In this document: positions 1 through 64,000 of the stretch, piece by piece
Numbering within the stretch: the stretch's first letter is position 1
Layout of the letters: every line of letters begins with the position of its first letter
Source: Rebecca billardiae RCC1528
Taxonomy: Eukaryota > Protista > Haptophyta
Reading direction: 5' to 3'
Assembly: GCA_965240325.2 (NCBI GenBank)
Contig: OZ251227.1
Coordinates: 2,790,001-2,854,000, forward strand
DNA: 64,000 bases
Made by a program: the position numbers and the translations under genes
The notes under the pieces: generated by a model
What the model saw: only the letters and a program-made list of their open reading frames with translations
What the model was told of the DNA's origin: nothing
The model's database searches: none

Positions 1-77
1 GCTCGCACCTCAGCAGCACTGGCAGCAACCTGGCTGTTCGTGTCTGGCCTCGTCGTGCGTGCACCCCCCACGCGGCG

Positions 78-944
78 TCAGATGGATGCCAGCGACCACG
101 TCGTCATCTTTCTCGTCGGCACCTGCATGGCCATCTCCGCATAGTCCTCGTGCGTGATGTGGTAGAAGCTCGGGGGCGCGTCCGCGGGTGGGGTGATGCC
201 CTTGGCGCGCAGCTCGGCATTCGCGCGCTTCTGCGCGCGCTGCTCCTCGATGTGCCGAGCCTCGCGCTCCACGAGCGTCTCACGCCCCTGCGATAGCTCC
301 GCCGTGCGCACCCGCCGCCTCGCCCGCTCAACCTCGAGCTGCGTAAGCTGCTCGCGCTCCTTTTGCGTGAGCGCTTCAGTCGAGCTGTGCCATGGCGTCT
401 TGGCGCCGAGCCGCGGGTGCACGTACTCCTCGCCTTGCCTCTGGTACGGCGGGCGGATCAGGTTTGGGTGCGAGCGGTGGTTATCGCTGAGGAAGTCGCG
501 CTGCGAGACCTGGAACTTGTTCGCGCGCGGGACGAACGACTCGGTCGAGCGCGTGTCCAGCCACTCAGCGCGGTAATTGTAGTCAGCACGTTTGACCGAA
601 TCGTACGCAAGGAGCTGCCGCTGCATCGGCCTGTCGGGGAAGCGATGGCCGAGATAGGTCGTTGGGTTCCACCCAGGGCGCTGCAGCCCGAGGATATCCA
701 TCTTCTTCGCCTCGATCACCTCCCGGCGCGCGGCTCGCGCGGCCGGAGGGACGGCATTCACGTTGAAGGCCTTGACCGTCGGCGAGAAATTTACGCTAGT
801 TCGTCGGCCTCGAGAGTTCTCTGCGGGGGATTGGCGCGGTGCAGCACGCACAGGCGCACGGCAGGACGGCGTGAGCGCGGAGGCATCACTGCCACTCTGT
901 CGCCGCGCCGCGCGGCGAGGGTGCAAGCGCTCACCGAACGACAT
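78..944 (-). CDS. Hypothetical protein (~250 aa); probable exons 944-935 and 820-78, with a 114-nt in-frame intron at 934-821
   Basis: ATG at 944. The GTGAGC donor at 934 and the ...CCCCGCAG acceptor at 821 splice in frame to give MSFENSRGRRTSVNF.... The removed segment is low-complexity and GC-rich, and the remainder has host-like codon usage and a charged coiled-coil-like C-terminus. No family recognised. Confidence 0.65.
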   Translation of the reverse strand: MSFGERLHPRRAARRQSGSDASALTPSCRAPVRAAPRQSPAENSRGRRTSVNFSPTVKAFNVNAVPPAARAARREVIEAKKMDILGLQRPGWNPTTYLGHRFPDRPMQRQLLAYDSVKRADYNYRAEWLDTRSTESFVPRANKFQVSQRDFLSDNHRSHPNLIRPPYQRQGEEYVHPRLGAKTPWHSSTEALTQKEREQLTQLEVERARRRVRTAELSQGRETLVEREARHIEEQRAQKRANAELRAKGITPPADAPPSFYHITHEDYAEMAMQVPTRKMTTWSLASI

Positions 945-1082
945 GGCAAGATCGAGGCTGCGAAGAAAACCGACGATCTTGACGTTTTCTCGGCATCCGG
1001 ACTGCACATGCACCGGACTCTCAACTCAGCGGCAGGGCGGCCCTGACCGAGGAAGCCGCGAGCATCACGACGCGCTCCGCTG

Positions 1083-1679
1083 ATGCTCGCCGCGTGTCGT
1101 CGGCCGGCGTGGGCGCGTTTCGTGCCGCTCGCACGGCGCGCGCAGTTCGCGTCGACCGTGGCGGACGACTACTTTGCGCTGCTGGGCTGCGAGCGCCGCT
1201 TCGACCTCGACCCGGAGGCGCTTCACCACACGTACAAGCAGCTGGTGGTGGAAGCGCATCCAGACAAGCTCGCCGGCCAGCCGGAAGAGGAGCGGCTCGC
1301 TGCGCAGAGGCACGCCTCCGAGCTCACGCACGCGTTCAGCGTCCTGAAGAATCCGGCCGCGCGCGCGAAGCACATGCTCGAGCTGTACGGCGCGCCGCTC
1401 ACAGAGGAGACCGGCCCTGGGGCGGTCGACGGCTTGTTCCTGATGCGCGTGATGGAGATGCGTGAAGCGATTGAGGACGCGAAGTCGCGAGCGCAGCTGG
1501 AGCAAATGCGTGCAGAGAACAGCATGGAAATGGCCTCGATAGGAAACGACCTAGCGCGAGCGTTCGTCGACAACGATCTCGACAATGCCAGGCGGTTGGT
1601 TGCGGCGCTGCAGTATGTGCAGAGGATCGACAAAGAGATTGAAGAGCGACTGCACAATGGCCACGGGCTGTCAGAATGA
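1083..1679 (+). CDS. HSCB: Fe-S cluster co-chaperone HscB/Hsc20 (Jac1-like), probably mitochondrial
   Basis: Arg-rich N-terminal presequence and a J-domain (DYFALLG...F.LD...HPDK...AFSVLKNP..RAKHML). The HscB C-terminal domain follows (FLMRVMEMREAIE...LQYVQRI). Confidence 0.9.
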   Translation: MLAACRRPAWARFVPLARRAQFASTVADDYFALLGCERRFDLDPEALHHTYKQLVVEAHPDKLAGQPEEERLAAQRHASELTHAFSVLKNPAARAKHMLELYGAPLTEETGPGAVDGLFLMRVMEMREAIEDAKSRAQLEQMRAENSMEMASIGNDLARAFVDNDLDNARRLVAALQYVQRIDKEIEERLHNGHGLSE

Positions 1680-2114
1680 CAAATATCGATGCTAGCGTCG
1701 GACTACGATGGTGAGGATAGCTACTTTCGTCTGACTCAGATCAGGATCGGTTTTGTATCAGGCGGGCGTTCCCCGCGCTGGACCTGGTCATGAATACGCC
1801 AATTCGGCGGAACCGCCGCGCCCTCGCGTTCCTATTATTGAAATTGGCTTCCTCTATTTCAAGCGGGCGGTATACATTTGATTACGGCCCGCGCCAGTCC
1901 GGTAGCAATGCCCCCCCAGGGGGGGGGGCATTGCTTTCGGGAGCGTGTGGCAGGATCCCGGGAACGCCCTTGACGCAGCGCTGTGATATGCACCTGTACA
2001 GTTTCAATGGCGTCAGTCCCGTCCGCGACGCCGTCACTCGGGCAAGCATCAGCATAGCATATATATGATGATATATGTGTGTATATATATATACACACAT
2101 ATACACACATATAT

Positions 2115-2619
2115 TGTCAAAAGCCCAAGGCAGCCATTGGCGCCATTCCCCAGCTCGAGGTTTCAATCTCAAGGCGCTGAGCAATTCTAAGCGCCACCAT
2201 GCTGAGGCTTCATTCCAATTCAAAACCTTATCATCGACCTCAACTGTCGGTTTTATTCACGTCCAGTGCACCAATTCATTCATCATCATTCATCGTGCAT
2301 TTCATAATGGCCAACAAGCGTCGCGGAACAATCCAGGACTATCAAAGCTCCTGAGATGTTCTCAAGCCTTCGCAGGGCAATGCACTATCAGATCATTCCG
2401 AGAACGTGCCTTCGCAATCAGAAGCCGAGAAGCATCTCCAAACTTTCTAATCACGAAAGTTCTGAGATGAGTCCTTTTTGAGAACCCTACAAAAGTTTTT
2501 CTCAGCGATCTGGAGCTACACCAGCCACACAACAAAACCGAACTGATCAGCAAGCAGGGAGACCCCTGCGCCACCATCGCCAAAGAGCGAACCTCCGCCA
2601 GCGCACGAAGTGCCAATCA
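2115..2619 (+). repeat. 5' LTR (505 bp)
   Basis: TGTCAAAAGCCC...GTGCCAATCA. Matches 18173-18677 except A2458 vs C18516, by eye. Confidence 0.97.
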
Positions 2620-3313
2620 TGAGCTCATGGGAGCTTCGCGGCGGACAACGTGGGAACACACCGCGCGGACGCGCGCGGTTTCACCCGAACTCGAAGGTCG
2701 ACATCCGCGAGGATTTGACCAACAACAACACCATCGTACCGGCGATGCGGGACGCACAGCGCCAATCGCACCGCACCGAATACTCTCGATCTCCCCAGCT
2801 GTCGCAAGGCAAGTGGACGCGTACCCCGATCCACTGGCAGCGCTCATTCGAGAACCTCGACTCCCGCTTCGGATTCCCAGCGGATCGAGCAAGATCCCAA
2901 CCGAGTCAACGGCCGCTACGGTGACGACGCCGAGCGCCGAGGACCAAGGGACGTGCGCCGCAAGCGGCGCCACCACATCGAAGTACCTGAAGGCGAGTCG
3001 CGACGCCCGGAGCACTTCGGGTCACACATCACCGCGCCCCCGCAGCGGGACCCGTCCCAGCCGCTCCAGCAGCTGGACCACAACAACCAAGCCAAGCAGC
3101 GCGCGGTCGACCGAGACGCGCCGATCGAGCAGAGCGCCGCCGCGCCGCGCGCCGCGCCAACTTACTCCATGACGACCCCCAGCGCGCAGACGCAACAGGG
3201 AGGATCGCTGGAGTTCGAGCCGTCCCCATATCCCCAGCAGCGCCGCGGAGCGCGGGGATGGAGCGGGCCCTCCAAGCCCATGGCGGAATGTTGGGCGTCG
3301 CCAGGGCAGTCGC

Positions 3314-4285
3314 CACCGGAAAGGGCTGCTGGCGGCTGTTTCCCGGGAACAAACTTGGTCCGCCAGCAGCCCTCCCGCCCCGCCCTATCAATACTGCTTG
3401 CACCCGCCGCTGGCGGCGCTCGTGGCGAGGCCCGCTGGCAGCCCCTCTCGCGCCAGGCGACAAATACGCCGCCCGCCCGTAGCTGGCGCTTGCAGAAAGG
3501 CCGCCAGCGGCCCTCCCGCCCCGTCAAATCAATATGCTTGCACCCGCCGCTGGCGGCGCTCGTGGAGTCGTGCGGCAAGGCCCGCTGGCAGCCCCTCTCG
3601 AGCCCGGCGACAAATACGCCGCCCACCCGTAGCTGGCGCTTGCAGAAAGGCCGCCAGCGGCCCTCCCGCCCCGTCAAATCAATATGCTTGCACCCGCCGC
3701 TGGCGGCGCTCGTGGAGTCGTGCGGCAAGGCCCGCTGGCAGCCCCTCTCGAGCCCGGCGACAAATACGCCGCCCCGGCCCGTAGCTGGCGCTTGCAGAAA
3801 GGCCGCCAGCGGCCCTCCCGCCCCGTCAAATCAATATGCTTGCACCCGCCGCTGGCGGCGCTCGTGGCGAGGCCCGCTGGCAGCCCCTCTCGCGCCCGGC
3901 GACAAATACGCCGTCGCCCGTAGCTGGCGCTTGCAGAAAGGCCGCCAGCGGCCCTCCCGCCCCGTCAAATCAATATGCTTGCACCCGCCGCTGGCGGCGC
4001 TCGTAGCAAGGCCCGCTGGCAGCCCCTCTCGCGCCTGGCGACAAATACGCCGCCCGCCCGTAGCTGGCCGCTTGCAGAACGGCCGCCAGCGGCCCTCCCG
4101 CCCCGTCAAATCAATATGCTTGCACCCGCCGCTGGCGGCGCTCGTGGAGTCGTGGCAAGGCCCGCTGGCAGCCCCTCTCGCGCCTGGCGACGAGGGCATA
4201 CGCCGTCGGCTCGTCGCCCGTAGCTGGCGCTTGCAGAAGGGCCGGCAGCAGTGCTCAAGCAGCCCTCCCGCCCCGCCAAATCATC
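3314..4285 (+). repeat. Tandem array A, left arm (~6 units of 139-152 bp)
   Basis: Marker TCAATA(T/CT)GCTTGCACCCGCCGCTGGCGGCG at 3388, 3529, 3679, 3831, 3970 and 4111. Confidence 0.95.
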
Positions 4286-4849
4286 AGCTTGGCAGCGCGC
4301 GCGCCCGCGCGAGCCCGCGCCGCGCGAGGCCGCCCCCGAGGGCGAGGCCGGCACGGTGGCACGCGCGCGCGCGCGCGCGGACGTGTTCGGAGCTCGCCCA
4401 GTCGCACTGATTCCCCCTGGGCTGCCTCAGCGGCCGGGGCCGCGGTGGGTGGTGCGGCGGATGACGCGGTGGACGGCGCGGCCAGCGGGCGCACGGCGTG
4501 GGCCGGCGGGCGCGGCGGCGGCCCCCACCTCTGCTGCGGCGCCGCCGCACACGCCGGCGGCGCGCTCCCACGAGTGGACGCTCTGTCTGGCTCCCGTCTC
4601 TCCGCGCCGCGCGAGCCCGCGCCGCCTGCGCCCGCCGCGCGCCTTAGCGGCGGGGCCGGCGGCGGCGTGGACGAGGTAGCTGTGCAGGCGGCGGCAGTGT
4701 CGGCAGCAGCGGCGGCGCGCCCCACGGGACGAGCATGCCCTTGACCCTCAAGCCGGTGCACGCGCCACCCGCGCACGGTCGCACTCAGCGGCACCGTGCC
4801 CCGCCCGCCGCGGTGGCTGACTCGACGTGAAACGGGGGACGGCGTAGTT

Positions 4850-5370
4850 GGCGTCGGCGTATTGGTTGCCCGGCGCAAGCGAGTCTGCCTGCTGCGGGCC
4901 TCGCCACAAGGCTCACACGTGCCGCCACGGCGGCGGGTGCAAACAGTATTGACGTGTTGGGGCGGGAGGGCGCTGCTGGCAGCCCTTCGACCTGCAAGCG
5001 CCATCACCTGCTAGCTAGGCCTGGGGGCGACGGCGTATTGTCGCCAGGCGCGAGCGGGGCTGCCAGCGGGCCTCGCCACGAGCGCCGCCAGCGGCGGGTG
5101 CAAGCAGTCTTGATAGGGCGGGGCGGGAGGGCTGCCGGCGGACCAAGTTTGTTCCCGGGAAACAGCCGCCAGCAGGCGTTTGCGCGTACTATTAGCATAA
5201 GCTACAGCAGTAGCAGCAGTTATTAGTCTCAGTCGCGCGGGGAGGGCGTCTGCGGGCCCCGCCACTAACGCCGCCAGCGGCGCTTGGTTCAAGCAGTATC
5301 GAATAAGTACACTAGGGGGCGCCGGAGGGCTGCTGGCGGCCCAAGTTTGTTCCCGGGAAACAGCCGCCAC
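4850..5370 (-). repeat. Three degenerate inverted copies of the array A unit
   Basis: CCAAGTTTGTTCCCGGGAAACAGCCGCC near 5143 and 5342 is the reverse complement of ~3330-3358. GGCGGGTGCAA-like motifs occur near 4933 and 5093. Confidence 0.85.
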
Positions 5371-5989
5371 CAAGCCTTCGACCTGGTGGAGCTGGTGTCG
5401 GCTTTAACACGTACATGGCGGACGGGGTCCGCAGGCCGCAGGGTCAAGGATAGAGTCTCTGCTGGGGCCTTGAACATTACCATGGAGGAGAGCATAGGGC
5501 CAAGACTGGTTGCTGGCCCCCGTGCCCAACTATGGCGTGCCCAACGCGGTGACGTCCGTACAGAACTACTCACCCGACACGGGCTCGCTGCTGCCACATC
5601 ATGTGTCGCCATCACGCGCGCCTGCGACGCATCACGTCTGCTGCTTCGATGAGCATCAGGTCTGCAACAGACCAAGGAGGAGCAGCTCACGCGACAGCGC
5701 TTTTGCTAGCTGACCAGGGCTATGACGGGTGTGTTGACGTCGTTGTCTCGGCATGTGTCTGCATCAGGCGGGCTTGCAGCATGCCACGACATCCCGCGGC
5801 GGCGAGTCCCCGACGAATAAACAGGGGCGCGAATAAGTACGACTCGTCCGGTTGGCCTACGTGAATCGTGATGTGCTGCTAGCACTCGTGAGCTATCAGA
5901 GCATGCGCTTGGTGCAAAGCGTGCATGCAATGCTGCTTGCCGCCACCCAGCACACGTGCCACCTAAGGTGCGCGAGCAGGCCCAGCCAC

Positions 5990-7070
5990 GCGACGGCAAT
6001 CGTCAAGGCCGACAAGGCGGTGCGGCGCGGGCGGCGCCGGGCGCGCTGCTCTGGTTGCCGACGATGAGCGGAGCAGCAGCGCAGCAGCCGCTGCTGCGCC
6101 GTGCGTGATCAGTGCATGGAACTAGCGCTAAGTAGGCGCGCATGCCGGCTCGCTGCTTGCCTGCACACGGGCCGCCTGAGCTGCGCGAGCACGGGCCGCA
6201 GCGACGCAGCCGCTCAGCGGCAATCATCACGGCGGCGCGGCGCGGCGCCGGGCGCGCTGCTCTGGTTGCCGACGATGAGCGGAGCAGCAGCGCAGCTGCT
6301 GGTTCTGCGCCGTGCGCAATCGGCGGATGAGCTACGCGTCAAGTGAGCGCGCATGCCGGCTCGCTGCTTGCCTGCACACGGGCCGCCTGAGCTGTGCGAG
6401 CACGGGCCGCAGCGACGCAGCCGCTCAGCGGCAATCATCACGGCAGCGCGGCGCGGCGCCGGGCGCGCTGCTCTGGTTGCCGACGATGAGCGGAGCAGCA
6501 GCGCAGCAGCTGGTTCTGCGCCGTGCGCGATCGGCGGATGAGCTACGCGCCAAGTGAGCGCGCAAGCCGGCTCGCTGCTAGCCTGCGCACGGGCCGCAGC
6601 TGTGTGAGCACGGGCCGCAGCGTCGCAGCCGCTCGGCGGCAACATCACGGCGGCGCGGCGCGGCGCCGGGCGCGCTGCTCCGGTTGCCGACGATGAGCGG
6701 AGCAGCAGCGCAGCAGCCGCTGCTGCGCCGTGCGTGATCGGTGCATGGAACTAGCGCTAAGTAGGCGCGCATGCCGGCTCGCTGCTTGCCTGCGTACGGG
6801 CCGCCTGAGCTGCGCGAGCACGGGCCGCAGCGACGCAGCCGCGCGGCGGCAACATCACGGCGGCGCGGCGCGGCGCCGGGCGTGCTGCTCCGGTTGCCGA
6901 CAATGAGCGGAGCAGCAGCGCAGCAGCCGCTGCTGCGCCATGCGTGATCGGTGCATGAAGCTAGCGCTAAGTAGGCGTGCATGCCGGCTCGCTGCTTGCC
7001 TGCGCACGGGCCGCCTGAGCTGCGCGAGCACTGGCCGCAGCATCGCAGCTGCGCACTGGCAATCGTCAAG
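5990..7070 (-). repeat. Tandem array B, left arm (~5 units of ~210 bp), inverted relative to the right arm
   Basis: Marker GCA(T/A)GCCGGCTCGCTGC near 6140, 6351, 6562, 6769 and 6979. Confidence 0.95.
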
Positions 7071-7859
7071 TACTCAATCGAGGCGGGTGCACAGCTGGTT
7101 GCTCACGATGAGCAGAGCAGCCGCGCAGCTGCTGCCGCAATGGGTATCCTCGTTTGTTACCAGCTCAACAGAGTGGGCGACTCCTACTTGATGCCACTGC
7201 GCCTTTCCTGAACACTGGCTCTACTTGACAATCAACATCTCAATACATATGACCGGAGCAGTGATCAGATGACTACATGTGTCGTCGAGCAACCAAGAGC
7301 AGAGACAGCCTACAGACGGTACCTTCGTAAGCCACCTGGTCAAAGTAAGCCGCAGCGCAAATGCGTATAGGCTACGTCCTGATTGCTGCTGTCGAGCAAG
7401 AAGACGACGCGGTCGATGCGCCACGTAGTCGAGTCTGCAACTGCCCAGAGGCAACGACGCGTCCGACTACCAGGTGGTTGTAGTACTCCGCGGTAGTCTG
7501 CCAAGTGGTCTTGACCGATCAGCGAATGGGCCGTTGTCGTACGCGTTCCTCCGTGCGTAGAGCACCGAGCGCGCACGGGAATGTACTGCCTTAGAGCATA
7601 ACGGCTTGAGATGCATCAGCGCAGCTGCCAGCTGCTGCTACTTGCTTGGCTGATGATGACGATTGTCAGCAGCAATATCAGCTGCTGTGAGCCCTGGCCA
7701 GCATTCGCGTCACCCACGCGCGGCTGCGCCTGGCGGCACACTCTGCACATGGCACGTATATGCTCGACGGCAGCAAGCTAAGGCGCGCGGCTAACTCGGC
7801 GCTCGTTCCATGCCTCGATCGCATACCATACAAGGCCAGCAGATTCATCGTCTACTATC

Positions 7860-10850
7860 ATCGGTGCACCCAGCGCCGCGCCGCGCCGCCTTGACGATTG
7901 CCGCAGCGTGGGTGTGCTGCTGCTGCACCTGCTCGCGCAGCTCAGGCGGCCCGTGCGCAGGCAGGCAGCGAGCCGGCATGCGTGCTCACACGGCGCGAAG
8001 CCCAACCTCCGATCACGCATGGCGGAGCACCAGCAGCTGCGCTGCTGCTCCGCTCATCGTCGGCAACCGGAGCAGCGCGCCCGGCGCCGCGCCACGCCGC
8101 CTTGACGATTGCCGCTGAGCGGCTGCGTCGCTGCGGCCCGTGCTCGCACAGCTCAGGCGGCCCGTGTGCAGGCAAGCAGCGAGCCGGCATGCGCGCCTAC
8201 TTAGCGCTAGTTCCATGCACTGATCACGCACGGCGCAGCAGCGGCTGCTGCGCTGCTGCTCCGCTCATCGTCGGCAACCGGAGCAGCGCGCCCGGCGCCG
8301 CGCCGCGCCGCCGTGATGATTGCCGCCGCGCGGCTGCGACGCTGCGGCCCGTGCTCGCACAGCTCAGGCGGCCCGTGCGCAGGCAAGCAGCGAGCCGGCA
8401 TGCGTGCTCACTTGGCGCGTAGCCCATCCGCCGTGCGCGCACGGAACAACACCGGAAGCTGCGCTGCTGCTCCGCTCATCGTCGGTAACCGGAGCAGCGC
8501 GCCTGGCGCCGCGCCGCGCCGCCTTGACGATTGCCGCCGTGCGACTACGTCGCTGCGGCCCGTGCTCGCACAGCTCAGACGGCCCGTGCGCAGGCAAGCA
8601 GCGAGCCGGCATGCGTGCTCACTCGGCGCGTAGCCCATCCACCGATCGCGCACGGCGCAGCACCAGCAGCTGCGCTGCTGCTCCGCTCATCGTCGGTAAC
8701 CAGAGCAGCGCGCCGGGCGCCGCGCCGCGCCGCCGTGATGTTGCCGCCGCGCGGCTGCGTCGCTGCGGCCCGTGCTCGCACAGCTCAGACAGCCCGTGCG
8801 CAGGCAGGCAGCGAGCCGGCATGCGCGCCTACTTAGCGCTAGTTCCATGCACCGATCACGCACGGCGCAGCACCAGCAGCTGCGCTGCTGCTCCGCTCAT
8901 CGTCGGCAACCGGAGCAGCGCGCCCGGCGCCGCGCCGCGCCGCCGTGATGTTGCCGCCGCGCGGCTGCGTCGCTGCGGCCCGTGCTCGCACAGCTCAGGC
9001 GGCCCGTGCGCAGGCAAGCAGCGAGCCGGCATGCGCGCTCACTTGGCGCGTAGCCCATCCGCCGTGCGCGCACGGAACAACACCAGCAGCTGCGCTGCTG
9101 CTCCGCTCATCGTCGGTAACCAGAGCAGCGCGCCGGGCGCCGCGCCGCGCCGCCGTGATGTTGCCGCCGCGCGGCTGCGTCGCTGCGGCCCGTGCTCGCA
9201 CAGCTCAGACGGCCCGTGCGCAGGCAAGCAGCGAGCCGGCATGCGCGCCTACTTAGCGCTAGTTCCATGCACCGATCACGCACGGCGCAGCACCAGCAGC
9301 TGCGCTGCTGCTCCGTTCATCGTCGGCAACCGGAGCAGCGCGCCCGGCGCCGCGCCGCGCCGCCGTGATGTTGCCGCCGCGCGGCTGCGTCGCTGCGGCC
9401 CGTGCTCGCACAGCTCAGACGGCCCGTGCGCAGGCAGGCAGCGAGCCGGCATGCGCGCCTACTTAGCGCTAGTTCCATGCACCGATCACGCACGGCGCAG
9501 CACCAGCAGCTGCGCTGCTGCTCCGCTCATCGTCGGCAACCGGAGCAGCGCACCCGGCGCCGCGCTGCGCCGCCGTGATGTTGCCGCCGCGCGGCTGCGT
9601 CGCTGCGGCCCGTGCTCGCACAGCTCAGACGGCCCGTGCGCAGGCAAGCAGCGAGCCGGCATGCGCGCTCACTTGGCGCGTAGCTCATCCGCCGTGCGCG
9701 CACGGAACAACACCAGCAGCTGCGCTGCTGCTCCGCTCATCGTCGGTAACCAGAGCAGCGCGCCGGGCGCCGCGCCGCGCCGCCGTGATGTTGCCGCCGC
9801 GCGGCTGCGTCGCTGCGGCCCGTGCTCGCACAGCTCAGACGGCCCGTGCGCAGGCAGGCAGCGAGCCGGCATGCGCGCCTACTTAGCGCTAGTTCCATGC
9901 ACCGATCACGCATGGCGCAGCACCAGCAGCTGCGCTGCTGCTCCGTTCATCGTCGGCAACCGGAGCAGCGCGCCCGGCGCCGCGCCGCGCCGCCTTGACG
10001 ATTGCCGCCGCGCGGCTGCGACGCTGCGGCCCGTGCTCGCACAGCTCAGGCGGCCCGTGCGCAGGCAAGCAGCGAGCCGGCATGCGCGCCTACTTAGCGC
10101 TAGTTCCATGCACCGATCACGCACGGCGCAGCACCAGCAGCTGCGCTGCTGCTCCGTTCATCGTCGGCAACCGGAGCAGCGCGCCCGGCGCCGCGCCGCG
10201 CCGCCTTGACGATTGCCGCCGCGCGGCTGCGACGCTGCGGCCCGTGCTCGCACAGCTCAGACGGCCCGTGCGCAGGCAAGCAGCGAGCCGGCATGCGCGC
10301 TCACTCGGCGCGTAGCCCATCCGCCGTGCGCGCACGGAACAACACCAGAAGCTGCGCTGCTGCTCCGCTCATCGTCGGTAACCGGCGCAGCGCGCCCGGC
10401 GCCGCGCCGCGCCGCCTTGACGATTGCCGCCGTGCGGCTACGTCGCTGCGGCCCGTGCTCGCACAGCTCAGGCGGCCCGTGCGCAGGCAAGCAGCGAGCC
10501 GGCATGCGTGCTCACTCGGCGCGCAGCTCATTCGCCGATCGCGCACGGTGCAGCAGCAGCTGCTGCGCTGCTGCTCCGCTCATCGTCGGCAACCAGAGCA
10601 GCGCGCCGCGCGCCGCCTTCTTGGCGGCGGCTGCGACGCTGCGGCCCATGCTCGCACAGCTCAGGCGGCCCGTGCGCAGGCAAGCAGCGAGCCGGCATGC
10701 GTGCTCACTTGGCGCGCAGCTCATCCGCCGATCGCGCACGGCGCAGCACCAGCAGCTGTGCTGCTGCTCCGCTCATTGTCGGCAGCCAGAGCAGCGCGCC
10801 CGGCGCCGCGCTACGCCGCCTTGATGTTTCCGCCGCGCGGCTGGGCGTGC
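7860..10850 (+). repeat. Tandem array B, right arm (~14 units of 210-211 bp)
   Basis: Marker GAGCCGGCATG recurs every 210-211 bp from ~7970 to ~10496, with a shorter last unit at ~10689. Confidence 0.95.
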
Positions 10851-11429
10851 TCGCACACCATAGGCGGCACGTGTGCTGGGTGGCGGAAAGCAGCAGTGCG
10901 TACACGCTTTGCATTAAGCGCATGCTCTGATTGCGCACTCACGATTCACGTAGGCCGCGTTGTCCTTGTTCGAGCCCCTGCTCATTCGTTCAGGACTCGC
11001 CGCGCGATGTCGTCGCATGCTGCAAGCCCGCCGGATGCAGACAAACACTGTGACAACGCGACGACGAGGACACGCCTGTCGTACTTTAACCTTGGCGAGC
11101 TCTCACAAGTGCCACTGTCGCGTGGGCATGCTGCCTCTTGACGTCGGCTGTCACGAGCAGGCCGATATTGTACACAGAGAAGACGTACAAGGCCACTGTC
11201 GCGCGGCAGCATACGTACAGTATATCTTCGTCTTTCGAGGCTGATGTGTCGTCGATCGAGGCATGACGGGATAAGGCGGCACGATGTGGTAGCAGCAAAC
11301 GCCCATGGCCAAGTGCCTACAGTAAACTTATAAGTTGGACGTGAAGGTCAGCACCCTACCTTGCGCATGTGCATGCTGTCGTCCATGCCCGTCCTGGTGG
11401 CTGCTCACAGCGTCTGCTGGCCTCGCCAC

Positions 11430-12132
11430 CAGCGTCCAGCGCCGGCGGCGGCGGGTGCAAGCATATTGATTTGACGGGCGGGCGGAAGGGCTGCTGGCGG
11501 CCCTTCTGCAAGCGCCAGCTGCGGGCCGACGGCGTATTTGTCGCCGGGCTCGAGAGGGGCTGCCAGCGGGCCTTGCCGCACGACTCCACGAGCGCCGCCA
11601 GCGGCGGGTGCAAGCATATTGATTTGACGGGGCGGGAGGGCCGCTGGCGGCCTTTCTGAATTCTGCAAGCGCCAGCTACGGGCGGGCGGCGTATTAGTGT
11701 CGCCAGGCGCGAGAGGGGCTGCCAGCGGGCCTCGCCACGAGCGCCGCCAGCGGCGGGTGCAAGCATATTGATTTGACGGGGCGGGAGGGCCGCTGGCGGC
11801 CTTTCTGCAAGCGCCAGCTACGCGGGCGGGCGGCGTATGTGTCGCCGGGCTCGAGCGAGAGGGGCTGCCAGCGGGCCTCGCCACGAGCGCCGCCAGCGGC
11901 GGGTGCAAGCATATTGATTTGACGGGGCGGGAGGGCCGCTGGCGGCCCTTCTGCAAGCGCCAGCTACGGGCGGGCGGCGTATTTGTCGCCAGGCGCGAGA
12001 GGGGCTGCCAGCGGGCCTTGCTACGAGCGCCGCCAGCGGCGGGTGCAAGCAGTATTGATAGGGCGGGGCGGGAGGGCTGCTGGCGGACCAAGTTTGTTCC
12101 CGGGAAGCAGCCGCCAGCAGCCCTTTCTGGTG
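11430..12132 (-). repeat. Tandem array A, right arm (~5 units), inverted
   Basis: GCATATTGATTTGAC at 11461, 11614, 11763 and 11909, and GCAGTATTGATA at 12049. The terminus CCCTTTCTGGTG mirrors CACCGGAAAGGG at 3314. Confidence 0.95.
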
Positions 12133-12237
12133 TAGACCCTTCTGGCGTCGCCCACGTTCCAGCCGAGCTGCGACAACCTGTCGTCGTCCACGCTCTCACC
12201 GACACCGACCGACGGCGATTTTGGGACGTCTTCCACG

Positions 12238-15200
12238 ATGGCGGCGCGACCCGGACTCACCAGTCGCGACGACCAGCCGACAAGCATTGTCGCAGCACCG
12301 GGGCCATCGCCGCCGGTGGGCGCGACGCCCCACCTCTCCATCAGCAGCCTCGTCCCAGACTTCCAGGAGCTGCTCAAGGACTACCCCTTCGACACGGGGC
12401 AGATCCCCCACGATCCCGGACAGCGGATGCAGCCAGTCGAGGCGATCGCACCGGAGCTCGAGTACCTCGGCGACTCGCCGGGCGATCTGGTGAGCATCGA
12501 TGAGGTCGTCGCCGCGCTCTACGAGGTGGCCCTCATGGGCATCAACGAGCCCGACCAGAAGCCGATGGACGTCGTGGAGAGCTTCTTCCACGACATGGGA
12601 GGTACGCGCAGCGCTCCGACTAACCACTCCCACACCATCCTGTGCTGCAGCAAGGCAGCATGGGAACAAGATGCCCGCGATCGGCATCGCATGTCCTCAT
12701 TGTTGTCCACTTACCCCCTCCTGTCTGCCAGCAGCTGGTACGGTGTGAGCGAGACCTTCGACTGCATCATCCCAGAGATCCCGTCGCGCAAGAACCTGGG
12801 CAACGGCATCTACAGCAGCCAGTGGAGTGAGATTGACACCGATGATCCAGAGTCGTGCCAGCCATGCGACAATCAGTCGTGCACATCGAGGCATTGCCTT
12901 CTTGAGTGCAACATCTGTGGGATGGGCAGAGTCTGCAGCTACCGATGCGCAGACGCCATCCAGGTTCAGCATCAGCTCGAATGTGAGCAGATCATCCAGT
13001 TTGCAGCGATGAACGATGGGATTGACATCGATGATGATGGCATTCACGTCCACCAACAGGACGGACCCGTCGCAGCGGCTGATCGCCGCAGCCTGAGCGT
13101 CGTGAATGACGCAGGCGCCAGCCTCGATGATATTTGCCCTTGGCGGCCATCTAAACGATGCACTATCTACTCGGGAGGCTTCATCGCAGCAGCCGCAGAG
13201 CGGCATCAAGGTCACAACTACACAGTTGGAGACTATGTGCGGGAAAGGGACGAGCTTCACCAAAGCAAGTTTGATCTCATGTTCCATTGTAACGACGCAC
13301 TCCTACAGCCAGGTGTCGCATGCTTACTGCACGACGAGTTCTATGGGCTGACTTCTGAAGCAGGCGAGGGACACTCGCCAGCTGACGACGGTCCACCTGG
13401 ACATGGCACAAACTACCCGCCTGCCGCGACTGGCGCCGACAACAGCGCACAGCAGAGCAGCGATGGGGACGAGTCCTCTACGTCGGACATTGACAGCTAT
13501 ACCACAGCAGAGGACCACATTGAGACAAGCTCGCCCCACGCGTCACCGCGAACGCGCAGAAATGGAAGCGAAGCTTGCACCTACTTGCCCGACGCACATG
13601 CAATGATGGCTGTGCAGACAAGCCAGCCCGGCGTCGGAAGCTACAAGCTGAATTTCTTCACAATCAAATCGAAAATGGCTATCCACGGAGCGATCAAGGA
13701 CGCAGTCACCGAGGTCAAGGCTTCCTACAAGGGAAGAGCGACCGACACTACGTCGTCCATGGTCACCCTCGTCGAGGCCAGGCTCTCCGGATACGCGCTG
13801 GCCGAGGCAGCCGTGTGGACAGCCGAAAATGCTATTCGGGAACCTTACGCAACCGCATTCGCAAACATGGACGCGGACACCACCATCATGCAGATGACGA
13901 TCGTCTACGAGCGATCGGTGGAAGTACTTTTCAAGCGTATCAAGGACATGATGCTGCCAAGTCTCTTTTCGTACCTCGAGTCGAAACGGCACATCGTGAA
14001 CCCGAATGAGAATTTCCTGAATTTACATACTCTGCTCGAAATATTCGAGCACGAGCTGAACGTATCGACCATGTCGGAGCTCCGAGCTGAGTTCAAGAAG
14101 CTCTACCCGGACCGACCGACCCCGGTGAGCGGCCCCGAGATGATCAAGCAAACAGTGGAGATGGTACGCGCATCACGCTATCGAGAGCTAGATGACGCCA
14201 CACTCCTCGTTTTCAAGTTGTACAACGGGATGCACGAGCACCCAGAGGTCTACTCGACCGTCATCTCTATTTACGGTTCAATGTCGCCCCAGCAATGCGT
14301 GGCGCAGACCGAACAGCTCACCGCCCAGATCGAGGACGCATACAGGCGTTGGACTCAGTCGCCCAAGGGACGACAGGCAGCGCAACGTGACCCCAAGCGG
14401 GGCGGTCCCGCGCACGCTCTCAATACTGAGGAGGCGGACCGCCGACAACCAGCCGTCACGTGCTCGCACTGCGGGCTACGCAATCACACCGCAGAGCGGT
14501 GCTGGAAGCTACATCCAGACTTGCGGCCACCCAGGCCGCCCGGTGCACCAAGACAGGGCAACTTCAAGCCGCCCGCCAAGCCCGGCGGGCGTGACGGCAA
14601 GTTCATCAAAGTACCTCCGCCCCCCAAGCGGGCGGGGAGGCCGCGAGCCCAGATGGTGCAAGACGAGGACATCGACCCGGAACCCGATGACGCAGATCTC
14701 GAGCCGACGCAATACGCGTATCTGGACTCGGGCGCGTCCCAATCATTTGTCGATATCAACCTCGGCCTGCTACACAATGCTCATCCGATCAGCATGTCTG
14801 TTAAGGTCGCCAAGCGCGACATTGAGCTACACGCATCCAAGGCAGGCGACATGTACGTATACTTACTCGACGCCGACTCAGACACAACCGTGCCGGTGTG
14901 CCTGGAAAACGTCGTCGGAGTCGAAGATCTCGATACTACTCTCTTTTCAGTCAACGCGTTCGCCGCGGCCGGAATGGCTGTGGTGTTCGACGAACGACCA
15001 TACATCCGCATCGGCCCCAAGAGGGTTCATTTGCGCCCCGACAACACTGTCGGATTCAAGGCAGTCGTACCCAAGGCAGAGACAGCCATGCCGGCCACCG
15101 CAGACGACATGCCACCAGACGTCGACCCGATCAAGAACGGGCGAAAGATCACGCTCTGGCAATCCAGACTAGGATACGCCGATATCAAGCGTGTACGCGC

Positions 15201-18165
15201 AACCTACCGCGCGAACGACAAGATGTCGGAGGCATCGCCCTGCACGTACCAGCCCTCCGACGTTGCCAAGTTCAAAGCTAAGCCGTTCCCGGGCACACGT
15301 GAGAGGACAACTCGACCGCTCGAGATGCTCCACAACGATGTCATCGGGCCCATCAACGGGCTGCCCGCCAAGACTCCAAGGTGGGGAACTCTATTCATCG
15401 ATGATTTTTCCGGATACATGCGCTTCTACGACATGCAAAACAAGGCTGAAGCGCCGGAGAAGCTCGACCTCATGGCCAGCGAGATGGGAGCCAACTCTCT
15501 ATCCGCCACCATGCAGAACAAGGGCATCGCCGGATGCACCATTCACCTCGACGGAGGCCGAGAGTTACACTCAAAGAATTGGAACCGAGTCCTTCGCAGG
15601 TACGACATGCTATGCAACTACATGTCGCCCCCCCACACGCAGCAGCTGAACGGCGTCGCCGAACGTGGCCTCGGAGTCATCATGAATGACGCCAGGACAA
15701 TGCTGTACCTCTCAGGCGTACACCACAAATGGTGGCATTGGGCAGCCAAGTGCGCTGCCGCGCAACGCAACCTGATGAGCAAGCATCCTACCAGCGATGG
15801 CAAGCTGGTTTCACCGCACGAGTTGATGTTTGGCACCTCGCCCGGGCCATTCCTACAAAAGCTGAGAGTCTGGGGCTCGCCCTGCATCTACCTCGTACAG
15901 TCGATCAACAAGCAGAACAAGCTACTCCCGCGCGCGCGGGAGGGCATCTTATTGGGATACGGATTCGACGGTATCTTCGAGCGAGGCGCCATCAAGCGAT
16001 CGCACGGATACATCGTTTTGAGTGCCGACGACGGGAAAATCGTCATCACTCGGCATGTCAAGTTCAACGAGCAAGTCATTTTGGATCGAATCTCTACGCA
16101 TTTCAAGGAGATACGCGAAATTCGGGACCCCCTGCTGGCGTGGAGCGCTCGGCGACCCCCTCAAGGTGCAGATGCTGGTAAGACCCATGACAGCAACACC
16201 AACGAGGAGGGCGGCGAAGAGTTTGCCAGCAGCAGCAGCGACGCCGACAGCGGCTCCGAGCGCGGAGGAGACGATCCACCATCGCCGGACGAGAAATCAG
16301 ACGACGATGACGACGAGGATGACGGGGACGGCCCCGACGACGACGAGAAGGGAGATGACGGCGACGACGACGGTGATGAAGACGGCCCCGGAGCTGGAGG
16401 CGGACCATCGCCCAGCAACGCGCCGCCGCAGCCGAAGCAGCCTCCTCCCTCCGCCGATCGTCGCCCACAGCGGACCCGCAACATGACTGGCAAGTCATAC
16501 TTCCCGTCGACGCGGCGCGCGCGCGCGCGCGCGCAGCTCGCGCAGCTCGCATCAGATATCCCGGTACCTACATCGTTCAAGGAAGCGATGGAGAGCAAGC
16601 AAGCATCCGATTGGACAAGGGCTATCATGGAAGAATACGAGGCCCACGACAGACTGGGCACATTCACGCCCGTCGTTGTTCCCAAAGGGAAAGCAATTAT
16701 CCCATCGAAGCTGGTCTTCAAGGTCAAAGCCAATCCAGATGGTACCATCGAACGGTACAAGGCAAGATTGGTTGGTCAAGGCTTCCGCCAGATTCAAGGA
16801 GTCAATTACGACGAGGTATTCTCGCCTACTATCCGGTACGAGAATGTACGCCTCCTATTGGCACTGACGACGGAGCTACGAACACCAGAAAGACCTTGGA
16901 TCATCCACTCCGCGGACGTGAGTACGGCGTACCTCCAAGCCCCTTTGGAGGACGGCCTGAAGATCTACACTACGCTACCCCCGCTGTACCCGTGTACTCT
17001 CAAGCCACCCGAGGGGCATGTGGTCGCGGCCGACTGGGATATGGCCCTTCCAGGATTTAAGCAGAGCGGCCGACGATGGCACCTCCGCCTCAGCCAGAAA
17101 CTGCGAGAGAAAGGATTCAAGAAACTCGCACAGTCGGAGTGCATCTTCGTTCGCATCTCCGGAGACATCATCGACGTCATCGCAGTGTACGTGGACGATC
17201 TGCTTATTCTGAGCAGCTCCCCCGACAGCGCAAGGCCCAGCTCGATTATTGAGGAAATTCGAAAAGAATTTACCCTCCGGGATTTGGGACCAGCAACGAC
17301 GTTCCTGGGCATGAATATCACCCAGGGGCCCAAGTCGACGACTATCTCCATGTCACAGTACATCACCGATCTCCTCAAGAGGCACGACATGAGCGACATT
17401 ACGCCCGTCGACAACCCATGCAGATCGGCAGCAGAGCAACCGACATCAATCGAGACAGACGATTCATCATCGTGCTCGTCGGAGGAATCAAAGACCTACC
17501 GAGCAATCGTCGGAGCGCTACTATTCATCATGAACACCTGCCGACCCGACATCAGCTATGCAGTCAACATGTTGGCAAGGTACATGGCAAGCCCAAGTTC
17601 GAACGACCTTAAAGGTGCCAAGCGAGTGCTCAGGTACTTGGCCGGGACAAAGAATTCCGGCATCACTTTCAAATCAACACCTACTCAGCCACGGACGGAG
17701 ATGTTTGTGGACTCAGATTGGGCCAACGATACAAAGGATCGCCGCTCGACAGGAAGCTATATCTACTTCCACGCAGGCGGCCCAGTATCGTGGCGCACCT
17801 TCAAGCAGTCAATCACAACCCTCTCATCATGTGAGGCCGAATATGTCGCTCTCGCGGAAGGAGCCAAAGAGGCAGTTTACCTACGCGACATCATCAGCGA
17901 TATTCTCAATATTCCCAAGACGCCCATTGTGATCCACGAGGACAACAAGGGGGCGATTGATCTCTCGAAGAACAGCATTCATCATAAGCGCACCAAGCAC
18001 ATCGACGTACGACACCATTTTATTCGAGATTGTGTCGACCTCGGTGCAGTCAACATTATCAAGGTACACACATCGGAAAACATCGCCGATTGTCTTACCA
18101 AGGCGCTACCCAAGGACAAGTTTGCAAAATTCCGAGACATCATGGTTGCACCAGTTTCGAATTGA
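12238..18165 (+). CDS. Copia gag-pol polyprotein (1975 aa) with an N-terminal extension containing a MYND-like zinc finger
   Basis: Zinc knuckle CSHCGLRNHTAERC (14461) and protease YLDSGAS. Integrase HND...LDGGRE...NGVAER, RT YKARLV/KQSGR/YVDD, and RNase H FVDSDWA/EAEY/KHID/ADCLTK. The stop codon abuts the PPT. Confidence 0.97.
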   Translation: MAARPGLTSRDDQPTSIVAAPGPSPPVGATPHLSISSLVPDFQELLKDYPFDTGQIPHDPGQRMQPVEAIAPELEYLGDSPGDLVSIDEVVAALYEVALMGINEPDQKPMDVVESFFHDMGGTRSAPTNHSHTILCCSKAAWEQDARDRHRMSSLLSTYPLLSASSWYGVSETFDCIIPEIPSRKNLGNGIYSSQWSEIDTDDPESCQPCDNQSCTSRHCLLECNICGMGRVCSYRCADAIQVQHQLECEQIIQFAAMNDGIDIDDDGIHVHQQDGPVAAADRRSLSVVNDAGASLDDICPWRPSKRCTIYSGGFIAAAAERHQGHNYTVGDYVRERDELHQSKFDLMFHCNDALLQPGVACLLHDEFYGLTSEAGEGHSPADDGPPGHGTNYPPAATGADNSAQQSSDGDESSTSDIDSYTTAEDHIETSSPHASPRTRRNGSEACTYLPDAHAMMAVQTSQPGVGSYKLNFFTIKSKMAIHGAIKDAVTEVKASYKGRATDTTSSMVTLVEARLSGYALAEAAVWTAENAIREPYATAFANMDADTTIMQMTIVYERSVEVLFKRIKDMMLPSLFSYLESKRHIVNPNENFLNLHTLLEIFEHELNVSTMSELRAEFKKLYPDRPTPVSGPEMIKQTVEMVRASRYRELDDATLLVFKLYNGMHEHPEVYSTVISIYGSMSPQQCVAQTEQLTAQIEDAYRRWTQSPKGRQAAQRDPKRGGPAHALNTEEADRRQPAVTCSHCGLRNHTAERCWKLHPDLRPPRPPGAPRQGNFKPPAKPGGRDGKFIKVPPPPKRAGRPRAQMVQDEDIDPEPDDADLEPTQYAYLDSGASQSFVDINLGLLHNAHPISMSVKVAKRDIELHASKAGDMYVYLLDADSDTTVPVCLENVVGVEDLDTTLFSVNAFAAAGMAVVFDERPYIRIGPKRVHLRPDNTVGFKAVVPKAETAMPATADDMPPDVDPIKNGRKITLWQSRLGYADIKRVRATYRANDKMSEASPCTYQPSDVAKFKAKPFPGTRERTTRPLEMLHNDVIGPINGLPAKTPRWGTLFIDDFSGYMRFYDMQNKAEAPEKLDLMASEMGANSLSATMQNKGIAGCTIHLDGGRELHSKNWNRVLRRYDMLCNYMSPPHTQQLNGVAERGLGVIMNDARTMLYLSGVHHKWWHWAAKCAAAQRNLMSKHPTSDGKLVSPHELMFGTSPGPFLQKLRVWGSPCIYLVQSINKQNKLLPRAREGILLGYGFDGIFERGAIKRSHGYIVLSADDGKIVITRHVKFNEQVILDRISTHFKEIREIRDPLLAWSARRPPQGADAGKTHDSNTNEEGGEEFASSSSDADSGSERGGDDPPSPDEKSDDDDDEDDGDGPDDDEKGDDGDDDGDEDGPGAGGGPSPSNAPPQPKQPPPSADRRPQRTRNMTGKSYFPSTRRARARAQLAQLASDIPVPTSFKEAMESKQASDWTRAIMEEYEAHDRLGTFTPVVVPKGKAIIPSKLVFKVKANPDGTIERYKARLVGQGFRQIQGVNYDEVFSPTIRYENVRLLLALTTELRTPERPWIIHSADVSTAYLQAPLEDGLKIYTTLPPLYPCTLKPPEGHVVAADWDMALPGFKQSGRRWHLRLSQKLREKGFKKLAQSECIFVRISGDIIDVIAVYVDDLLILSSSPDSARPSSIIEEIRKEFTLRDLGPATTFLGMNITQGPKSTTISMSQYITDLLKRHDMSDITPVDNPCRSAAEQPTSIETDDSSSCSSEESKTYRAIVGALLFIMNTCRPDISYAVNMLARYMASPSSNDLKGAKRVLRYLAGTKNSGITFKSTPTQPRTEMFVDSDWANDTKDRRSTGSYIYFHAGGPVSWRTFKQSITTLSSCEAEYVALAEGAKEAVYLRDIISDILNIPKTPIVIHEDNKGAIDLSKNSIHHKRTKHIDVRHHFIRDCVDLGAVNIIKVHTSENIADCLTKALPKDKFAKFRDIMVAPVSN

Positions 18166-18172
18166 GGGGGCG
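18163..18172 (+). other. Polypurine tract of the copia element
   Basis: TGAGGGGGCG lies immediately 5' of the 3' LTR, as is typical of copia elements. Confidence 0.85.
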
Positions 18173-18677
18173 TGTCAAAAGCCCAAGGCAGCCATTGGCG
18201 CCATTCCCCAGCTCGAGGTTTCAATCTCAAGGCGCTGAGCAATTCTAAGCGCCACCATGCTGAGGCTTCATTCCAATTCAAAACCTTATCATCGACCTCA
18301 ACTGTCGGTTTTATTCACGTCCAGTGCACCAATTCATTCATCATCATTCATCGTGCATTTCATAATGGCCAACAAGCGTCGCGGAACAATCCAGGACTAT
18401 CAAAGCTCCTGAGATGTTCTCAAGCCTTCGCAGGGCAATGCACTATCAGATCATTCCGAGAACGTGCCTTCGCAATCAGAAGCCGAGAAGCATCTCCAAA
18501 CTTTCTAATCACGAACGTTCTGAGATGAGTCCTTTTTGAGAACCCTACAAAAGTTTTTCTCAGCGATCTGGAGCTACACCAGCCACACAACAAAACCGAA
18601 CTGATCAGCAAGCAGGGAGACCCCTGCGCCACCATCGCCAAAGAGCGAACCTCCGCCAGCGCACGAAGTGCCAATCA
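18173..18677 (+). repeat. 3' LTR (505 bp)
   Basis: Near-identical direct repeat of 2115-2619 with TG...CA ends, followed by the TSD TATAT. Confidence 0.97.
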
Positions 18678-19105
18678 TATATATATCATGGCCCGCGGTG
18701 CAGGGCGGAGCGCGCAGCGTGGAGCCCGCACTGCGGGCCCGAACCACGTTATTTCAAAAAGATCTACTTTGATATATATATATATATATATTGATATCAC
18801 TAACTACTGTTATACGAAGTGCTCGTGGCCCAGTTGTAACTACAGTGACTACAGTCTAGCTGAGTAGTAGGTAGCAGTGACGAAGTTCACTGCGGCGGAC
18901 CGCATAGATGGCATCAGCACTGCTTTAGCATGCAGCAGCATTATATCACTAGTATGTTTTAGACTCTGCTAGCTTATTCAGTGAGAGTGACTGACGTCGC
19001 GCCGCGGTTGACTCGTGCCGACGCGGCACGCGCGCGCGCAGCCACCGTTACGCCATTCCTCGCGTCACGTCATGACGTCATGACGTGACGTGACGCCATG
19101 ACGCG

Positions 19106-22100
19106 TCACACACGCCCAGCATTGGCGGCGAAGCGTGGGAAGACGTTCTGCGCTGGCTCCCGGGGGCTCCTAGGCCTGGTGAAGTTGTAGTACGCCTCGG
19201 TGCCCTCCTCAGACTCCACGTCGGGGATCTGACCGAGCTCGACGTTGCGCACCGCCTCGAGCGCCTGCCTGCGCGTGCTCCCTGATGCGGCGGTTGGCGC
19301 GCGGCGCGGAGAGTGCGGCGGGAGTGGCGGAGCGTGCGCGCGCGGCGGGGGTCGCCGCAAGCGCGTGAGGCGGCGCGGCAAGGAGCCGGCCGACTCGCGC
19401 GCTCGGGCGGGGGGAGAGGGCACCGGGCTGCGCACGCGCGTGGCCACCACGGCCCGCCTGCGGGCGCGCGCGCAGCGCACCGCGGTCGAACAGCCTGGTG
19501 AGGTACTGCCGGCGGTACGCCACGCGCTTCTGCGCGCGCACGGTCCACCACGGCCGGTCGGGCATGAACTTGGCGATGAGCAGCCGCGTGGCGATCAGCC
19601 CGTGCTCCAGGATCACCACGACCAGCAGCCGACCTGCCAGGCTGTCGTCGCGCATCTCGTCGTGCACGCCGAACTGCCGCGCGATTGTCCCCATAGAGTC
19701 GGACGCGCGCCACAGAATCAGCATGTTGGTGACGATGGCGAGGTAGGCGATCATCTCGAGGAGGAAGGCCCAGTTGCCGATGCCCTCCGCGCCCGAGTAC
19801 ATCGGCCGGCGCGAGAGCTCGACGAGCTTCCACGCGTCCGTCTTGCGCTCGACCTAGGCGCGCGCGTGTGCACGCGCCGTGGTGCGATGCGGGTTGGCCG
19901 TGCGCGAGAGGTTGTGGCAGCGGGCGGCGTGCGCGCGCGCGCGTGCGCGCGCGCGTCGCGAGCGATGGCCGTGCGGAGGCCACGGGCCGTCGCGGGCGGC
20001 GCACCGTGTTGTTGATGAACGCGAGCAGCGACGCGGGCGGGAACGCGATCGCGAAGAGCGTGATGTACCTGGCGCGTGCGTGCGCGCACGGCGCGTGTGC
20101 GCGCTGAGCGGATGGCGGCGGCGCATGCGGCGCGCGCGGCGCGGGCGCACCGCGGCCGCTCGTGCGTGCCAGGCAGGGCGCACGCGCGTGCGCGCCGCGC
20201 ACCCGAACTGCACGACCATCTCGCCCATCTCGCTCATCGAGCCCGCGTACTCGGGGAGGTAGCGCTCCCTCTCCAGCCGCTCTGGCAGTGGGCGGAGCAG
20301 CGTCTCGCGCGTCTGCCGCATCTCCAGCGGCGAGACGCCATGGCCGCACACGGCGATCAGCCGGTCGCGCAGCCAGTCGGTCGCGTCCTCGAACGCGTCG
20401 CCCGCGGACGGGCGCGCGCCCCACTGGTACACGGGCTCGTCGACGTCCGCCTCGACGTCCGAGTCGCTCGAGGGGAGCGAGAGCGTCTCGTCCGACGGGC
20501 TCGGCCGCGCCGCCTCCAAGTCCGGCGCGCGCGGCCCCTGCGCGCGCGCGCTCCCGTCGCCGCTGCTGCGCCGGAAGCGCTCGCTGAGCGGCCGCATCGA
20601 GACGGCCGAGCCTGCCGCCTGGCCGCTGCGGCTCGCCGCCTCCAGCAGGCGCCACAGCGCGTCAGGATCGACCTCGGGCGCCGGCTGGTTGGCGCCCGCG
20701 TGGCCGGACGGTCGATGGTCGACGGCCGAGCGCGAGCGACGCTGGTGCTCCGTGCCCGAGCGGCGCTCCCTGTACAGCAGCTTGAGCCAGCCGAGCACGA
20801 TCGGCGCGATCAGCGTCTTGAAGTGGCGCGCGAGCGTCTCCTTGAAGATCAGGATGGCGATCATCTGCACGGTGAGGTCGGTGAGGCACGAGGACTCGCA
20901 CGTGTCGGCGAGGCGCGGGTCGCCGAAGAGCGCCGCGCCGTCCTGCTTGAAGAACGCGATGTAGATGAGCGCGATGTACGAGTTGACGCACTGGAAGGCG
21001 AACGTCTTGACGATCAGCGAATCTTCGAACTCGGTGTTGGTCCGGTGGAGCTCCCACTCGGTGATCGCGTGCCCGACCCAGCCCCAGAGCACGTTGCTCG
21101 TGTTGATGAAGACGGCGGTCATCGCCGAGCCGAGCAGGAGCGCGACCCACGGGTGAATCCCCACCACGCTCACCAGGTACACGCGCAGCGCGATGATGGC
21201 AAACGCGCCGACGGCGACGGCGATGATGGTGATGGCGGTGAGCACATAGCCGGCGCGCTCGCGCGCGCGGTGCACGCGCGGGTCGATCACCTTGGTGAGC
21301 GGCGCGCCCTCCTGCCGCGGGAGCGCGATGAAGCCGCCCTCGCCGCGCGCGTGGATCCCGCGCCGGCGCACGGCGAGCCGGTGCGACGTGTACGCGTAGC
21401 GCGAGGGCTCGTTGTCGGCGAACGTGCCGACGTTCCACGCGAACGTGAGCTCCGCGTTGCGCTGCGCCCACCGCTTGAGCACGACGATGCTCCACACGGA
21501 GACGAGTAGCACGTACACGGGCAGCAGGGCGTTGTCCACGCTGCCGTGGCGCGCGAGTATCGCCGCGGCGTACCCGAACACCGCGAGCGAGATCAGCGCG
21601 AGCACCACCAGGTAGCGCGTGTACACGTCGAGGAACTCGAAGTAGAGCGCAATCTGGTCGCCAAAGTAGCCGTGCACGAGGTCGCGCGGGTACTCGAGCG
21701 AGGGGTAGACCCACTCGCGCAGCAGCCGCGCCTGCGCGAAGGGGTCGTGCAGGCAGAACCAGTCGTCGATCAGCCCGTCGCTCCTCGCCGAGTTGAGGAA
21801 GACGTCGCACCCGTTGAACTCCTCCGCCTCCTCGAGGATGGCAAAGATGAGCCGCTGCCGCTGCAGCGAGCTGAAGACGAACTCGCCCTTGGTCATGTCG
21901 TCGTTGGCGAACTCGGGGGCGCGCGCGGCGGAGAAGGTGTCGTACGAGGCGGCGTTCGACTCCGGGTCGTTGTACCGCGGGCTCAGCCGGACCGACACGG
22001 ACTGCTCCTGCGCGCGCCGCCAGAGCACCGGCTTGGGCGCGGCGATCACGACAAAGAACGCCGACGGATCAGACACGCTGTCGATGCGGCGCAGCAGGAG

Positions 22101-22364
22101 GCCCGCGCGGCGCATCTTGCGGAACATCTGCTTGCGCTTGCGCACGCGCTCCGGGGCGACGCCCGCGCGGCGCGCGACGATCGCCACCGAGTAGGCCACC
22201 TCGCCGTTCATGAAGAGCGGCACGTCAGGGACGTCGAGGTTCGGGTCGCGCGCCGGGCTCGCCGGCGTGCGCGCGAGCGGCCGCGAGTCGCGACGGCCGG
22301 CGAGCGCGCGCGCGCTGCGGCGCCACCGCTTGAGGTAGGCCAGCAGCGACGGCAGCGTCATCAT
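19106..22364 (-). CDS. Anoctamin/TMEM16-family channel or scramblase; introns at 20202-20069, 20004-19854 and 19480-19282, and probably 22326-22258
   Basis: Motifs FSSLQRQRL, YFGDQIALYFEFL, ITEWELHRT.TEFEDSLIVKTFAFQCVNSY..LIYIAF, EMVVQFG|YITLFAIAFP, NNT|VERKTDAWK and IGNW. The GT-AG introns restore a continuous frame to the stop at 19106, and the Ca2+-site acidic residues appear to be retained. The start codon and first intron are less certain. Confidence 0.92.
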
Positions 22365-24054
22365 CGCGCGCGGGGAGTCAGTCGTCTGCGGCGTCACCGC
22401 ACCCGCGGCAAGCACCGGCCGGAGTGGTGCGAATCTTTGCGCACTGTTGGCTTTGGGCTCTTGGCCTGGCGGCTGCACAAGGGGTCCGGATACCGGTATC
22501 GGACCGCCTAGATCAGCGCGGTCGGTGCTCGCGGCGCATGCGGCGTCAGGCGCTCACCGGGCGGCGTGTCGGGCGGGTGCGGATGCAGCTGCTGCCGGAA
22601 CCAGAGCGCCCGGTATGCACGCGGCTGCAGCTCGCTCCAGCGTGCTCTCGCAGGCAGTGAACTTTGGCCGCCCTGCCGGCCGGATTCGTAGGCGCTCGCT
22701 TGGCGGCTGCCGGCGCGCGACAGGCCAGAGCACGAGTATAGCATCCGCGCCACCACGGCGGTGGTGACAGAGAGCACGACGACTGGCGGTGGTGCCGCCG
22801 ATGCCGCGAGCGCGAGCTCAAGCGTGGCCGTGAACGGTGCGAGTAGCGTGCGCAGCGCGCGGAGCGATCAAGCCAGCCCTTCCGAAGAGGAAAAAGGGCG
22901 GCATTGCGGGAGGGGGGGGGGGGGGGGGGGACCGGCAGGCAGCAGCGATGTCGCGCCATCGCTGATCGGACTGACATATAGCTAGCCGGTCGACGTGGCC
23001 ATTGCTCGCGAGAGTATGCTATGAGCCAGATTGCTGCAGCACGCGACCGTGTCAGCCGTGGCCGCTGACCAGTGACCTTGGGTGTCTCACGCAGTGTCCG
23101 CACCTTGTCGTGCGCGCGCAGCCAAGCTCGCGTGTCGCTGTGCAGCCTGCTTCCACTCGAGTGCATGCGCGACACGCGTGTCTCTCCAGCGCTCGACGAG
23201 GACGGGCGGGTCGCGTGCGGATGTAGCGCAGCTGCACACACTCCAATCATCCACGACCGCAACCACCAGCCACGGTCGCCCTGCTGCCAAGCAGACTGCG
23301 CGTGAGCACAAGGCGCGCAAGGGAAGCCATGCGCGCGCCCGCGCGACGTGGTGCCAGTGCGAGTGGCGACGAGGAGGAGGGCGAGCTGGCACCGCACGAG
23401 ATCACTGGGTGATGGCGGGCCGCGGGCTCATCGCGGCCCATCGCACCGTCACTAGCATCCGATGCACCCCCGTCCACCACTCGAACTCATCGCGGCGCGC
23501 CGCGCAGTGCGAGGTTGCTTCCCGCGAGGGCAGCGTGCCCTCAGAGCCCCACGAGGGCACGGTGCCCTCCAGAGGGCACGGTGCCCTCACCTCAGGGCAA
23601 GATTAGAACCACTGCAAGCACCGCCATCGCTCTCGGGGTGCGCTGCATAATCACTTTTTACCCCTGTGACCGTCATTGACTCATTGAAGTTGTTGCACCC
23701 GATATATATTCGCACACCATTTTTTAAATTCCCCTTTATAACGGGCTCCGGGTGATCAGACTGGCGGCCGAAGCCTCCAGCCCTACCCTGGCCAGCCCCC
23801 AACCAACCACCACCCTCACCCAACCTCAAACCACTGACCGATACACCGAGTGCCTTGACACCACTCCGCTGTGGACAGCCCGCCTCCAGAGGGGGCGGGG
23901 GTATGCCATTGCCGACAGCATACAAGCCCAACACTGTGGGGTGGTCCCAGGTACCAGCAGTGCACTGCCTTGCAATTCGAGATCATCGAGTTTGAGCCGA
24001 GTCGGCAGACTGGGCACCCCCTAGGGCGCCCCAGTGTGGGCAGAGGGCCAGCCA

Positions 24055-27000
24055 CTAGCCGATCCCTGCGCGGGGGAGGGGACGGAGGGGGCTGTCAGCG
24101 AGCCCAGTAGCTGGGCCGGGGTCTGGGCCACTGGTCCTGGCAGTGAGGCGCCTGTATTTCACTCGTGCTGCTATGGAGGCAGATGGTGTCATGTCAGACA
24201 TGTGTGCGATATCGGGCATCAAGTCAGGGCGTGGGCCGCTGTAGGACGCAAGCAGAGTGGTGGCGATGGCTAATACGCCTGGGGAGGTGTCGTTTGCGCG
24301 CCTCTTTCTGCTGCTCTTTGCAGGGGGTTGCATACTTCGTTGCGCAGGCTGAGCCTGCCTGCCAGTTGGTGTTAGGATAGGCACATTTGCCTGGTGGGGT
24401 GGGCAGTGTCGTTTGGGCGGGGGGCTGTCTTGCTGAGCTTGACTAGGAGGAGGCAGCCTGCGCCTGGGGGCTGCCAGTGTCTTGGCAGAGCCAGCAGGTG
24501 GCTGTGTGGCCTGCTGTCCAGTGTCTGACTGTGTAATGCCGTTGTGAGCTCCGTGACCAGTGCGACTGCCCGCAGCAGGGTCTGCCTCAATCTCAGGGCC
24601 CCCATGTGTCAACACATTGTCCGACGGACGCACATCGCTGCGAGCCAGTGGGGTAACATATTGGAGCGGCCATGCCACAAGAGGTGTGGCAGGCTGCAGA
24701 GGCCACGCAATCACCATAGGGAGGGGGCGAGCACGCTGTAGGGGCCATGCCCGCAAGAGTAGCTGAGGGCGCACGTGGTGACCGCGCGCTATTGGCTGGT
24801 GCAGGTTGGCCTGCCCCGCGCCTGCCTGCCAGCCCTGGCCAGCCTGGGCAGGGGGTTGCTGCTGGATGACAGGTGGTCCCTGTAACTGATTATTCATGGC
24901 AATCACCCCTCCTGGGCCTGCCTGTGCCTGTGGGGGCGGGGGCTGCCCCCCCTGGTCGTGCCCAGGCGGCGGCCGAAGCTCCCTGGCATGTCGGAGGAGA
25001 CGCCCTGCCTTTGACAGCTGGGAGTCCACGTCCTTGCGGGCCTGCATGATGCCTAGCCCTGCCTTCAGTAAGGCCACGTGCATGGTCCTGCCGAGATGCA
25101 CGTTGCCCCCCACAGTGGTCTTCAGTGTGCTGGGCACCCTGCCCAAGAGGGCAGCCCCAGAGCACACATGTCGCGCCAAGTTCCATGCTGCAGCCTGTCC
25201 CTGCATGAAGGGCTCAATTATATGCGATATGCTTCTGGCAGCAGCCTCGCGGTAGGCATCGACCTCAGGGCACTCGGAGAAGAGGTGGTGTTCAGTATCT
25301 GGCGCTGGATGTAGCAGTGGAGTATGATCACAGAGGGGGCAGGCATCGCTAAATGCAGCCCCGGACTGGAATCGCACAGATAACAACGTCGGGTCTCGCA
25401 GGGCAGCCGGCTGCAGGAACTCATATCCGTGGTGGAGTATGTAGTAGGCAGGCACAGTGCTGGCCTGCCAGGTCCGTAGGATGCCAGTGGAGGCCTCTGG
25501 CCACACGCCAGTCCATTCACCCACCAAGTCACAGCTGGACTTGGTGGCTTGCAGGTGCGTTGCCCTTTGTGACAGCACACTGTCATACACAAGGGGCTTG
25601 ATTCTGCCTGCCACTGGCTCTCCGTTGGCCAGCTGTACCAGCGCATGAGAACCCGCATTTGGGTGGCCACCTCTCTTGTGAGTCACACAGGGGGTTGTGG
25701 GGTCAGAGCAGCATAGCTTGGCCCCAGCATCGCTGCATGCGTTGAGCAGGGTTTTGGGGTTCATCCCTGCTTGGCGCAAAGCCGCCACACTGTGTTGGCT
25801 GACAGTGCAGTGATGGTCCCCCTGAGTGTGAGTGAGGCTGAGGTGTAGCGCTGCAGCATCGTCAGCAGAGTGCGCCTTGACATGCTCAAATGAAGTGGTG
25901 CTGCCATGCATCAAGCGGCGCCAGCCCACCAGGCTCATGACCCTGGCGATGTATGGTGCGTACGCGTGGTGCCCCTGCCGCAGCCGTCGGTCCCAGGGGT
26001 CGTTTTGCCACATTTCGGCGGCCTTTACCATTTCCTGCAGGTCAGTGCACACCAGCAGGTTGGCGGTGGGGTCTATCTGCACCAATGCATCGGTGATGGC
26101 CATGAATTCGGCTGGGCCTGGTGCCTGGTGCCCCTCGAACTTGGAGCAATACACATGCACAGGGGCAGTGTAATTGTTGCCACTGAAGAAGGAAAAGGCA
26201 CATGCAGCCTGTCCGTTCTCTGCATCGAATGAGCCGTCAGTGGCCACCATTAGCATGCCAGGTACAGGAAGTGCCGGCAGATGGCGGGGATTGGGTGGAT
26301 CACAGATAGTGCGCTTGGCGACAGGCACGTGCCCCAGGTACCTGTAGTAGCTCTGGTCGGTCAGGACTGCCCTCAGCATATCCCTCACTGCCAGTATCAC
26401 CGCCGGGCGGGACCTATGTGGCAGTGAGGACAGCTCAGCATAGAACGCAGTGGAGACCATCTGTCTTGGTGGCTGCTGCATGAGCACACCTAGCAACACG
26501 TGCTGGGTACCGTTCACCAGTGAGTGCTCGATCCGGCTGAGCATCTCTCCGTTCGCGTCAGGGAGGCCGCGTGGTGCCAAGCAGGGGAGGGCAGCTGCCC
26601 CTGGCATTGCGGCGAGTCTTGTATATGCCCTGTGGGTCCGGTTTGTGGCCAGCATCCCGAGACCGGGGGCCAGCTGCTGCATCAGCTTGCTGCCGAGGTT
26701 CACTTCGGATGGGAGCAGTGCCCACCCCATGCGTCGTACAGAATTTCTCCCGGTGACGATGGTGGAGGCAAATGTAGAGGCGCCGCGTACGCGCGCCCGC
26801 GCCGGGTGCTCGACTGATTGCAGGGCACCCATGGCTGCCATGGACGTGCGCGCACATAGCCCATGTGGGTCATCTGCCAGGAAGTGGTAGTACGCGTGTG
26901 CCTGGACACTCTCCAGGTGCGCATGTAGATTGATGAGGCCGAGGCCCAGGAACTGGGGAGGAAAGCACGCTGCCTCGTATGCGATGCGCCCTGGCAGGGC

Positions 27001-27466
27001 AGCACTCCTGACCACTGGCTCCACCATGAGGCTCTGCAGCTGGTTGAGTCTGCCCCTGGACATGCCAACCACCTCGCAGAAGTAGAATAATATCGACGTG
27101 ACATCCCACACAGTGAGCAGCTTTTTGGTCTCGGTACAGCAGTCAGCTGCCTGCACCCGCGCGGCGGCTTTGGCCACTCTGGCCTTGAGACTGGCGAACA
27201 TCCTGTCCGTTGCCAGGTGAATGTTGGTCACCACCCCTGCATACGTGAAGTATTCGCCATCCTGCAACGTGTCTATGAGGGCAGCTTGTTTTTAAATTCC
27301 CCTTTATAACGGGCTCCGGGTGATCAGACTGGCGGCCGAAGCCTCCAGCCCTTTGTCCAGTTGCCCTGTTGATGACCTGTATTGGGTCCACCTGTGCGTG
27401 CCCAGGGGGCACATACACTGCCACCTTGGATTTGGGGTAGTTGGGCTCCATATCATAGTACCACAT
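24055..27466 (-). pseudogene. LINE ORF2 remnant (RT end, RNase H, CCHC, low-complexity tail), frameshifted by a 67-bp insertion
   Basis: ORFs 27143-27466 and 24055-27267 join in frame (…INRATGQ-AALIDTLQDGEY…) when 27290-27356 is removed. The RT catalytic core is absent because of the 5' truncation. Confidence 0.85.
27290..27352 (-). repeat. 63-bp exact copy of the LINE 3' terminus (23722-23784) with a 4-bp TTGT duplication
   Basis: The sequence is identical at both sites. TTGT flanks it at 27286-27289 and 27353-27356. Confidence 0.92.
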
Positions 27467-27731
27467 ACTTTACATTGTTGTCAGTATTGAGGACTGGTGG
27501 CCCTTAAACCAGGGCGGATGGAATCGTATAATGGCATTTATAGGCTCCATACACGATTCCCTATATTGACGAACCTGCAAATGCACCCTGCTGTCGTCAG
27601 CGAGAGATGAGTGGCGGTTTCAATGCCCCACTCTATTTTGGGCAGTAAGCAAGCCCGCTGCTGACCATCGAAAGGGCAAGCTGCTCACAACGTTGTTGGC
27701 CAGGAAGCCACGACGCGCGGTTAGTCGCACG

Positions 27732-30700
27732 ATGAGAGTGCCTGCTGTGCTCGCGCGCCGGCCGCCGCCGCGGTCGCTGCTGCTGCTGCTCGCGCTGCTC
27801 ACGGCCTTGGGATCCGCGGCCGCCGACATCGTTCGCGGCGGCACGACCATCCCGACGCCTACGGGCGATGCCAACGCCGCCTCGTTCCTCGGGGATGTCG
27901 ACGGCGACGGCAACGACGAGATTGTCACCTGCGACCGCGACGAGAAGCAGTGCACCATCAACTTCATGAACGACCAGGGCGGGTCGATGTCGCAGCAGAC
28001 GTTTGGCGCTGGGATCGGCGCCGGCTGGACCTCGGCGCCGAGCGGCGTCGGCAAGTTTGGCCAGGAGCCGCGCGGCGTCGACGTGGACGGCGATGGGCGG
28101 CCGGAGCTCATCGTCGGCGACCACCTCAGCGACGTCGTGCACGTGGTGTTCCTCGGCGTCGACGGGAGCGTGAGCTCGAACAAGGTCATCGGCGACTTGC
28201 AGGGCGGCAAGGGTGCCTTCACGCCGAGCTTGTCCTTCGGCCACGGCATCGGCGTGCTCGGCGACGTCGACGGCGACGGCGTCCCCGACATCCTCGTCGG
28301 CGCCTACCTGCAGGGCAGCTCGGGCGTCGCGAACGTGCTGATGCTGAACACGGACGGCAGCGTGTCGGCGGAGGCGCTGATCACATCGTCGTTCACCACG
28401 TCGGGCTTTGGCGCCTCGTGCGGCGGCATCGGCGACTGGGATGCCGACGGCGTGCCCGACGGAATTGTCGCGGCCAGGAGCGACGACTTTTACGGCACGG
28501 ACAGCGGCGCCGCGTACATCCTGCTGCTCAACACGGACGGGACGGTGAAGACGGAGCTGCGCGTCGACCCGGACAGGTACCTGCCCATCGCCTCGCTCGA
28601 CCGCTTCGGCTTCGGTGGCGGCACGAGCGCGCGGCCGCTCGACCTGAACGAGGACGGTTTTGGCGACCTGATCATCGGAGCATACGGCACGGACGACGGC
28701 CAGACGGACGCGGGCGCGGTGTACGTGTGCTACATGAGCGGGTCGCTCAACGGCACGGTGCTCGGGTACGACAAGATCAGCGACATCAGCGGCGGGCTCA
28801 CCGCCGCGACGGGCAGCCTCGTCGCGAACGCGCGCTTCGGCTTCCACACCGATGTGCGCGTGTTCACCAACAGCTCGCTGAACGTGACGCAGGTCGACCT
28901 CCTCGTGGCAGGCCTGCCGCTCGAGAGCAACCCGGGCCGCGTCGTGCACCTGCTCACGCTCGAGACGCCGTCGATCAACTTCGCGCCCAGCAGCCCGCCG
29001 AGCCCGCCGAGCCCGCCGCCGTCGCCGCCGCCGTCGCCGCCGCCAAGCCCGCCGCCGTCGCCGCCGCCGAGCCCGCCGGCGCCGCCGCCGAGCCCGCCGC
29101 CGTCGCCGCCGCCGAGCCCGCCGCCGAGCGACCCGAAGCCGCCGCCATCCCCGCCGCCGTCGCCGCCGCCGAGCCCGCCGCCGAGCGACCCGAAGCCGCC
29201 GCCGTCCCCGCCGCCGTCGCCGCCGCCACCGAGCTCGCCGCCGAGCCCGCCGCCGTCGCCGCCGCCGTCGCCGCCGCCGAGCTCGCCGCCGAGCCCGCCG
29301 CCGTCGCCGCCGCCGAGCCCGCCGCCGAGCTCGCCGCCGAACCCGCCGCCGTCGCCGCCGCCGAGCCCTCCGCCGAGCGACCCGAGCCCGCCGCCGTCTC
29401 CGCCGCCGAGCCCGCCGCCCGCGCCGACCGTGCGCGCGCAGCCCGAGTTCCAGGCGTGCGAGGCCGACCCGTCGACGTGCACGACGCTCGACCTGAGCAG
29501 CCGCGGTCTCACGGGCGACCTGCCCACCGAGCTCGGCGATCTGACCGCGCTCAACGAGCTCAAGGCGAATGGGAACGCTCTCACGGGCCCGCTCCCGACC
29601 GAGCTCGGCCGGCTGACGAACCTCACCACGCTGCGGCTCAGCGCGAACGCGCTCAGCGGCGCGGCGCTGCCAGCCAGCGTCTTCGCCAACCTGAGCGCGC
29701 TCGCGCACCTCGACCTGTCCGACAACCCGCTCAGCGGCTCGGTGCCGACCGAGCTCGGCGTGTGGATGCCCGCGCTCACGTCCGCCCGGCTCGGCCTGTG
29801 GTACGGCAGCGCGGTCGTGATGACGGGCACGGTGCCCTCGGAGCTCGGGCTGCTCACGCGGATGGTGGACTTCACGCTCGCTGCCAACGACATCACGGGC
29901 ACCGTGCCGTCGGAGCTCGGCCTGTTCACCGCCATCAGCAACCTCGAGCTCGGGCGCAACTCGCTCACCGGCACGCTGCCGCCCGAGCTCTTCGCGGGCA
30001 AGACGGATCTGGTCAGGGTCATGCTGAGTGCCTCCTTCATCAGTGGGACGCTGCCGGCCGAGCTCGCGCAGGCCACGGCGCTCACGACGCTCGACTTCAG
30101 CTGGACCAGCATGAGCGGCCCGCTCAATGGCTCGACGCTCATCGCCCTGCCCGCGCTCGCTCACCTGGACTTGAGCGGCACGTCCGTGTCGGGCACGCTC
30201 CCGACTGAGATCGGCGTGCTCACCTTGCTGACGTACCTCGACTTTGACAGGGCGTCGATGAGCGGCGCGCTGCCGACCCAGATCGGCCTGCTCACTGCGC
30301 TCAAGCACAGCGTCTTCAACCTGAACTCGCTCAGCGGCGCGGTGCCCACCGAGCTCGGGCTGTGCACCGTGCTCACGAACATTGACCTCGGCTCCAACGC
30401 GCTGAGCGGGCAGCTCCCCACCCACCTCGGGCTGCTCACTTCGCTGACGAGGGCCGACTTTGCCCTCAACGCGCTGACCGGCGCGCTGCCCGGCGAGGTC
30501 GGGCTGCTCACCGCGCTGACCAGGCTCGACGTCGTGAACAACTCGCTCGCCGGAGCGCTGCCGACCCAGCTCGGGCTGCTCACCGCGCTCAAATTCCTCG
30601 GGCTCGAGGCCAACGCGCTGACCGGCGCGCTGCCCAGCCAGGTCGGGCTCCTCACCGCGCTCACGTCGCTGCAGTGCGGCGCCAACTCGCTGAACGGTAC

Positions 30701-33700
30701 GCTGCCCAGCCAGATCGGCGATTGCACTGCGCTGACCACGCTCGACCTGTACGACAACTCGCTACTCGGCCCGGTGCCGCCCGAGATCGGCCAGCTCACC
30801 GCGCTCACCCTCCTCGGCCTTCGGCGCAACTCGCTGACCGGCGCCGTGCCCAACGAGCTCGGGCTCCTCACCGCTCTGACCAGCCTGGACTGGTACACCA
30901 ACTCGCTGAGCGGCGCGCTGCCCAGCCAGATCGGCAACCTCACCGCGCTCGAGAGCATCGACTTCGAGTCCAACTCGCTCACCGGCACGCTGCCCAGCGC
31001 GGTCGGGCTCCTCACCGCGCTCACCAAGCTCGACTTCGACTGGAACTCGCTCACGGGCATCTTGCCGAGCGAAGTCGGGCTGCTGACCGCGCTGACCAAG
31101 ATGGCCTTTGCAGAGAACAGCCTGACCGGCACGATCTACCCACAGATTGGCTTGCTCACCGAGCTGGCGTACATCGACTTTGAGTCCAACTCGCTCACAG
31201 GCACCTTGCCGAGCGAGACCGGGCTGCTCACCAAGCTGGCGTACCTCGACCTGTACGACAACACGCTCTCCGGCACGCTGCCCACCGAGACAGGCCTTCT
31301 CACGGCCCTCGAGCTGCTCGACCTGTGGGGCAGCTCGCTCACCGGCACCCTGCCCGTCCAGATCGGCCTGCTCACCGCGCTCGAGTACTTCGACCTCCAC
31401 TTCAACAGGCTGACGGCCGCGGTGCCGACCGAGATTGGCAGCCTGACCGCGCTGACCGGGCTCAGGCTGGACGACAACTCGTTTTCAGGCGCAGTGCCCG
31501 TCGAGACTGGCCAGCTCACCGTGCTGGAACTCCTCCGGCTCGACGAGAACTCGCTGACCAACACGCTGCCCGCAGAGATCGGCAGCCTCACCGCGCTGAC
31601 CTACCTCGACGTGGAGGTGAACGCTCTCAACGGCACGATCCCCGTCGCCATCTCGCAGCTCACGGCGATGAAATGGCTCGTCCTCAGCGATAACGCGTTC
31701 ACGGGCTCACTGCCGAGCGAGCTGGGGCTGCTGACGCAGCTCCTCTTCATCAACGTCGAGTACAACCAGCTGGGTGGCTCGATCCCGAGCGAGCTCGGCG
31801 TGCTGACGTCGATGACCTACCTCGACTTTGAGGACAACACCCTGGTCGGTCCGGTGCCCACCGAGATCGGCCTGCTGACCGGGTTGACGTTCCTCGACTT
31901 CTACGTCAACCTGCTGACGTCCTCCATCCCGACCGAGATCGGGCAGCTGACGGGGGTCACCTACCTCGACTTTGACGACAACAGCATGTCGGGAGGGCTG
32001 CCCAGCACCCTGGGGCTGCTCACGGCGATGGACAAGTTCTACATCGACGGCAACCCCGACGTGGTCGGCACGATCCCGACAGAGATTGCTGCGCTCACCG
32101 CGCTCACCTACTTTGGCACGTCCGGCTCAGGCGTGTGCGGCGACCTGGCCCTGCTGGGGCTCAACGGCTCGGGCATCATCTACCCGGACCCGCTGCCCGT
32201 GTGCTTGTCGCCGCCGCCGTCGCCGCCACCGCCGCCGCCGCCGCCGCCGCCCAACGTGGTGCTCGCCGAGGTGAAGATCGCGCCCGGCTCGAACGGCAAG
32301 GCCAGCCTCACCGCCGGCAACGAGCAGCGCTTTGGCTTTGGCGTCGCCGGCATCGGCGACCTCGACGGCGACGGCGTGCCCGACGCGATGGTGGGCGCCA
32401 TCACGGAGGACGTCGGCGGCTGGAACCGCGGCGCGGCGTACGTGCTCTTCATGAACAGCAACGGCACGGTCAAGTCCGAGCAGCGGATCGGCGGCGACTC
32501 CGGCGGGCTCGCGTACGATTTTCCTCTCGACTCGCAGTTTGGCATCGGCATGGACGCGATCGGCGACCTCGACGGCGACGGGATCACCGAGCTGGTGGTG
32601 AGCGAGAAAGCCGCGGACGACAAGGGCGCGATCTTCGTGCTGTTCATGCACCAGAACGGCACGGTGAGGGAGTACACGCGCCTCGCCGACGGTGTCGGCC
32701 CGCTGGTGCTGCCGGCGAGCGCGTACTTCGGCTACGGCCTCAGCGGCCTTGGTGACCTGGACGGCGACGGCGTGCCCGACCTGGCCGCGGGCGGGATCAA
32801 GTATCTGTCGTCGAGCCAGGGCGCGCTGTCTGTGATGTTCCTCAACACCGACGGCACCATCAAGGCGATCGAGACGATCACGATGGGCGTGGGCGGCTTC
32901 AACGCCACGCTGGGGAGCACCGACGAGTTTGGCAAGGACCTGGACGCGCTGGGCGACGTGAACGGGGACGGCATCGTCGACCTGCTGGTCGGCGCGCCGG
33001 GCGACGGCACGGGCGGCACGACGGACCGCGGCGCGGCGTACGTGCTCTTCCTGAACACGACAGGCCGCGCGAAGGGCTACTACAAGCTCACGCCCGGCGT
33101 CGACCTCCCCGCCGTGGCCGATGGCACGTTTGTGGGGCGCGGCGTGGGCGGCGCGGGCGACCTCGACGGCGACGGCGTGCCCGACGCTCTGGTCGGCGCG
33201 CCCGGGCCGGCGTCGAGCGGCGGCGCGCTGTACGTGGTGTACCTCAACGCCGACGGCAGCGCGAAGCACGTGGACACGATCGCCGACGGCTTTGGCGGCT
33301 TCGTCGGGCCGCTCAGCCTGGACGACAACTTCGGGGCGCGCGTGCGTCTGCTCGGTGACCTCGACGGTGCCGGCAGTGCGCCAGAGATCATCGTCGGCGC
33401 GCACGGGGACGACGACGCCAACTGGGGCCAAGGCGCAGTGTATGTGCTCTCGCTGTCGGGCTACTTCCCGCCGAGCCCGCCGCCGAGCCCGCCGCCGAGC
33501 CCGCCGCCGCCGCCGCCGCCGGTGTGCTCCTCCTTTCCGAGCAGGCTGGAGTGTCAGGAGTCCTACGTCAACTGCACCACGATCAATTCCACCTGCACGA
33601 AGCTGTGCGCGCGCGAGCGCGGCGGCGCGCGCCGGCTGTGCGAGGGCGAGCGCGCGCGTAGGCGTGCCCCGCCCCGCCGTGCGTCGCACGCGCCGCGATG

Positions 33701-36700
33701 ACCCGCGCGCGCCCATCGCTGCCCGCCGCCGCGGACGCTGCCACCGACCTGCCATTCGCCGCGCGCCGACCACAGCACCCTCCCGTCGCTGGGGCTCACG
33801 GGCTCGCTGCCGAGCGGCCTCTTCACCCTCACGCGGCTCACGGCCTTGAATGTGCCCGAGAACAGCTTGACGGCGAGCATCCCGACGGAGACCGGGCTGC
33901 TCACCGCGCTCACCTCCCTGTGCGCGCCGCGCGGCCCCGCGCGCGCGACGCTGCTGCGCCTTGGCGCGTGCTCACTCCCACGCGCTTGCCCGCGATCCGC
34001 CCGCGCTTGCGGCGTGCGTGCGCCTGCGCTCGCAGCAAGCTGAATAGCAACTCGCTCACGGGCTCCGTGCCAACAGAGCTGGGGCAGCTGACGTCGCTGT
34101 TCACGCTCACCACCGGCAGCAACCCCCTCAACTCCACGCTGCCGTCCGAACTCGGCGCGATGAGCGTGCTGGCGACGCTGACGCTGGGCCAGAACGCGCT
34201 CCGCGGCTCGATTCCGTCCGAGCTCAGCGCGCTGTCTGCGCTCACGATGCTGCGGCTGACCGGCAACTCGCTCACGTCGCTCGTGCCGGAGGGGCTCTTC
34301 ACGTTGCCGAGCCTCGTCGGGCTGTACCTCTCCTCGAACTCGCTGACGATCAGCCTGCCGCGCACCATCGGCAACCTCACCGCGATCAAGACGCTCGAAG
34401 TCGCCTCGAACCTGGGGGCCAACGTGATCACCTCGACGCTGCCAACCGAGCTCGGGCTGCTCCCGAATCTCGAGACCTTCAAGCTGAACAAGGCGTCGCT
34501 GAGCTCGGCGCTGCCCTCCGAGCTCGGGCAGATGCCCAAGCTCCTCTCGCTGCAGCTCGCCGACAACCTGCTGTTCGGGTCGCTGCCGACCGAGCTCGGC
34601 GCGCGCGCGGGGCTGAGGTCGCTGGGTGTGCCCGGCAACACGCTGACCGGCCCGGTGCCGACCGAGCTGGGCGAGATCGCGGCGTTGACGGTGCTCGACG
34701 CGGCGAGCAACTTGCTCGCGGGCACGCTGCCGACCGAGATCGGGCGGCTCGCCGGCGCGACGAGTGTGCTGCTGGGTAGTAACGCCGGCCTCTCGGGCAC
34801 GCTGCCCAGCTCGCTCGTCAACATGACTGCGCTCGTCCTACTTGATCTCGAGGGCACGGCCACGTGCGGGCCGCTGCCGATCTCGAGCACGCTCGTGCAG
34901 CCAAGCCCGTTCCCACCGTGCCCGTCGCCGCCGCCGCCGCCGTCGCCACCGTCGCCGCCGTCGCCGCCGCCCAACGTGGTCCTCGCCGAGGTGAAGATCG
35001 CGCCCGGCTCGAACGGCAAGGCCAGCCTCACCGCCGGCAACGAGCAGCGCTTTGGCTTTGGCGCCGCCGGCATCGGCGACCTCGACGGCGACGGCGTGCC
35101 CGACGCGATGGTGGGCGCCATCACGGAGAACGCCGGCGGCTGGAACCGCGGCGCGGCGTACGTGCTCTTCATGAACAGCAACGGCACGGTCAAGTCCGAG
35201 CAGCGGATCGGCGGCGACTCCGGTGGGCTCGCGTACAACTTCCCCGACGCCTCGCAGTTCGGCATGAGCATGGACGCGATCGGCGACCTCGACGGCGACG
35301 GGATCACCGAGCTGGTGGTGAGCGAGAAGACGAACGACAGCAGCCGCGGCGCGCTCTTCGTGCTGTTCATGCACCAGAACGGCACGGTGAGGGAGTACAC
35401 GCGCCTCGCCAACGGCGTCGGCGGGCTCACGCTGCCGGCGAACGCCTACTTTGGCTATGGCGTGGCCGGCCTCGGCGACCTCGACGGCGACGGCGTGCCC
35501 GACGTGGCCGCGGGCCGGATCAGAATCTCGACGTCGAGCAAGGGCGCGGTGGTGGTGATCTTCCTCAACGCCGACGGCTCTATCAAGGCGTTCCAGCTCA
35601 TCGCCGAAGGCAACGGCGGCTTCTCCGGCGGGCTGGCGGGCACTGCCGAGTTTGGCAAGGACCTGGACGCGCTGGGCGACGTGAACGGGGACGGCATCGT
35701 CGACCTGCTGGTCGGCGCGCCGGGCATCGGCTCGGGCGGCACGAACCGCGGCGCGGCGTACGTGCTCTTCCTGAACACGACAGGCCGCGTGAAGAGCCAA
35801 TACAAGCTCACGCCTGGCGTCGACCTCCCCGCCGTGGCCGATGGCACGTTCGTGGGGCGCGGCGTGGGCGGCGCGGGCGACCTCGACGGCGACGGCGTGC
35901 CCGACGCTCTGGTCGGCGCGCCCGGGGCGGCGAGCGGCGGCGCGCTGTACGTGGTGTACCTCAACGCCGACGGCAGCGCGAAGTACGTGGACACGATCGC
36001 CGACGGCTTTGGCGGCTTCGTCGGGCCGCTCGTCTCGGGCGACCTCTTCGGCTCGCGCGCACACCTGCTCGGTGACATGGACGGCGACGGCTCGCCCGAG
36101 ATCATTGTTGGCGCGCACGCCGACGACGACGCCGGCTTCGACAACGGCGCGGTTTACGTGCTCACGCTGTCGGGCTACCTCCCGCCGAGCCCGTCGCCCG
36201 CCCCGCCGCCGAGCCCGCCGCCCGCGCCGACGGTGCGCGCGCAGCCCGAGTTCCAGGCGTGCGAGGCGGACCCGAGCACGTGCACGGCGCTCAGCCTCGG
36301 CAGCCGCGCGCTCACGGGCGAGCTGCCCACCGAGCTCGGCGATTTCACCGCGCTGACCTCGCTCGACGTCCAGCAGAACTCGATCGCGGGCACGATCCCC
36401 ACGGAGCTCGGTCGGCTCAGCGCGCTCACAGGCCTTCTCCTCGCCCAGAACTCGCTCACGGGCCGCCTGCCGACCCATCTGAGCGACACGAACCTCACGG
36501 TGCTCGACGTGCAGTCCAACTCGCTCAACGGCACGCTCTTCGATGGAGATATCTTCGGCGGGCTGGCCGGGCTCACCGAGCTCAACGCTGATTTCAACCC
36601 CTTCAGCGGCACGATCCCCATTCAGGTGCCTGACACGGTGCCGCTGCTCGAGGTCCTGCACGTCGGGTTTGGCGGCTGCACGATCGGCGGTACGATCCCG

Positions 36701-39700
36701 TCCCACCTCGGGCAGCTCACGCGGCTCAGGTCCGTGCAGCTGCAGTCGAACCTGCTCTCGGGCACGGTGCCGTCGCAGCTCGGCAGCTGGACGGGCCTCA
36801 CCAACCTCAGGCTCGGCATGAACTCGCTGTCGGGGACGCTGCCGTCCCAGCTCTTCGCTGGCAAGACCGACCTCCGCGACTTCCGGCTGATGTCCACGTC
36901 GATCACAGGCGGGCTGCCGGCCGGGCTCGCGGCGCTCACGGGCCTGACCAAGCTCAGGCTGCGCTGGTCGCCGCTGGGCGGCCCGCTCAACACCTCGGGC
37001 CTCAACGCGCTGACCTTGCTCGAGCACGCCGAGCTCGTCGGCCTCGATCTCACCGGCACGATCCCGACGCTGGTCGGGCAGCTCACGGCGCTCACGAAGC
37101 TCGACATGTCTTCCAACTCGCTCGGCGGCGCGATCCCGACCCAGATCGGCCTGCTCACCTCGCTCAACACGCTCTTCTTTAAGTCGAACGTGCTCACGGG
37201 CGCGCTGCCCACCACACTTGCCGCGCTCACCGCGCTGTCCGTCTTCAACGTGCGAGACAACGTGTATGTGGTGGGCACGCTGCCGGCCGGGCTCGGCGCG
37301 CTGCCCGCGCTCACCTTCTTCCTCGTGAACGGCACGGCAGCGTGCGGCGACACGGCCGACACGGGGCTCAACGGCACGGGCGTGATCGATATCGACCCGC
37401 TGCCGGTGTGCCCGTCGCCGCCCACGCCGCCGCCGAGCCCGCCGCCCGCCCCGCCGCCGAGCCCGCCGCCCGCGCCGACGGTGCGCGCGCAGCCCGAGTT
37501 CCAGGCGTGCGAGGCCGACCCGAGCACGTGCACGGCTCTCGGCGTGGCCAACCGCGCTCTCACGGGGACGCTGCCGACCGAGCTCGGCCTCTTCAGCGCG
37601 CTCACTGTTATCCACGCCCACCTGAACGGCCTTACTGGCCAGTGGCCCACAGAGATTGGCGGTCTGACGAGCTTGCAGTCCCTCTTGTTGAACAACAACG
37701 CGTTCGACGCGCCGCTGCCGACAGAGATCGGCGGTCTGACGAGCTTGCAGTCCTTCTGGCTGTACAACAACTATGTGATCGGCGCGCCGCTGCCGACAGA
37801 GATCGGCCTCATGACCAGCCTCACCGAAGTGCGCACCTTTCAGGCCGGGCTGACGGGCTCGCTGCCCACCGAGTTTGGCAACATGACGCAGTTGGGTGAA
37901 TTCTCGGCCGGCGGCAACTCGATCACGGGCACGATCCCGACGGAGGTTGGGCAGCTGACCGCTGCGGACGTGCTTCTCGTCTTCGACGCCAATTCGTTCA
38001 CGGGCTCCGTGCCCACAGAGGTGGGCGGGCTCACGGCCCTCGACCGGTTTGGCTGGAACCAGAACAGGCTCAACGGCACGGTGCCGACGGAGGTGGGCAC
38101 GATGCGCGCGCTCAGTTGGCTCCATTTGCACACCAACTCGATCACGGGCCAGATGCCCACCGAGCTCGGCAACATGACCGCCCTCACGCACCTTCAGCTG
38201 CAAATCAACTCGCTGACGGGGCCGATCCCGACCGAGCTCGGCCTCGCAGCCAGCATGGTCAATCTCGAGCTCTACCAGAACGCGCTCTCTGGCGGCTTGC
38301 CGACGGAGCTCGGCGCGCTGAACGCGCTCAAAGAGATCCAGCTCTACGAAAACAGTCTGAACGGCACGCTGCCGACGACACTGGGCAGTCTCACGCGCAT
38401 GCTTAACATCCAGCTCGGAGACAACTCGCTGCGCGGCACGCTGCCGTCGGAGATCGGGCTGCTCACCGCGATGACGCGCCTGGAGCTCGACACGAACTCG
38501 CTGAGCGGCACGCTGCCGACGACGCTCGGCCAGCTCGCCGCGCTCGCGCTTTTCAGCATCGCCACGAACCCGGACGTGCTGGGCACGCTGCCCTCGGAGA
38601 TCGGCGCGATCGGCGCGCTCACCGCCTTTGTCGTGACGTCGACGGGGGTGTGCGGCGACACGGCAGCGACGGGGCTGAACGGCACAGGCGTGATCGACCC
38701 GGACCCGCTGACCGCTTGCGCGTCGCCCACGCCGCCGCCACCCGGTCCGCCGCCGAGCCCGCCGCCCGCGCCGACGGTGCGCGCGCAGCCCGAGTTCCAG
38801 GCGTGCGAGGCCGACCCGTCGACGTGCACCTCGCTCAGCCTCAGCAGCCGTGCGCTCACGGGCACGCTGCCCACCGAGCTCGGCCTCTTCAGCGCGCTCA
38901 CCGAGCTGATCGTGGCGTCCAACTCAATCACCGGCCCACTGCCGACGGAGCTCGGCCGGCTGGTCAACCTGACGAAGTTCTCGGCGAACTCAAACCTGCT
39001 CACCGGCCCGACGTTCGACAACGCCACGTTTGGCGCGCTCGGCTCACTCACGACGCTCTTCCTGACGGCCAACCCGCTGAGCGGCACGGTCCCGTCCGAG
39101 CTCGCCCTGTGGATGCCGGCGCTGAAAGACTTTGCGTTTGGCGACGGCGGGAGCACGCTCAGTGGCACGCTGCCAACTGAGCTGGGTGAGCTCAGCAGCC
39201 TGGGGAGGCTGTTCGTGGCGGGGACCTCGCTCGCGGGGACGGTGCCGACAGAGATCGGCCGAGCGGCGGGGCTCTCCACGCTCACGCTCAGCTCGCCCTT
39301 GTTGAGCGGCGTGCTGCCGGCCGAGCTCTTCACCTCCAAGCCGGTGCTCGCAGAGGTGGTCGTCGCGGGCGCGCAGCTCACCGGCGGGCTGCCAGTGGCG
39401 CTCGGCGACGCGACGGCGCTCACCAAGCTCGCGGTCAACACGATGAGCCTCGGCGGCGCGCTCAACTTCTCGCTCGGCGCGCTCACCGCGCTGCACACCC
39501 TCGATCTCGCGGTGCTCTCGCTCACGGGCACGCTCCCCACCGCGCTTGGCCTGCTCACGTCGCTCGATCACCTTGTCCTCGCCGCCAATTCGCTGAGCGG
39601 CCCTGTGCCGAGCGAGCTCGGGCTCCTGACCGCGCTGACGGCGGTGGGGCTGCAGTCCAACTCGCTGAGCAGCAGGCTGCCCAGCGAGCTCGGCCTGCTG

Positions 39701-42700
39701 ACCAGGCTCGCGGAGTTCTTGGCCTCGAACAACACGCCCGTCACCGGCGCGCTGCCGACCGAGATCGACCTGCTGACTGCGCTCACGAGCTTCAACGTGG
39801 AGGCCACGGGCGTGTGCGGCTACTCGGCCGCGTGGAACGGGACGGGCGTGGTGCGGCCTGACCCGCTGCCGCTGTGCGCGTCGCCCACGCCGCCGCCGAG
39901 CCCGCCGCCGAGCCCGCCGCCCGCGCCGCCACCGAGCCCGCCCTCCCCGCCGCCCAGCGTGGTCCTGTCCGAGGTGAAGCTCGCGAACGGCACGAACGGC
40001 GTGATCGTGCCCAGCGTCGCGTGGTGGGGCTGGGTCGCGGGCATCGGCGACCTGGATGGCGACGGCATCCCGGACGCGCTGTCCGGCGCGGTTCACGACG
40101 TGTTCGACAGGCAGGGCGCTGCGTACGTGCTGTTCCTCAACTCGGACGGGACTGTGCGGGCACAGCAGAAGATCGCGAACGGGATCGGCGGCTTCACCAA
40201 CGCGCTGAGCAACCTCGATCAGTTCGGCTTTGGCGCGGACCGGCTCGGTGACCTCGACGGCGACAACGTGACCGAGCTGATGGTGAACTCGCTGGACAGC
40301 GCGAACAAGGGCGCGCTCTTCGTGCTGTTCATGCATCGCAACGGCACCGTGCGCGAGTACCAGAAGCTCGCGCAGGGCGTGGGCGGCTTCACGTCGACGC
40401 TCGACGCGGGCGACTTGTTCGGGGAGAGCCTGTCGGGGCTCGGCGATCTGGACGGCGACGGCGTGCCGGACGTGATCGCGGGCGCGACGAGCGACGACAC
40501 GGGCGTGAGCGGCGGCGGCGCGGTGTACGTGCTCCTGCTCAACGCGGATGGCACGGTGAAGGCGGAGCAGAAGATCGCCTCGGGCACGGGCGGGCTGAGC
40601 GCGAGCTTGGCTGCCGATGACTTCTTTGGGGGCGGCGTGGCGACACTGGGCGACGTTGACGGTGACGGCGTCGTCGACGTGCTGGTCGGCGCGCCCGGTG
40701 ACGACACCGCCGCCACGAACGCAGGCGCCTTGTACGTGCTCTTCCTGCACGCGAATGGCACGGTGAAAGCGGAGCGGAAGCTCGTGCCTGACGGGAGCGA
40801 CATGCCGCTCACGGCGAGCGCGTCGTGGGTGTTTGGAGTCGCGGTGGGCGGCGCGGGCGACCTGGACGGCGACGGCGTGCCTGATGCTCTGGTCGGCGCG
40901 ACGGGCGTTGTCCGCACCGCCGGCAAGACCGGCGCCGCGTTTGTGGTCTACCTGAACGCTGACGGCAGCACCAAGCACGTGGACGAGATCAGCGCGGACG
41001 CGGGCGGCTTCACTGGGCCGCTCGCGCACGACGACGAGTTTGGCAGGAAGGTGGCCCTGCTCGGCGACCTGGACGGGGGCGGCAATCCGTCGATCATCGT
41101 GGGCGCGCCCAAGGATGCCCAAGGCGCGGCGTGGGTGCTCAAGCTGTCGGGCTACTACCCGCCGAGCCCGCCCTCGCCGCCGCCGAGCCCGCCGCCGAGC
41201 CCGCCGCCCGCGCCGCCACCGAGCCCGCCCTCCCCGCCGCCCAGCGTGGTCCTGTCCGAGGTGAAGCTCGCGAACGGCACGAACGGCGTGATCGTGCCCA
41301 GCGTCGCGTGGTGGGGCTGGGTCGCGGGCATCGGCGACCTGGATGGCGACGGCATCCCGGACGCGCTGTCCGGCGCGGTTCACGACGTGTTCGACAGGCA
41401 GGGCGCTGCGTACGTGCTGTTCCTCAACTCGGACGGGACTGTGCGGGCACAGCAGAAGATCGCGAACGGGATCGGCGGCTTCACCAACGCGCTGAGCAAC
41501 CTCGATCAGTTCGGCTTTGGCGCGGACCGGCTCGGTGACCTCGACGGCGACAACGTGACCGAGCTGATGGTGAACTCGCTGGACAGCGCGAACAAGGGCG
41601 CGCTCTTCGTGCTGTTCATGCATCGCAACGGCACCGTGCGCGAGTACCAGAAGCTCGCGCAGGGCGTGGGCGGCTTCACGTCGACGCTCGACGCGGGCGA
41701 CTTGTTCGGGGAGAGCCTGTCGGGGCTCGGCGATCTGGACGGCGACGGCGTGCCGGACGTGATCGCGGGCGCGACGAGCGACGACACGGGCGTGAGCGGC
41801 GGCGGCGCGGTGTACGTGCTCCTGCTCAACGCGGATGGCACGGTGAAGGCGGAGCAGAAGATCGCCTCGGGCACGGGCGGGCTGAGCGCGAGCTTGGCTG
41901 CCGATGACTTCTTTGGGGGCGGCGTGGCGACACTGGGCGACGTTGACGGTGACGGCGTCGTCGACGTGCTGGTCGGCGCGCCCGGTGACGACACCGCCGC
42001 CACGAACGCAGGCGCCTTGTACGTGCTCTTCCTGCACGCGAATGGCACGGTGAAAGCGGAGCGGAAGCTCGTGCCTGACGGGAGCGACATGCCGCTCACG
42101 GCGAGCGCGTCGTGGGTGTTTGGAGTCGCGGTGGGCGGCGCGGGCGACCTGGACGGCGACGGCGTGCCTGATGCTCTGGTCGGCGCGACGGGCGTTGTCC
42201 GCACCGCCGGCAAGACCGGCGCCGCGTTTGTGGTCTACCTGAACGCTGACGGCAGCACCAAGCACGTGGACGAGATCAGCGCGGACGCGGGCGGCTTCAC
42301 TGGGCCGCTCGCGCACGACGACGAGTTTGGCAGGAAGGTGGCCCTGCTCGGCGACCTGGACGGGGGCGGCAATCCGTCGATCATCGTGGGCGCGCCCAAG
42401 GATGCCCAAGGCGCGGCGTGGGTGCTCAAGCTGTCGGGCTACTACCCGCCGAGCCCGCCCTCGCCGCCGCCGAGCCCGCCGCCGAGCCCGCCGCCCGCGC
42501 CGCCACCGAGCCCGCCCTCCCCGCCGCCCAGCGTGGTCCTGTCCGAGGTGAAGCTCGCGAACGGCACGAACGGCGTGATCGTGCCCAGCGTCGCGTGGTG
42601 GGGCTGGGTCGCGGGCATCGGCGACCTGGATGGCGACGGCATCCCGGACGCGCTGTCCGGCGCGGTTCACGACGTGTTCGACAGGCAGGGCGCTGCGTAC

Positions 42701-45700
42701 GTGCTGTTCCTCAACTCGGACGGGACTGTGCGGGCACAGCAGAAGATCGCGAACGGGATCGGCGGCTTCACCAACGCGCTGAGCAACCTCGATCAGTTCG
42801 GCTTTGGCGCGGACCGGCTCGGTGACCTCGACGGCGACAACGTGACCGAGCTGATGGTGAACTCGCTGGACAGCGCGAACAAGGGCGCGCTCTTCGTGCT
42901 GTTCATGCATCGCAACGGCACCGTGCGCGAGTACCAGAAGCTCGCGCAGGGCGTGGGCGGCTTCACGTCGACGCTCGACGCGGGCGACTTGTTCGGGGAG
43001 AGCCTGTCGGGGCTCGGCGATCTGGACGGCGACGGCGTGCCGGACGTGATCGCGGGCGCGACGAGCGACGACACGGGCGTGAGCGGCGGCGGCGCGGTGT
43101 ACGTGCTCCTGCTCAACGCGGATGGCACGGTGAAGGCGGAGCAGAAGATCGCCTCGGGCACGGGCGGGCTGAGCGCGAGCTTGGCTGCCGATGACTTCTT
43201 TGGGGGCGGCGTGGCGACACTGGGCGACGTTGACGGTGACGGCGTCGTCGACGTGCTGGTCGGCGCGCCCGGTGACGACACCGCCGCCACGAACGCAGGC
43301 GCCTTGTACGTGCTCTTCCTGCACGCGAATGGCACGGTGAAAGCGGAGCGGAAGCTCGTGCCTGACGGGAGCGACATGCCGCTCACGGCGAGCGCGTCGT
43401 GGGTGTTTGGAGTCGCGGTGGGCGGCGCGGGCGACCTGGACGGCGACGGCGTGCCTGATGCTCTGGTCGGCGCGACGGGCGTTGTCCGCACCGCCGGCAA
43501 GACCGGCGCCGCGTTTGTGGTCTACCTGAACGCTGACGGCAGCACCAAGCACGTGGACGAGATCAGCGCGGACGCGGGCGGCTTCACTGGGCCGCTCGCG
43601 CACGACGACGAGTTTGGCAGGAAGGTGGCCCTGCTCGGCGACCTGGACGGGGGCGGCAATCCGTCGATCATCGTGGGCGCGCCCAAGGATGCCCAAGGCG
43701 CGGCGTGGGTGCTCAAGCTGTCGGGCTACTACCCGCCGAGCCCGCCCTCGCCGCCGCCGAGCCCGCCGCCCGCCCCGCCGCCGAGCCCGCCGCCCGCGCC
43801 GACGGTGCGCGCGCAGCCCGAGTACCAGGCGTGCATCGCCGACCCGAGCACGTGCACCGCGCTCGATTTGAGCAGCCGCGTGCTCACCGGCGACATGCCC
43901 ACCGAGCTGGGCGAGCTGACGGCGCTCACACTCCTGGACCTCAGCACCAACTCCATCACCGGGCGCGTGCCGAGCGAGCTCGGTGCGCTGACGGCGCTCA
44001 CGAACCTCAGACTGCTTTACAACTCCATGACCGGCGCGCTGCCGACCGAGATGGGGAACCTCACCGCAGTCACCAACCTCGACGTGATGTTCAACAGCTT
44101 CGACTCGACGATCCCCACCGAGCTGGGCGGGATGGGCGCGCTGCTCGACTTGCAGCTGCAGTACAACTCGCTGACCGGCGCGGTGCCGACCGAGCTCGGC
44201 CGGCTCACGTCCCTCATCGAGCTCGACCTCGAGTACAGCTGGCTCACGGCCATGCCCACGGAGGTGGGCATGCTCACGGCGCTGCTCGACATCGATATCG
44301 TGGACGGTTCATTTATCGGCACGCTGCCGACCGAGATCGGCCAGCTTGGTGCGCTCGTCGAGTTCTGGTTCTACGACAACTACTTCACCGGCACCATGCC
44401 GACGGAGATGGGCACGATGACCGCCCTCACCCGCTTCGAGGTGTGGTCGAACAAGCTCACCGGCGGTGTGCCCACCGAGATTGGCAACATGACGAGCCTG
44501 GAGATACTCGCGGCGCACACGAACTCGCTGTCGACGCCCCTGCCCACCGAGCTCGGCCTCGTCGCCAGCATGGTCGGCCTCTCCCTCCAGCAGAACTCGT
44601 TTCAGTCGTCACTGCCGAGGGAGCTGGGCCAGCTGGCTAGCCTCGCAAGCATGATCATCTATACTGGGCAACTGACCGGCGGGCTGCCCACGGAGTTTGG
44701 CGACCTGGCAGCGCTCACGAACATGGACCTTGGCGACAACGCGCTGGCGGCCACGCTGCCGACGGAGCTGGGCCGGCTGGCCAGCCTGAACAAGCTTGCT
44801 GCAGGGATCAACGCGTTCACGGGCCCGCTGCCGACGGAGCTCGGCGCGCTGAACGCGCTCGATCACATCCAACTCTACCTCAACAGTCTGAACGGCACGC
44901 TGCCGACGACGCTGGGCAGTCTCACGCGCATGCACAACCTCCAGCTCGGATACAACTCGCTGCGCGGTACGCTGCCGTCGGAGATTGGGCTGCTCACCGC
45001 GATATCGCGCCTGGAGTTCGACAGGAACTCGCTGAGCGGCACGCTGCCGACGGCGCTCGGCCAGATCGCCGCGCTCGCGCTTTTCAACATCGGCACGAAC
45101 GCGGATCTGCTGGGCACGCTGCCCTCCGAGATCGGCGCGCTCGGCGCGCTCACCTCCTTTGACGTGACGTCGACGGGGGTGTGCGGCGACACGGCAGCGA
45201 CGGGGCTGAACGGCACAGGCGTGATCATCCCGGACCCGCTGTCCGCGTGCGCGTCGCCCACGCCGCCGCCGAGCCCGCCGCCGTCGCCGCCGCCGAGCCC
45301 GCCGCCCGCGCCGACGGTGCGCGCGCAGCCCGAGTTCCAGGCGTGCGAGGCGGACCCGAGCACGTGCACGACGCTTGGCGTGGCCAACCGCGGTCTCACG
45401 GGCACGCTGCCCACCGAGCTCGGCCTCTTCAGCGTGCTCACTGTTATCCACGCCCACCTGAACGGCCTCACGGGCCAGTGGCCCACCGAGATTGGTGGTC
45501 TGACGAGCTTGCAGTCCCTCTTGTTGAACAACAACGCGTTCGACGCGCCGCTGCCGACAGAGATCGGCGGTCTGACGAGCTTGCAGTCCTTCTGGTTGTA
45601 CAACAACTACGTGATCGGCGCGCCGCTGCCTACAGAGATCGGCCTCATGACCAGCCTCACCTCAGTGCGCACCTACCAGGCCGGGCTGACGGGCTCGCTG

Positions 45701-48700
45701 CCCACTGAGTTTGGCAACATGACGCAGTTGGGTGAGTTCTCGGCCGGCGGCAACTCGATCACGGGCACGATCCCGACGGAGGTTGGGCAGCTGACCGCTG
45801 CGGACGTGCTTCTCGTCTTCGACGCCAATTCGTTCACGGGCTCCGTGCCCACAGAGGTGGGCGCGCTCACGGCCCTCGACCGGTTTGGCTGGAACCAGAA
45901 CAGGCTCAACGGCACGGTGCCGACGGAGGTGGGCACGATGCGCGCGCTCAGTTGGCTCCATTTGCACAGCAACTCGATCACGGGCCAGATGCCCACCGAG
46001 CTCGGCAACATGACCGCCCTCACGACCCTACAGCTGCATATCAACTCGCTGACGGGGCCGATCCCGACCGAGCTCGGCCTCGCAGCCAGCATGGTCTATC
46101 TCGAGCTCTACTCGAACTCGTTTGAGGCGTCACTGCCGAGGGAGCTGGGCCAGCTGGCGAGCCTCGAAAACATGGTCATTTCTGGCGGGCAACTGACCGG
46201 CACGCTGCCCTCCGAGTTTGGTGACCTGGCAGCGCTCAAGAACATGGACCTTGCCGAAAACGCGCTGGCGGCCACGCTGCCGACGGAGCTGGGCCGGCTG
46301 GCCAGCCTGATCAAGCTTGATACCGCGATCAACGCGTTCACGGGCCCGCTGCCGACGGAGCTCGGCGCGCTGAACGCGCTCGAGACAATCCAGCTCTTCC
46401 TCAACAGTCTGAACGGCACGCTGCCGACGACACTGGGCAGTCTCACGCGCATGTTGGATTTCCAGCTCGGAGTCAACTCGTTGCGCGGCACGCTGCCGTC
46501 GGAGATTGGGCTGCTGACCTCGACGTGGCGCCTGGAGTTCAACACGAACTCGCTGAGCGGCACGCTGCCGACGACGCTCGGCCAGCTCGCCGCGCTCGCG
46601 CTTTTCAGCATCGCCACGAACCCGGACGTGCTGGGCACGCTGCCCTCGGAGATCGGCGCGCTCGGCGCGCTCACCGCCTTTGACGTGACGTCGACGGGGG
46701 TGTGCGGCGACACGGCAGCGACGGGGCTTAACGGCACAGGCGTGATCATCCCGGACCCGCTGACCGCGTGCGCGTCGCCCACGCCGCCGCCACCCGGTCC
46801 GCCACCGAGCCCACCGCCCGCGCCGACAGTGCGCGCGCAGCTCGAATTCCAGGCGTGCGAGGTCGACCCGAGCACGTGCACCTCGCTCGACCTCAGCAGC
46901 CGCGGTCTCACAGGCACGCTGCCCACCGAGCTCGGCCTCTTCAGCGCGCTCACCGAGCTGATTGTGGACGCGAACAGCCTCACTGGCCAGTGGCCCACCG
47001 AGATTGGCGGTCTGACGAGCTTGCAGTCATTCTTGGCGAACAACAACGCGTTCGGCGCGCCGCTGCCGACACAGATCGGCCTCATGACCAGCCTGACTGA
47101 AGTGCGCACCTACCAGGCCGGGCTGACGGGCTCGCTGCCCACTGAGTTTGGCAACCTGACGCAGCTGAGCAACTTCAACGCCGGCACCAACTCCATCACC
47201 GGCACGATCCCGACGGAGATTGGGCAGCTGACCGCTGCTGACAATCGTTTCAACTTTGAGGCCAATTCGTTCACGGGCTCCGTGCCCACAGAGGTGGGCG
47301 TGCTCACCGCTCTCGACTGGTTTGTCTGGAACCAGAACAGGCTCAACGGCACGGTGCCGACGGAGGTGGGCACGATGCGCGCGCTCCGTTTGCTCCATTT
47401 GCACACCAACTCGATCACTGGCCAGATGCCCACCGAGCTTGGCAACATGACCGCCCTCACGCGCCTTCAGCTGCAAAAAAACTCGCTGACGGGGCCGATC
47501 CCGACCGAGCTCGGCCTCGCAGCCAGCATGGTCAATCTCGAGCTCTACTCGAACTCGTTTCAGGCGTCATTGCCGAGGGAGCTGGGCCAGCTGACGAGCC
47601 TCACAACCATGGTCATCAGGTATGCGCAACTGACCGGCGGGCTGCCCACCGAGTTTGGCGACCTGGCGGCGGTCCTGAATACGGACCTCGGCGGCAACGC
47701 GCTGACGGCCACGCTGCCGACGGAGCTGGGCCGGTTGGCCAGCTTGACCTCTCTCTTAATGGGGGACAACGCGTTCACGGGCCCGCTGCCGACGGAGCTC
47801 GGCGCGCTGAACGCGCTCGAGAGAACCCAACTCTTCCTCAACAGTCTGAACGGCACGCTGCCGACGACGCTGGGCAGTCTCACGCGCATGCTCGACTTCC
47901 AGCTCGGAGTCAACTCGCTGCGCGGCACGCTGCCGTCTGAGATTGGGCTGCTGACCGCGATGTCGCGCCTGGAGCTCCACACGAACTCGCTGAGCGGCAC
48001 GCTGCCGACGACGCTCGGCCAGCTCGCCGCGCTCGCGCTTTTCAGCATCGATACGAACCCGGACGTGCTGGGCACGCTGCCCTCGGAGATCGGCGCGCTC
48101 GGCGCGCTCACTTCCTTTGTCGTGACGTCGACGGGGATGTGCGGCGACACGGCAGCGACGGGGCTGAACGGCACAGGCGTGATCGACCCGGACCCGCTGA
48201 CCGCGTGCGCGTCGCCCACGCCGCCGCCGAGCCCGCCACCGTCGCCGCCCCCGAGCCCGCCGCCCGCGCCGACGGTGCGCGCGCAGCCCGAGTTCCAGGC
48301 GTGCGAGGCCGACCCGTCGACGTGCACGGCGCTCAGCCTCGGCAGCCGCGCGCTCACGGGCACGCTGCCGACCGAGCTCGGCCTCTTCAGCGTGCTGACG
48401 CTTCTCCACGTCCATTCGAACAGCCTCGTAGGCGCGCTGCCCGCCGAGCTCGGCAACCTGACACAGCTGAGCTTCTTCAACGCCGGCACCAACTCACTCA
48501 CCGGCACGATCCCGGCTGAGCTGGCGCGTCTACCCACGCTGTTGCACTTTGAGTTCGACTACAACTCGCTCACGGGCGCGCTTCCCTCCGAGCTTGGCGA
48601 CGCGACCAGCCTCACTGTGCTGATCGCTGACCACTGCTCGTTCACGGGCCAGCTGCCGTCGGCACTCGGGCAGCTCACCAGGCTCTCGTACCTGACCGTG

Positions 48701-51700
48701 TCCGCAAACAGCCTCGCCGGCAGCCTGCCGACTGAGCTGGGCTTGCTGACGGCGGTCTCGCAATTCGCCATGTCGGTGAACCCGACGCTAGGGGGGACGC
48801 TGCCCACCGAGCTCGGCGCACTCACGGTGCTGCAGCGGTACTTGCTCGATGGCTGTGCGCTCAGCGGCACGGTGCCGACCGAGTTTGGACGGCACACGGC
48901 GCTCACCCACAGCTACCTCCAGAGCAACAACCCAGGGCTGACGGGCACGGTGCCGACTGAGTTTGGGCAGGTCTTCGCGCTCACGCAGCTCCGGGCGAAC
49001 TCGAACGCCCTCACCGGCCCGGTGCCGACGGAGCTCGGTGCCCTGACGAGGCTCGACGTGCTGTGGCTGCAGACCAACGCACTGAACGGCACCATCGCGA
49101 CGACGCTCGGCGAGCTGAGCGTGCTCAAGTACCTCGAGCTGAAATCGAACTCGCTCTCGGGCGAGATCCCGACGGAGCTGGGGCGGCTCGTCGGGCTCAG
49201 CTTGCTCTCGCTGAACACGAATGTGCTGAGCGGCCCGCTGCCCACGGAGCTCGCCTCGCTCAGCACGGCGCTCACCATCCACGTGCAGTCGAACGCTGGC
49301 CTCTCCGGCACGCTGCCGCCCAACCTTGGCAACCTCACCCAACTCACCTCGTTCGACGTGACGGGCACGGGCGTGTGCGGTGACGTCGAGAGCGGCGCGG
49401 TATCGCCGCCCTCGCTGCCGCAGTGCCCGTCGCCACCGAGCCCGCCGCCGTCGCCGCCGCCGAGCCCGCCGCCCGCGCCGACGGTGCGCGCGCAGCCCGA
49501 GTTCCAGGCGTGCGAGGCGGACCCGTCGACGTGCACGGCGCTCAGCCTCGGCAGCCGCGCGCTCACGGGCACGCTGCCCACCGAGCTCGGCCTCTTCAGC
49601 GTGCTCACTGAGCTGATCGTGGACGCGAACAGCCTCACCGGGCCGATCCCCACCGAGCTGGCGCGGCTGACCAACCTGACGACGCTCAATTTGATGACCA
49701 ACCAGCTCACCGGGCCGAGCCTCGACGTGTCCGTGCTCGCCAACATGAGCGCGCTCGTCACCCTCGACCTGGCGGGCAATCTGCTCACCGGCACAGTACC
49801 TACGGAGCTGGCGGCGTGGGCGCCGGCGCTGACGAGCCTCCAGCTCAACGGCGGCACGCTCGGCGGCACGCTGCCCTCGCAGCTCGGCGTTCTCACGCGC
49901 ATGGTCACTTTCGACTGCTCCTCGAACCAGGTGAGCGGCAGCGTGCCTACGGAGCTGGGCGCGTGGACGGCGATCACGAAGCTGGCGATCAGCTGGAACG
50001 GCGTGACGGGCCAGCTGCCGCACGAGCTGTTCGCCAACAAGCCCGTGCTCGAACACGTCGCGATCTCTGGCGTCTCGATCACCGGAGCGATCCCGAGCTC
50101 GCTCGGGGCGGCGACGGCGCTCACGCAGATCGGCATGCAGTACCTGACGCTGGCCGCGCCGCTGAACAGCACGGGGCTGGAGAACCTGGCCAAGCTCGAG
50201 CGCGTCGCGTTCGTGAGCGCAGGGCTGCTGGGCACGCTGCCGACCGAGCTCGGCCAGCTCACTTCGCTGGTCGAGTGGAAGTCAGCGACGAACGCGCTGA
50301 GCGGCACGCTGCCGACGCAGCTCGGTCTGCTCACACGGCTGTACTTGCTCGAGACTCCGAGCAACGCGCTGAGTGGCGAGCTGCCCAGCGAGCTCGGCAC
50401 GCTCACGGCGATGCAGTACTTGCGCTTCGACGGCAACGTGGACGTGTTCGGCACGCTGCCCACCGAGCTCGAGCTGCTGACCGCGCTCGTCACGCTCAAC
50501 GTGGCTTCGACCGGCGTGTGCGGCGACTCGGGCGCATTCAACGGCACGGGCGTGCTCACGCCGGACCCGCTGCCCGATTGCTCGCCGCCGCCCGGCCCGC
50601 CGCCGAGCCCGCCGCCGAGCCCGCCGCCAAGCCCGCCGCCGGGCCTGCCGCCGAGCCCGCCACCGAGCCCGCCACCGAGCCCACCGCCCAGCCCGCCGCC
50701 ACCCGCCCCGCCGCCGAGCCCACCGCCCAGCCCGCCGCCGTCGCCACCGCCCTCGCCACCCCCGCCGAGCCCGCCGCCGAGCCCGCCGCCGAGCCCGCCG
50801 CCGAGCCCGCCGCCGAGCCCGCCGCCGAGCCCGCCGCCAGGCCTGCCGCCGAGCCCGCCGCCGAGCCCGCCGCCGAGCCCGCCGCCAGGCCCACCGCCGA
50901 GCCCGCCGCCCAGCCCACCACCGAGCCCACCGCCAGGCCTGCCGCCGAGCCCGCCGCCAAGCCCGCCGCCAAGCCCGCCGCCGAGCCCGCCCCCACCCGC
51001 CCCGCCGCCGAGCCCGCCGCCGAGCCCGCCGCCGAGCCCGCCGCCGAGCCCGCCCCCGCCGAGCCCGCCGCCAAGCCCGCCACCATCACCGCCGCCGTCG
51101 CCGCCGCCGAGTCCGCCTCCGCCGCACCCACCGCCGAGCCCGCCGCCAGTGCCGCCACCGTCACCGCCACCCTCGCCGCCGCCGAGCCCGCCGCCGAGCC
51201 CGCCGCCGAGCCCGCCGCCGAGCCCGCCGCCGCCGAGCCCGCCGCCAAGCCCACCGCCCTTGCCACCTCCAAGCCCGCCCCCCAGCCCACCTCCTCCGAC
51301 GCCACCGCCCAGCCCGCCACCGTCGCCACCGCCCAGCCCGCCACCGAGCCCGCCGCCGCCGAGCCCGCCGCCGAGCCCGCCGCCATCGCCGCCACCGTCG
51401 CCTCCGCCGAGCCCGCCGCCGCCGAGCCCACCGCCGAGCCCGCCGCCTGCACCGCCACCCTCGCCGCCGCCGAGCCCTCCACCGCCCAACCCGCCCCCAA
51501 GCCCACCACCGAGCCCGCCGCCGGCGCCACCACCGGCGCCGCCGCCGCGTCCCCCGCCGAGCCCGCCGCCGAGCCCGCCGCCGAGCCCGCCGCCGCCGAG
51601 CCCGCCGCCCAGTCCGCCGCCGTCGCCGCCGCCGAGCCCGCCCCCCAGCCCGCCGCCACCAACGCCACCGCCGAGCCCGCCGCCGTCGCCACCGCCGAGC

Positions 51701-54700
51701 CCGCCGCCGTCGCCACCGCCGAGCCCGCCGCCGTCGCCACCGCCGAGCCCGCCGCCGTCACCACCGCCGAGCCCGCCACCGTCGCCACCGCCCAGCCCGC
51801 CGCCGAGCCCGCCGCCGCCGAGCCCACCGCCGAGCCCGCCGCCATCGCCACCACCGTCGCCTCCGCCGAGCCCGCCTCCGCCAAGCCCACCGCCGAGCCC
51901 GCCGCCGTCGCCGCCACCGTCGCCGCCACCGAGCCCTCCACCGCCCAACCCGCCCCCGAGCCCACCACCGAGCCCGCCACCGGCGCCACCGCCGTCGCCG
52001 CCGCCGAGCCCGCCGCCCAGCCCGCCACCCAGCCCGCCACCCAGCCCGCCGCCGCCGTCGCCGCCGCCGAGCCCGCCGCCGTCGCCACCGCCGAGCCCGC
52101 CGCCGTCGCCACCGCCGCCGTCGCCACCGCCGAGCCCGCCGCCGTCGCCACCGCCGAGCCCGCCGCCGTCACCACCGCCGAGCCCGCCACCGTCGCCACC
52201 GCCCAGCCCACCGCCGAGCCCGCCGCCGCCGAGCCCGCCGCCGAGCCCGCCGCCATCGCCACCACCGTCGCCACCACCGAGCCCGCCACCGCCAAGCCCA
52301 CCGCCGAGCCCGCCGCCGTCGCCGCCACCGTCGCCGCCGCCGAGCCCTCCACCGCCCAGCCCGCCCCCAAGCCCACCACCGAGCCCGCCACCGGCGCCAC
52401 CGCCGTCGCCGCCGCCGAGCCCGCCGCCAAGCCCGCCACCCAGCCCGCCACCCAGCCCGCCGCCGCCGAGCCCGCCGCCGAGCCCGCCGCCGTCGCCACC
52501 GCCGAGCCCGCCGCCCAGCCCGCCGCCGCCGTCGCCACCGCCGAGCCCGCCCCCGTCGCCGCCGCCGAGCCCACCGCCGTCACCACCGCCGAGCCCGCCG
52601 CCATCGCCACCGCCCAGCCCACCGCCGAGCCCGCCGCCGCCGAGCCCGCCGCCGAGCCCGCCGCCATCGCCACCACCGTCGCCACCGCCGAGCCCGCCGC
52701 CGCCAAGCCCGCCGCCGAGCCCGCCGCCGTCGCCGCCACCGTCGCCTCCGCCAAGCCCTCCACCGCCCAACCCACCGCCGAGCCCACCACCAAGCCCGCC
52801 ACCGGCGCCACCGCCGTCGCCGCCGCCGATCCCGCCGCCCAGCCCGCCACCCAGCCCGCCACCCAGCCCGCCGCCGCCGTCGCCACCGCCGAGCCCGCCG
52901 CCATCGCCACCGCCGAGCCCGCCGCCCAGCCCGCCGCCGCCGTCCCCACCGCCGAGCCCGCCGCCGTCGCCACCACCGAGCCCGCCGCCGTCACCACCGC
53001 CGAGCCCGCCGCCGTCGCCACCGCCGAGCCCGCCGCCGAGCCCGCCGCCGCCGAGCCCGCCGCCGAGCCCGCCGCCATCGCCACCACCGTCGCCACCACC
53101 GAGCCCGCCTCCGCCAAGCCCGCCGCCGAGCCCGCCGCCGTCGCCGCCACCGTCGCCTCCGCCGAGCCCTCCACCGCCCAGCCCACCGCCGAGCCCACCA
53201 CCGAGCCCGCCACCGGCGCCACCGCCGTCGCCGCCGCCGATCCCGCCGCCCAGCCCGCCGCCCAGCCCGCCACCCAGCCCGCCGCCGCCGTCGCCGCCGC
53301 CGAGCCCACCGCCGTCGCCACCGCCGAGCCCGCCGCCCAGCCCACCGCCGCCGTCGCCACCGCCGAGCCCGCCGCCGTCGCCACCGCCGAGCCCGCCGCC
53401 GAGCCCGCCGCCGCCGAGCCCGCCGCCGAGCCCGCCGCCAGCGCCGCCACCGTCGCCTCCGCCGAGCCCACCACCGCCGAGCCCGCCGCCGAGCCCGCCG
53501 CCGTCGCCGCCACCTTCGCCTCCGCCGAGCCCTCCACCGCCGAGCCCACCACCGAGTCCACCGCCGAGCCCGCCACCGGCGCCACCGCCATCGCCGCCGC
53601 CGAGCCCGCCGCCGAGCCCGCCGCCAAGCCCGCCACCCAGCCCGCCACCGCCGAGCCCGCCGCCGAGTCCGCCGCCGTCGCCACCGCCGAGCCCGCCGCC
53701 CAGCCCACCGCCACCGTCGCCACCGCCGAGCCCGCCGCCGAGCCCGCCGCCCGCGCCACCGCCGTCGCCGCCGCCGCGCCCGCCGCCGAGTCCGCCGCCC
53801 AGTCCGCCACCCAGCCCGCCGCCGCCGTCGCCGCCGCCGAGCCCGCCACCGTCGCCACCGCCGAGCCCGCCGCCCAGCCCACCGCCGCCGTCGCCACCGC
53901 CGAGCCCGCCACCGTCGCCGCCACCGTCGCCGCCGCCGAGCCCTCCGCCGCCAAGCCCACCGCCGAGCCCACCGCCATCGCCGCCACCATCGCCGCCGCC
54001 GAGCCCGCCACCGCCGAGCCCACCGCCGAGCCCGCCGCCATCGCCGCCGCCATCGCCGCCGCCGAGCCCTCCACCGCCCAGCCCACCGCCGAGCCCACCA
54101 CCGAGCCCGCCACCGGCGCCACCGCCGTCGCCGCCGCCGCGCCCGCCGCCCAGCCCGCCGCCCAGCCCACCACCCAGCCCGCCGCCGCCGTCGCCGCCGC
54201 CGAGTCCGCCGCCGTCGCCACCGCCGAGCCCGCCGCCCAGCCCACCGCCGCCGTCGCCACCGCCGAGCCCGCCGCCGTCGCCACCGCCATCTCCGCCACC
54301 GAGTCCGCCACCGCCAAGCCCGCCGCCGAGCCCGCCACCGTCGCCGCCCCCATCGCCTCCGCCGAGCCCGCCGCCGCCGAGCCCGCCGCCGAGCCCGCCA
54401 CCGTCGCCGCCACCGTCGCCTCCGCCGAGCCCTCCACCGCCGAGCCCGCCGCCGAGCCCACCGCCGAGCCCGCCACCGGCGCCACCGCCGTCGCCGCCGC
54501 CGAGCCCGCCGCCCAGCCCGCCGCCCAGCCCGCCACCCAGCCCGCCACCGCCGAGCCCGCCGCCGAGCCCGCCGCCCACGCCGCCGCCATCGCCACCGCC
54601 CAGTCCGCCGCCCCCCAGCCCGCCGCCAAGTCCTCCGCCGTCGCCACCGCCATCTCCGCCACCGAGTCCGCCACCGCCAAGCCCGCCACCGAGCCCGCCT

Positions 54701-57700
54701 CCATCGCCGCCACCGTCGCCTCCGCCGAGCCCGCCGCCGCCGAGCCCGCCGCCGAGCCCGCCGCCATCGCCGCCACCGTCGCCGCCGCCGAGCCCTCCAC
54801 CGCCCAGCCCGCCGCCGAGCCCACCGCCGAGCCCGCCACCCGCGCCACCGCCGTCGCCGCCGCCGCGCCCCCCGCCGAGCCCGCCGCCGAGCCCGCCGCC
54901 GAGCCCGCCGCCGCCGAGCCCGCCGCCGAGTCCGCCGCCGTCGCCACCGCCAAGCCCGCCGCCCAGCCCACCGCCGCCGTCGCCACCGCCGAGCCCGCCG
55001 CCGTCGCCGCCGCCGAGCCCGCCGCCGAGTCCGCCCCCGCCAAGCCCGCCTCCAAGCCCGCCGCCAACGCCGCCCCCATCGCCTCCGCCGAGCCCTCCTC
55101 CACCGAGCCCGCCGCCGAGCCCGCCGCCAACGCCACCGCCGTCGCCGCCGCCGAGCCCGCCGCCGCCTGCGCCACCACCGAGCCCACCGCCCTCACCACC
55201 GCCCGCACCGCCACCGAGCCCGCCGCCACCGTCGCCGCCACCGTCGCCGCCGCCGTCGCCGCCACCCTTGCCGCCTCCGAGCCCGCCGCCTCCGAGCCCG
55301 CCGCCGAGCCCGCCGCCTACGCCGCCGCCCTCGCCGCCACCACATCCGCCACCGAGCCCGCCGCCCTCGCCGCCGCCCGCGCCGCCGCCGAGCCCGCCGC
55401 CACCCTCGCCACCGCCGAGCCCGCCGCCGAGCCCCCCGCCAACGCCGCCGCCAAGCCCGCCGCCCCCCAGCCCGCCGCCAAGTCCGCCGCCCTCGCCACC
55501 GCCATCCCCGCCGCCGAGTCCGCCGCCGCCGAGCCCGCCGCCGAGCCCACCACCGGCGCCGCCGCCGAGCCCGCCGCCGAGCCCGCCGCCGCCAAGCCCG
55601 CCGCCGAGCCCACCACCATCGCCACCGCCCGCGCCGCCGCCGAGCCCGCCGCCCCCTGCGCCACCGCCCAGCCCGCCGCCGAGCCCACCGCCCGCTCCGC
55701 CGCCGAGCCCACCGCCACCCAGCCCACCACCAAGCCCGCCACCCTCGCCACCCCCTTCGCCGCCACCGAGCCCACCGCCGCCGAGCCCGCCGCCAAGTCC
55801 GCCGCCATCGCCGCCACCTGCGCCGCCACCAAGCCCGCCGCCCCCTGCGCCACCGCCCAGCCCGCCGCCGAGCCCGCCGCCCGCTCCGCCGCCGAGCCCA
55901 CCGCCACCCAGCCCACCACCAAGCCCGCCACCCTCACCACCCCCTTCGCCGCCGCCGAGCCCACCGCCGCCGAGCCCGCCGCCAAGTCCGCCGCCATCGC
56001 CGCCGCCGAGCCCACCACCTCAGCCGCCGCCAAGCCCGCCACCGTCGCCGCCGCCTGCGCCGCCGCCGAGCCCGCCGCCGCCCGCTCCGCCGCCGAGCCC
56101 GCCGCCCACACCGCCGCCCTCGCCGCCACCATCGCCGCCACCACCCTTCCCACCTCCGAGCCCGCCACCTCGCCCGCCGCCCTCCCCGCCACCCTTGCCG
56201 CCGCCCTCGCCACCGCCGGCACCGCCGCCTTCACCACCGCCGACACCGCCGCCGAGCCCGCCGCCAGCGCCACCACCGTCGCCGCCGCCCAGCCCGCCGC
56301 CGCCTCGCCCGCCGCCCAGCCCGCCGCCCAGCCCGCCGCCCGCGCCTCCGCCGAGCCCGCCGCCTCCGAGCCCGCCGCCCAGCCCGCCGCCAACACCGCC
56401 GCCAACACCGCCGCCGAGCCCGCCACCGCCGAAGCCGCCGCCAAGCCCGCCGCCGAGCCCGCCGCCGGCACCACCGCCAAGCCCACCACCGCCAAGCCCG
56501 CCGCCGAGCCCGCCACCGAGCCCGCCGCCTGCTCCGCCGCCGAGCCCGCCGCCGCCGAGCACGCCGCCAAGCCCGCCGCCACTGCCGCCTCCGAGCCCGC
56601 CGCCAGCTCCGCCGCCCAGCCCCCCGCCGAGCCCGCCGCCCGTGCCGCCGCCGAGCCCGCCGCCACCCGCGCCGCCGCCGAGCCCGCCGCCCGCGCCGCC
56701 ACCTCTGCCGCCGCCGAGCCCCCCGCCGAGCCCGCCGCCTTTGCCACCGCCCACGCCGCCGCCGAGCCCGCCGCCGCCGAGCCCGCCGCCGAGCCCGCCG
56801 CCGAGCCCGCCGCCGGCCCCGCCGCCGAGTCCGCCGCCGCCACGTCCGCCGCCAAGCCCGCCACCGTCGCCGCCGCCGTCGCCACCGCCGCAGCCGCCGC
56901 CGAGCCCGCCGCCCTTGTCGCCTCCATCGCCGCCGCCGAGCCCGCCGCCGCCGTTGCCGCCGCCGAGCCCGCCGCCGAGCCCGCCGCCCTTGCCGCCTCC
57001 AAGCCCTCCGCCGCCGCTCTTGCCGCCCAGCCCGCCGCCAGCCCCGCCGCCGAGCCCACCGCCGTTGCCCCCGCCGAGCCCGCCGCCATCGCCGCCACCA
57101 CGGCCTCCGCCCTCGCCGCCACCCATGCCGCCGCCCTCGCCGCCCCCGAGCCCGCCACCGAGCCCGCCGCCGCCAACGCCACCGCCATCGCCTCCGCCGT
57201 CGCCGCCGCCAAGCCCGCCGCCAAGTCCGCCACCACCGGCCTCGCCGCCGTCGCCGCCGCCGTCGCCGCCGCCGTCGCCGCCGCCGAGCCCACCGCCCCC
57301 GCTCGCACCGCCGTCGCCGCCGCCCAGCCCGCCACCGGCCCCGCCGCCCAGCCCGCCGCCCAGCCCGCCGCCGACGACTCCACCCGCACCGCCACCCGCA
57401 CCGCCGCCGAGCCCGCCGCCGTCGCCGCCGCCCGCACCGCCGCCGAGCCCGCCGCCCGGTTTGCCGCCGTCACCGCCGCCAGCGCCGCCGCCGAGCCCGC
57501 CGCCGCCGCCGCCGCCGAGCCCGCCGCCGAGCCCGCCGCCGAGCCCGCCGCCGAGCCCGCCGCCGCTGCCGCCGCCGAGCCCGCCACCTGGCCTGCCGCC
57601 ATCACCGCCGCCGTCGCCGCCTCCGTCGCCCAACCCCGCTCCCCCGCCGAGCCCGCCACCGAGCCCGCCGCCCGCGCCGCCGCCCGCGCCGCCGCCCGCA

Positions 57701-60700
57701 ACACCGCCCATGCCGCCGCCTGTGCCGCCGCCGCGCGAGCCTCCCGGTCTGCCGCCGCCGCCGCCGAGCCAGCCACCGCCGCCATCGCCATCGCCACCGC
57801 CGCCATCGCTGCCGCCGAGCCCCCCGCCGACCCCGCCCTCGCCGCCACCGACAGCTCCACCGCCGCCGCGCGCCGAGCCATTCCCGCCGCCATCGCCGCC
57901 CGCGCGGCCGCCACCGCCGCTGCCCGGGTTGCCGCCGCCCCCGCCGCCGCCGCCGCCCGGCACGACAGACTACGTCTCGCTCACGCTGAGCATGGACGCG
58001 TCCGATTTCGGCACGACCGCCACGGCGGAGGTGCTCGCCGGGCTCGAGGCGGTGACGGGGGTGCCCTCGGCGAACATGCAGGTCGTCGACTTTGCGCCCG
58101 CGTCTGTGTCGGTCGTCGTGAGCGTCTTCCAGGCCGCGGCGGGCGGGACGGCGGTCGACCTCGAGGCCGCGTTCGCCAACCAGACGCTCGCGAGCCTGAG
58201 CGCCGCGAGCGGGCTCGACCTCGCCACGCTGCCCCTCGTGCTGCTCGCCGGGTGCCGCGACACGGCCGCGTCGAACTATGACGAGCTCGCGACATATGAG
58301 CCTGCGGGCGTGTGCGCTTACGAGTCGCCGCCGCCGCCGCCCTCGCCGTCGCCGCCGCGCTCGCCGCCGCCGCCGAGCCCGCTGCCGCCGAGCCCGCCGC
58401 CGCCGCCGTCGCCACCGCCGCCCCTCCCGCCGCCGCCACCGTTGCCGCCGCCGCCCAGCCCGCCGCCGCCGCCCAGCCCGCCGCCGCCCAACCCGCCGCC
58501 GCCGCCCAGCCCGCCGCCGCCGAGCCCTCTGCCGCCCAGCCCGCCGCCGCCCAGCCCGCTGCCGCCCAGCCCGCCGCCGCCCAGCCCGCCGCCGCCCAAG
58601 CGCTCGGAGAACGTGACCTCGTTCATCGCCGTGCGCGCCGTGCCCACCAGCCTCGACTTCTCCGACGTGCCGTGGCTGGGCGAGGGCAGCGTGCTCAAGT
58701 GGGTGCCCAACGGCGGCAGCGCGGGCACCGACTGCGCGGCCGACGCGCTGCCCGAGCTGGGCGGCGAGGCCACGCTCGGCGCGGAGCTGCGCGCCAGCCT
58801 CACCTTCGACGTGTCCGGGTACGGCTACCGCTTCTGCTACTTCAACCCGGGCGGCGCGGCCGAGTGGCGCCTCGAGCCGCTCTTCCTGCTCGACGTGTTC
58901 GAGCTGAGCTCGGCGAGCCGCGCCGTGGCGGTGGCGGGCGTCGAGGCGCGCGTGGGCTTCGGCGGCGTCGGCGTGGCCTCGGGCGACGGCGCGTACTGGG
59001 TCGACGCCTCCGCGCCCGACTGCGACGCCGCCGCGCCGTCGGCCGCGCTCGGCGGCGAGCAGACCCTCGTCGGCTCGCGCGCGCTCTTCACGTTTGCGCA
59101 GACCGCGTCCGCGCTGCGGCCGTGCTTCCGCTTCCGCGACCAGCCGTTCGCGCTGTACGCGGGGATCACGCTGAGCGTGTACGGCCTGGACTCTGGACCG
59201 CTCGCGCTCGACACGGTCGTCGGCGCGAGCGTCGCGCTCAACGTGAGCGGCCCGGGCGTGAGCGGCGCTGACCGCGCGTACTGGGTGCCCGCTTCGGACA
59301 GCAGCTGCGCGCGCGCGCCGCTCGCGGCGTACGGCGGCGTGCAGCCGGTGGGCGCGTCGGGCGTGGCGTCGTTCGTGCCCACCGCGGGCGCGGCGGCGCT
59401 CGCGCTGTGCTACGCCTTCGGCGCGCAGCCGTTCGCGCGGTACGCTGACCACACGCTCATCGTGCGCGCGGTCACCGGCCCCGCGGCCACGGTCGCCGTC
59501 GTCGGCGCGTCCGAGCTGGTCGCGTTTGCAGGCGTCGGCCTGCGGGCGGGCGACCGCGCCAAGTGGGTGGCGCCGGGCGCGGCGGGGTGCGCCGACGCGG
59601 CGGACGACGCGAGCGCCGAGGCGGTGCTCGGCGCGGACGCCACCGCCGCCTTCACGCTCGGCGCGGCCGCGATCGGCCTGCAGCTCTGCTTTGCGCACGG
59701 CGGGGCCGCCTTCAAGCTGTACCCCGCGGTGCGCCTGTCCGCGTACGCGCTGGACGGCCCCGCGGAGTCGCGCGCGGTGGTGGGCGCGGAGGAGAGCGTG
59801 GGCTTCACCGGCGTCGGAGTGGGCGCCGGCGAGCAGCCCGACGGCGCGTTCTGGGTCGAGGCGGGCTCGGGCTGCGCCGAGGGCGGCGCGCGCGCCGAGT
59901 ACGGCGGCGCGCTCAACGTGACGGCGGGCGGCGGCGTCACGTTCACGCTGCTCGCGCCCGCGCCCTCGGGCGCGCTCTCGGCGTGCTACCGGTTCGGGGC
60001 GGAGCCGTGGGCGCACTACGCCTCGATCGCGCTGCGCACGCTGCACGTGCTCGGCCCGGCGAGCACCGTCGCCGCCGTGGGCGCGCTCGAGCCGATCTCG
60101 TTCGACGCGGTCGGCGCGTCCGACTCGGACCGAGCCTTCTGGGCGGACGCGGCCGCGACGGCGTGCGACGCGGCCGCGGCCGCGGCGGGCGGCGGCGTGC
60201 AGGCGGTGCTGCGCGGCGGCGCCAACTTCACCTTCGGCGCGCCCGCGCTCGGGCTGCGGTTGTGCTACCAGTTCGCCTCCAAGCCGTTCCGGCTGTACGG
60301 CGCGCTCGGTCTGGACGTGCTGCAGGTGAGCGCGCCCGCGCTCAGCGTCGCCGTGGCGGGCGTGGCGGAGCGCGTGGCGTTCGGGGGCGTCGGGCTGGCC
60401 GACGGCGACCGCGCGTACTGGGCGCCGGCGGGCACGCCCTCGTGCGCCGCCGCGCCGCCGTCCGCCGCGCGCGGCGGCGTGCAGCCCGTGCTCGGCGCCA
60501 ACGCCACGTTCAGCCTCGACGCGCCGACGCCGCTCGGGCGGCACGTGTTGTGTTACGCGTTTGGCGACGAGCCGTTTGCGCTGTTTGGCGGCGTGCAGCT
60601 CGACGTGTACGCGGTGCGCGCGCCCGCGTTCACGCAGGTGGTCGTGGGCGTCGCCGAGACGATCGTCTTTGCGGGCCACGGCCTCGCCGACGGCGACCGC

Positions 60701-63700
60701 GCCAAGTGGGTCGCGCCCGACGCGGCCGACTGCGACGCGCCGCCGTACGCGCACGGCGGCGCGCTGCCGCTTGCCGCGTCGCGCGCCGAGTTCACGCTCG
60801 AGGCGGCCGCGCTCGGCTTGCAGCTGTGCTTTGCCTTCGGCAGCCGGCCGTTCCGGCTCTACGCCGCGGGCACCGCCGACGCGATCACGCTCGACGCGCT
60901 GCAGGTGACCGAGCCGTCGTACACGCTCGCGGTCGTGGGCGTGCCCGAGGCCGTCGCGTTTGGCGTCGTCGGGCTGGAGGACGGCGACCTCGCCAAGTGG
61001 GTGCCGCTGGTGGAGGGCGCGAGCCTCGCGTGCGAGGCCGAGCCGCTCGACGCGTACGGCGGCGCGCAGCCCGTCACCAACGGCTCGGCCACCTTCCTCT
61101 TCAGCCAGCCGCACGCGGAGCTGCGTTTGTGCTATGAGCACGCGCAGGAGCCGTGGGCGCCGTACGAGGCGATCAGACTGCGCGCCGCGCAGGTGCAGGC
61201 GCCCGCGGAGAGCGTGGCGGTGGTGAACGTGAGCGAGACCGTCGTCTTCGCCGGCGTCGGCGTCCGGGCCGGTGACGGCGCCTTCTGGGTCGAGGCCGCC
61301 GCTGAGTGCGCCGCGGGCGGCGCGCGCGCCGCGTACGGCGGCGAGCTCAACGTGACGGCGGGCGGCGTCGTCACGTTCACGCTGCTCGCGCCCGCGCCCT
61401 CGGGCGCGCTCGCGCTGTGCTTCCGGCACGCGGCCGAGGCGTGGGCGCACTACCCGGCCATCGTGCTGCGCACGCGCCAGATCCTCGGCCCGGCGCTCTC
61501 GACCGTCGTCGTGGACGTGCCCGAGCAGCTCGCCTTCTCCGGCGTGGGCGTCGGCGCGGGCGACGTCGCGTGGTGGGTGCGTGCGGACGCGACGGACTGC
61601 GCGCTCGGCTCGGAGACGGGGTACGCCGTCTCGAGCGACGGCGCGGTCGTCGTCACGTTCACCACGGCCGGGCTGCAGTGGCAGCTCTGCTACGCCTTCG
61701 CCACCAAGCCCGCCAAGCTGTACGGCCCGTCGACCGCCGAGCCGATGCTGCTGGACGCACTCGGGCTGAGCGCGCCTCTCTCGACGGTCGCGGTGCTCGG
61801 CGTCGCGGAGACGTTCTCGTTCGCGGGGGTGGGCGTGGGCGCGGGCGACCGCGCGTACTGGGCGCCGGCGAGCGCGGACGCGTGCCCCACCGCCGCTCCA
61901 GCCGACGAGCGCGGCGGCTTGCGCAACGTCTCCGCCGTCGGCACGGCCGCATTCACCTTTGGCGCGACGACCGAGCTCGAGCTCGGCGGGCTGCGCCTGT
62001 GTTACGCCTTCGAGGGCGAGCCGTACAAGCTGTACGCCGCGATGCGCGTCGAGGTGTACGATGTGGCCGGCCCCGCGTTCTCGCGCGTCGTCGTCGGCGT
62101 GCCCGAGACCGTGGCCTTCAGCGGCTACGGCGTGCGCGCGGGCGACCGCGCCAAGTGGGTGGGCGTGGCCGCGGCCGACTGCTCGAGCGTCGCGTTCGGT
62201 GCGGCGCGCACGCTCGGCGCCGGCCTGAGCGCGAGCTTCACGCTGCCCGCGGGCGGGCTGGGCCTGGCGCTGTGCTTTGCGTTCGCGGGCGAGCCGTTCA
62301 AGCGGTACCCGTCGCTCACGCTCGACGCGCTCGTCGTCAGCGCGCCTGTCTCGAGCCTGGCGGTGGTGGGCGTGCAGGAGTCGCTCGCCTTCTCAGGAGT
62401 GGGCCTCGTGCCGGGCGACGGCGCGTACTGGCTGCCGTACAACGGCACGGCCGTCGACTGCGCCGACCCGGTGGACGGCGCGCCGCGCGCCGCGTACGGC
62501 GGCGCGCAGACCCTCGACGCCGCCCTCGCCGCTTCCTTCACCTTCGACGTCGCCCACCCGGACCTGCGCCTGTGTTACACGCACGCGGACGAGCCCGTGC
62601 GCTCGTACGGCGCGGCGATCACGCTGGTCGTGGCCGAGGTGCAGGGCCCGGCGTTCACCGTCGCGGTGGCGGGCGTGGAGGAGGCGCTGCCGTTCGAGGG
62701 CGTCGGCCTCGCGGCGGGCGACCAGGCGTACTGGGTCGAGGACGCGTCCGCGTGCCCGCCGGCGGGCGGCGGCGCGCTCGACGAGTACGGCGGCGTGTTC
62801 AACACGACCGGCCTCGGCGTGGGCGCCTTCACGCCGCTCGCGCCCAAGGCCGGCCTCTCGCTGTGCTACCGCTTCGCGGCCGAGCCGTGGGCGCACTACG
62901 CGGGCGTGAGTCTCGACGTGTACCAGCTCGACGCGCTCGGCGGCGGCAGCCGCGCCGTCGTCGGCGAGGCGCACGCCGTCACCTTCTCGGGCTTCGGCGT
63001 GGCGGACGGCGACGCCGCGTACTGGGTGCCCGCGGGCACGGCCTCGTGCGCGGACGAGCCGCCGCTCGTGCAGTGGGGCGGGCAGAAGACGCTGGGCGCG
63101 GGCCTCGGCGCGAGCTTCACCTTCCTGCGCAAGTTTGGCGGCCTCGGGTACATGCTCTGCTACCGCTTCCGCGCCGAGCCGTTCGCGCTGTACGCCAGCC
63201 TGCAGCTGGACGTGCTCGAGGTGAGCGGGCCGTTCGTCGTGCTCGCGGTCGTCACGCTCGAGCGCACCTTCGCCTTCCAGGGCGTGGGCGTCGGCGCGGG
63301 CGACGAGGCGTACTTCGTGCCCGCGGCCGCGACGGCGTGCGACGAGGCGGCGAGCGTGAGCGGCGCCGCGGCCGTCGTCGCCGCCGACCGCACCGCCTCG
63401 TTCACGTTTGGCGCGGTCGCGACGGGCCACCGATTGTGTTACCGCTTTGGCGGCGCGTCCGGCGGCCTGCCGTGGCGCCGCTTCGCCGGCGTCACGCTCT
63501 CGGTCACCGTGCCCGGCGACCCGTTCGCGCTCGCCAACTTCGAGTCGCTCTCGCCGACGGGCGCGACGCTCGCCAACAGCGGCATCGCGACCAACGTGAC
63601 CATCGTCGGCACGCAGTTCGACCTGGGCGCGCAGAGCAAGGCGGACATCATCTACTGCGTGTTTGACGGCACGCGCGTGCGCGTCAGCTCGATCACGCCC

Positions 63701-64000
63701 ACCGAGATCTCGTGCACCGCGCCCGCCGCGAGCGCCGCGGGCGAGGTGACGCTCTCGCTCGTCGCGGACGAGGACGACGAGGACGGCGAGCCGCGCGAGC
63801 CCATCGCCATCACCAACGAGTTCGCCTACTTCGACATGGCGGGCGTGACGGTGGGCGCGCTCGCGCCGCCGGGCGCGCCGCAGGGCACGGCCAACGTGGA
63901 GGTCGCGGTCTCCGGCGCCAACTACGCCGACTACGGCGGCCTGCGCTGCGCGTTCATCGGGCCCAACTTCGCCGGCGGCCGCGTCGAGGTTGCGGCGACG
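27732..64000 (+). CDS. Giant secreted or cell-surface multidomain protein (FG-GAP propellers, LRR solenoids, SPPP stalk, novel repeats, IPT/TIG); at least ~11,990 aa and continuing past the window end; exons 27732-33604, 33776-33919 and 34036 to beyond 64000
   Basis: Signal peptide (RSLLLLLALLTALGSAAA) and two GT-AG introns that restore the LRR frame. The same reading frame was checked at 34037, 39962, 50582, 57962 and 63962. The ORF track has no stop-terminated ORF in that frame after 34037. Confidence 0.9.
27870..28980 (+). other. FG-GAP (integrin-alpha-type) beta-propeller 1; further propellers at ~32253-33465, ~34972-36178, and three at 39956-43733
   Basis: Repeated FG...GD(L/V)DGDG.PD..VGA...GA.Y(V/I)L motifs. 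Confidence 0.92.
29421..50581 (+). other. Ten capped 24-aa plant-type LRR solenoids (starts ~29421, ~33520, 36224, 37472, 38768, 43796, 45308, 46820, 48266, 49475), interspersed with FG-GAP propellers
   Basis: LxxLxLxxNxLxGxLPxxxG repeats. Nine of the ten have the N-cap APTVRAQPEFQACEADPSTC, and the C-cap is GVCG...G...PDPL..C. Confidence 0.93.
39890..43770 (+). repeat. Three apparently identical 1287-bp coding tandem repeats (FG-GAP propeller plus SPPP linker)
   Basis: Units start AGCGTGGTCCTGTCC at 39956, 41243 and 42530. Identical shadow ORFs recur every 1287 bp. Confidence 0.97.
50582..57960 (+). repeat. ~7.4-kb coding Ser-Pro3/4 (extensin/HRGP-like) tract, ~2,460 aa
   Basis: Continuous (AGC/TCG)(CCG)3-4 repeats in the frame of the giant gene. 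Confidence 0.95.
58610..63510 (+). other. 17 tandem ~96-aa beta-rich repeats with conserved GD.A.W...C...LCY.F...P(F/W)..Y
   Basis: GDxA(Y/K/F)W-like motifs occur about every 290 nt from ~58680 to ~63299, with two conserved Cys per unit. Confidence 0.88.
63535..64000 (+). other. IPT/TIG-like immunoglobulin-fold domains (one complete, one partial)
   Basis: SLSPTG...VTIVGTQF...YCVF...ISCTAP...GEVTLSL...FAYF, followed by LAPPG...VAVSGANY...LRCAF. Confidence 0.8.

Follow-up and report, generated by a model that had tools for sequence, protein, structure and literature searches.

The window analysed here, a stretch of 64,000 nucleotides, contains a Ty1/copia retrotransposon in which an 8841-nt palindrome (3303-12143) lies between the 5′ LTR and the polyprotein ORF. 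Does this block belong to the retrotransposon, or did it reach the leader from elsewhere? An earlier note had described a nested palindrome of about 8.9 kb, made of two repeat families and located within a retrotransposon leader. Tandem Repeats Finder, inverted pairs and self-BLAST confirm both the structure and its place, downstream of the 5′ LTR and ahead of the polyprotein ATG. The reading that we prefer, and to which we give about an even chance, is that the palindrome is a non-autonomous Foldback-like DNA transposon nested in the copia 5′ leader. It is possibly a composite of several Foldback-type elements.

The retrotransposon is young and otherwise intact. Its direct 505-bp LTRs (2115-2619 and 18173-18677, both on the forward strand) have TG..CA termini and are 99.8% identical in the self-BLAST alignment, with one mismatch over 505 positions. 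On both sides the element is bordered by a 5-bp target-site duplication, TATAT (2110-2114 and 18678-18682), the left copy of which falls within an AT-rich microsatellite, and a purine tract (18163-18172) stands just upstream of the 3′ LTR, as is usual for the Ty1/copia group. The forward-strand polyprotein ORF (12238-18165) encodes 1975 aa without stops or frameshifts, and its frame remains open upstream as far as 12136. It includes an integrase SH3-like domain followed by RVT_2 (E 5e-49), with RNase H present too, and a zinc knuckle and a protease motif are seen on reading the translation. The resulting order of gag, protease, integrase, reverse transcriptase (RVT_2) and RNase H is that of Ty1/copia. 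In a word-index protein search with the whole polyprotein, the closest relatives were distant copia polyproteins with at most 37% identity over the RT part. The N-terminal ~470 aa have no known relative, and a search of the same kind with the first 420 aa returned no match. The copia leader is split by the palindrome into a left part (2620-3293, forward strand) and a right part of 85 nt immediately upstream of the polyprotein ATG (12153-12237, forward strand). The left part contains an open frame of 181 codons (2627-3172) that matches no protein family. An anoctamin-like ORF neighbours the copia element within the window. Logan contigs from three ERR runs match positions 1-1854 of the window only, ending short of the insertion site.

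The palindrome is built, in order, from an A array (+), arm-specific DNA, a flank, a B array (−), a 727-nt centre, a B array (+), a second flank and an A array (−). The left arm (3303-7138) begins with a terminal domain (3303-3359, +) carrying a terminal-type unit, which consists of a 10-nt stem and a loop that holds a 19-mer. This domain is followed by an A array of six units of 139-159 nt plus a partial unit (3360-4283, +). The left-arm-specific segment (4284-5690) had been described as unique DNA; it does contain unique DNA, together with a stretch of 80% G+C (4284-4849) and two degenerate inverted A-like blocks (4855-5184 and 5235-5378) that are 68-81% identical to A. A flank (5691-6021, +) and a B array of five ~210-nt units plus a partial unit (6022-7138, −) complete this arm. 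The right arm (7866-12143) holds a B array of 14 units that is enlarged by a 3-unit (630-nt) higher-order repeat (7866-10879, +), the mirror of the left flank (10880-11120, −), a unique segment specific to this arm (11121-11415), an A array of four units plus a partial unit (11416-12086, −) and a terminal domain with its own terminal-type unit (12087-12143, −). Tandem Repeats Finder places A arrays with a ~150-nt unit at 3360-4191 and 11586-12086, and B arrays with a ~210-nt unit at 6022-7068 and 7869-10843, in 5 versus 14 copies. The A units likewise differ in number, with 6.5 in the left arm and 4.5 in the right, and each contains an internal 11-bp dyad.

The mirror symmetry extends over most of this layout. 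The outermost 274 nt form an inverted pair (3292-3565 / 11881-12154) with 95% identity, and many inverted B-B pairs match at 86-97%. Colinear self-BLAST alignments join 3292-4001 to 12154-11438 (89%) and 5741-7134 to 11058-9714 (85%). The flanks reported to mirror one another at 5735-6000 and 10830-11065 do so at ~83% with indels, and the match fades outward to ~5690/11120. The centre (7139-7865, 56% G+C), for which the earlier note had given ~0.8 kb, is present at the shorter measured length of 727 nt. It shows no similarity to any other part of the window and no family match. Among the palindrome's ORFs of 100 aa or more, none attains a Pfam gathering score, the one sub-threshold hit being a zf-HC2 match in a B-array ORF (19.8 bits against a cut-off of 22.2), and Rfam and tRNA scans of the window were empty. 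Judged from its sequence, the middle domain is non-coding. Long inverted arms made up mostly of tandem subrepeats, with a non-coding middle between them, are the defining anatomy of Foldback elements, and we take this anatomical match as an argument for the Foldback reading.

The distribution of the terminal-type unit is also suggestive. It occurs four times in the window, as does its 19-mer, and each time closes an A block on its outer side: at the two outer ends of the palindrome and at the two internal degenerate ends. This placement is as expected of a transposon-end module. When metagenomes were scanned for the 19-mer, seven loci came up, each a bare ~20-nt match in an unrelated contig, with a G+C content of 42-57%. 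This is about the number that chance would give by a rough estimate, and we set them aside.

The outer edges bear most directly on how the block arrived. The earlier note had seen no target-site duplication, and its case against a Foldback insertion rested on that absence. We find instead an exact 9-nt direct repeat, GGCGTCGCC, at mirror positions just beyond the ends of the strong inverted repeat (3294-3302 and 12144-12152, both read on the forward strand). The repeat is of the size typical of Foldback and Mutator-like duplications and is a candidate target-site duplication. In simulations, a 9-nt repeat arose by chance with a probability of 0.003 when the flanks were unrelated and of 0.016-0.046 when they were treated as a diverged inverted repeat. 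The 9-mer is near-identical to its own reverse complement. It can alternatively be taken as inverted repeat, within the final 13 nt and with a single mismatch, and we treat it as a candidate only. Read from inside to outside, the identity of the inverted repeat runs from 100% to ~54%, recovers to 92% over the 13 nt that include the 9-nt repeat, and then falls to about the chance level. This profile fits a duplicated, dyad-symmetric target better than the smooth outward fade described previously. The outermost 13-14 nt of the two palindrome ends match at 7 of 13 positions, unlike the ends of many TIR elements. No third copy of GGCGTCGCC lies beside the internal degenerate ends. A 9-nt repeat that borders the inner (B) palindrome was rejected as a duplication because it is off the inverted-repeat end and within the chance expectation of a wide scan.

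The arrays themselves record a history longer than that of the copia insertion. The arms have diverged by 5-15%, whereas the two LTRs show one difference in 505 positions, which indicates that the palindrome is far older than this insertion and was not made in place. B units share a mean identity of 89.1% within each of the two arms (89.1% and 89.1%) and of 88.3% between them. Two B subtypes, alpha and beta, are common to both arms and follow the same mirror order over four units; the left array reads alpha, beta, beta, alpha, alpha from outside to inside. The youngest B units, at 98-99% identity, make up the 3-unit repeat and occur in the right arm only. Both rare unit variants previously noted are indeed present on both arms, and the homogenisation between arms that had been proposed for them is not needed, given the equal identities, the common subtype order and an expansion confined to the right arm. 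Common descent together with the 3-unit higher-order expansion in that arm explains the variants.

Strand composition separates the block from its carrier. The LTR, the left leader (+0.32) and the ORF show an A>T skew of +0.14 to +0.32, while the four unique parts of the palindrome range from −0.04 to +0.10 and resemble host DNA in this respect, with a step at the palindrome edge. This compositional break argues that the DNA of the palindrome is foreign to copia. The roles that had been suggested for it, namely ribosome shunting, packaging, a small-RNA source or decoy and a satellite nursery, are unsupported. Both arrays are seen at one locus only, and the label satellite goes beyond that; no A-like or B-like sequence occurs in the window outside 3292-12154.

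In the nested-transposon reading, the terminal inverted repeats of 3.8 and 4.3 kb would be organised in three tiers, comprising a terminal domain, an outer A array, and an inner flank with B units. A transposase encoded elsewhere would recognise the A-unit dyads and the terminal hairpins; should the 9-nt duplication prove genuine, this enzyme would be of a Mutator/Foldback-like type. It would have inserted the element through a 9-bp staggered cut made 85 nt ahead of the polyprotein ATG, and unequal exchange or slippage would later have expanded the right arm by the 3-unit repeat and rearranged the left one. The mobility of the block, and whether its insertion preceded or followed the integration of this copia copy, are parts of the proposal that we infer. 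If it followed, it must be very recent, since the LTRs are 99.8% identical. If the parent copy already carried it, the block went through reverse transcription, and the boundary with an account in which the palindrome is an integral part of the leader is blurred. The large ORFs scanned across the window, a subset of all its ORFs, contain no transposase domain. Neither a second copy of the palindrome or of the A and B units nor an "empty" copia leader was found in the window or in protein and metagenome searches, and exact look-ups returned no record for the polyprotein, for the ORF in the leader or for four frames that stay open through the A or B arrays. A search of the A-array frame against representative proteins gave one match, to a 1663-aa model of Phytophthora sojae; we regard it as a chance low-complexity match because its locus has no DNA similarity to the window.

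As predicted from the sequence, a sense transcript across the palindrome would be able to form long duplexes, as the earlier note had proposed. The contiguous centre (6760-8250) is predicted to fold into a stem of ~370 bp with an energy of −968 kcal/mol, and the arms are linked by 242 mismatch-free inverted matches, each 21 nt or longer and the longest 131 nt. Ahead of the polyprotein start there are 100 AUGs, six in the left leader and 94 in the palindrome. Insertion would have lengthened the leader from ~0.76 kb to 9.6 kb and added 94 upstream AUGs and a multi-kilobase hairpin. Such a leader would hinder translation of the polyprotein and would turn any transcript into a substrate for RNA silencing. 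The palindrome would then be a burden for this copia copy rather than an adaptation.

The competence of the carrier speaks for a different origin, in which the palindrome is an integral, inherited part of the leader of this copia lineage and is copied through the RNA genome in each cycle. With its near-identical LTRs, its own 5-bp duplication, a purine tract and an uninterrupted 1975-aa polyprotein, the element looks fully competent, and on the simplest timing this copy would therefore already have carried the block when it integrated. We consider this origin rather unlikely. It could have begun with an old entry by transposition or capture, or with an inverted duplication of tandem repeats in the leader, and the block may serve a function, for example in shunting, packaging or the production of small RNAs, or none at all. 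The 3-unit expansion could stem from template switching. It also counts against such an origin that long repeats are unstable during reverse transcription. Tandem arrays are well known in LTR retrotransposons, as in the 3′ UTRs of Ogre/Tat elements (PMC7004042), and palindromes in the LTRs of Sireviruses, which are copia elements, are documented as siRNA targets (PMC4728375); the arrays known from retrotransposons, however, are direct and do not form mirror-image pairs as they do here. The unique parts of the palindrome also lack the copia strand skew, growth in place leaves the candidate 9-nt duplication unexplained, and the polyprotein start would have 100 AUGs and multi-kilobase duplexes ahead of it. 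No relative with such a leader was found, though no close relative of any kind was found either. It is likewise unlikely, in our judgement, that a copia lineage which is active passes the palindrome on stably as part of itself. Such a retrotransposon would carry a Foldback-like module, replicate through a 16.6-kb RNA with kilobases of duplex in its 9.6-kb leader, and spread the two repeat families along with itself; it would still translate its polyprotein, for instance if the hairpin is bypassed or removed.

The host-like composition of the unique parts would also suit a host inverted-repeat (hairpin-RNA) locus that was captured into the copia leader without a transposase, by template switching in the course of reverse transcription or by recombination or repair. 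Fuzzy edges with poorly matched outermost nucleotides and the lack of coding capacity in the palindrome are in keeping with such a capture, yet it predicts neither a 9-nt direct repeat exactly at both edges nor the end-module arrangement of the terminal-type units, and no source locus is found in the 64-kb window. We think it distinctly improbable. Long-read assembly is known to fail at palindromes this large, and a fold-back chimera is a further reading of the locus; an inverted duplication that arose there after the copia integration is another. Both are very improbable, and we reject them on the unit matrices and on the divergence of the arms set against that of the LTRs. The unequal copy numbers of the arms (5 versus 14 B units and 6.5 versus 4.5 A units), their 5-15% divergence and the segments private to each (4284-5690 in the left arm and 11121-11415 in the right) argue against a fold-back artefact, a point that the earlier note had already made from the unequal, diverged arms. 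An event in place must, moreover, postdate the single difference in 505 positions between the LTRs, yet the arms differ at about 1 position in 10.

If the nested-transposon reading holds, the event itself is an ordinary one, the insertion of a mobile element into a mobile element, and its form is unusual: a Foldback-like element with ~4-kb arms and two unrelated repeat families in a GC-rich eukaryote. It would be a useful marker for genome annotation and a further example of Foldback arms that seed tandem arrays. The locus would matter more if instead the block travels with copia: the question would be how a multi-kilobase leader hairpin is handled in reverse transcription, translation and RNA silencing, and the Foldback-type and retroelement-borne routes to satellite DNA would be linked.

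Among retroelements, the closest parallels are partial. Ogre/Tat elements carry tandem arrays in the 3′ UTR that have been attributed to aberrant strand transfers (PMC7004042), and they resemble the present case in having arrays of 100-200-nt units in a non-coding part of an LTR element, from which satellites may be seeded. The Ogre/Tat arrays run in direct orientation downstream of pol, are common to many copies and belong to the element's own history, whereas here they form mirror-image pairs upstream of gag and their composition is foreign to the element. With inverted pairing and a differing strand composition, the locus thus departs from the Ogre/Tat type, that is, direct arrays of the element. 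Sireviruses share with it a copia-type element that carries hairpin-forming sequence and is a possible target of RNA silencing; their palindromes are short motifs within the LTR, in contrast to the 8.8-kb leader block here.

Foldback elements offer further parallels. Drosophila FB and Tetris have tiered inverted arms with flanking, outer tandem-repeat and inner domains, a non-coding middle and arms of unequal copy number, as here. Tetris of D. virilis has TIRs with ~220-bp tandem repeats around a non-coding middle and duplications of 8-10 bp (PMC4079207), compared with repeats of 150 and 210 nt and a 9-nt candidate duplication at this locus. Its arms reach 1.7 kb and are built from one family (PMC4079207), whereas those described here measure 3.8-4.3 kb and combine two unrelated families. 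There is no sequence similarity to Tetris or FB, and the present case is a single copy, with a candidate duplication, in a GC-rich eukaryote. Tm1, a Mutator/Foldback family of root-knot nematodes, has 9-bp duplications and a mean TIR identity of ~93% within elements; its composite TIRs vary in length, consist of short tandem repeats and end in asymmetric outermost motifs (PMC3169594). Its repeats are 13-15 bp, its elements 1-2.6 kb, and autonomous copies with a transposase exist (PMC3169594), whereas none is known here. The asymmetric outer motifs of Tm1 parallel the poorly matched outer 13 nt of this palindrome. Galileo, by comparison, has 7-bp target-site duplications and encodes a THAP-domain P-type transposase, and nothing at this locus points to the P superfamily. 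Within that superfamily, this Drosophila element has long, internally repetitive, Foldback-like TIRs whose repeats hold extra transposase-binding sites (PMC3573991, PMC3688188). Such repeats offer a model for the possible role of the A-unit dyads in the palindrome described here.

The palindrome (3303–12143) accounts for 8.84 kb of the 9.6 kb leader, the stretch between the 5′ LTR and the polyprotein ATG of a Ty1/copia element. Self-BLAST aligned direct repeats at 2115–2620 and 18173–18678 with one mismatch, and reading their ends placed the 5′ LTR at 2115–2619 and the 3′ LTR at 18173–18677, each 505 bp long and bounded by TG and CA. TATAT stands on both outer sides of the LTR pair, and a purine tract lies directly ahead of the 3′ LTR. 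The element's sole long ORF (12238–18165, 1975 aa) has no stop or frameshift and carries a zinc knuckle, a protease motif, an integrase SH3-like domain, RVT_2 (E 5e-49) and RNase H. The element, 16.56 kb long, belongs to Ty1/copia and is young and structurally complete; its nearest full-length relatives on record are distant copia polyproteins that share at most 37% identity with it across the RT part. For copia, the polyprotein is unusually long. Its first ~470 aa (12238–13650), which lie ahead of the gag-like part and include a Cys/His-rich cluster, have no relative in Pfam, the PDB or a word search, and a word search with the first 420 aa likewise returned none. Between the integrase and reverse-transcriptase parts lies a low-complexity tract (16288–16390) that is acidic, rich in Asp/Glu/Gly and contains 27/54-nt tandem repeats.

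The window is eukaryotic, with a G+C content of 65–75% and no sign of human DNA or of a virus that infects animals, people or crops, and holds an HscB-like co-chaperone gene (1083–1679), an anoctamin-like ORF (19078–22478) and a giant LRR/FG-GAP ORF. Copia is inserted at an AT-rich TA/CA microsatellite (2060–2114 and 18678–18690), ~430 nt downstream of the HscB-like gene, at the sole low-GC spot nearby (45% G+C in 2001–2500). Three short Logan contigs from runs ERR14847148-50 are 99.9% identical to window positions 1–1854, and the HscB product is on record only in the Logan contigs of these runs, from which none of the copia and palindrome open frames is on record. The contigs, the sole public sequences found for the organism, end short of the microsatellite and copia. 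The Pfam match of the anoctamin-like ORF, for which a word search gave no match, ends at profile position 338/460 and an overlapping ORF in another frame comes next, an arrangement that suggests an intron or frame change. On the minus strand, a 1069-aa open frame (24055–27267) scores 25.2 bits for RNase H against a Pfam cut-off of 25.8 and could be either a host gene or what is left of another retroelement; an open frame of 1550 codons (39044–43696), also on that strand, has no family match, and its motif positions recur every 1287 nt in at least 3 copies, a period above the limit of the tandem-repeat tool. A degenerate array of ~7.3 kb (50582–57957) with a 12-nt period and higher periods of 63, 75 and 363 sits in a 2821-codon open frame (49816–58281) and, read on the plus strand, abounds in Pro and Ser in the manner of hydroxyproline-rich wall proteins. 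A second, smaller array of this type occurs in the LRR/FG-GAP ORF at 28995–29419.

The left (3303–7138) and right (7866–12143) arms of the palindrome surround a middle (7139–7865) without similarity elsewhere in the window. Tandem A units of ~150 nt form the outer tier and B units of ~210 nt the inner one, in arrays whose orientations and mirror order are as the earlier note had them. The outer arms (3292–3565 and 11881–12154) are 95% complementary, and colinear mirror alignments join 3292–4001 with 12154–11438 (89%) and 5741–7134 with 11058–9714 (85%). The inner flanks, reported to mirror each other, do so at ~83% identity, fading outward near 5690/11120, and both short unit variants said to be shared are indeed present on each arm. 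The left-arm stretch previously taken as unique DNA includes a pair of degenerate, inverted A-like blocks (4855–5184 and 5235–5378). Each block ends in the terminal-type unit, a module with a 10-nt stem around a 19-mer-bearing loop, which also lies at the two outer ends of the arms; the 19-mer occurs exactly 4 times in the window against 0 expected. Among the palindrome ORFs of at least 100 aa, none reaches a Pfam gathering score. Every A unit (for example, 3501–3650) has an 11-bp dyad around a ~35-nt loop, the 8-mer halves of which number 27 in the palindrome, with 0 in its B part, versus 11 in the other 55 kb.

The arrays were segmented with real units from the window as references, not with Tandem Repeats Finder consensus lines. 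B units comprise two subtypes, alpha and beta, each on both arms, and the order beta, beta, alpha, alpha is preserved over four units in the colinear mirror alignment. The youngest B units (98–99%) form a three-unit 630-nt repeat. The outermost A units of the two arms are reciprocal best matches at 97%, with the order scrambled further in. Such a pattern would be left by a single inverted duplication of an array that was heterogeneous beforehand, with local expansion and rearrangement afterwards, and it requires no exchange between arms. The cross-arm homogenisation proposed earlier is not called for, as mean B-unit identity is 89.1% within the left arm, 89.1% within the right and 88.3% between them, and the newest repeat is confined to the right arm.

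When 6760–8250 is folded as a contiguous stretch, a nearly continuous stem of ~370 bp is predicted (−968 kcal/mol). Between the arms there are 242 perfect inverted matches of 21 nt or longer, the longest being 131 nt, and these cover 46% of the left arm. Ahead of the polyprotein start, a sense transcript would have 94 AUGs within the palindrome and another 6 in the left leader. Scanning translation and RNA silencing are general grounds for expecting a burden from such features, and the predicted hairpin and upstream AUGs look like a handicap for this copia copy rather than an aid.

The searches for other copies yielded none. Exact look-ups of six leader/array open frames and the polyprotein returned no match. 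A full HMMER pass over 1.84 billion representatives with the A-array open frame yielded a single match, rejected as chance, whose locus has no DNA similarity to the window, and scanning metagenomes for the terminal 19-mer turned up bare ~20-nt matches only.

A direct-repeat scan of the candidate boundaries of the palindrome turned up a 9-nt sequence, GGCGTCGCC, repeated exactly at 3294–3302 and 12144–12152, in mirror positions directly outside the strong inverted repeat. Being close to its own reverse complement, the 9-mer had looked like an inverted-repeat tail with one central mismatch. From the inside out, arm complementarity runs from 100% to 7/13, then 12/13 over the 9-mer stretch, and then about chance, which is a bump and not the gradual outer fade described in the earlier note. 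Simulated flanks of local base composition yielded a direct repeat of 9 nt or more at mirror positions in 0.3% of trials if they were unrelated and in 1.6–4.6% if they were a 25–10% diverged inverted repeat; the 9-mer itself occurs 7 times in the window, both strands counted. For these reasons, we take the repeat as an unproven candidate for a target-site duplication, and the earlier statement that none is visible gives way to this exact candidate. A length of 9 bp is the usual duplication size of Foldback and Mutator-like elements (PMC3169594, PMC4079207). The inner-palindrome edges have no comparable repeat. The leader sequences on either side of the whole palindrome were analysed separately from each other.

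On the sense strand, the A-over-T skew of the copia parts is +0.14 in the LTR, +0.32 in the left leader and +0.15 to +0.20 in the ORF. The four non-repeated palindrome parts (−0.04, +0.10, +0.03 and −0.02) are indistinguishable by this measure from host DNA, of which two stretches gave −0.02 and +0.01, and the step in skew coincides with the left edge of the palindrome. This composition, foreign to copia, joins the candidate 9-nt duplication and an anatomy that agrees with the structural definition of Foldback-type elements, with tiered inverted tandem-repeat arms around a non-coding middle. Together they best support the reading of the palindrome as a Foldback-like transposon, nested and non-autonomous, to which we give even chances. 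That the block is instead an inherited part of the copia lineage, against this difference in skew, seems unlikely. Still more doubtful is that the block began as a host hairpin locus captured with no transposase involved. No transposase domain was found in the window ORFs scanned.

The LTR pair differs at 1/505 positions and the arms at ~1 in 10, so the palindrome is much older than the copia integration and would not have formed in place. An event in place is accordingly very improbable, as is an assembly fold-back, since the arms are unequal and diverged and carry private segments, much as the earlier note had argued. Under the Foldback-like reading, this single locus is compatible both with a landing after copia integrated and with a block that the parent copy already had and that reverse transcription carried over. 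The palindrome would then join the known Foldback class, in which its ~4-kb arms, its two repeat families and its position in a retroelement leader are unusual.

What the first reader, a model, noticed from the sequence alone, without database searches (positions are those of the whole stretch)
27732..64000. Hidden giant of at least ~12,000 aa: a multi-headed LRR/FG-GAP surface protein on a proline stalk
The ORF track misses it because exon 3 (34036 onward, ~30 kb) never reaches a stop. The order is signal peptide, then P-L-P-L-P-L-L-L-P-P-P-L-L-L-L-L (P = FG-GAP propeller, L = capped LRR solenoid), a ~2,460-aa SPPP tract, a small alpha/beta domain, 17 novel repeats and IPT/TIG domains. I know of no described protein that strings integrin-type propellers and plant-type LRRs on an extensin-like shaft. 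The head-plus-shaft logic recalls Chlamydomonas agglutinins and mastigoneme proteins, at much larger scale. It is a candidate adhesin, recognition filament or flagellar-hair component.
Basis: partly seen in the sequence, partly recalled or inferred. Interest (0 to 1): 0.9.

Follow-up and report, generated by a model that had tools for sequence, protein, structure and literature searches.

The report
Giant sixteen-headed surface protein on a proline stalk
One three-exon gene of a GC-rich alga, probably a pavlovophyte haptophyte, encodes at least 11,993 residues: 16 binding heads (6 FG-GAP, 10 LRR) on a 2,466-residue Ser-Pro rod. Its closest relatives are anchored by a REJ-GPS-5TM membrane base, so it is probably the largest member of an undescribed family of receptors on a pole.

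Summary
One frame is open from 33662 to the window end (10,113 codons). Two GT-AG introns join it to an upstream exon that starts with a signal peptide at 27732. The spliced product is 11,993 aa with no stop and is still open at 64000.

The module order is exactly as reported: P-L-P-L-P-L-L-L-P-P-P-L-L-L-L-L. It is followed by:
- a 2,466-aa SPPP tract;
- a 116-aa alpha/beta domain with a SEA-like fold;
- 17 copies of an unnamed Ig-like repeat;
- one and a half TIG domains.

GC3 is 0.91-0.99 in every module.

New here: the tail is 42% identical and collinear with Diacronema lutheri KAG8459354.1. That protein continues TIG-REJ-EGF-GPS(HL/T)-5TM with an EF-hand, and its locus really starts with a signal peptide and an unannotated ~1,870-aa SPPP stalk. 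This gene is therefore most likely a many-headed member of a REJ/GPS receptor-on-a-pole family. The design resembles Chlamydomonas MST3, polycystin-1 and plant LRR-extensins.

Not shown: the C-terminus (outside the window), expression (no RNA run was listed), and the copy number of three 100% identical propeller cassettes.

The scan's first readers noted similar stalked REJ/GPS genes elsewhere in this genome. Those notes are unchecked.

The parts
27732..27824 (+). Start codon and signal peptide (about 31 aa)
   Evidence: First ATG of the ORF. It is followed by a basic n-region, a Leu-rich core and a small-residue cleavage region.
27825..28985 (+). P1, a divergent FG-GAP propeller module
   Evidence: Pfam FG-GAP best stretch at aa 297-332. 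Five Ca-loop-like motifs.
28986..29432 (+). 149-aa SPPP linker
   Evidence: Linker parsing; tandem repeats of period 12 and 57 nt.
29433..32201 (+). L1, a long capped LRR solenoid (923 aa, about 38 units of 24 aa)
   Evidence: Pfam LRR_14, LRR_8 and LRR_1; 72-nt periodicity.
32265..33461 (+). P2, FG-GAP propeller module (399 aa, 6 Ca-loop motifs)
33534..34900 (+). L2, an LRR module split by the two introns (33605-33775 and 33920-34035)
   Evidence: GT-AG introns with the same donor motif. The LRR register is continuous over both junctions.
34979..36178 (+). P3, FG-GAP propeller module (83% aa identity to P2)
36236..39877 (+). L3, L4 and L5, capped LRR modules (389, 412 and 366 aa; 4 Cys each)
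39962..43726 (+). P4, P5 and P6: three FG-GAP propeller cassettes. The unit is 1,287 nt and the DNA is 100% identical from 39888 to about 43770.
   Evidence: Exact identity; Pfam FG-GAP E 3.9e-58.
43808..50572 (+). L6 to L10, five capped LRR modules (362-484 aa)
   Evidence: Pfam LRR_14 E 5e-102; module map. L4/L7/L8 are 84-93% identical.
50573..57970 (+). Ser-Pro3/4 stalk, 2,466 aa
   Evidence: 75% Pro and 19% Ser; 383 SPPP and 85 SPPPP units.
57971..58318 (+). 116-aa alpha/beta domain with a SEA-like fold, ending in a conserved GC..(4)..NY..(11)..C motif
   Evidence: AF2 pLDDT 74. Best fold matches are the IA-2/PTPRN/PTPRR ectodomains and dystroglycan, TM 0.5-0.6. Conserved in L002 and P0008.
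58319..58606 (+). 96-aa Pro-rich linker
58589..63496 (+). 17 tandem copies of an unnamed ~96-aa Ig-like beta-sandwich repeat with two invariant Cys
   Evidence: AF2 pLDDT 88.5. No Pfam hit, no PDB sequence, and no similarity to TIG by hhalign.
63497..64000 (+). IPT/TIG domain 1 and the start of TIG 2; the ORF is still open at the window end
   Evidence: Pfam TIG E 2e-07. Collinear with the TIG region of P0155 and P0004.

Best explanation
Shown: this is one real, intact, three-exon gene. It encodes a secreted polypeptide of at least 1.2 MDa with these parts, in order:
- a signal peptide;
- 16 globular ligand-binding heads, six Ca2+-loop FG-GAP propeller modules and ten Cys-capped 24-residue LRR solenoids, strung on short SPPP linkers;
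- a 2,466-residue Ser-Pro3 tract;
- a SEA-like domain;
- 17 Ig-like repeats;
- TIG domains.

Inferred: the Ser-Pro tract is hydroxylated and glycosylated into a stiff polyproline-II rod. At 0.31 nm per residue it would be about 0.76 um long. It would hold the multivalent head array far from the cell. Beyond the window the protein most likely continues as its closest relatives do: more TIG, then REJ, EGF, a GPS autoproteolysis site, five transmembrane helices and a cytoplasmic EF-hand.

On that reading it is a membrane-anchored receptor on a pole. The heads would capture a ligand such as a partner cell, prey, bacterium or surface glycan. Force or occupancy would pass down the rod to the REJ/GPS module, as in polycystin-1, sea-urchin REJ and adhesion GPCRs, and be read out as a Ca2+-linked signal. 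It may equally serve as the axial fibre of a surface or flagellar hair, as MST3 does in Chlamydomonas.
For: - ORF, splice model and zero stops.
- A uniform coding signature, GC3 0.91-0.99, across all modules.
- Pfam FG-GAP, LRR and TIG hits and the module map.
- The tail is collinear with D. lutheri KAG8459354.1 at 41.7% identity over about 1,400 aa, and with a metagenomic protein at 40%.
- Those relatives and P0008/P0009 carry TIG-REJ-(EGF)-GPS. The D. lutheri and metagenomic proteins have an intact HL/T site, and hydropathy finds five TM helices in the D. lutheri protein (three in the others examined). EF-hands are called by Pfam in the D. lutheri protein and P0008.
- The D. lutheri locus has one ORF of 5,921 codons that begins with a signal peptide, about 1,870 aa of SPPP and the same SEA-like domain.
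- A third locus, L003, also has a Pro-rich stalk directly upstream of the same body.
- Precedent for a polyproline rod spanning hundreds of nm tethered by a polycystin-like membrane domain: PMC11015965.
Against: - The C-terminus lies outside the window, so REJ, GPS and the TM helices are not seen for this gene.
- No RNA run was listed. The only run that holds the sequence is of unknown kind and very low depth.
- dN/dS between young module pairs is 0.47-0.8. That is only weak evidence of purifying selection.
- The nearest homologue in D. lutheri has no head at all.
- Hydroxylation and glycosylation of Ser-Pro tracts has not been shown in haptophytes, to my knowledge.
Confidence: 0.6

Rival explanations
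1. It is a secreted, non-anchored matrix or hair glycoprotein. The same heads, rod and Ig-like array are released or built into a cell covering, and the gene ends after the TIG domains without REJ, GPS or TM helices.
For: The window shows only extracellular modules. A second architecture class of the same repeat family has Calx-beta, Laminin_G, Pentaxin or Laminin_B domains and no Pfam REJ or GPS hit. Membrane helices were not examined in that class.
Against: All relatives above 32% identity belong to the TIG-REJ-GPS class and are collinear up to the window end.
Confidence: 0.15
2. The locus yields two or more products. An internal promoter or alternative splicing would give a headless stalk-body receptor like the D. 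lutheri gene, and/or a heads-only protein, so the 12,000-aa chain is rarely or never made.
For: The D. lutheri homologue starts with a signal peptide directly before its stalk. The modules are cassette-like with near-identical boundaries. No RNA data are available.
Against: - There is no Met or signal-like segment between L10 and the stalk. The stalk follows the L10 C-cap in frame, like every other linker.
- The frame has no stop for 30 kb, while the other frames have many.
Confidence: 0.15
3. It is an assembly artefact or a decaying gene: paralogous head cassettes mis-joined, or an array no longer under selection.
For: Three 100% identical 1,287-nt cassettes. High dN/dS among modules. Retrotransposons lie directly upstream.
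Against: - No stop or frameshift in 36 kb.
- Precise in-phase splice junctions.
- All Cys caps and Ca loops are retained, and GC3 is uniform.
- Short contigs of a public run match 61.5-63.9 kb at 100%.
Confidence: 0.05

Closest known systems
Diacronema lutheri KAG8459354.1 (hypothetical / EF-hand domain-containing protein, locus JAGTXO010000041)
   Same: The tail is 41.7% identical and collinear: SEA-like domain, Pro linker, the same Ig-like repeats and the TIG junction. The locus also has a signal peptide and about 1,870 aa of SPPP stalk.
   Different: It has no head at all, 12 repeats instead of 17, and is uncharacterised. Its annotation omits the stalk. Its REJ-EGF-GPS-5TM-EF-hand end is seen there but not for this gene.
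Chlamydomonas reinhardtii MST3 and the seven SIP-binding PKD2-like glycoproteins (PMC11015965)
   Same: These are giant secreted hydroxyproline-rich glycoproteins whose polyproline-II helices span hundreds of nm. They carry globular extracellular domains, with LRR and SEA among them, and are tethered by a polycystin-type membrane domain.
   Different: Their anchor is a partial PKD2-like channel domain completed by SIP. It is not REJ-GPS-5TM as in this gene's relatives. They have no FG-GAP/LRR alternation, are much smaller, come from a different lineage and show no sequence kinship here.
Polycystin-1 / sea-urchin REJ / PKDREJ, and Ectocarpus Esi0130_0068 (PMC4700764, PMC1934368)
   Same: A large adhesive ectodomain with LRR and Ig-like repeats above a REJ module and a juxtamembrane GPS site. 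In brown algae such a protein is male-gamete-specific and under positive selection.
   Different: The relatives of this gene have no Pfam PLAT or PKD-channel hit. Hydropathy finds five TM helices in the D. lutheri protein, three in P0004, P0008, P0009 and P0026 and five in P0014, never the 11 of polycystin-1. Polycystin-1 also has no proline rod and no propellers.
Plant LRX (LRR-extensin) proteins and Chlamydomonas sexual agglutinins (from general knowledge)
   Same: A globular recognition head, a 24-residue plant-type LRR in LRX, fused to a Ser-Pro(n) rod.
   Different: They have a single head and a rod of tens to a few hundred residues. Extensin Tyr cross-link motifs are absent here: no Tyr appears among the eight commonest residues or in the listed repeat units of the stalk, though Tyr was not counted as such. 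They also lack the Ig-like/TIG/REJ body.

Membership tests
Polycystin-1 / PKD1-like (REJ family) | REJ domain followed by a GPS/GAIN autoproteolysis site | not testable with these tools
   This region lies beyond the window end. It is present in the collinear relatives P0155, P0004, P0008 and P0009: REJ at E 1e-36 to 1e-46 in all four, Pfam GPS in P0155, P0004 and P0008, and an intact HL/T seen in P0155 and P0004.
Polycystin-1 / PKD1-like (REJ family) | PLAT domain in the first cytoplasmic loop, and 11 TM helices ending in a PKD-channel-like six-TM domain | tested here: not met
   Tested on the closest relatives only. They have no Pfam PLAT or PKD_channel hit. Hydropathy finds five TM helices in P0155, with an EF-hand in the TM3-TM4 loop.
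Extensin / hydroxyproline-rich glycoprotein | Long arrays of Ser-Pro3-5 | tested here: met
   383 SPPP and 85 SPPPP units in 2,466 aa, plus 15 shorter linkers.
Extensin / hydroxyproline-rich glycoprotein | Tyr cross-link motifs (YXY, VYK), and proven Pro hydroxylation and O-glycosylation | tested here: inconclusive
   No Tyr appears among the eight commonest residues or in the twelve commonest repeat units of the stalk. Tyr was not counted directly and the motifs were not searched. The modifications cannot be tested from sequence.
Integrin-alpha-type FG-GAP beta-propeller | Tandem FG-GAP repeats with DxDxDG Ca2+ loops forming a seven-bladed propeller | tested here: inconclusive
   Pfam FG-GAP E 1e-24 to 4e-58, with six Ca-loop units per ~397-aa module. 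Blade number was not modelled; only six units are visible in the sequence.
Plant-specific (24-residue) LRR ectodomain | LxxLxLxxNxLxGxIPxxLGxL units with Cys-pair N- and C-caps | tested here: met
   Pfam LRR_14, LRR_8 and LRR_1; 72-nt period; 4 Cys per module, two at each end. The plant LRRNT_2 model itself was not hit, so the cap is of another sequence type.
IPT/TIG | Match to PF01833 above the gathering score | tested here: met
   31.3 bits against a cut-off of 20.9.
SEA domain | Ferredoxin-like alpha/beta sandwich with a G/SVVV autoproteolysis motif | tested here: inconclusive
   Fold matches to the IA-2/PTPRN, PTPRR and dystroglycan ectodomains are weak: TM 0.5-0.6, E 2e-3 to 3e-2, pLDDT 74. 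No Pfam SEA hit. The cleavage motif is not conserved: P0008 has GSIVV, while this gene has Ala before the Ser.
Chlamydomonas MST3-type mastigoneme axial protein | Partial PKD2-like membrane domain completed by SIP; ciliary location | not testable with these tools
   The C-terminus was not seen. Relatives have REJ-GPS-5TM instead. Location needs experiment.

The most novel reading that the evidence does not exclude
A single polypeptide of more than 12,000 residues forms a micrometre-long, 16-headed, Ca2+-dependent multivalent tether ending in a REJ-GPS-5TM-EF-hand base. It would be the extreme member of an undescribed pavlovophyte gene family in which one constant stalk-and-body carries interchangeable heads (FG-GAP, LRR, RCC1 and others). 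That would be a protist counterpart of polycystin-1 and adhesion GPCRs, used for long-range contact sensing or as a membrane-anchored hair. The head arrays would expand by unequal crossing-over, as the three identical propeller cassettes suggest.
Probability: 0.4. Interest if true: 0.8.

Novelty: new variant of a known kind. Interest (0 to 1): 0.66.

Why it matters
- Size: the window alone encodes 1.20 MDa, which would put this among the largest predicted non-enzymatic proteins of any alga.
- Evolution: the logic of recognition head, polyproline rod and polycystin-type anchor, recently solved for Chlamydomonas mastigonemes, would then also exist in haptophytes, built from different parts (REJ/GPS rather than a PKD2-like domain).
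- Biology: haptophyte cell-surface recognition, whether of mates, prey, bacteria or viruses, is almost unknown at the molecular level.
- Annotation: the D. lutheri annotation misses about 1,900 codons of stalk. This family is therefore likely under-annotated in public data, which matters for comparative genomics of these algae.

Tried and rejected
- Long relatives of the tail (5.5-17.5 k aa): none found.
- Metagenome scans to extend past the window end, once by protein and once by an exact 41-mer: nothing.
- RNA runs: none listed.
- Reads laid on 58001-64000: only short contigs of depth 2-4 from a run of unknown kind. This says nothing about expression, copy number or the downstream sequence.
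- Novel repeat as a divergent TIG domain: the protein atlas suggested this, but the profile-profile comparison gave probability 0.04. Rejected.
- Solved-structure relatives of the repeat: none by sequence, and only generic Ig-like sandwiches by fold.
- dN/dS as proof of constraint: values of 0.47-1.0 are uninformative given extreme GC3 and possible diversifying selection.
- Reading without introns, as two genes: rejected. It would cut the L2 solenoid between its N-cap and its repeats and leave the second product without a signal peptide.
- Species: not determined. The nearest named proteins are from Diacronema lutheri, but at only 42% identity.
Full report

Yes. One + frame carries no stop from 33662 to the last base of the window, 10,113 codons. 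The translation is domain-rich throughout.

Upstream, a second frame is open from 27570 to 33698. Its first ATG, at 27732, is followed by a classical signal peptide.

The two frames are joined by a 144-nt exon in the third frame. Both introns (171 and 116 nt) start GTGCGCG after CT and end CAG.

Exon 2 encodes exactly two 24-residue LRR units. The LRR register is seamless from the Cys-rich N-cap in exon 1 through exon 2 into exon 3.

The spliced product is 11,993 aa and 1.20 MDa, has no stop, and is still open at 64000.

Chance is excluded:
- The other frames of the non-stalk parts contain 8-264 stops each, apart from one reverse frame of the tail with a single stop.
- GC3 is 0.91-0.99 and GC2 about 0.5 in every module from the first propeller to the TIG domain.

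**2. Anatomy**

Splitting the protein at its Pro-rich linkers gives 16 globular modules in the order P-L-P-L-P-L-L-L-P-P-P-L-L-L-L-L.

- *P modules* are 397-418 aa. They have strong Pfam FG-GAP, FG-GAP_3 and FG-GAP_2 matches and five or six DxDGDG-type Ca2+ loops. I count six repeat units per module. Blade number was not modelled.
- *L modules* are 360-923 aa of 24-residue LRRs, matching LRR_14, LRR_8 and LRR_1. Most carry four Cys, two in an N-cap and two in a C-cap.
- *Linkers* are 19-32 aa of SPPP, and one is 149 aa.

After the heads come:
- the stalk, 2,466 aa at 75% Pro and 19% Ser, with 383 SPPP and 85 SPPPP units;
- a 116-aa alpha/beta domain;
- a 96-aa Pro linker;
- 17 repeats of 91-101 aa with two invariant Cys;
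- one complete TIG domain and the start of a second.

Propellers P4-P6 are a 1,287-nt cassette present three times with no DNA difference over about 3.9 kb. This is either a very recent triplication, or gene conversion, or an uncertain copy number in the assembly. I could not test it. The length estimate therefore carries an uncertainty of up to 858 aa.

**3. The two unnamed domains**

*The repeat.* It folds with confidence (pLDDT 88.5) as a small beta-sandwich. Fold searches return only generic Ig-like domains. The best AlphaFold DB matches are unnamed entries at TM 0.66-0.68.

It has no Pfam match, no solved relative by sequence and no profile similarity to TIG.

An exhaustive profile search of 1.84 billion representatives found only 287 proteins. 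The named ones come from Diacronema lutheri, Plasmopara halstedii, Triparma verrucosa, Ectocarpus and Papus ankaliazontas.

The family occurs in two architectures:
- with TIG-REJ-GPS;
- with Calx-beta, Laminin_G, Pentaxin or Laminin_B.

*The alpha/beta domain.* It is conserved in two relatives. At moderate confidence (pLDDT 74) it models as a ferredoxin-like sandwich. Its best matches are the SEA-fold ectodomains of IA-2/PTPRN, PTPRR and dystroglycan. The SEA cleavage motif is not conserved in this gene.

**4. What the relatives show**

The tail is collinear at 41.7% identity over about 1,400 aa with D. lutheri KAG8459354.1. It is 40% identical to a metagenomic protein, P0004.

The D. lutheri protein continues with TIG, REJ (E 1e-44), an EGF-like module, a GPS with an intact HL/T site, five hydrophobic helices and an EF-hand pair in the loop between helices 3 and 4. 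P0004, P0008 and P0009 have the same TIG-REJ order. Pfam calls GPS in P0004 and P0008, and an EF-hand in P0008.

No PLAT or PKD-channel domain is detected in them. They are REJ/GPS receptors but not canonical polycystin-1.

I fetched the D. lutheri locus. Its ORF is open for 5,921 codons, not the 3,751 annotated. It begins with a signal peptide and about 1,870 aa of SPPP, followed by the same SEA-like domain. A third locus, L003, also has a Pro-rich stalk running into the same body.

The conserved unit is therefore: signal peptide, (head), SPPP rod, SEA-like domain, Ig-like repeats, TIG, REJ, GPS, membrane helices (five in the D. lutheri protein) and an EF-hand. The D. lutheri copy has no head. 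The gene studied here has sixteen.

First-stage notes of this scan describe at least ten further loci in the same genome with LRR, RCC1 or FG-GAP heads on 2,200-2,950-aa stalks above REJ/GPS/5TM. They are unchecked, but they fit what I verified in D. lutheri.

**5. Mechanism**

*Shown:* a secretory signal, extracellular-type modules, a multivalent head array and a very long Ser-Pro tract.

*Inferred from established knowledge:*
- Ser-Pro3-4 tracts become glycosylated polyproline-II rods. For such rods spanning hundreds of nm see PMC11015965.
- At 0.31 nm per residue the rod would be about 0.76 um long. The whole molecule would exceed 1 um.

*Inferred by homology:* a REJ-GPS-5TM-EF-hand base.

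The most likely working model is a membrane-anchored tether. Its distal propellers and LRRs bind ligands with high avidity. Tension or occupancy is sensed at the GPS/REJ module and coupled to Ca2+.

A structural role as the core of a surface or flagellar hair, as for MST3, is compatible with the same anatomy.

**6. What is not shown**

- *C-terminus.* Two metagenome scans failed to extend the sequence. An unchecked note puts the next gene about 23 kb downstream.
- *Expression.* No RNA run was listed. The one public run that holds the sequence is of unknown kind. It yields only 151-273-nt contigs at depth 2-4, four of them identical to the window between 61.5 and 63.9 kb.
- *Selection.* dN/dS between young module pairs is 0.47-0.80. 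This is compatible with relaxed or diversifying selection and does not prove constraint.

**7. Comparison and novelty**

A length-restricted search (3-9.6 k aa) with the head array found bacterial FG-GAP giants, LRR giants and a few proteins with both families. None of the ten hits checked by script, which included every hit carrying both the FG-GAP and the LRR families, has the proline rod plus this tail. A protein-atlas search gave only weak leads, such as vertebrate LGI (LRR plus an EPTP propeller) and small bacterial FG-GAP+LRR proteins.

Literature searches found no description of such proteins in haptophytes.

The design principle is known from four sources:
- Chlamydomonas MST3 and its seven relatives with LRR, SEA or SRCR heads and polyproline regions;
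- polycystin-1 and sea-urchin REJ;
- the Ectocarpus gamete REJ-GPS protein;
- plant LRR-extensins.

I therefore rate this a new variant of a known kind. The new elements are the 16-module alternation of propellers and LRRs, the scale, the lineage and the REJ/GPS-type base.

**8. Verdict**

Interest is 0.66. The architecture is striking, well supported, and probably the flagship of an undescribed receptor family. The membrane end, the expression and the function are still inference.

Noticed in passing
L002:4051-21813 (Diacronema lutheri JAGTXO010000041.1): The annotated protein KAG8459354.1 (3,751 aa) starts inside a 5,921-codon open frame. The unannotated upstream part encodes a signal peptide and about 1,870 aa of SPPP. 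Genes of this family are probably truncated in the public annotation.
   Followed up: yes
window:39888-43770: A 1,287-nt cassette (propeller plus linker) is present three times with zero DNA differences. This is a very recent triplication, gene conversion or an assembly copy-number issue.
   Followed up: partly
window:19857-22553 (-): An ORF with a strong Anoctamin/TMEM16 match (E 5e-57). This is the cellular gene found upstream, beyond a LINE-like element.
   Followed up: partly
window:12136-18162 (+) and 24058-27291 (-): A copia-type polyprotein (RVT_2 and retroviral SH3-like domain) and an ORF with an RNase H domain. These are retroelements directly upstream of the giant gene.
   Followed up: partly
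P0007 (7,348 aa; ENA, Logan and NCBI assemblies, unnamed): A protein with 45 matched stretches of the same unnamed Ig-like repeat. It recurs on eight contigs of 22-69 kb from different assemblies. Its organism and architecture were not examined.
   Followed up: no
P0008:40-60 (L003, Logan SRR30664515): The SEA-like domain of this relative carries GSIVV, close to the SEA autoproteolysis motif G/SVVV. The gene studied here and the D. lutheri copy lack the Gly.
   Followed up: partly
window:33605-33611 and 33920-33926: Both introns share the same extended donor, CT|GTGCGCG, and a CAG acceptor. This may be the genome's preferred splice signal.
   Followed up: no
window:58250-58318; L002:10240-10326; P0008:95-125: A conserved GC-x4-A-x-NY-x11-C motif closes the SEA-like domain in all three relatives. 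AF2 models it poorly (pLDDT about 40). It may be a separate small disulfide knot.
   Followed up: no
P0017/P0167 (Plasmopara halstedii XP_024575440.1): In oomycetes and Triparma the same repeat is combined with Calx-beta, Laminin_G, Pentaxin or Laminin_B domains instead of TIG-REJ-GPS.
   Followed up: partly
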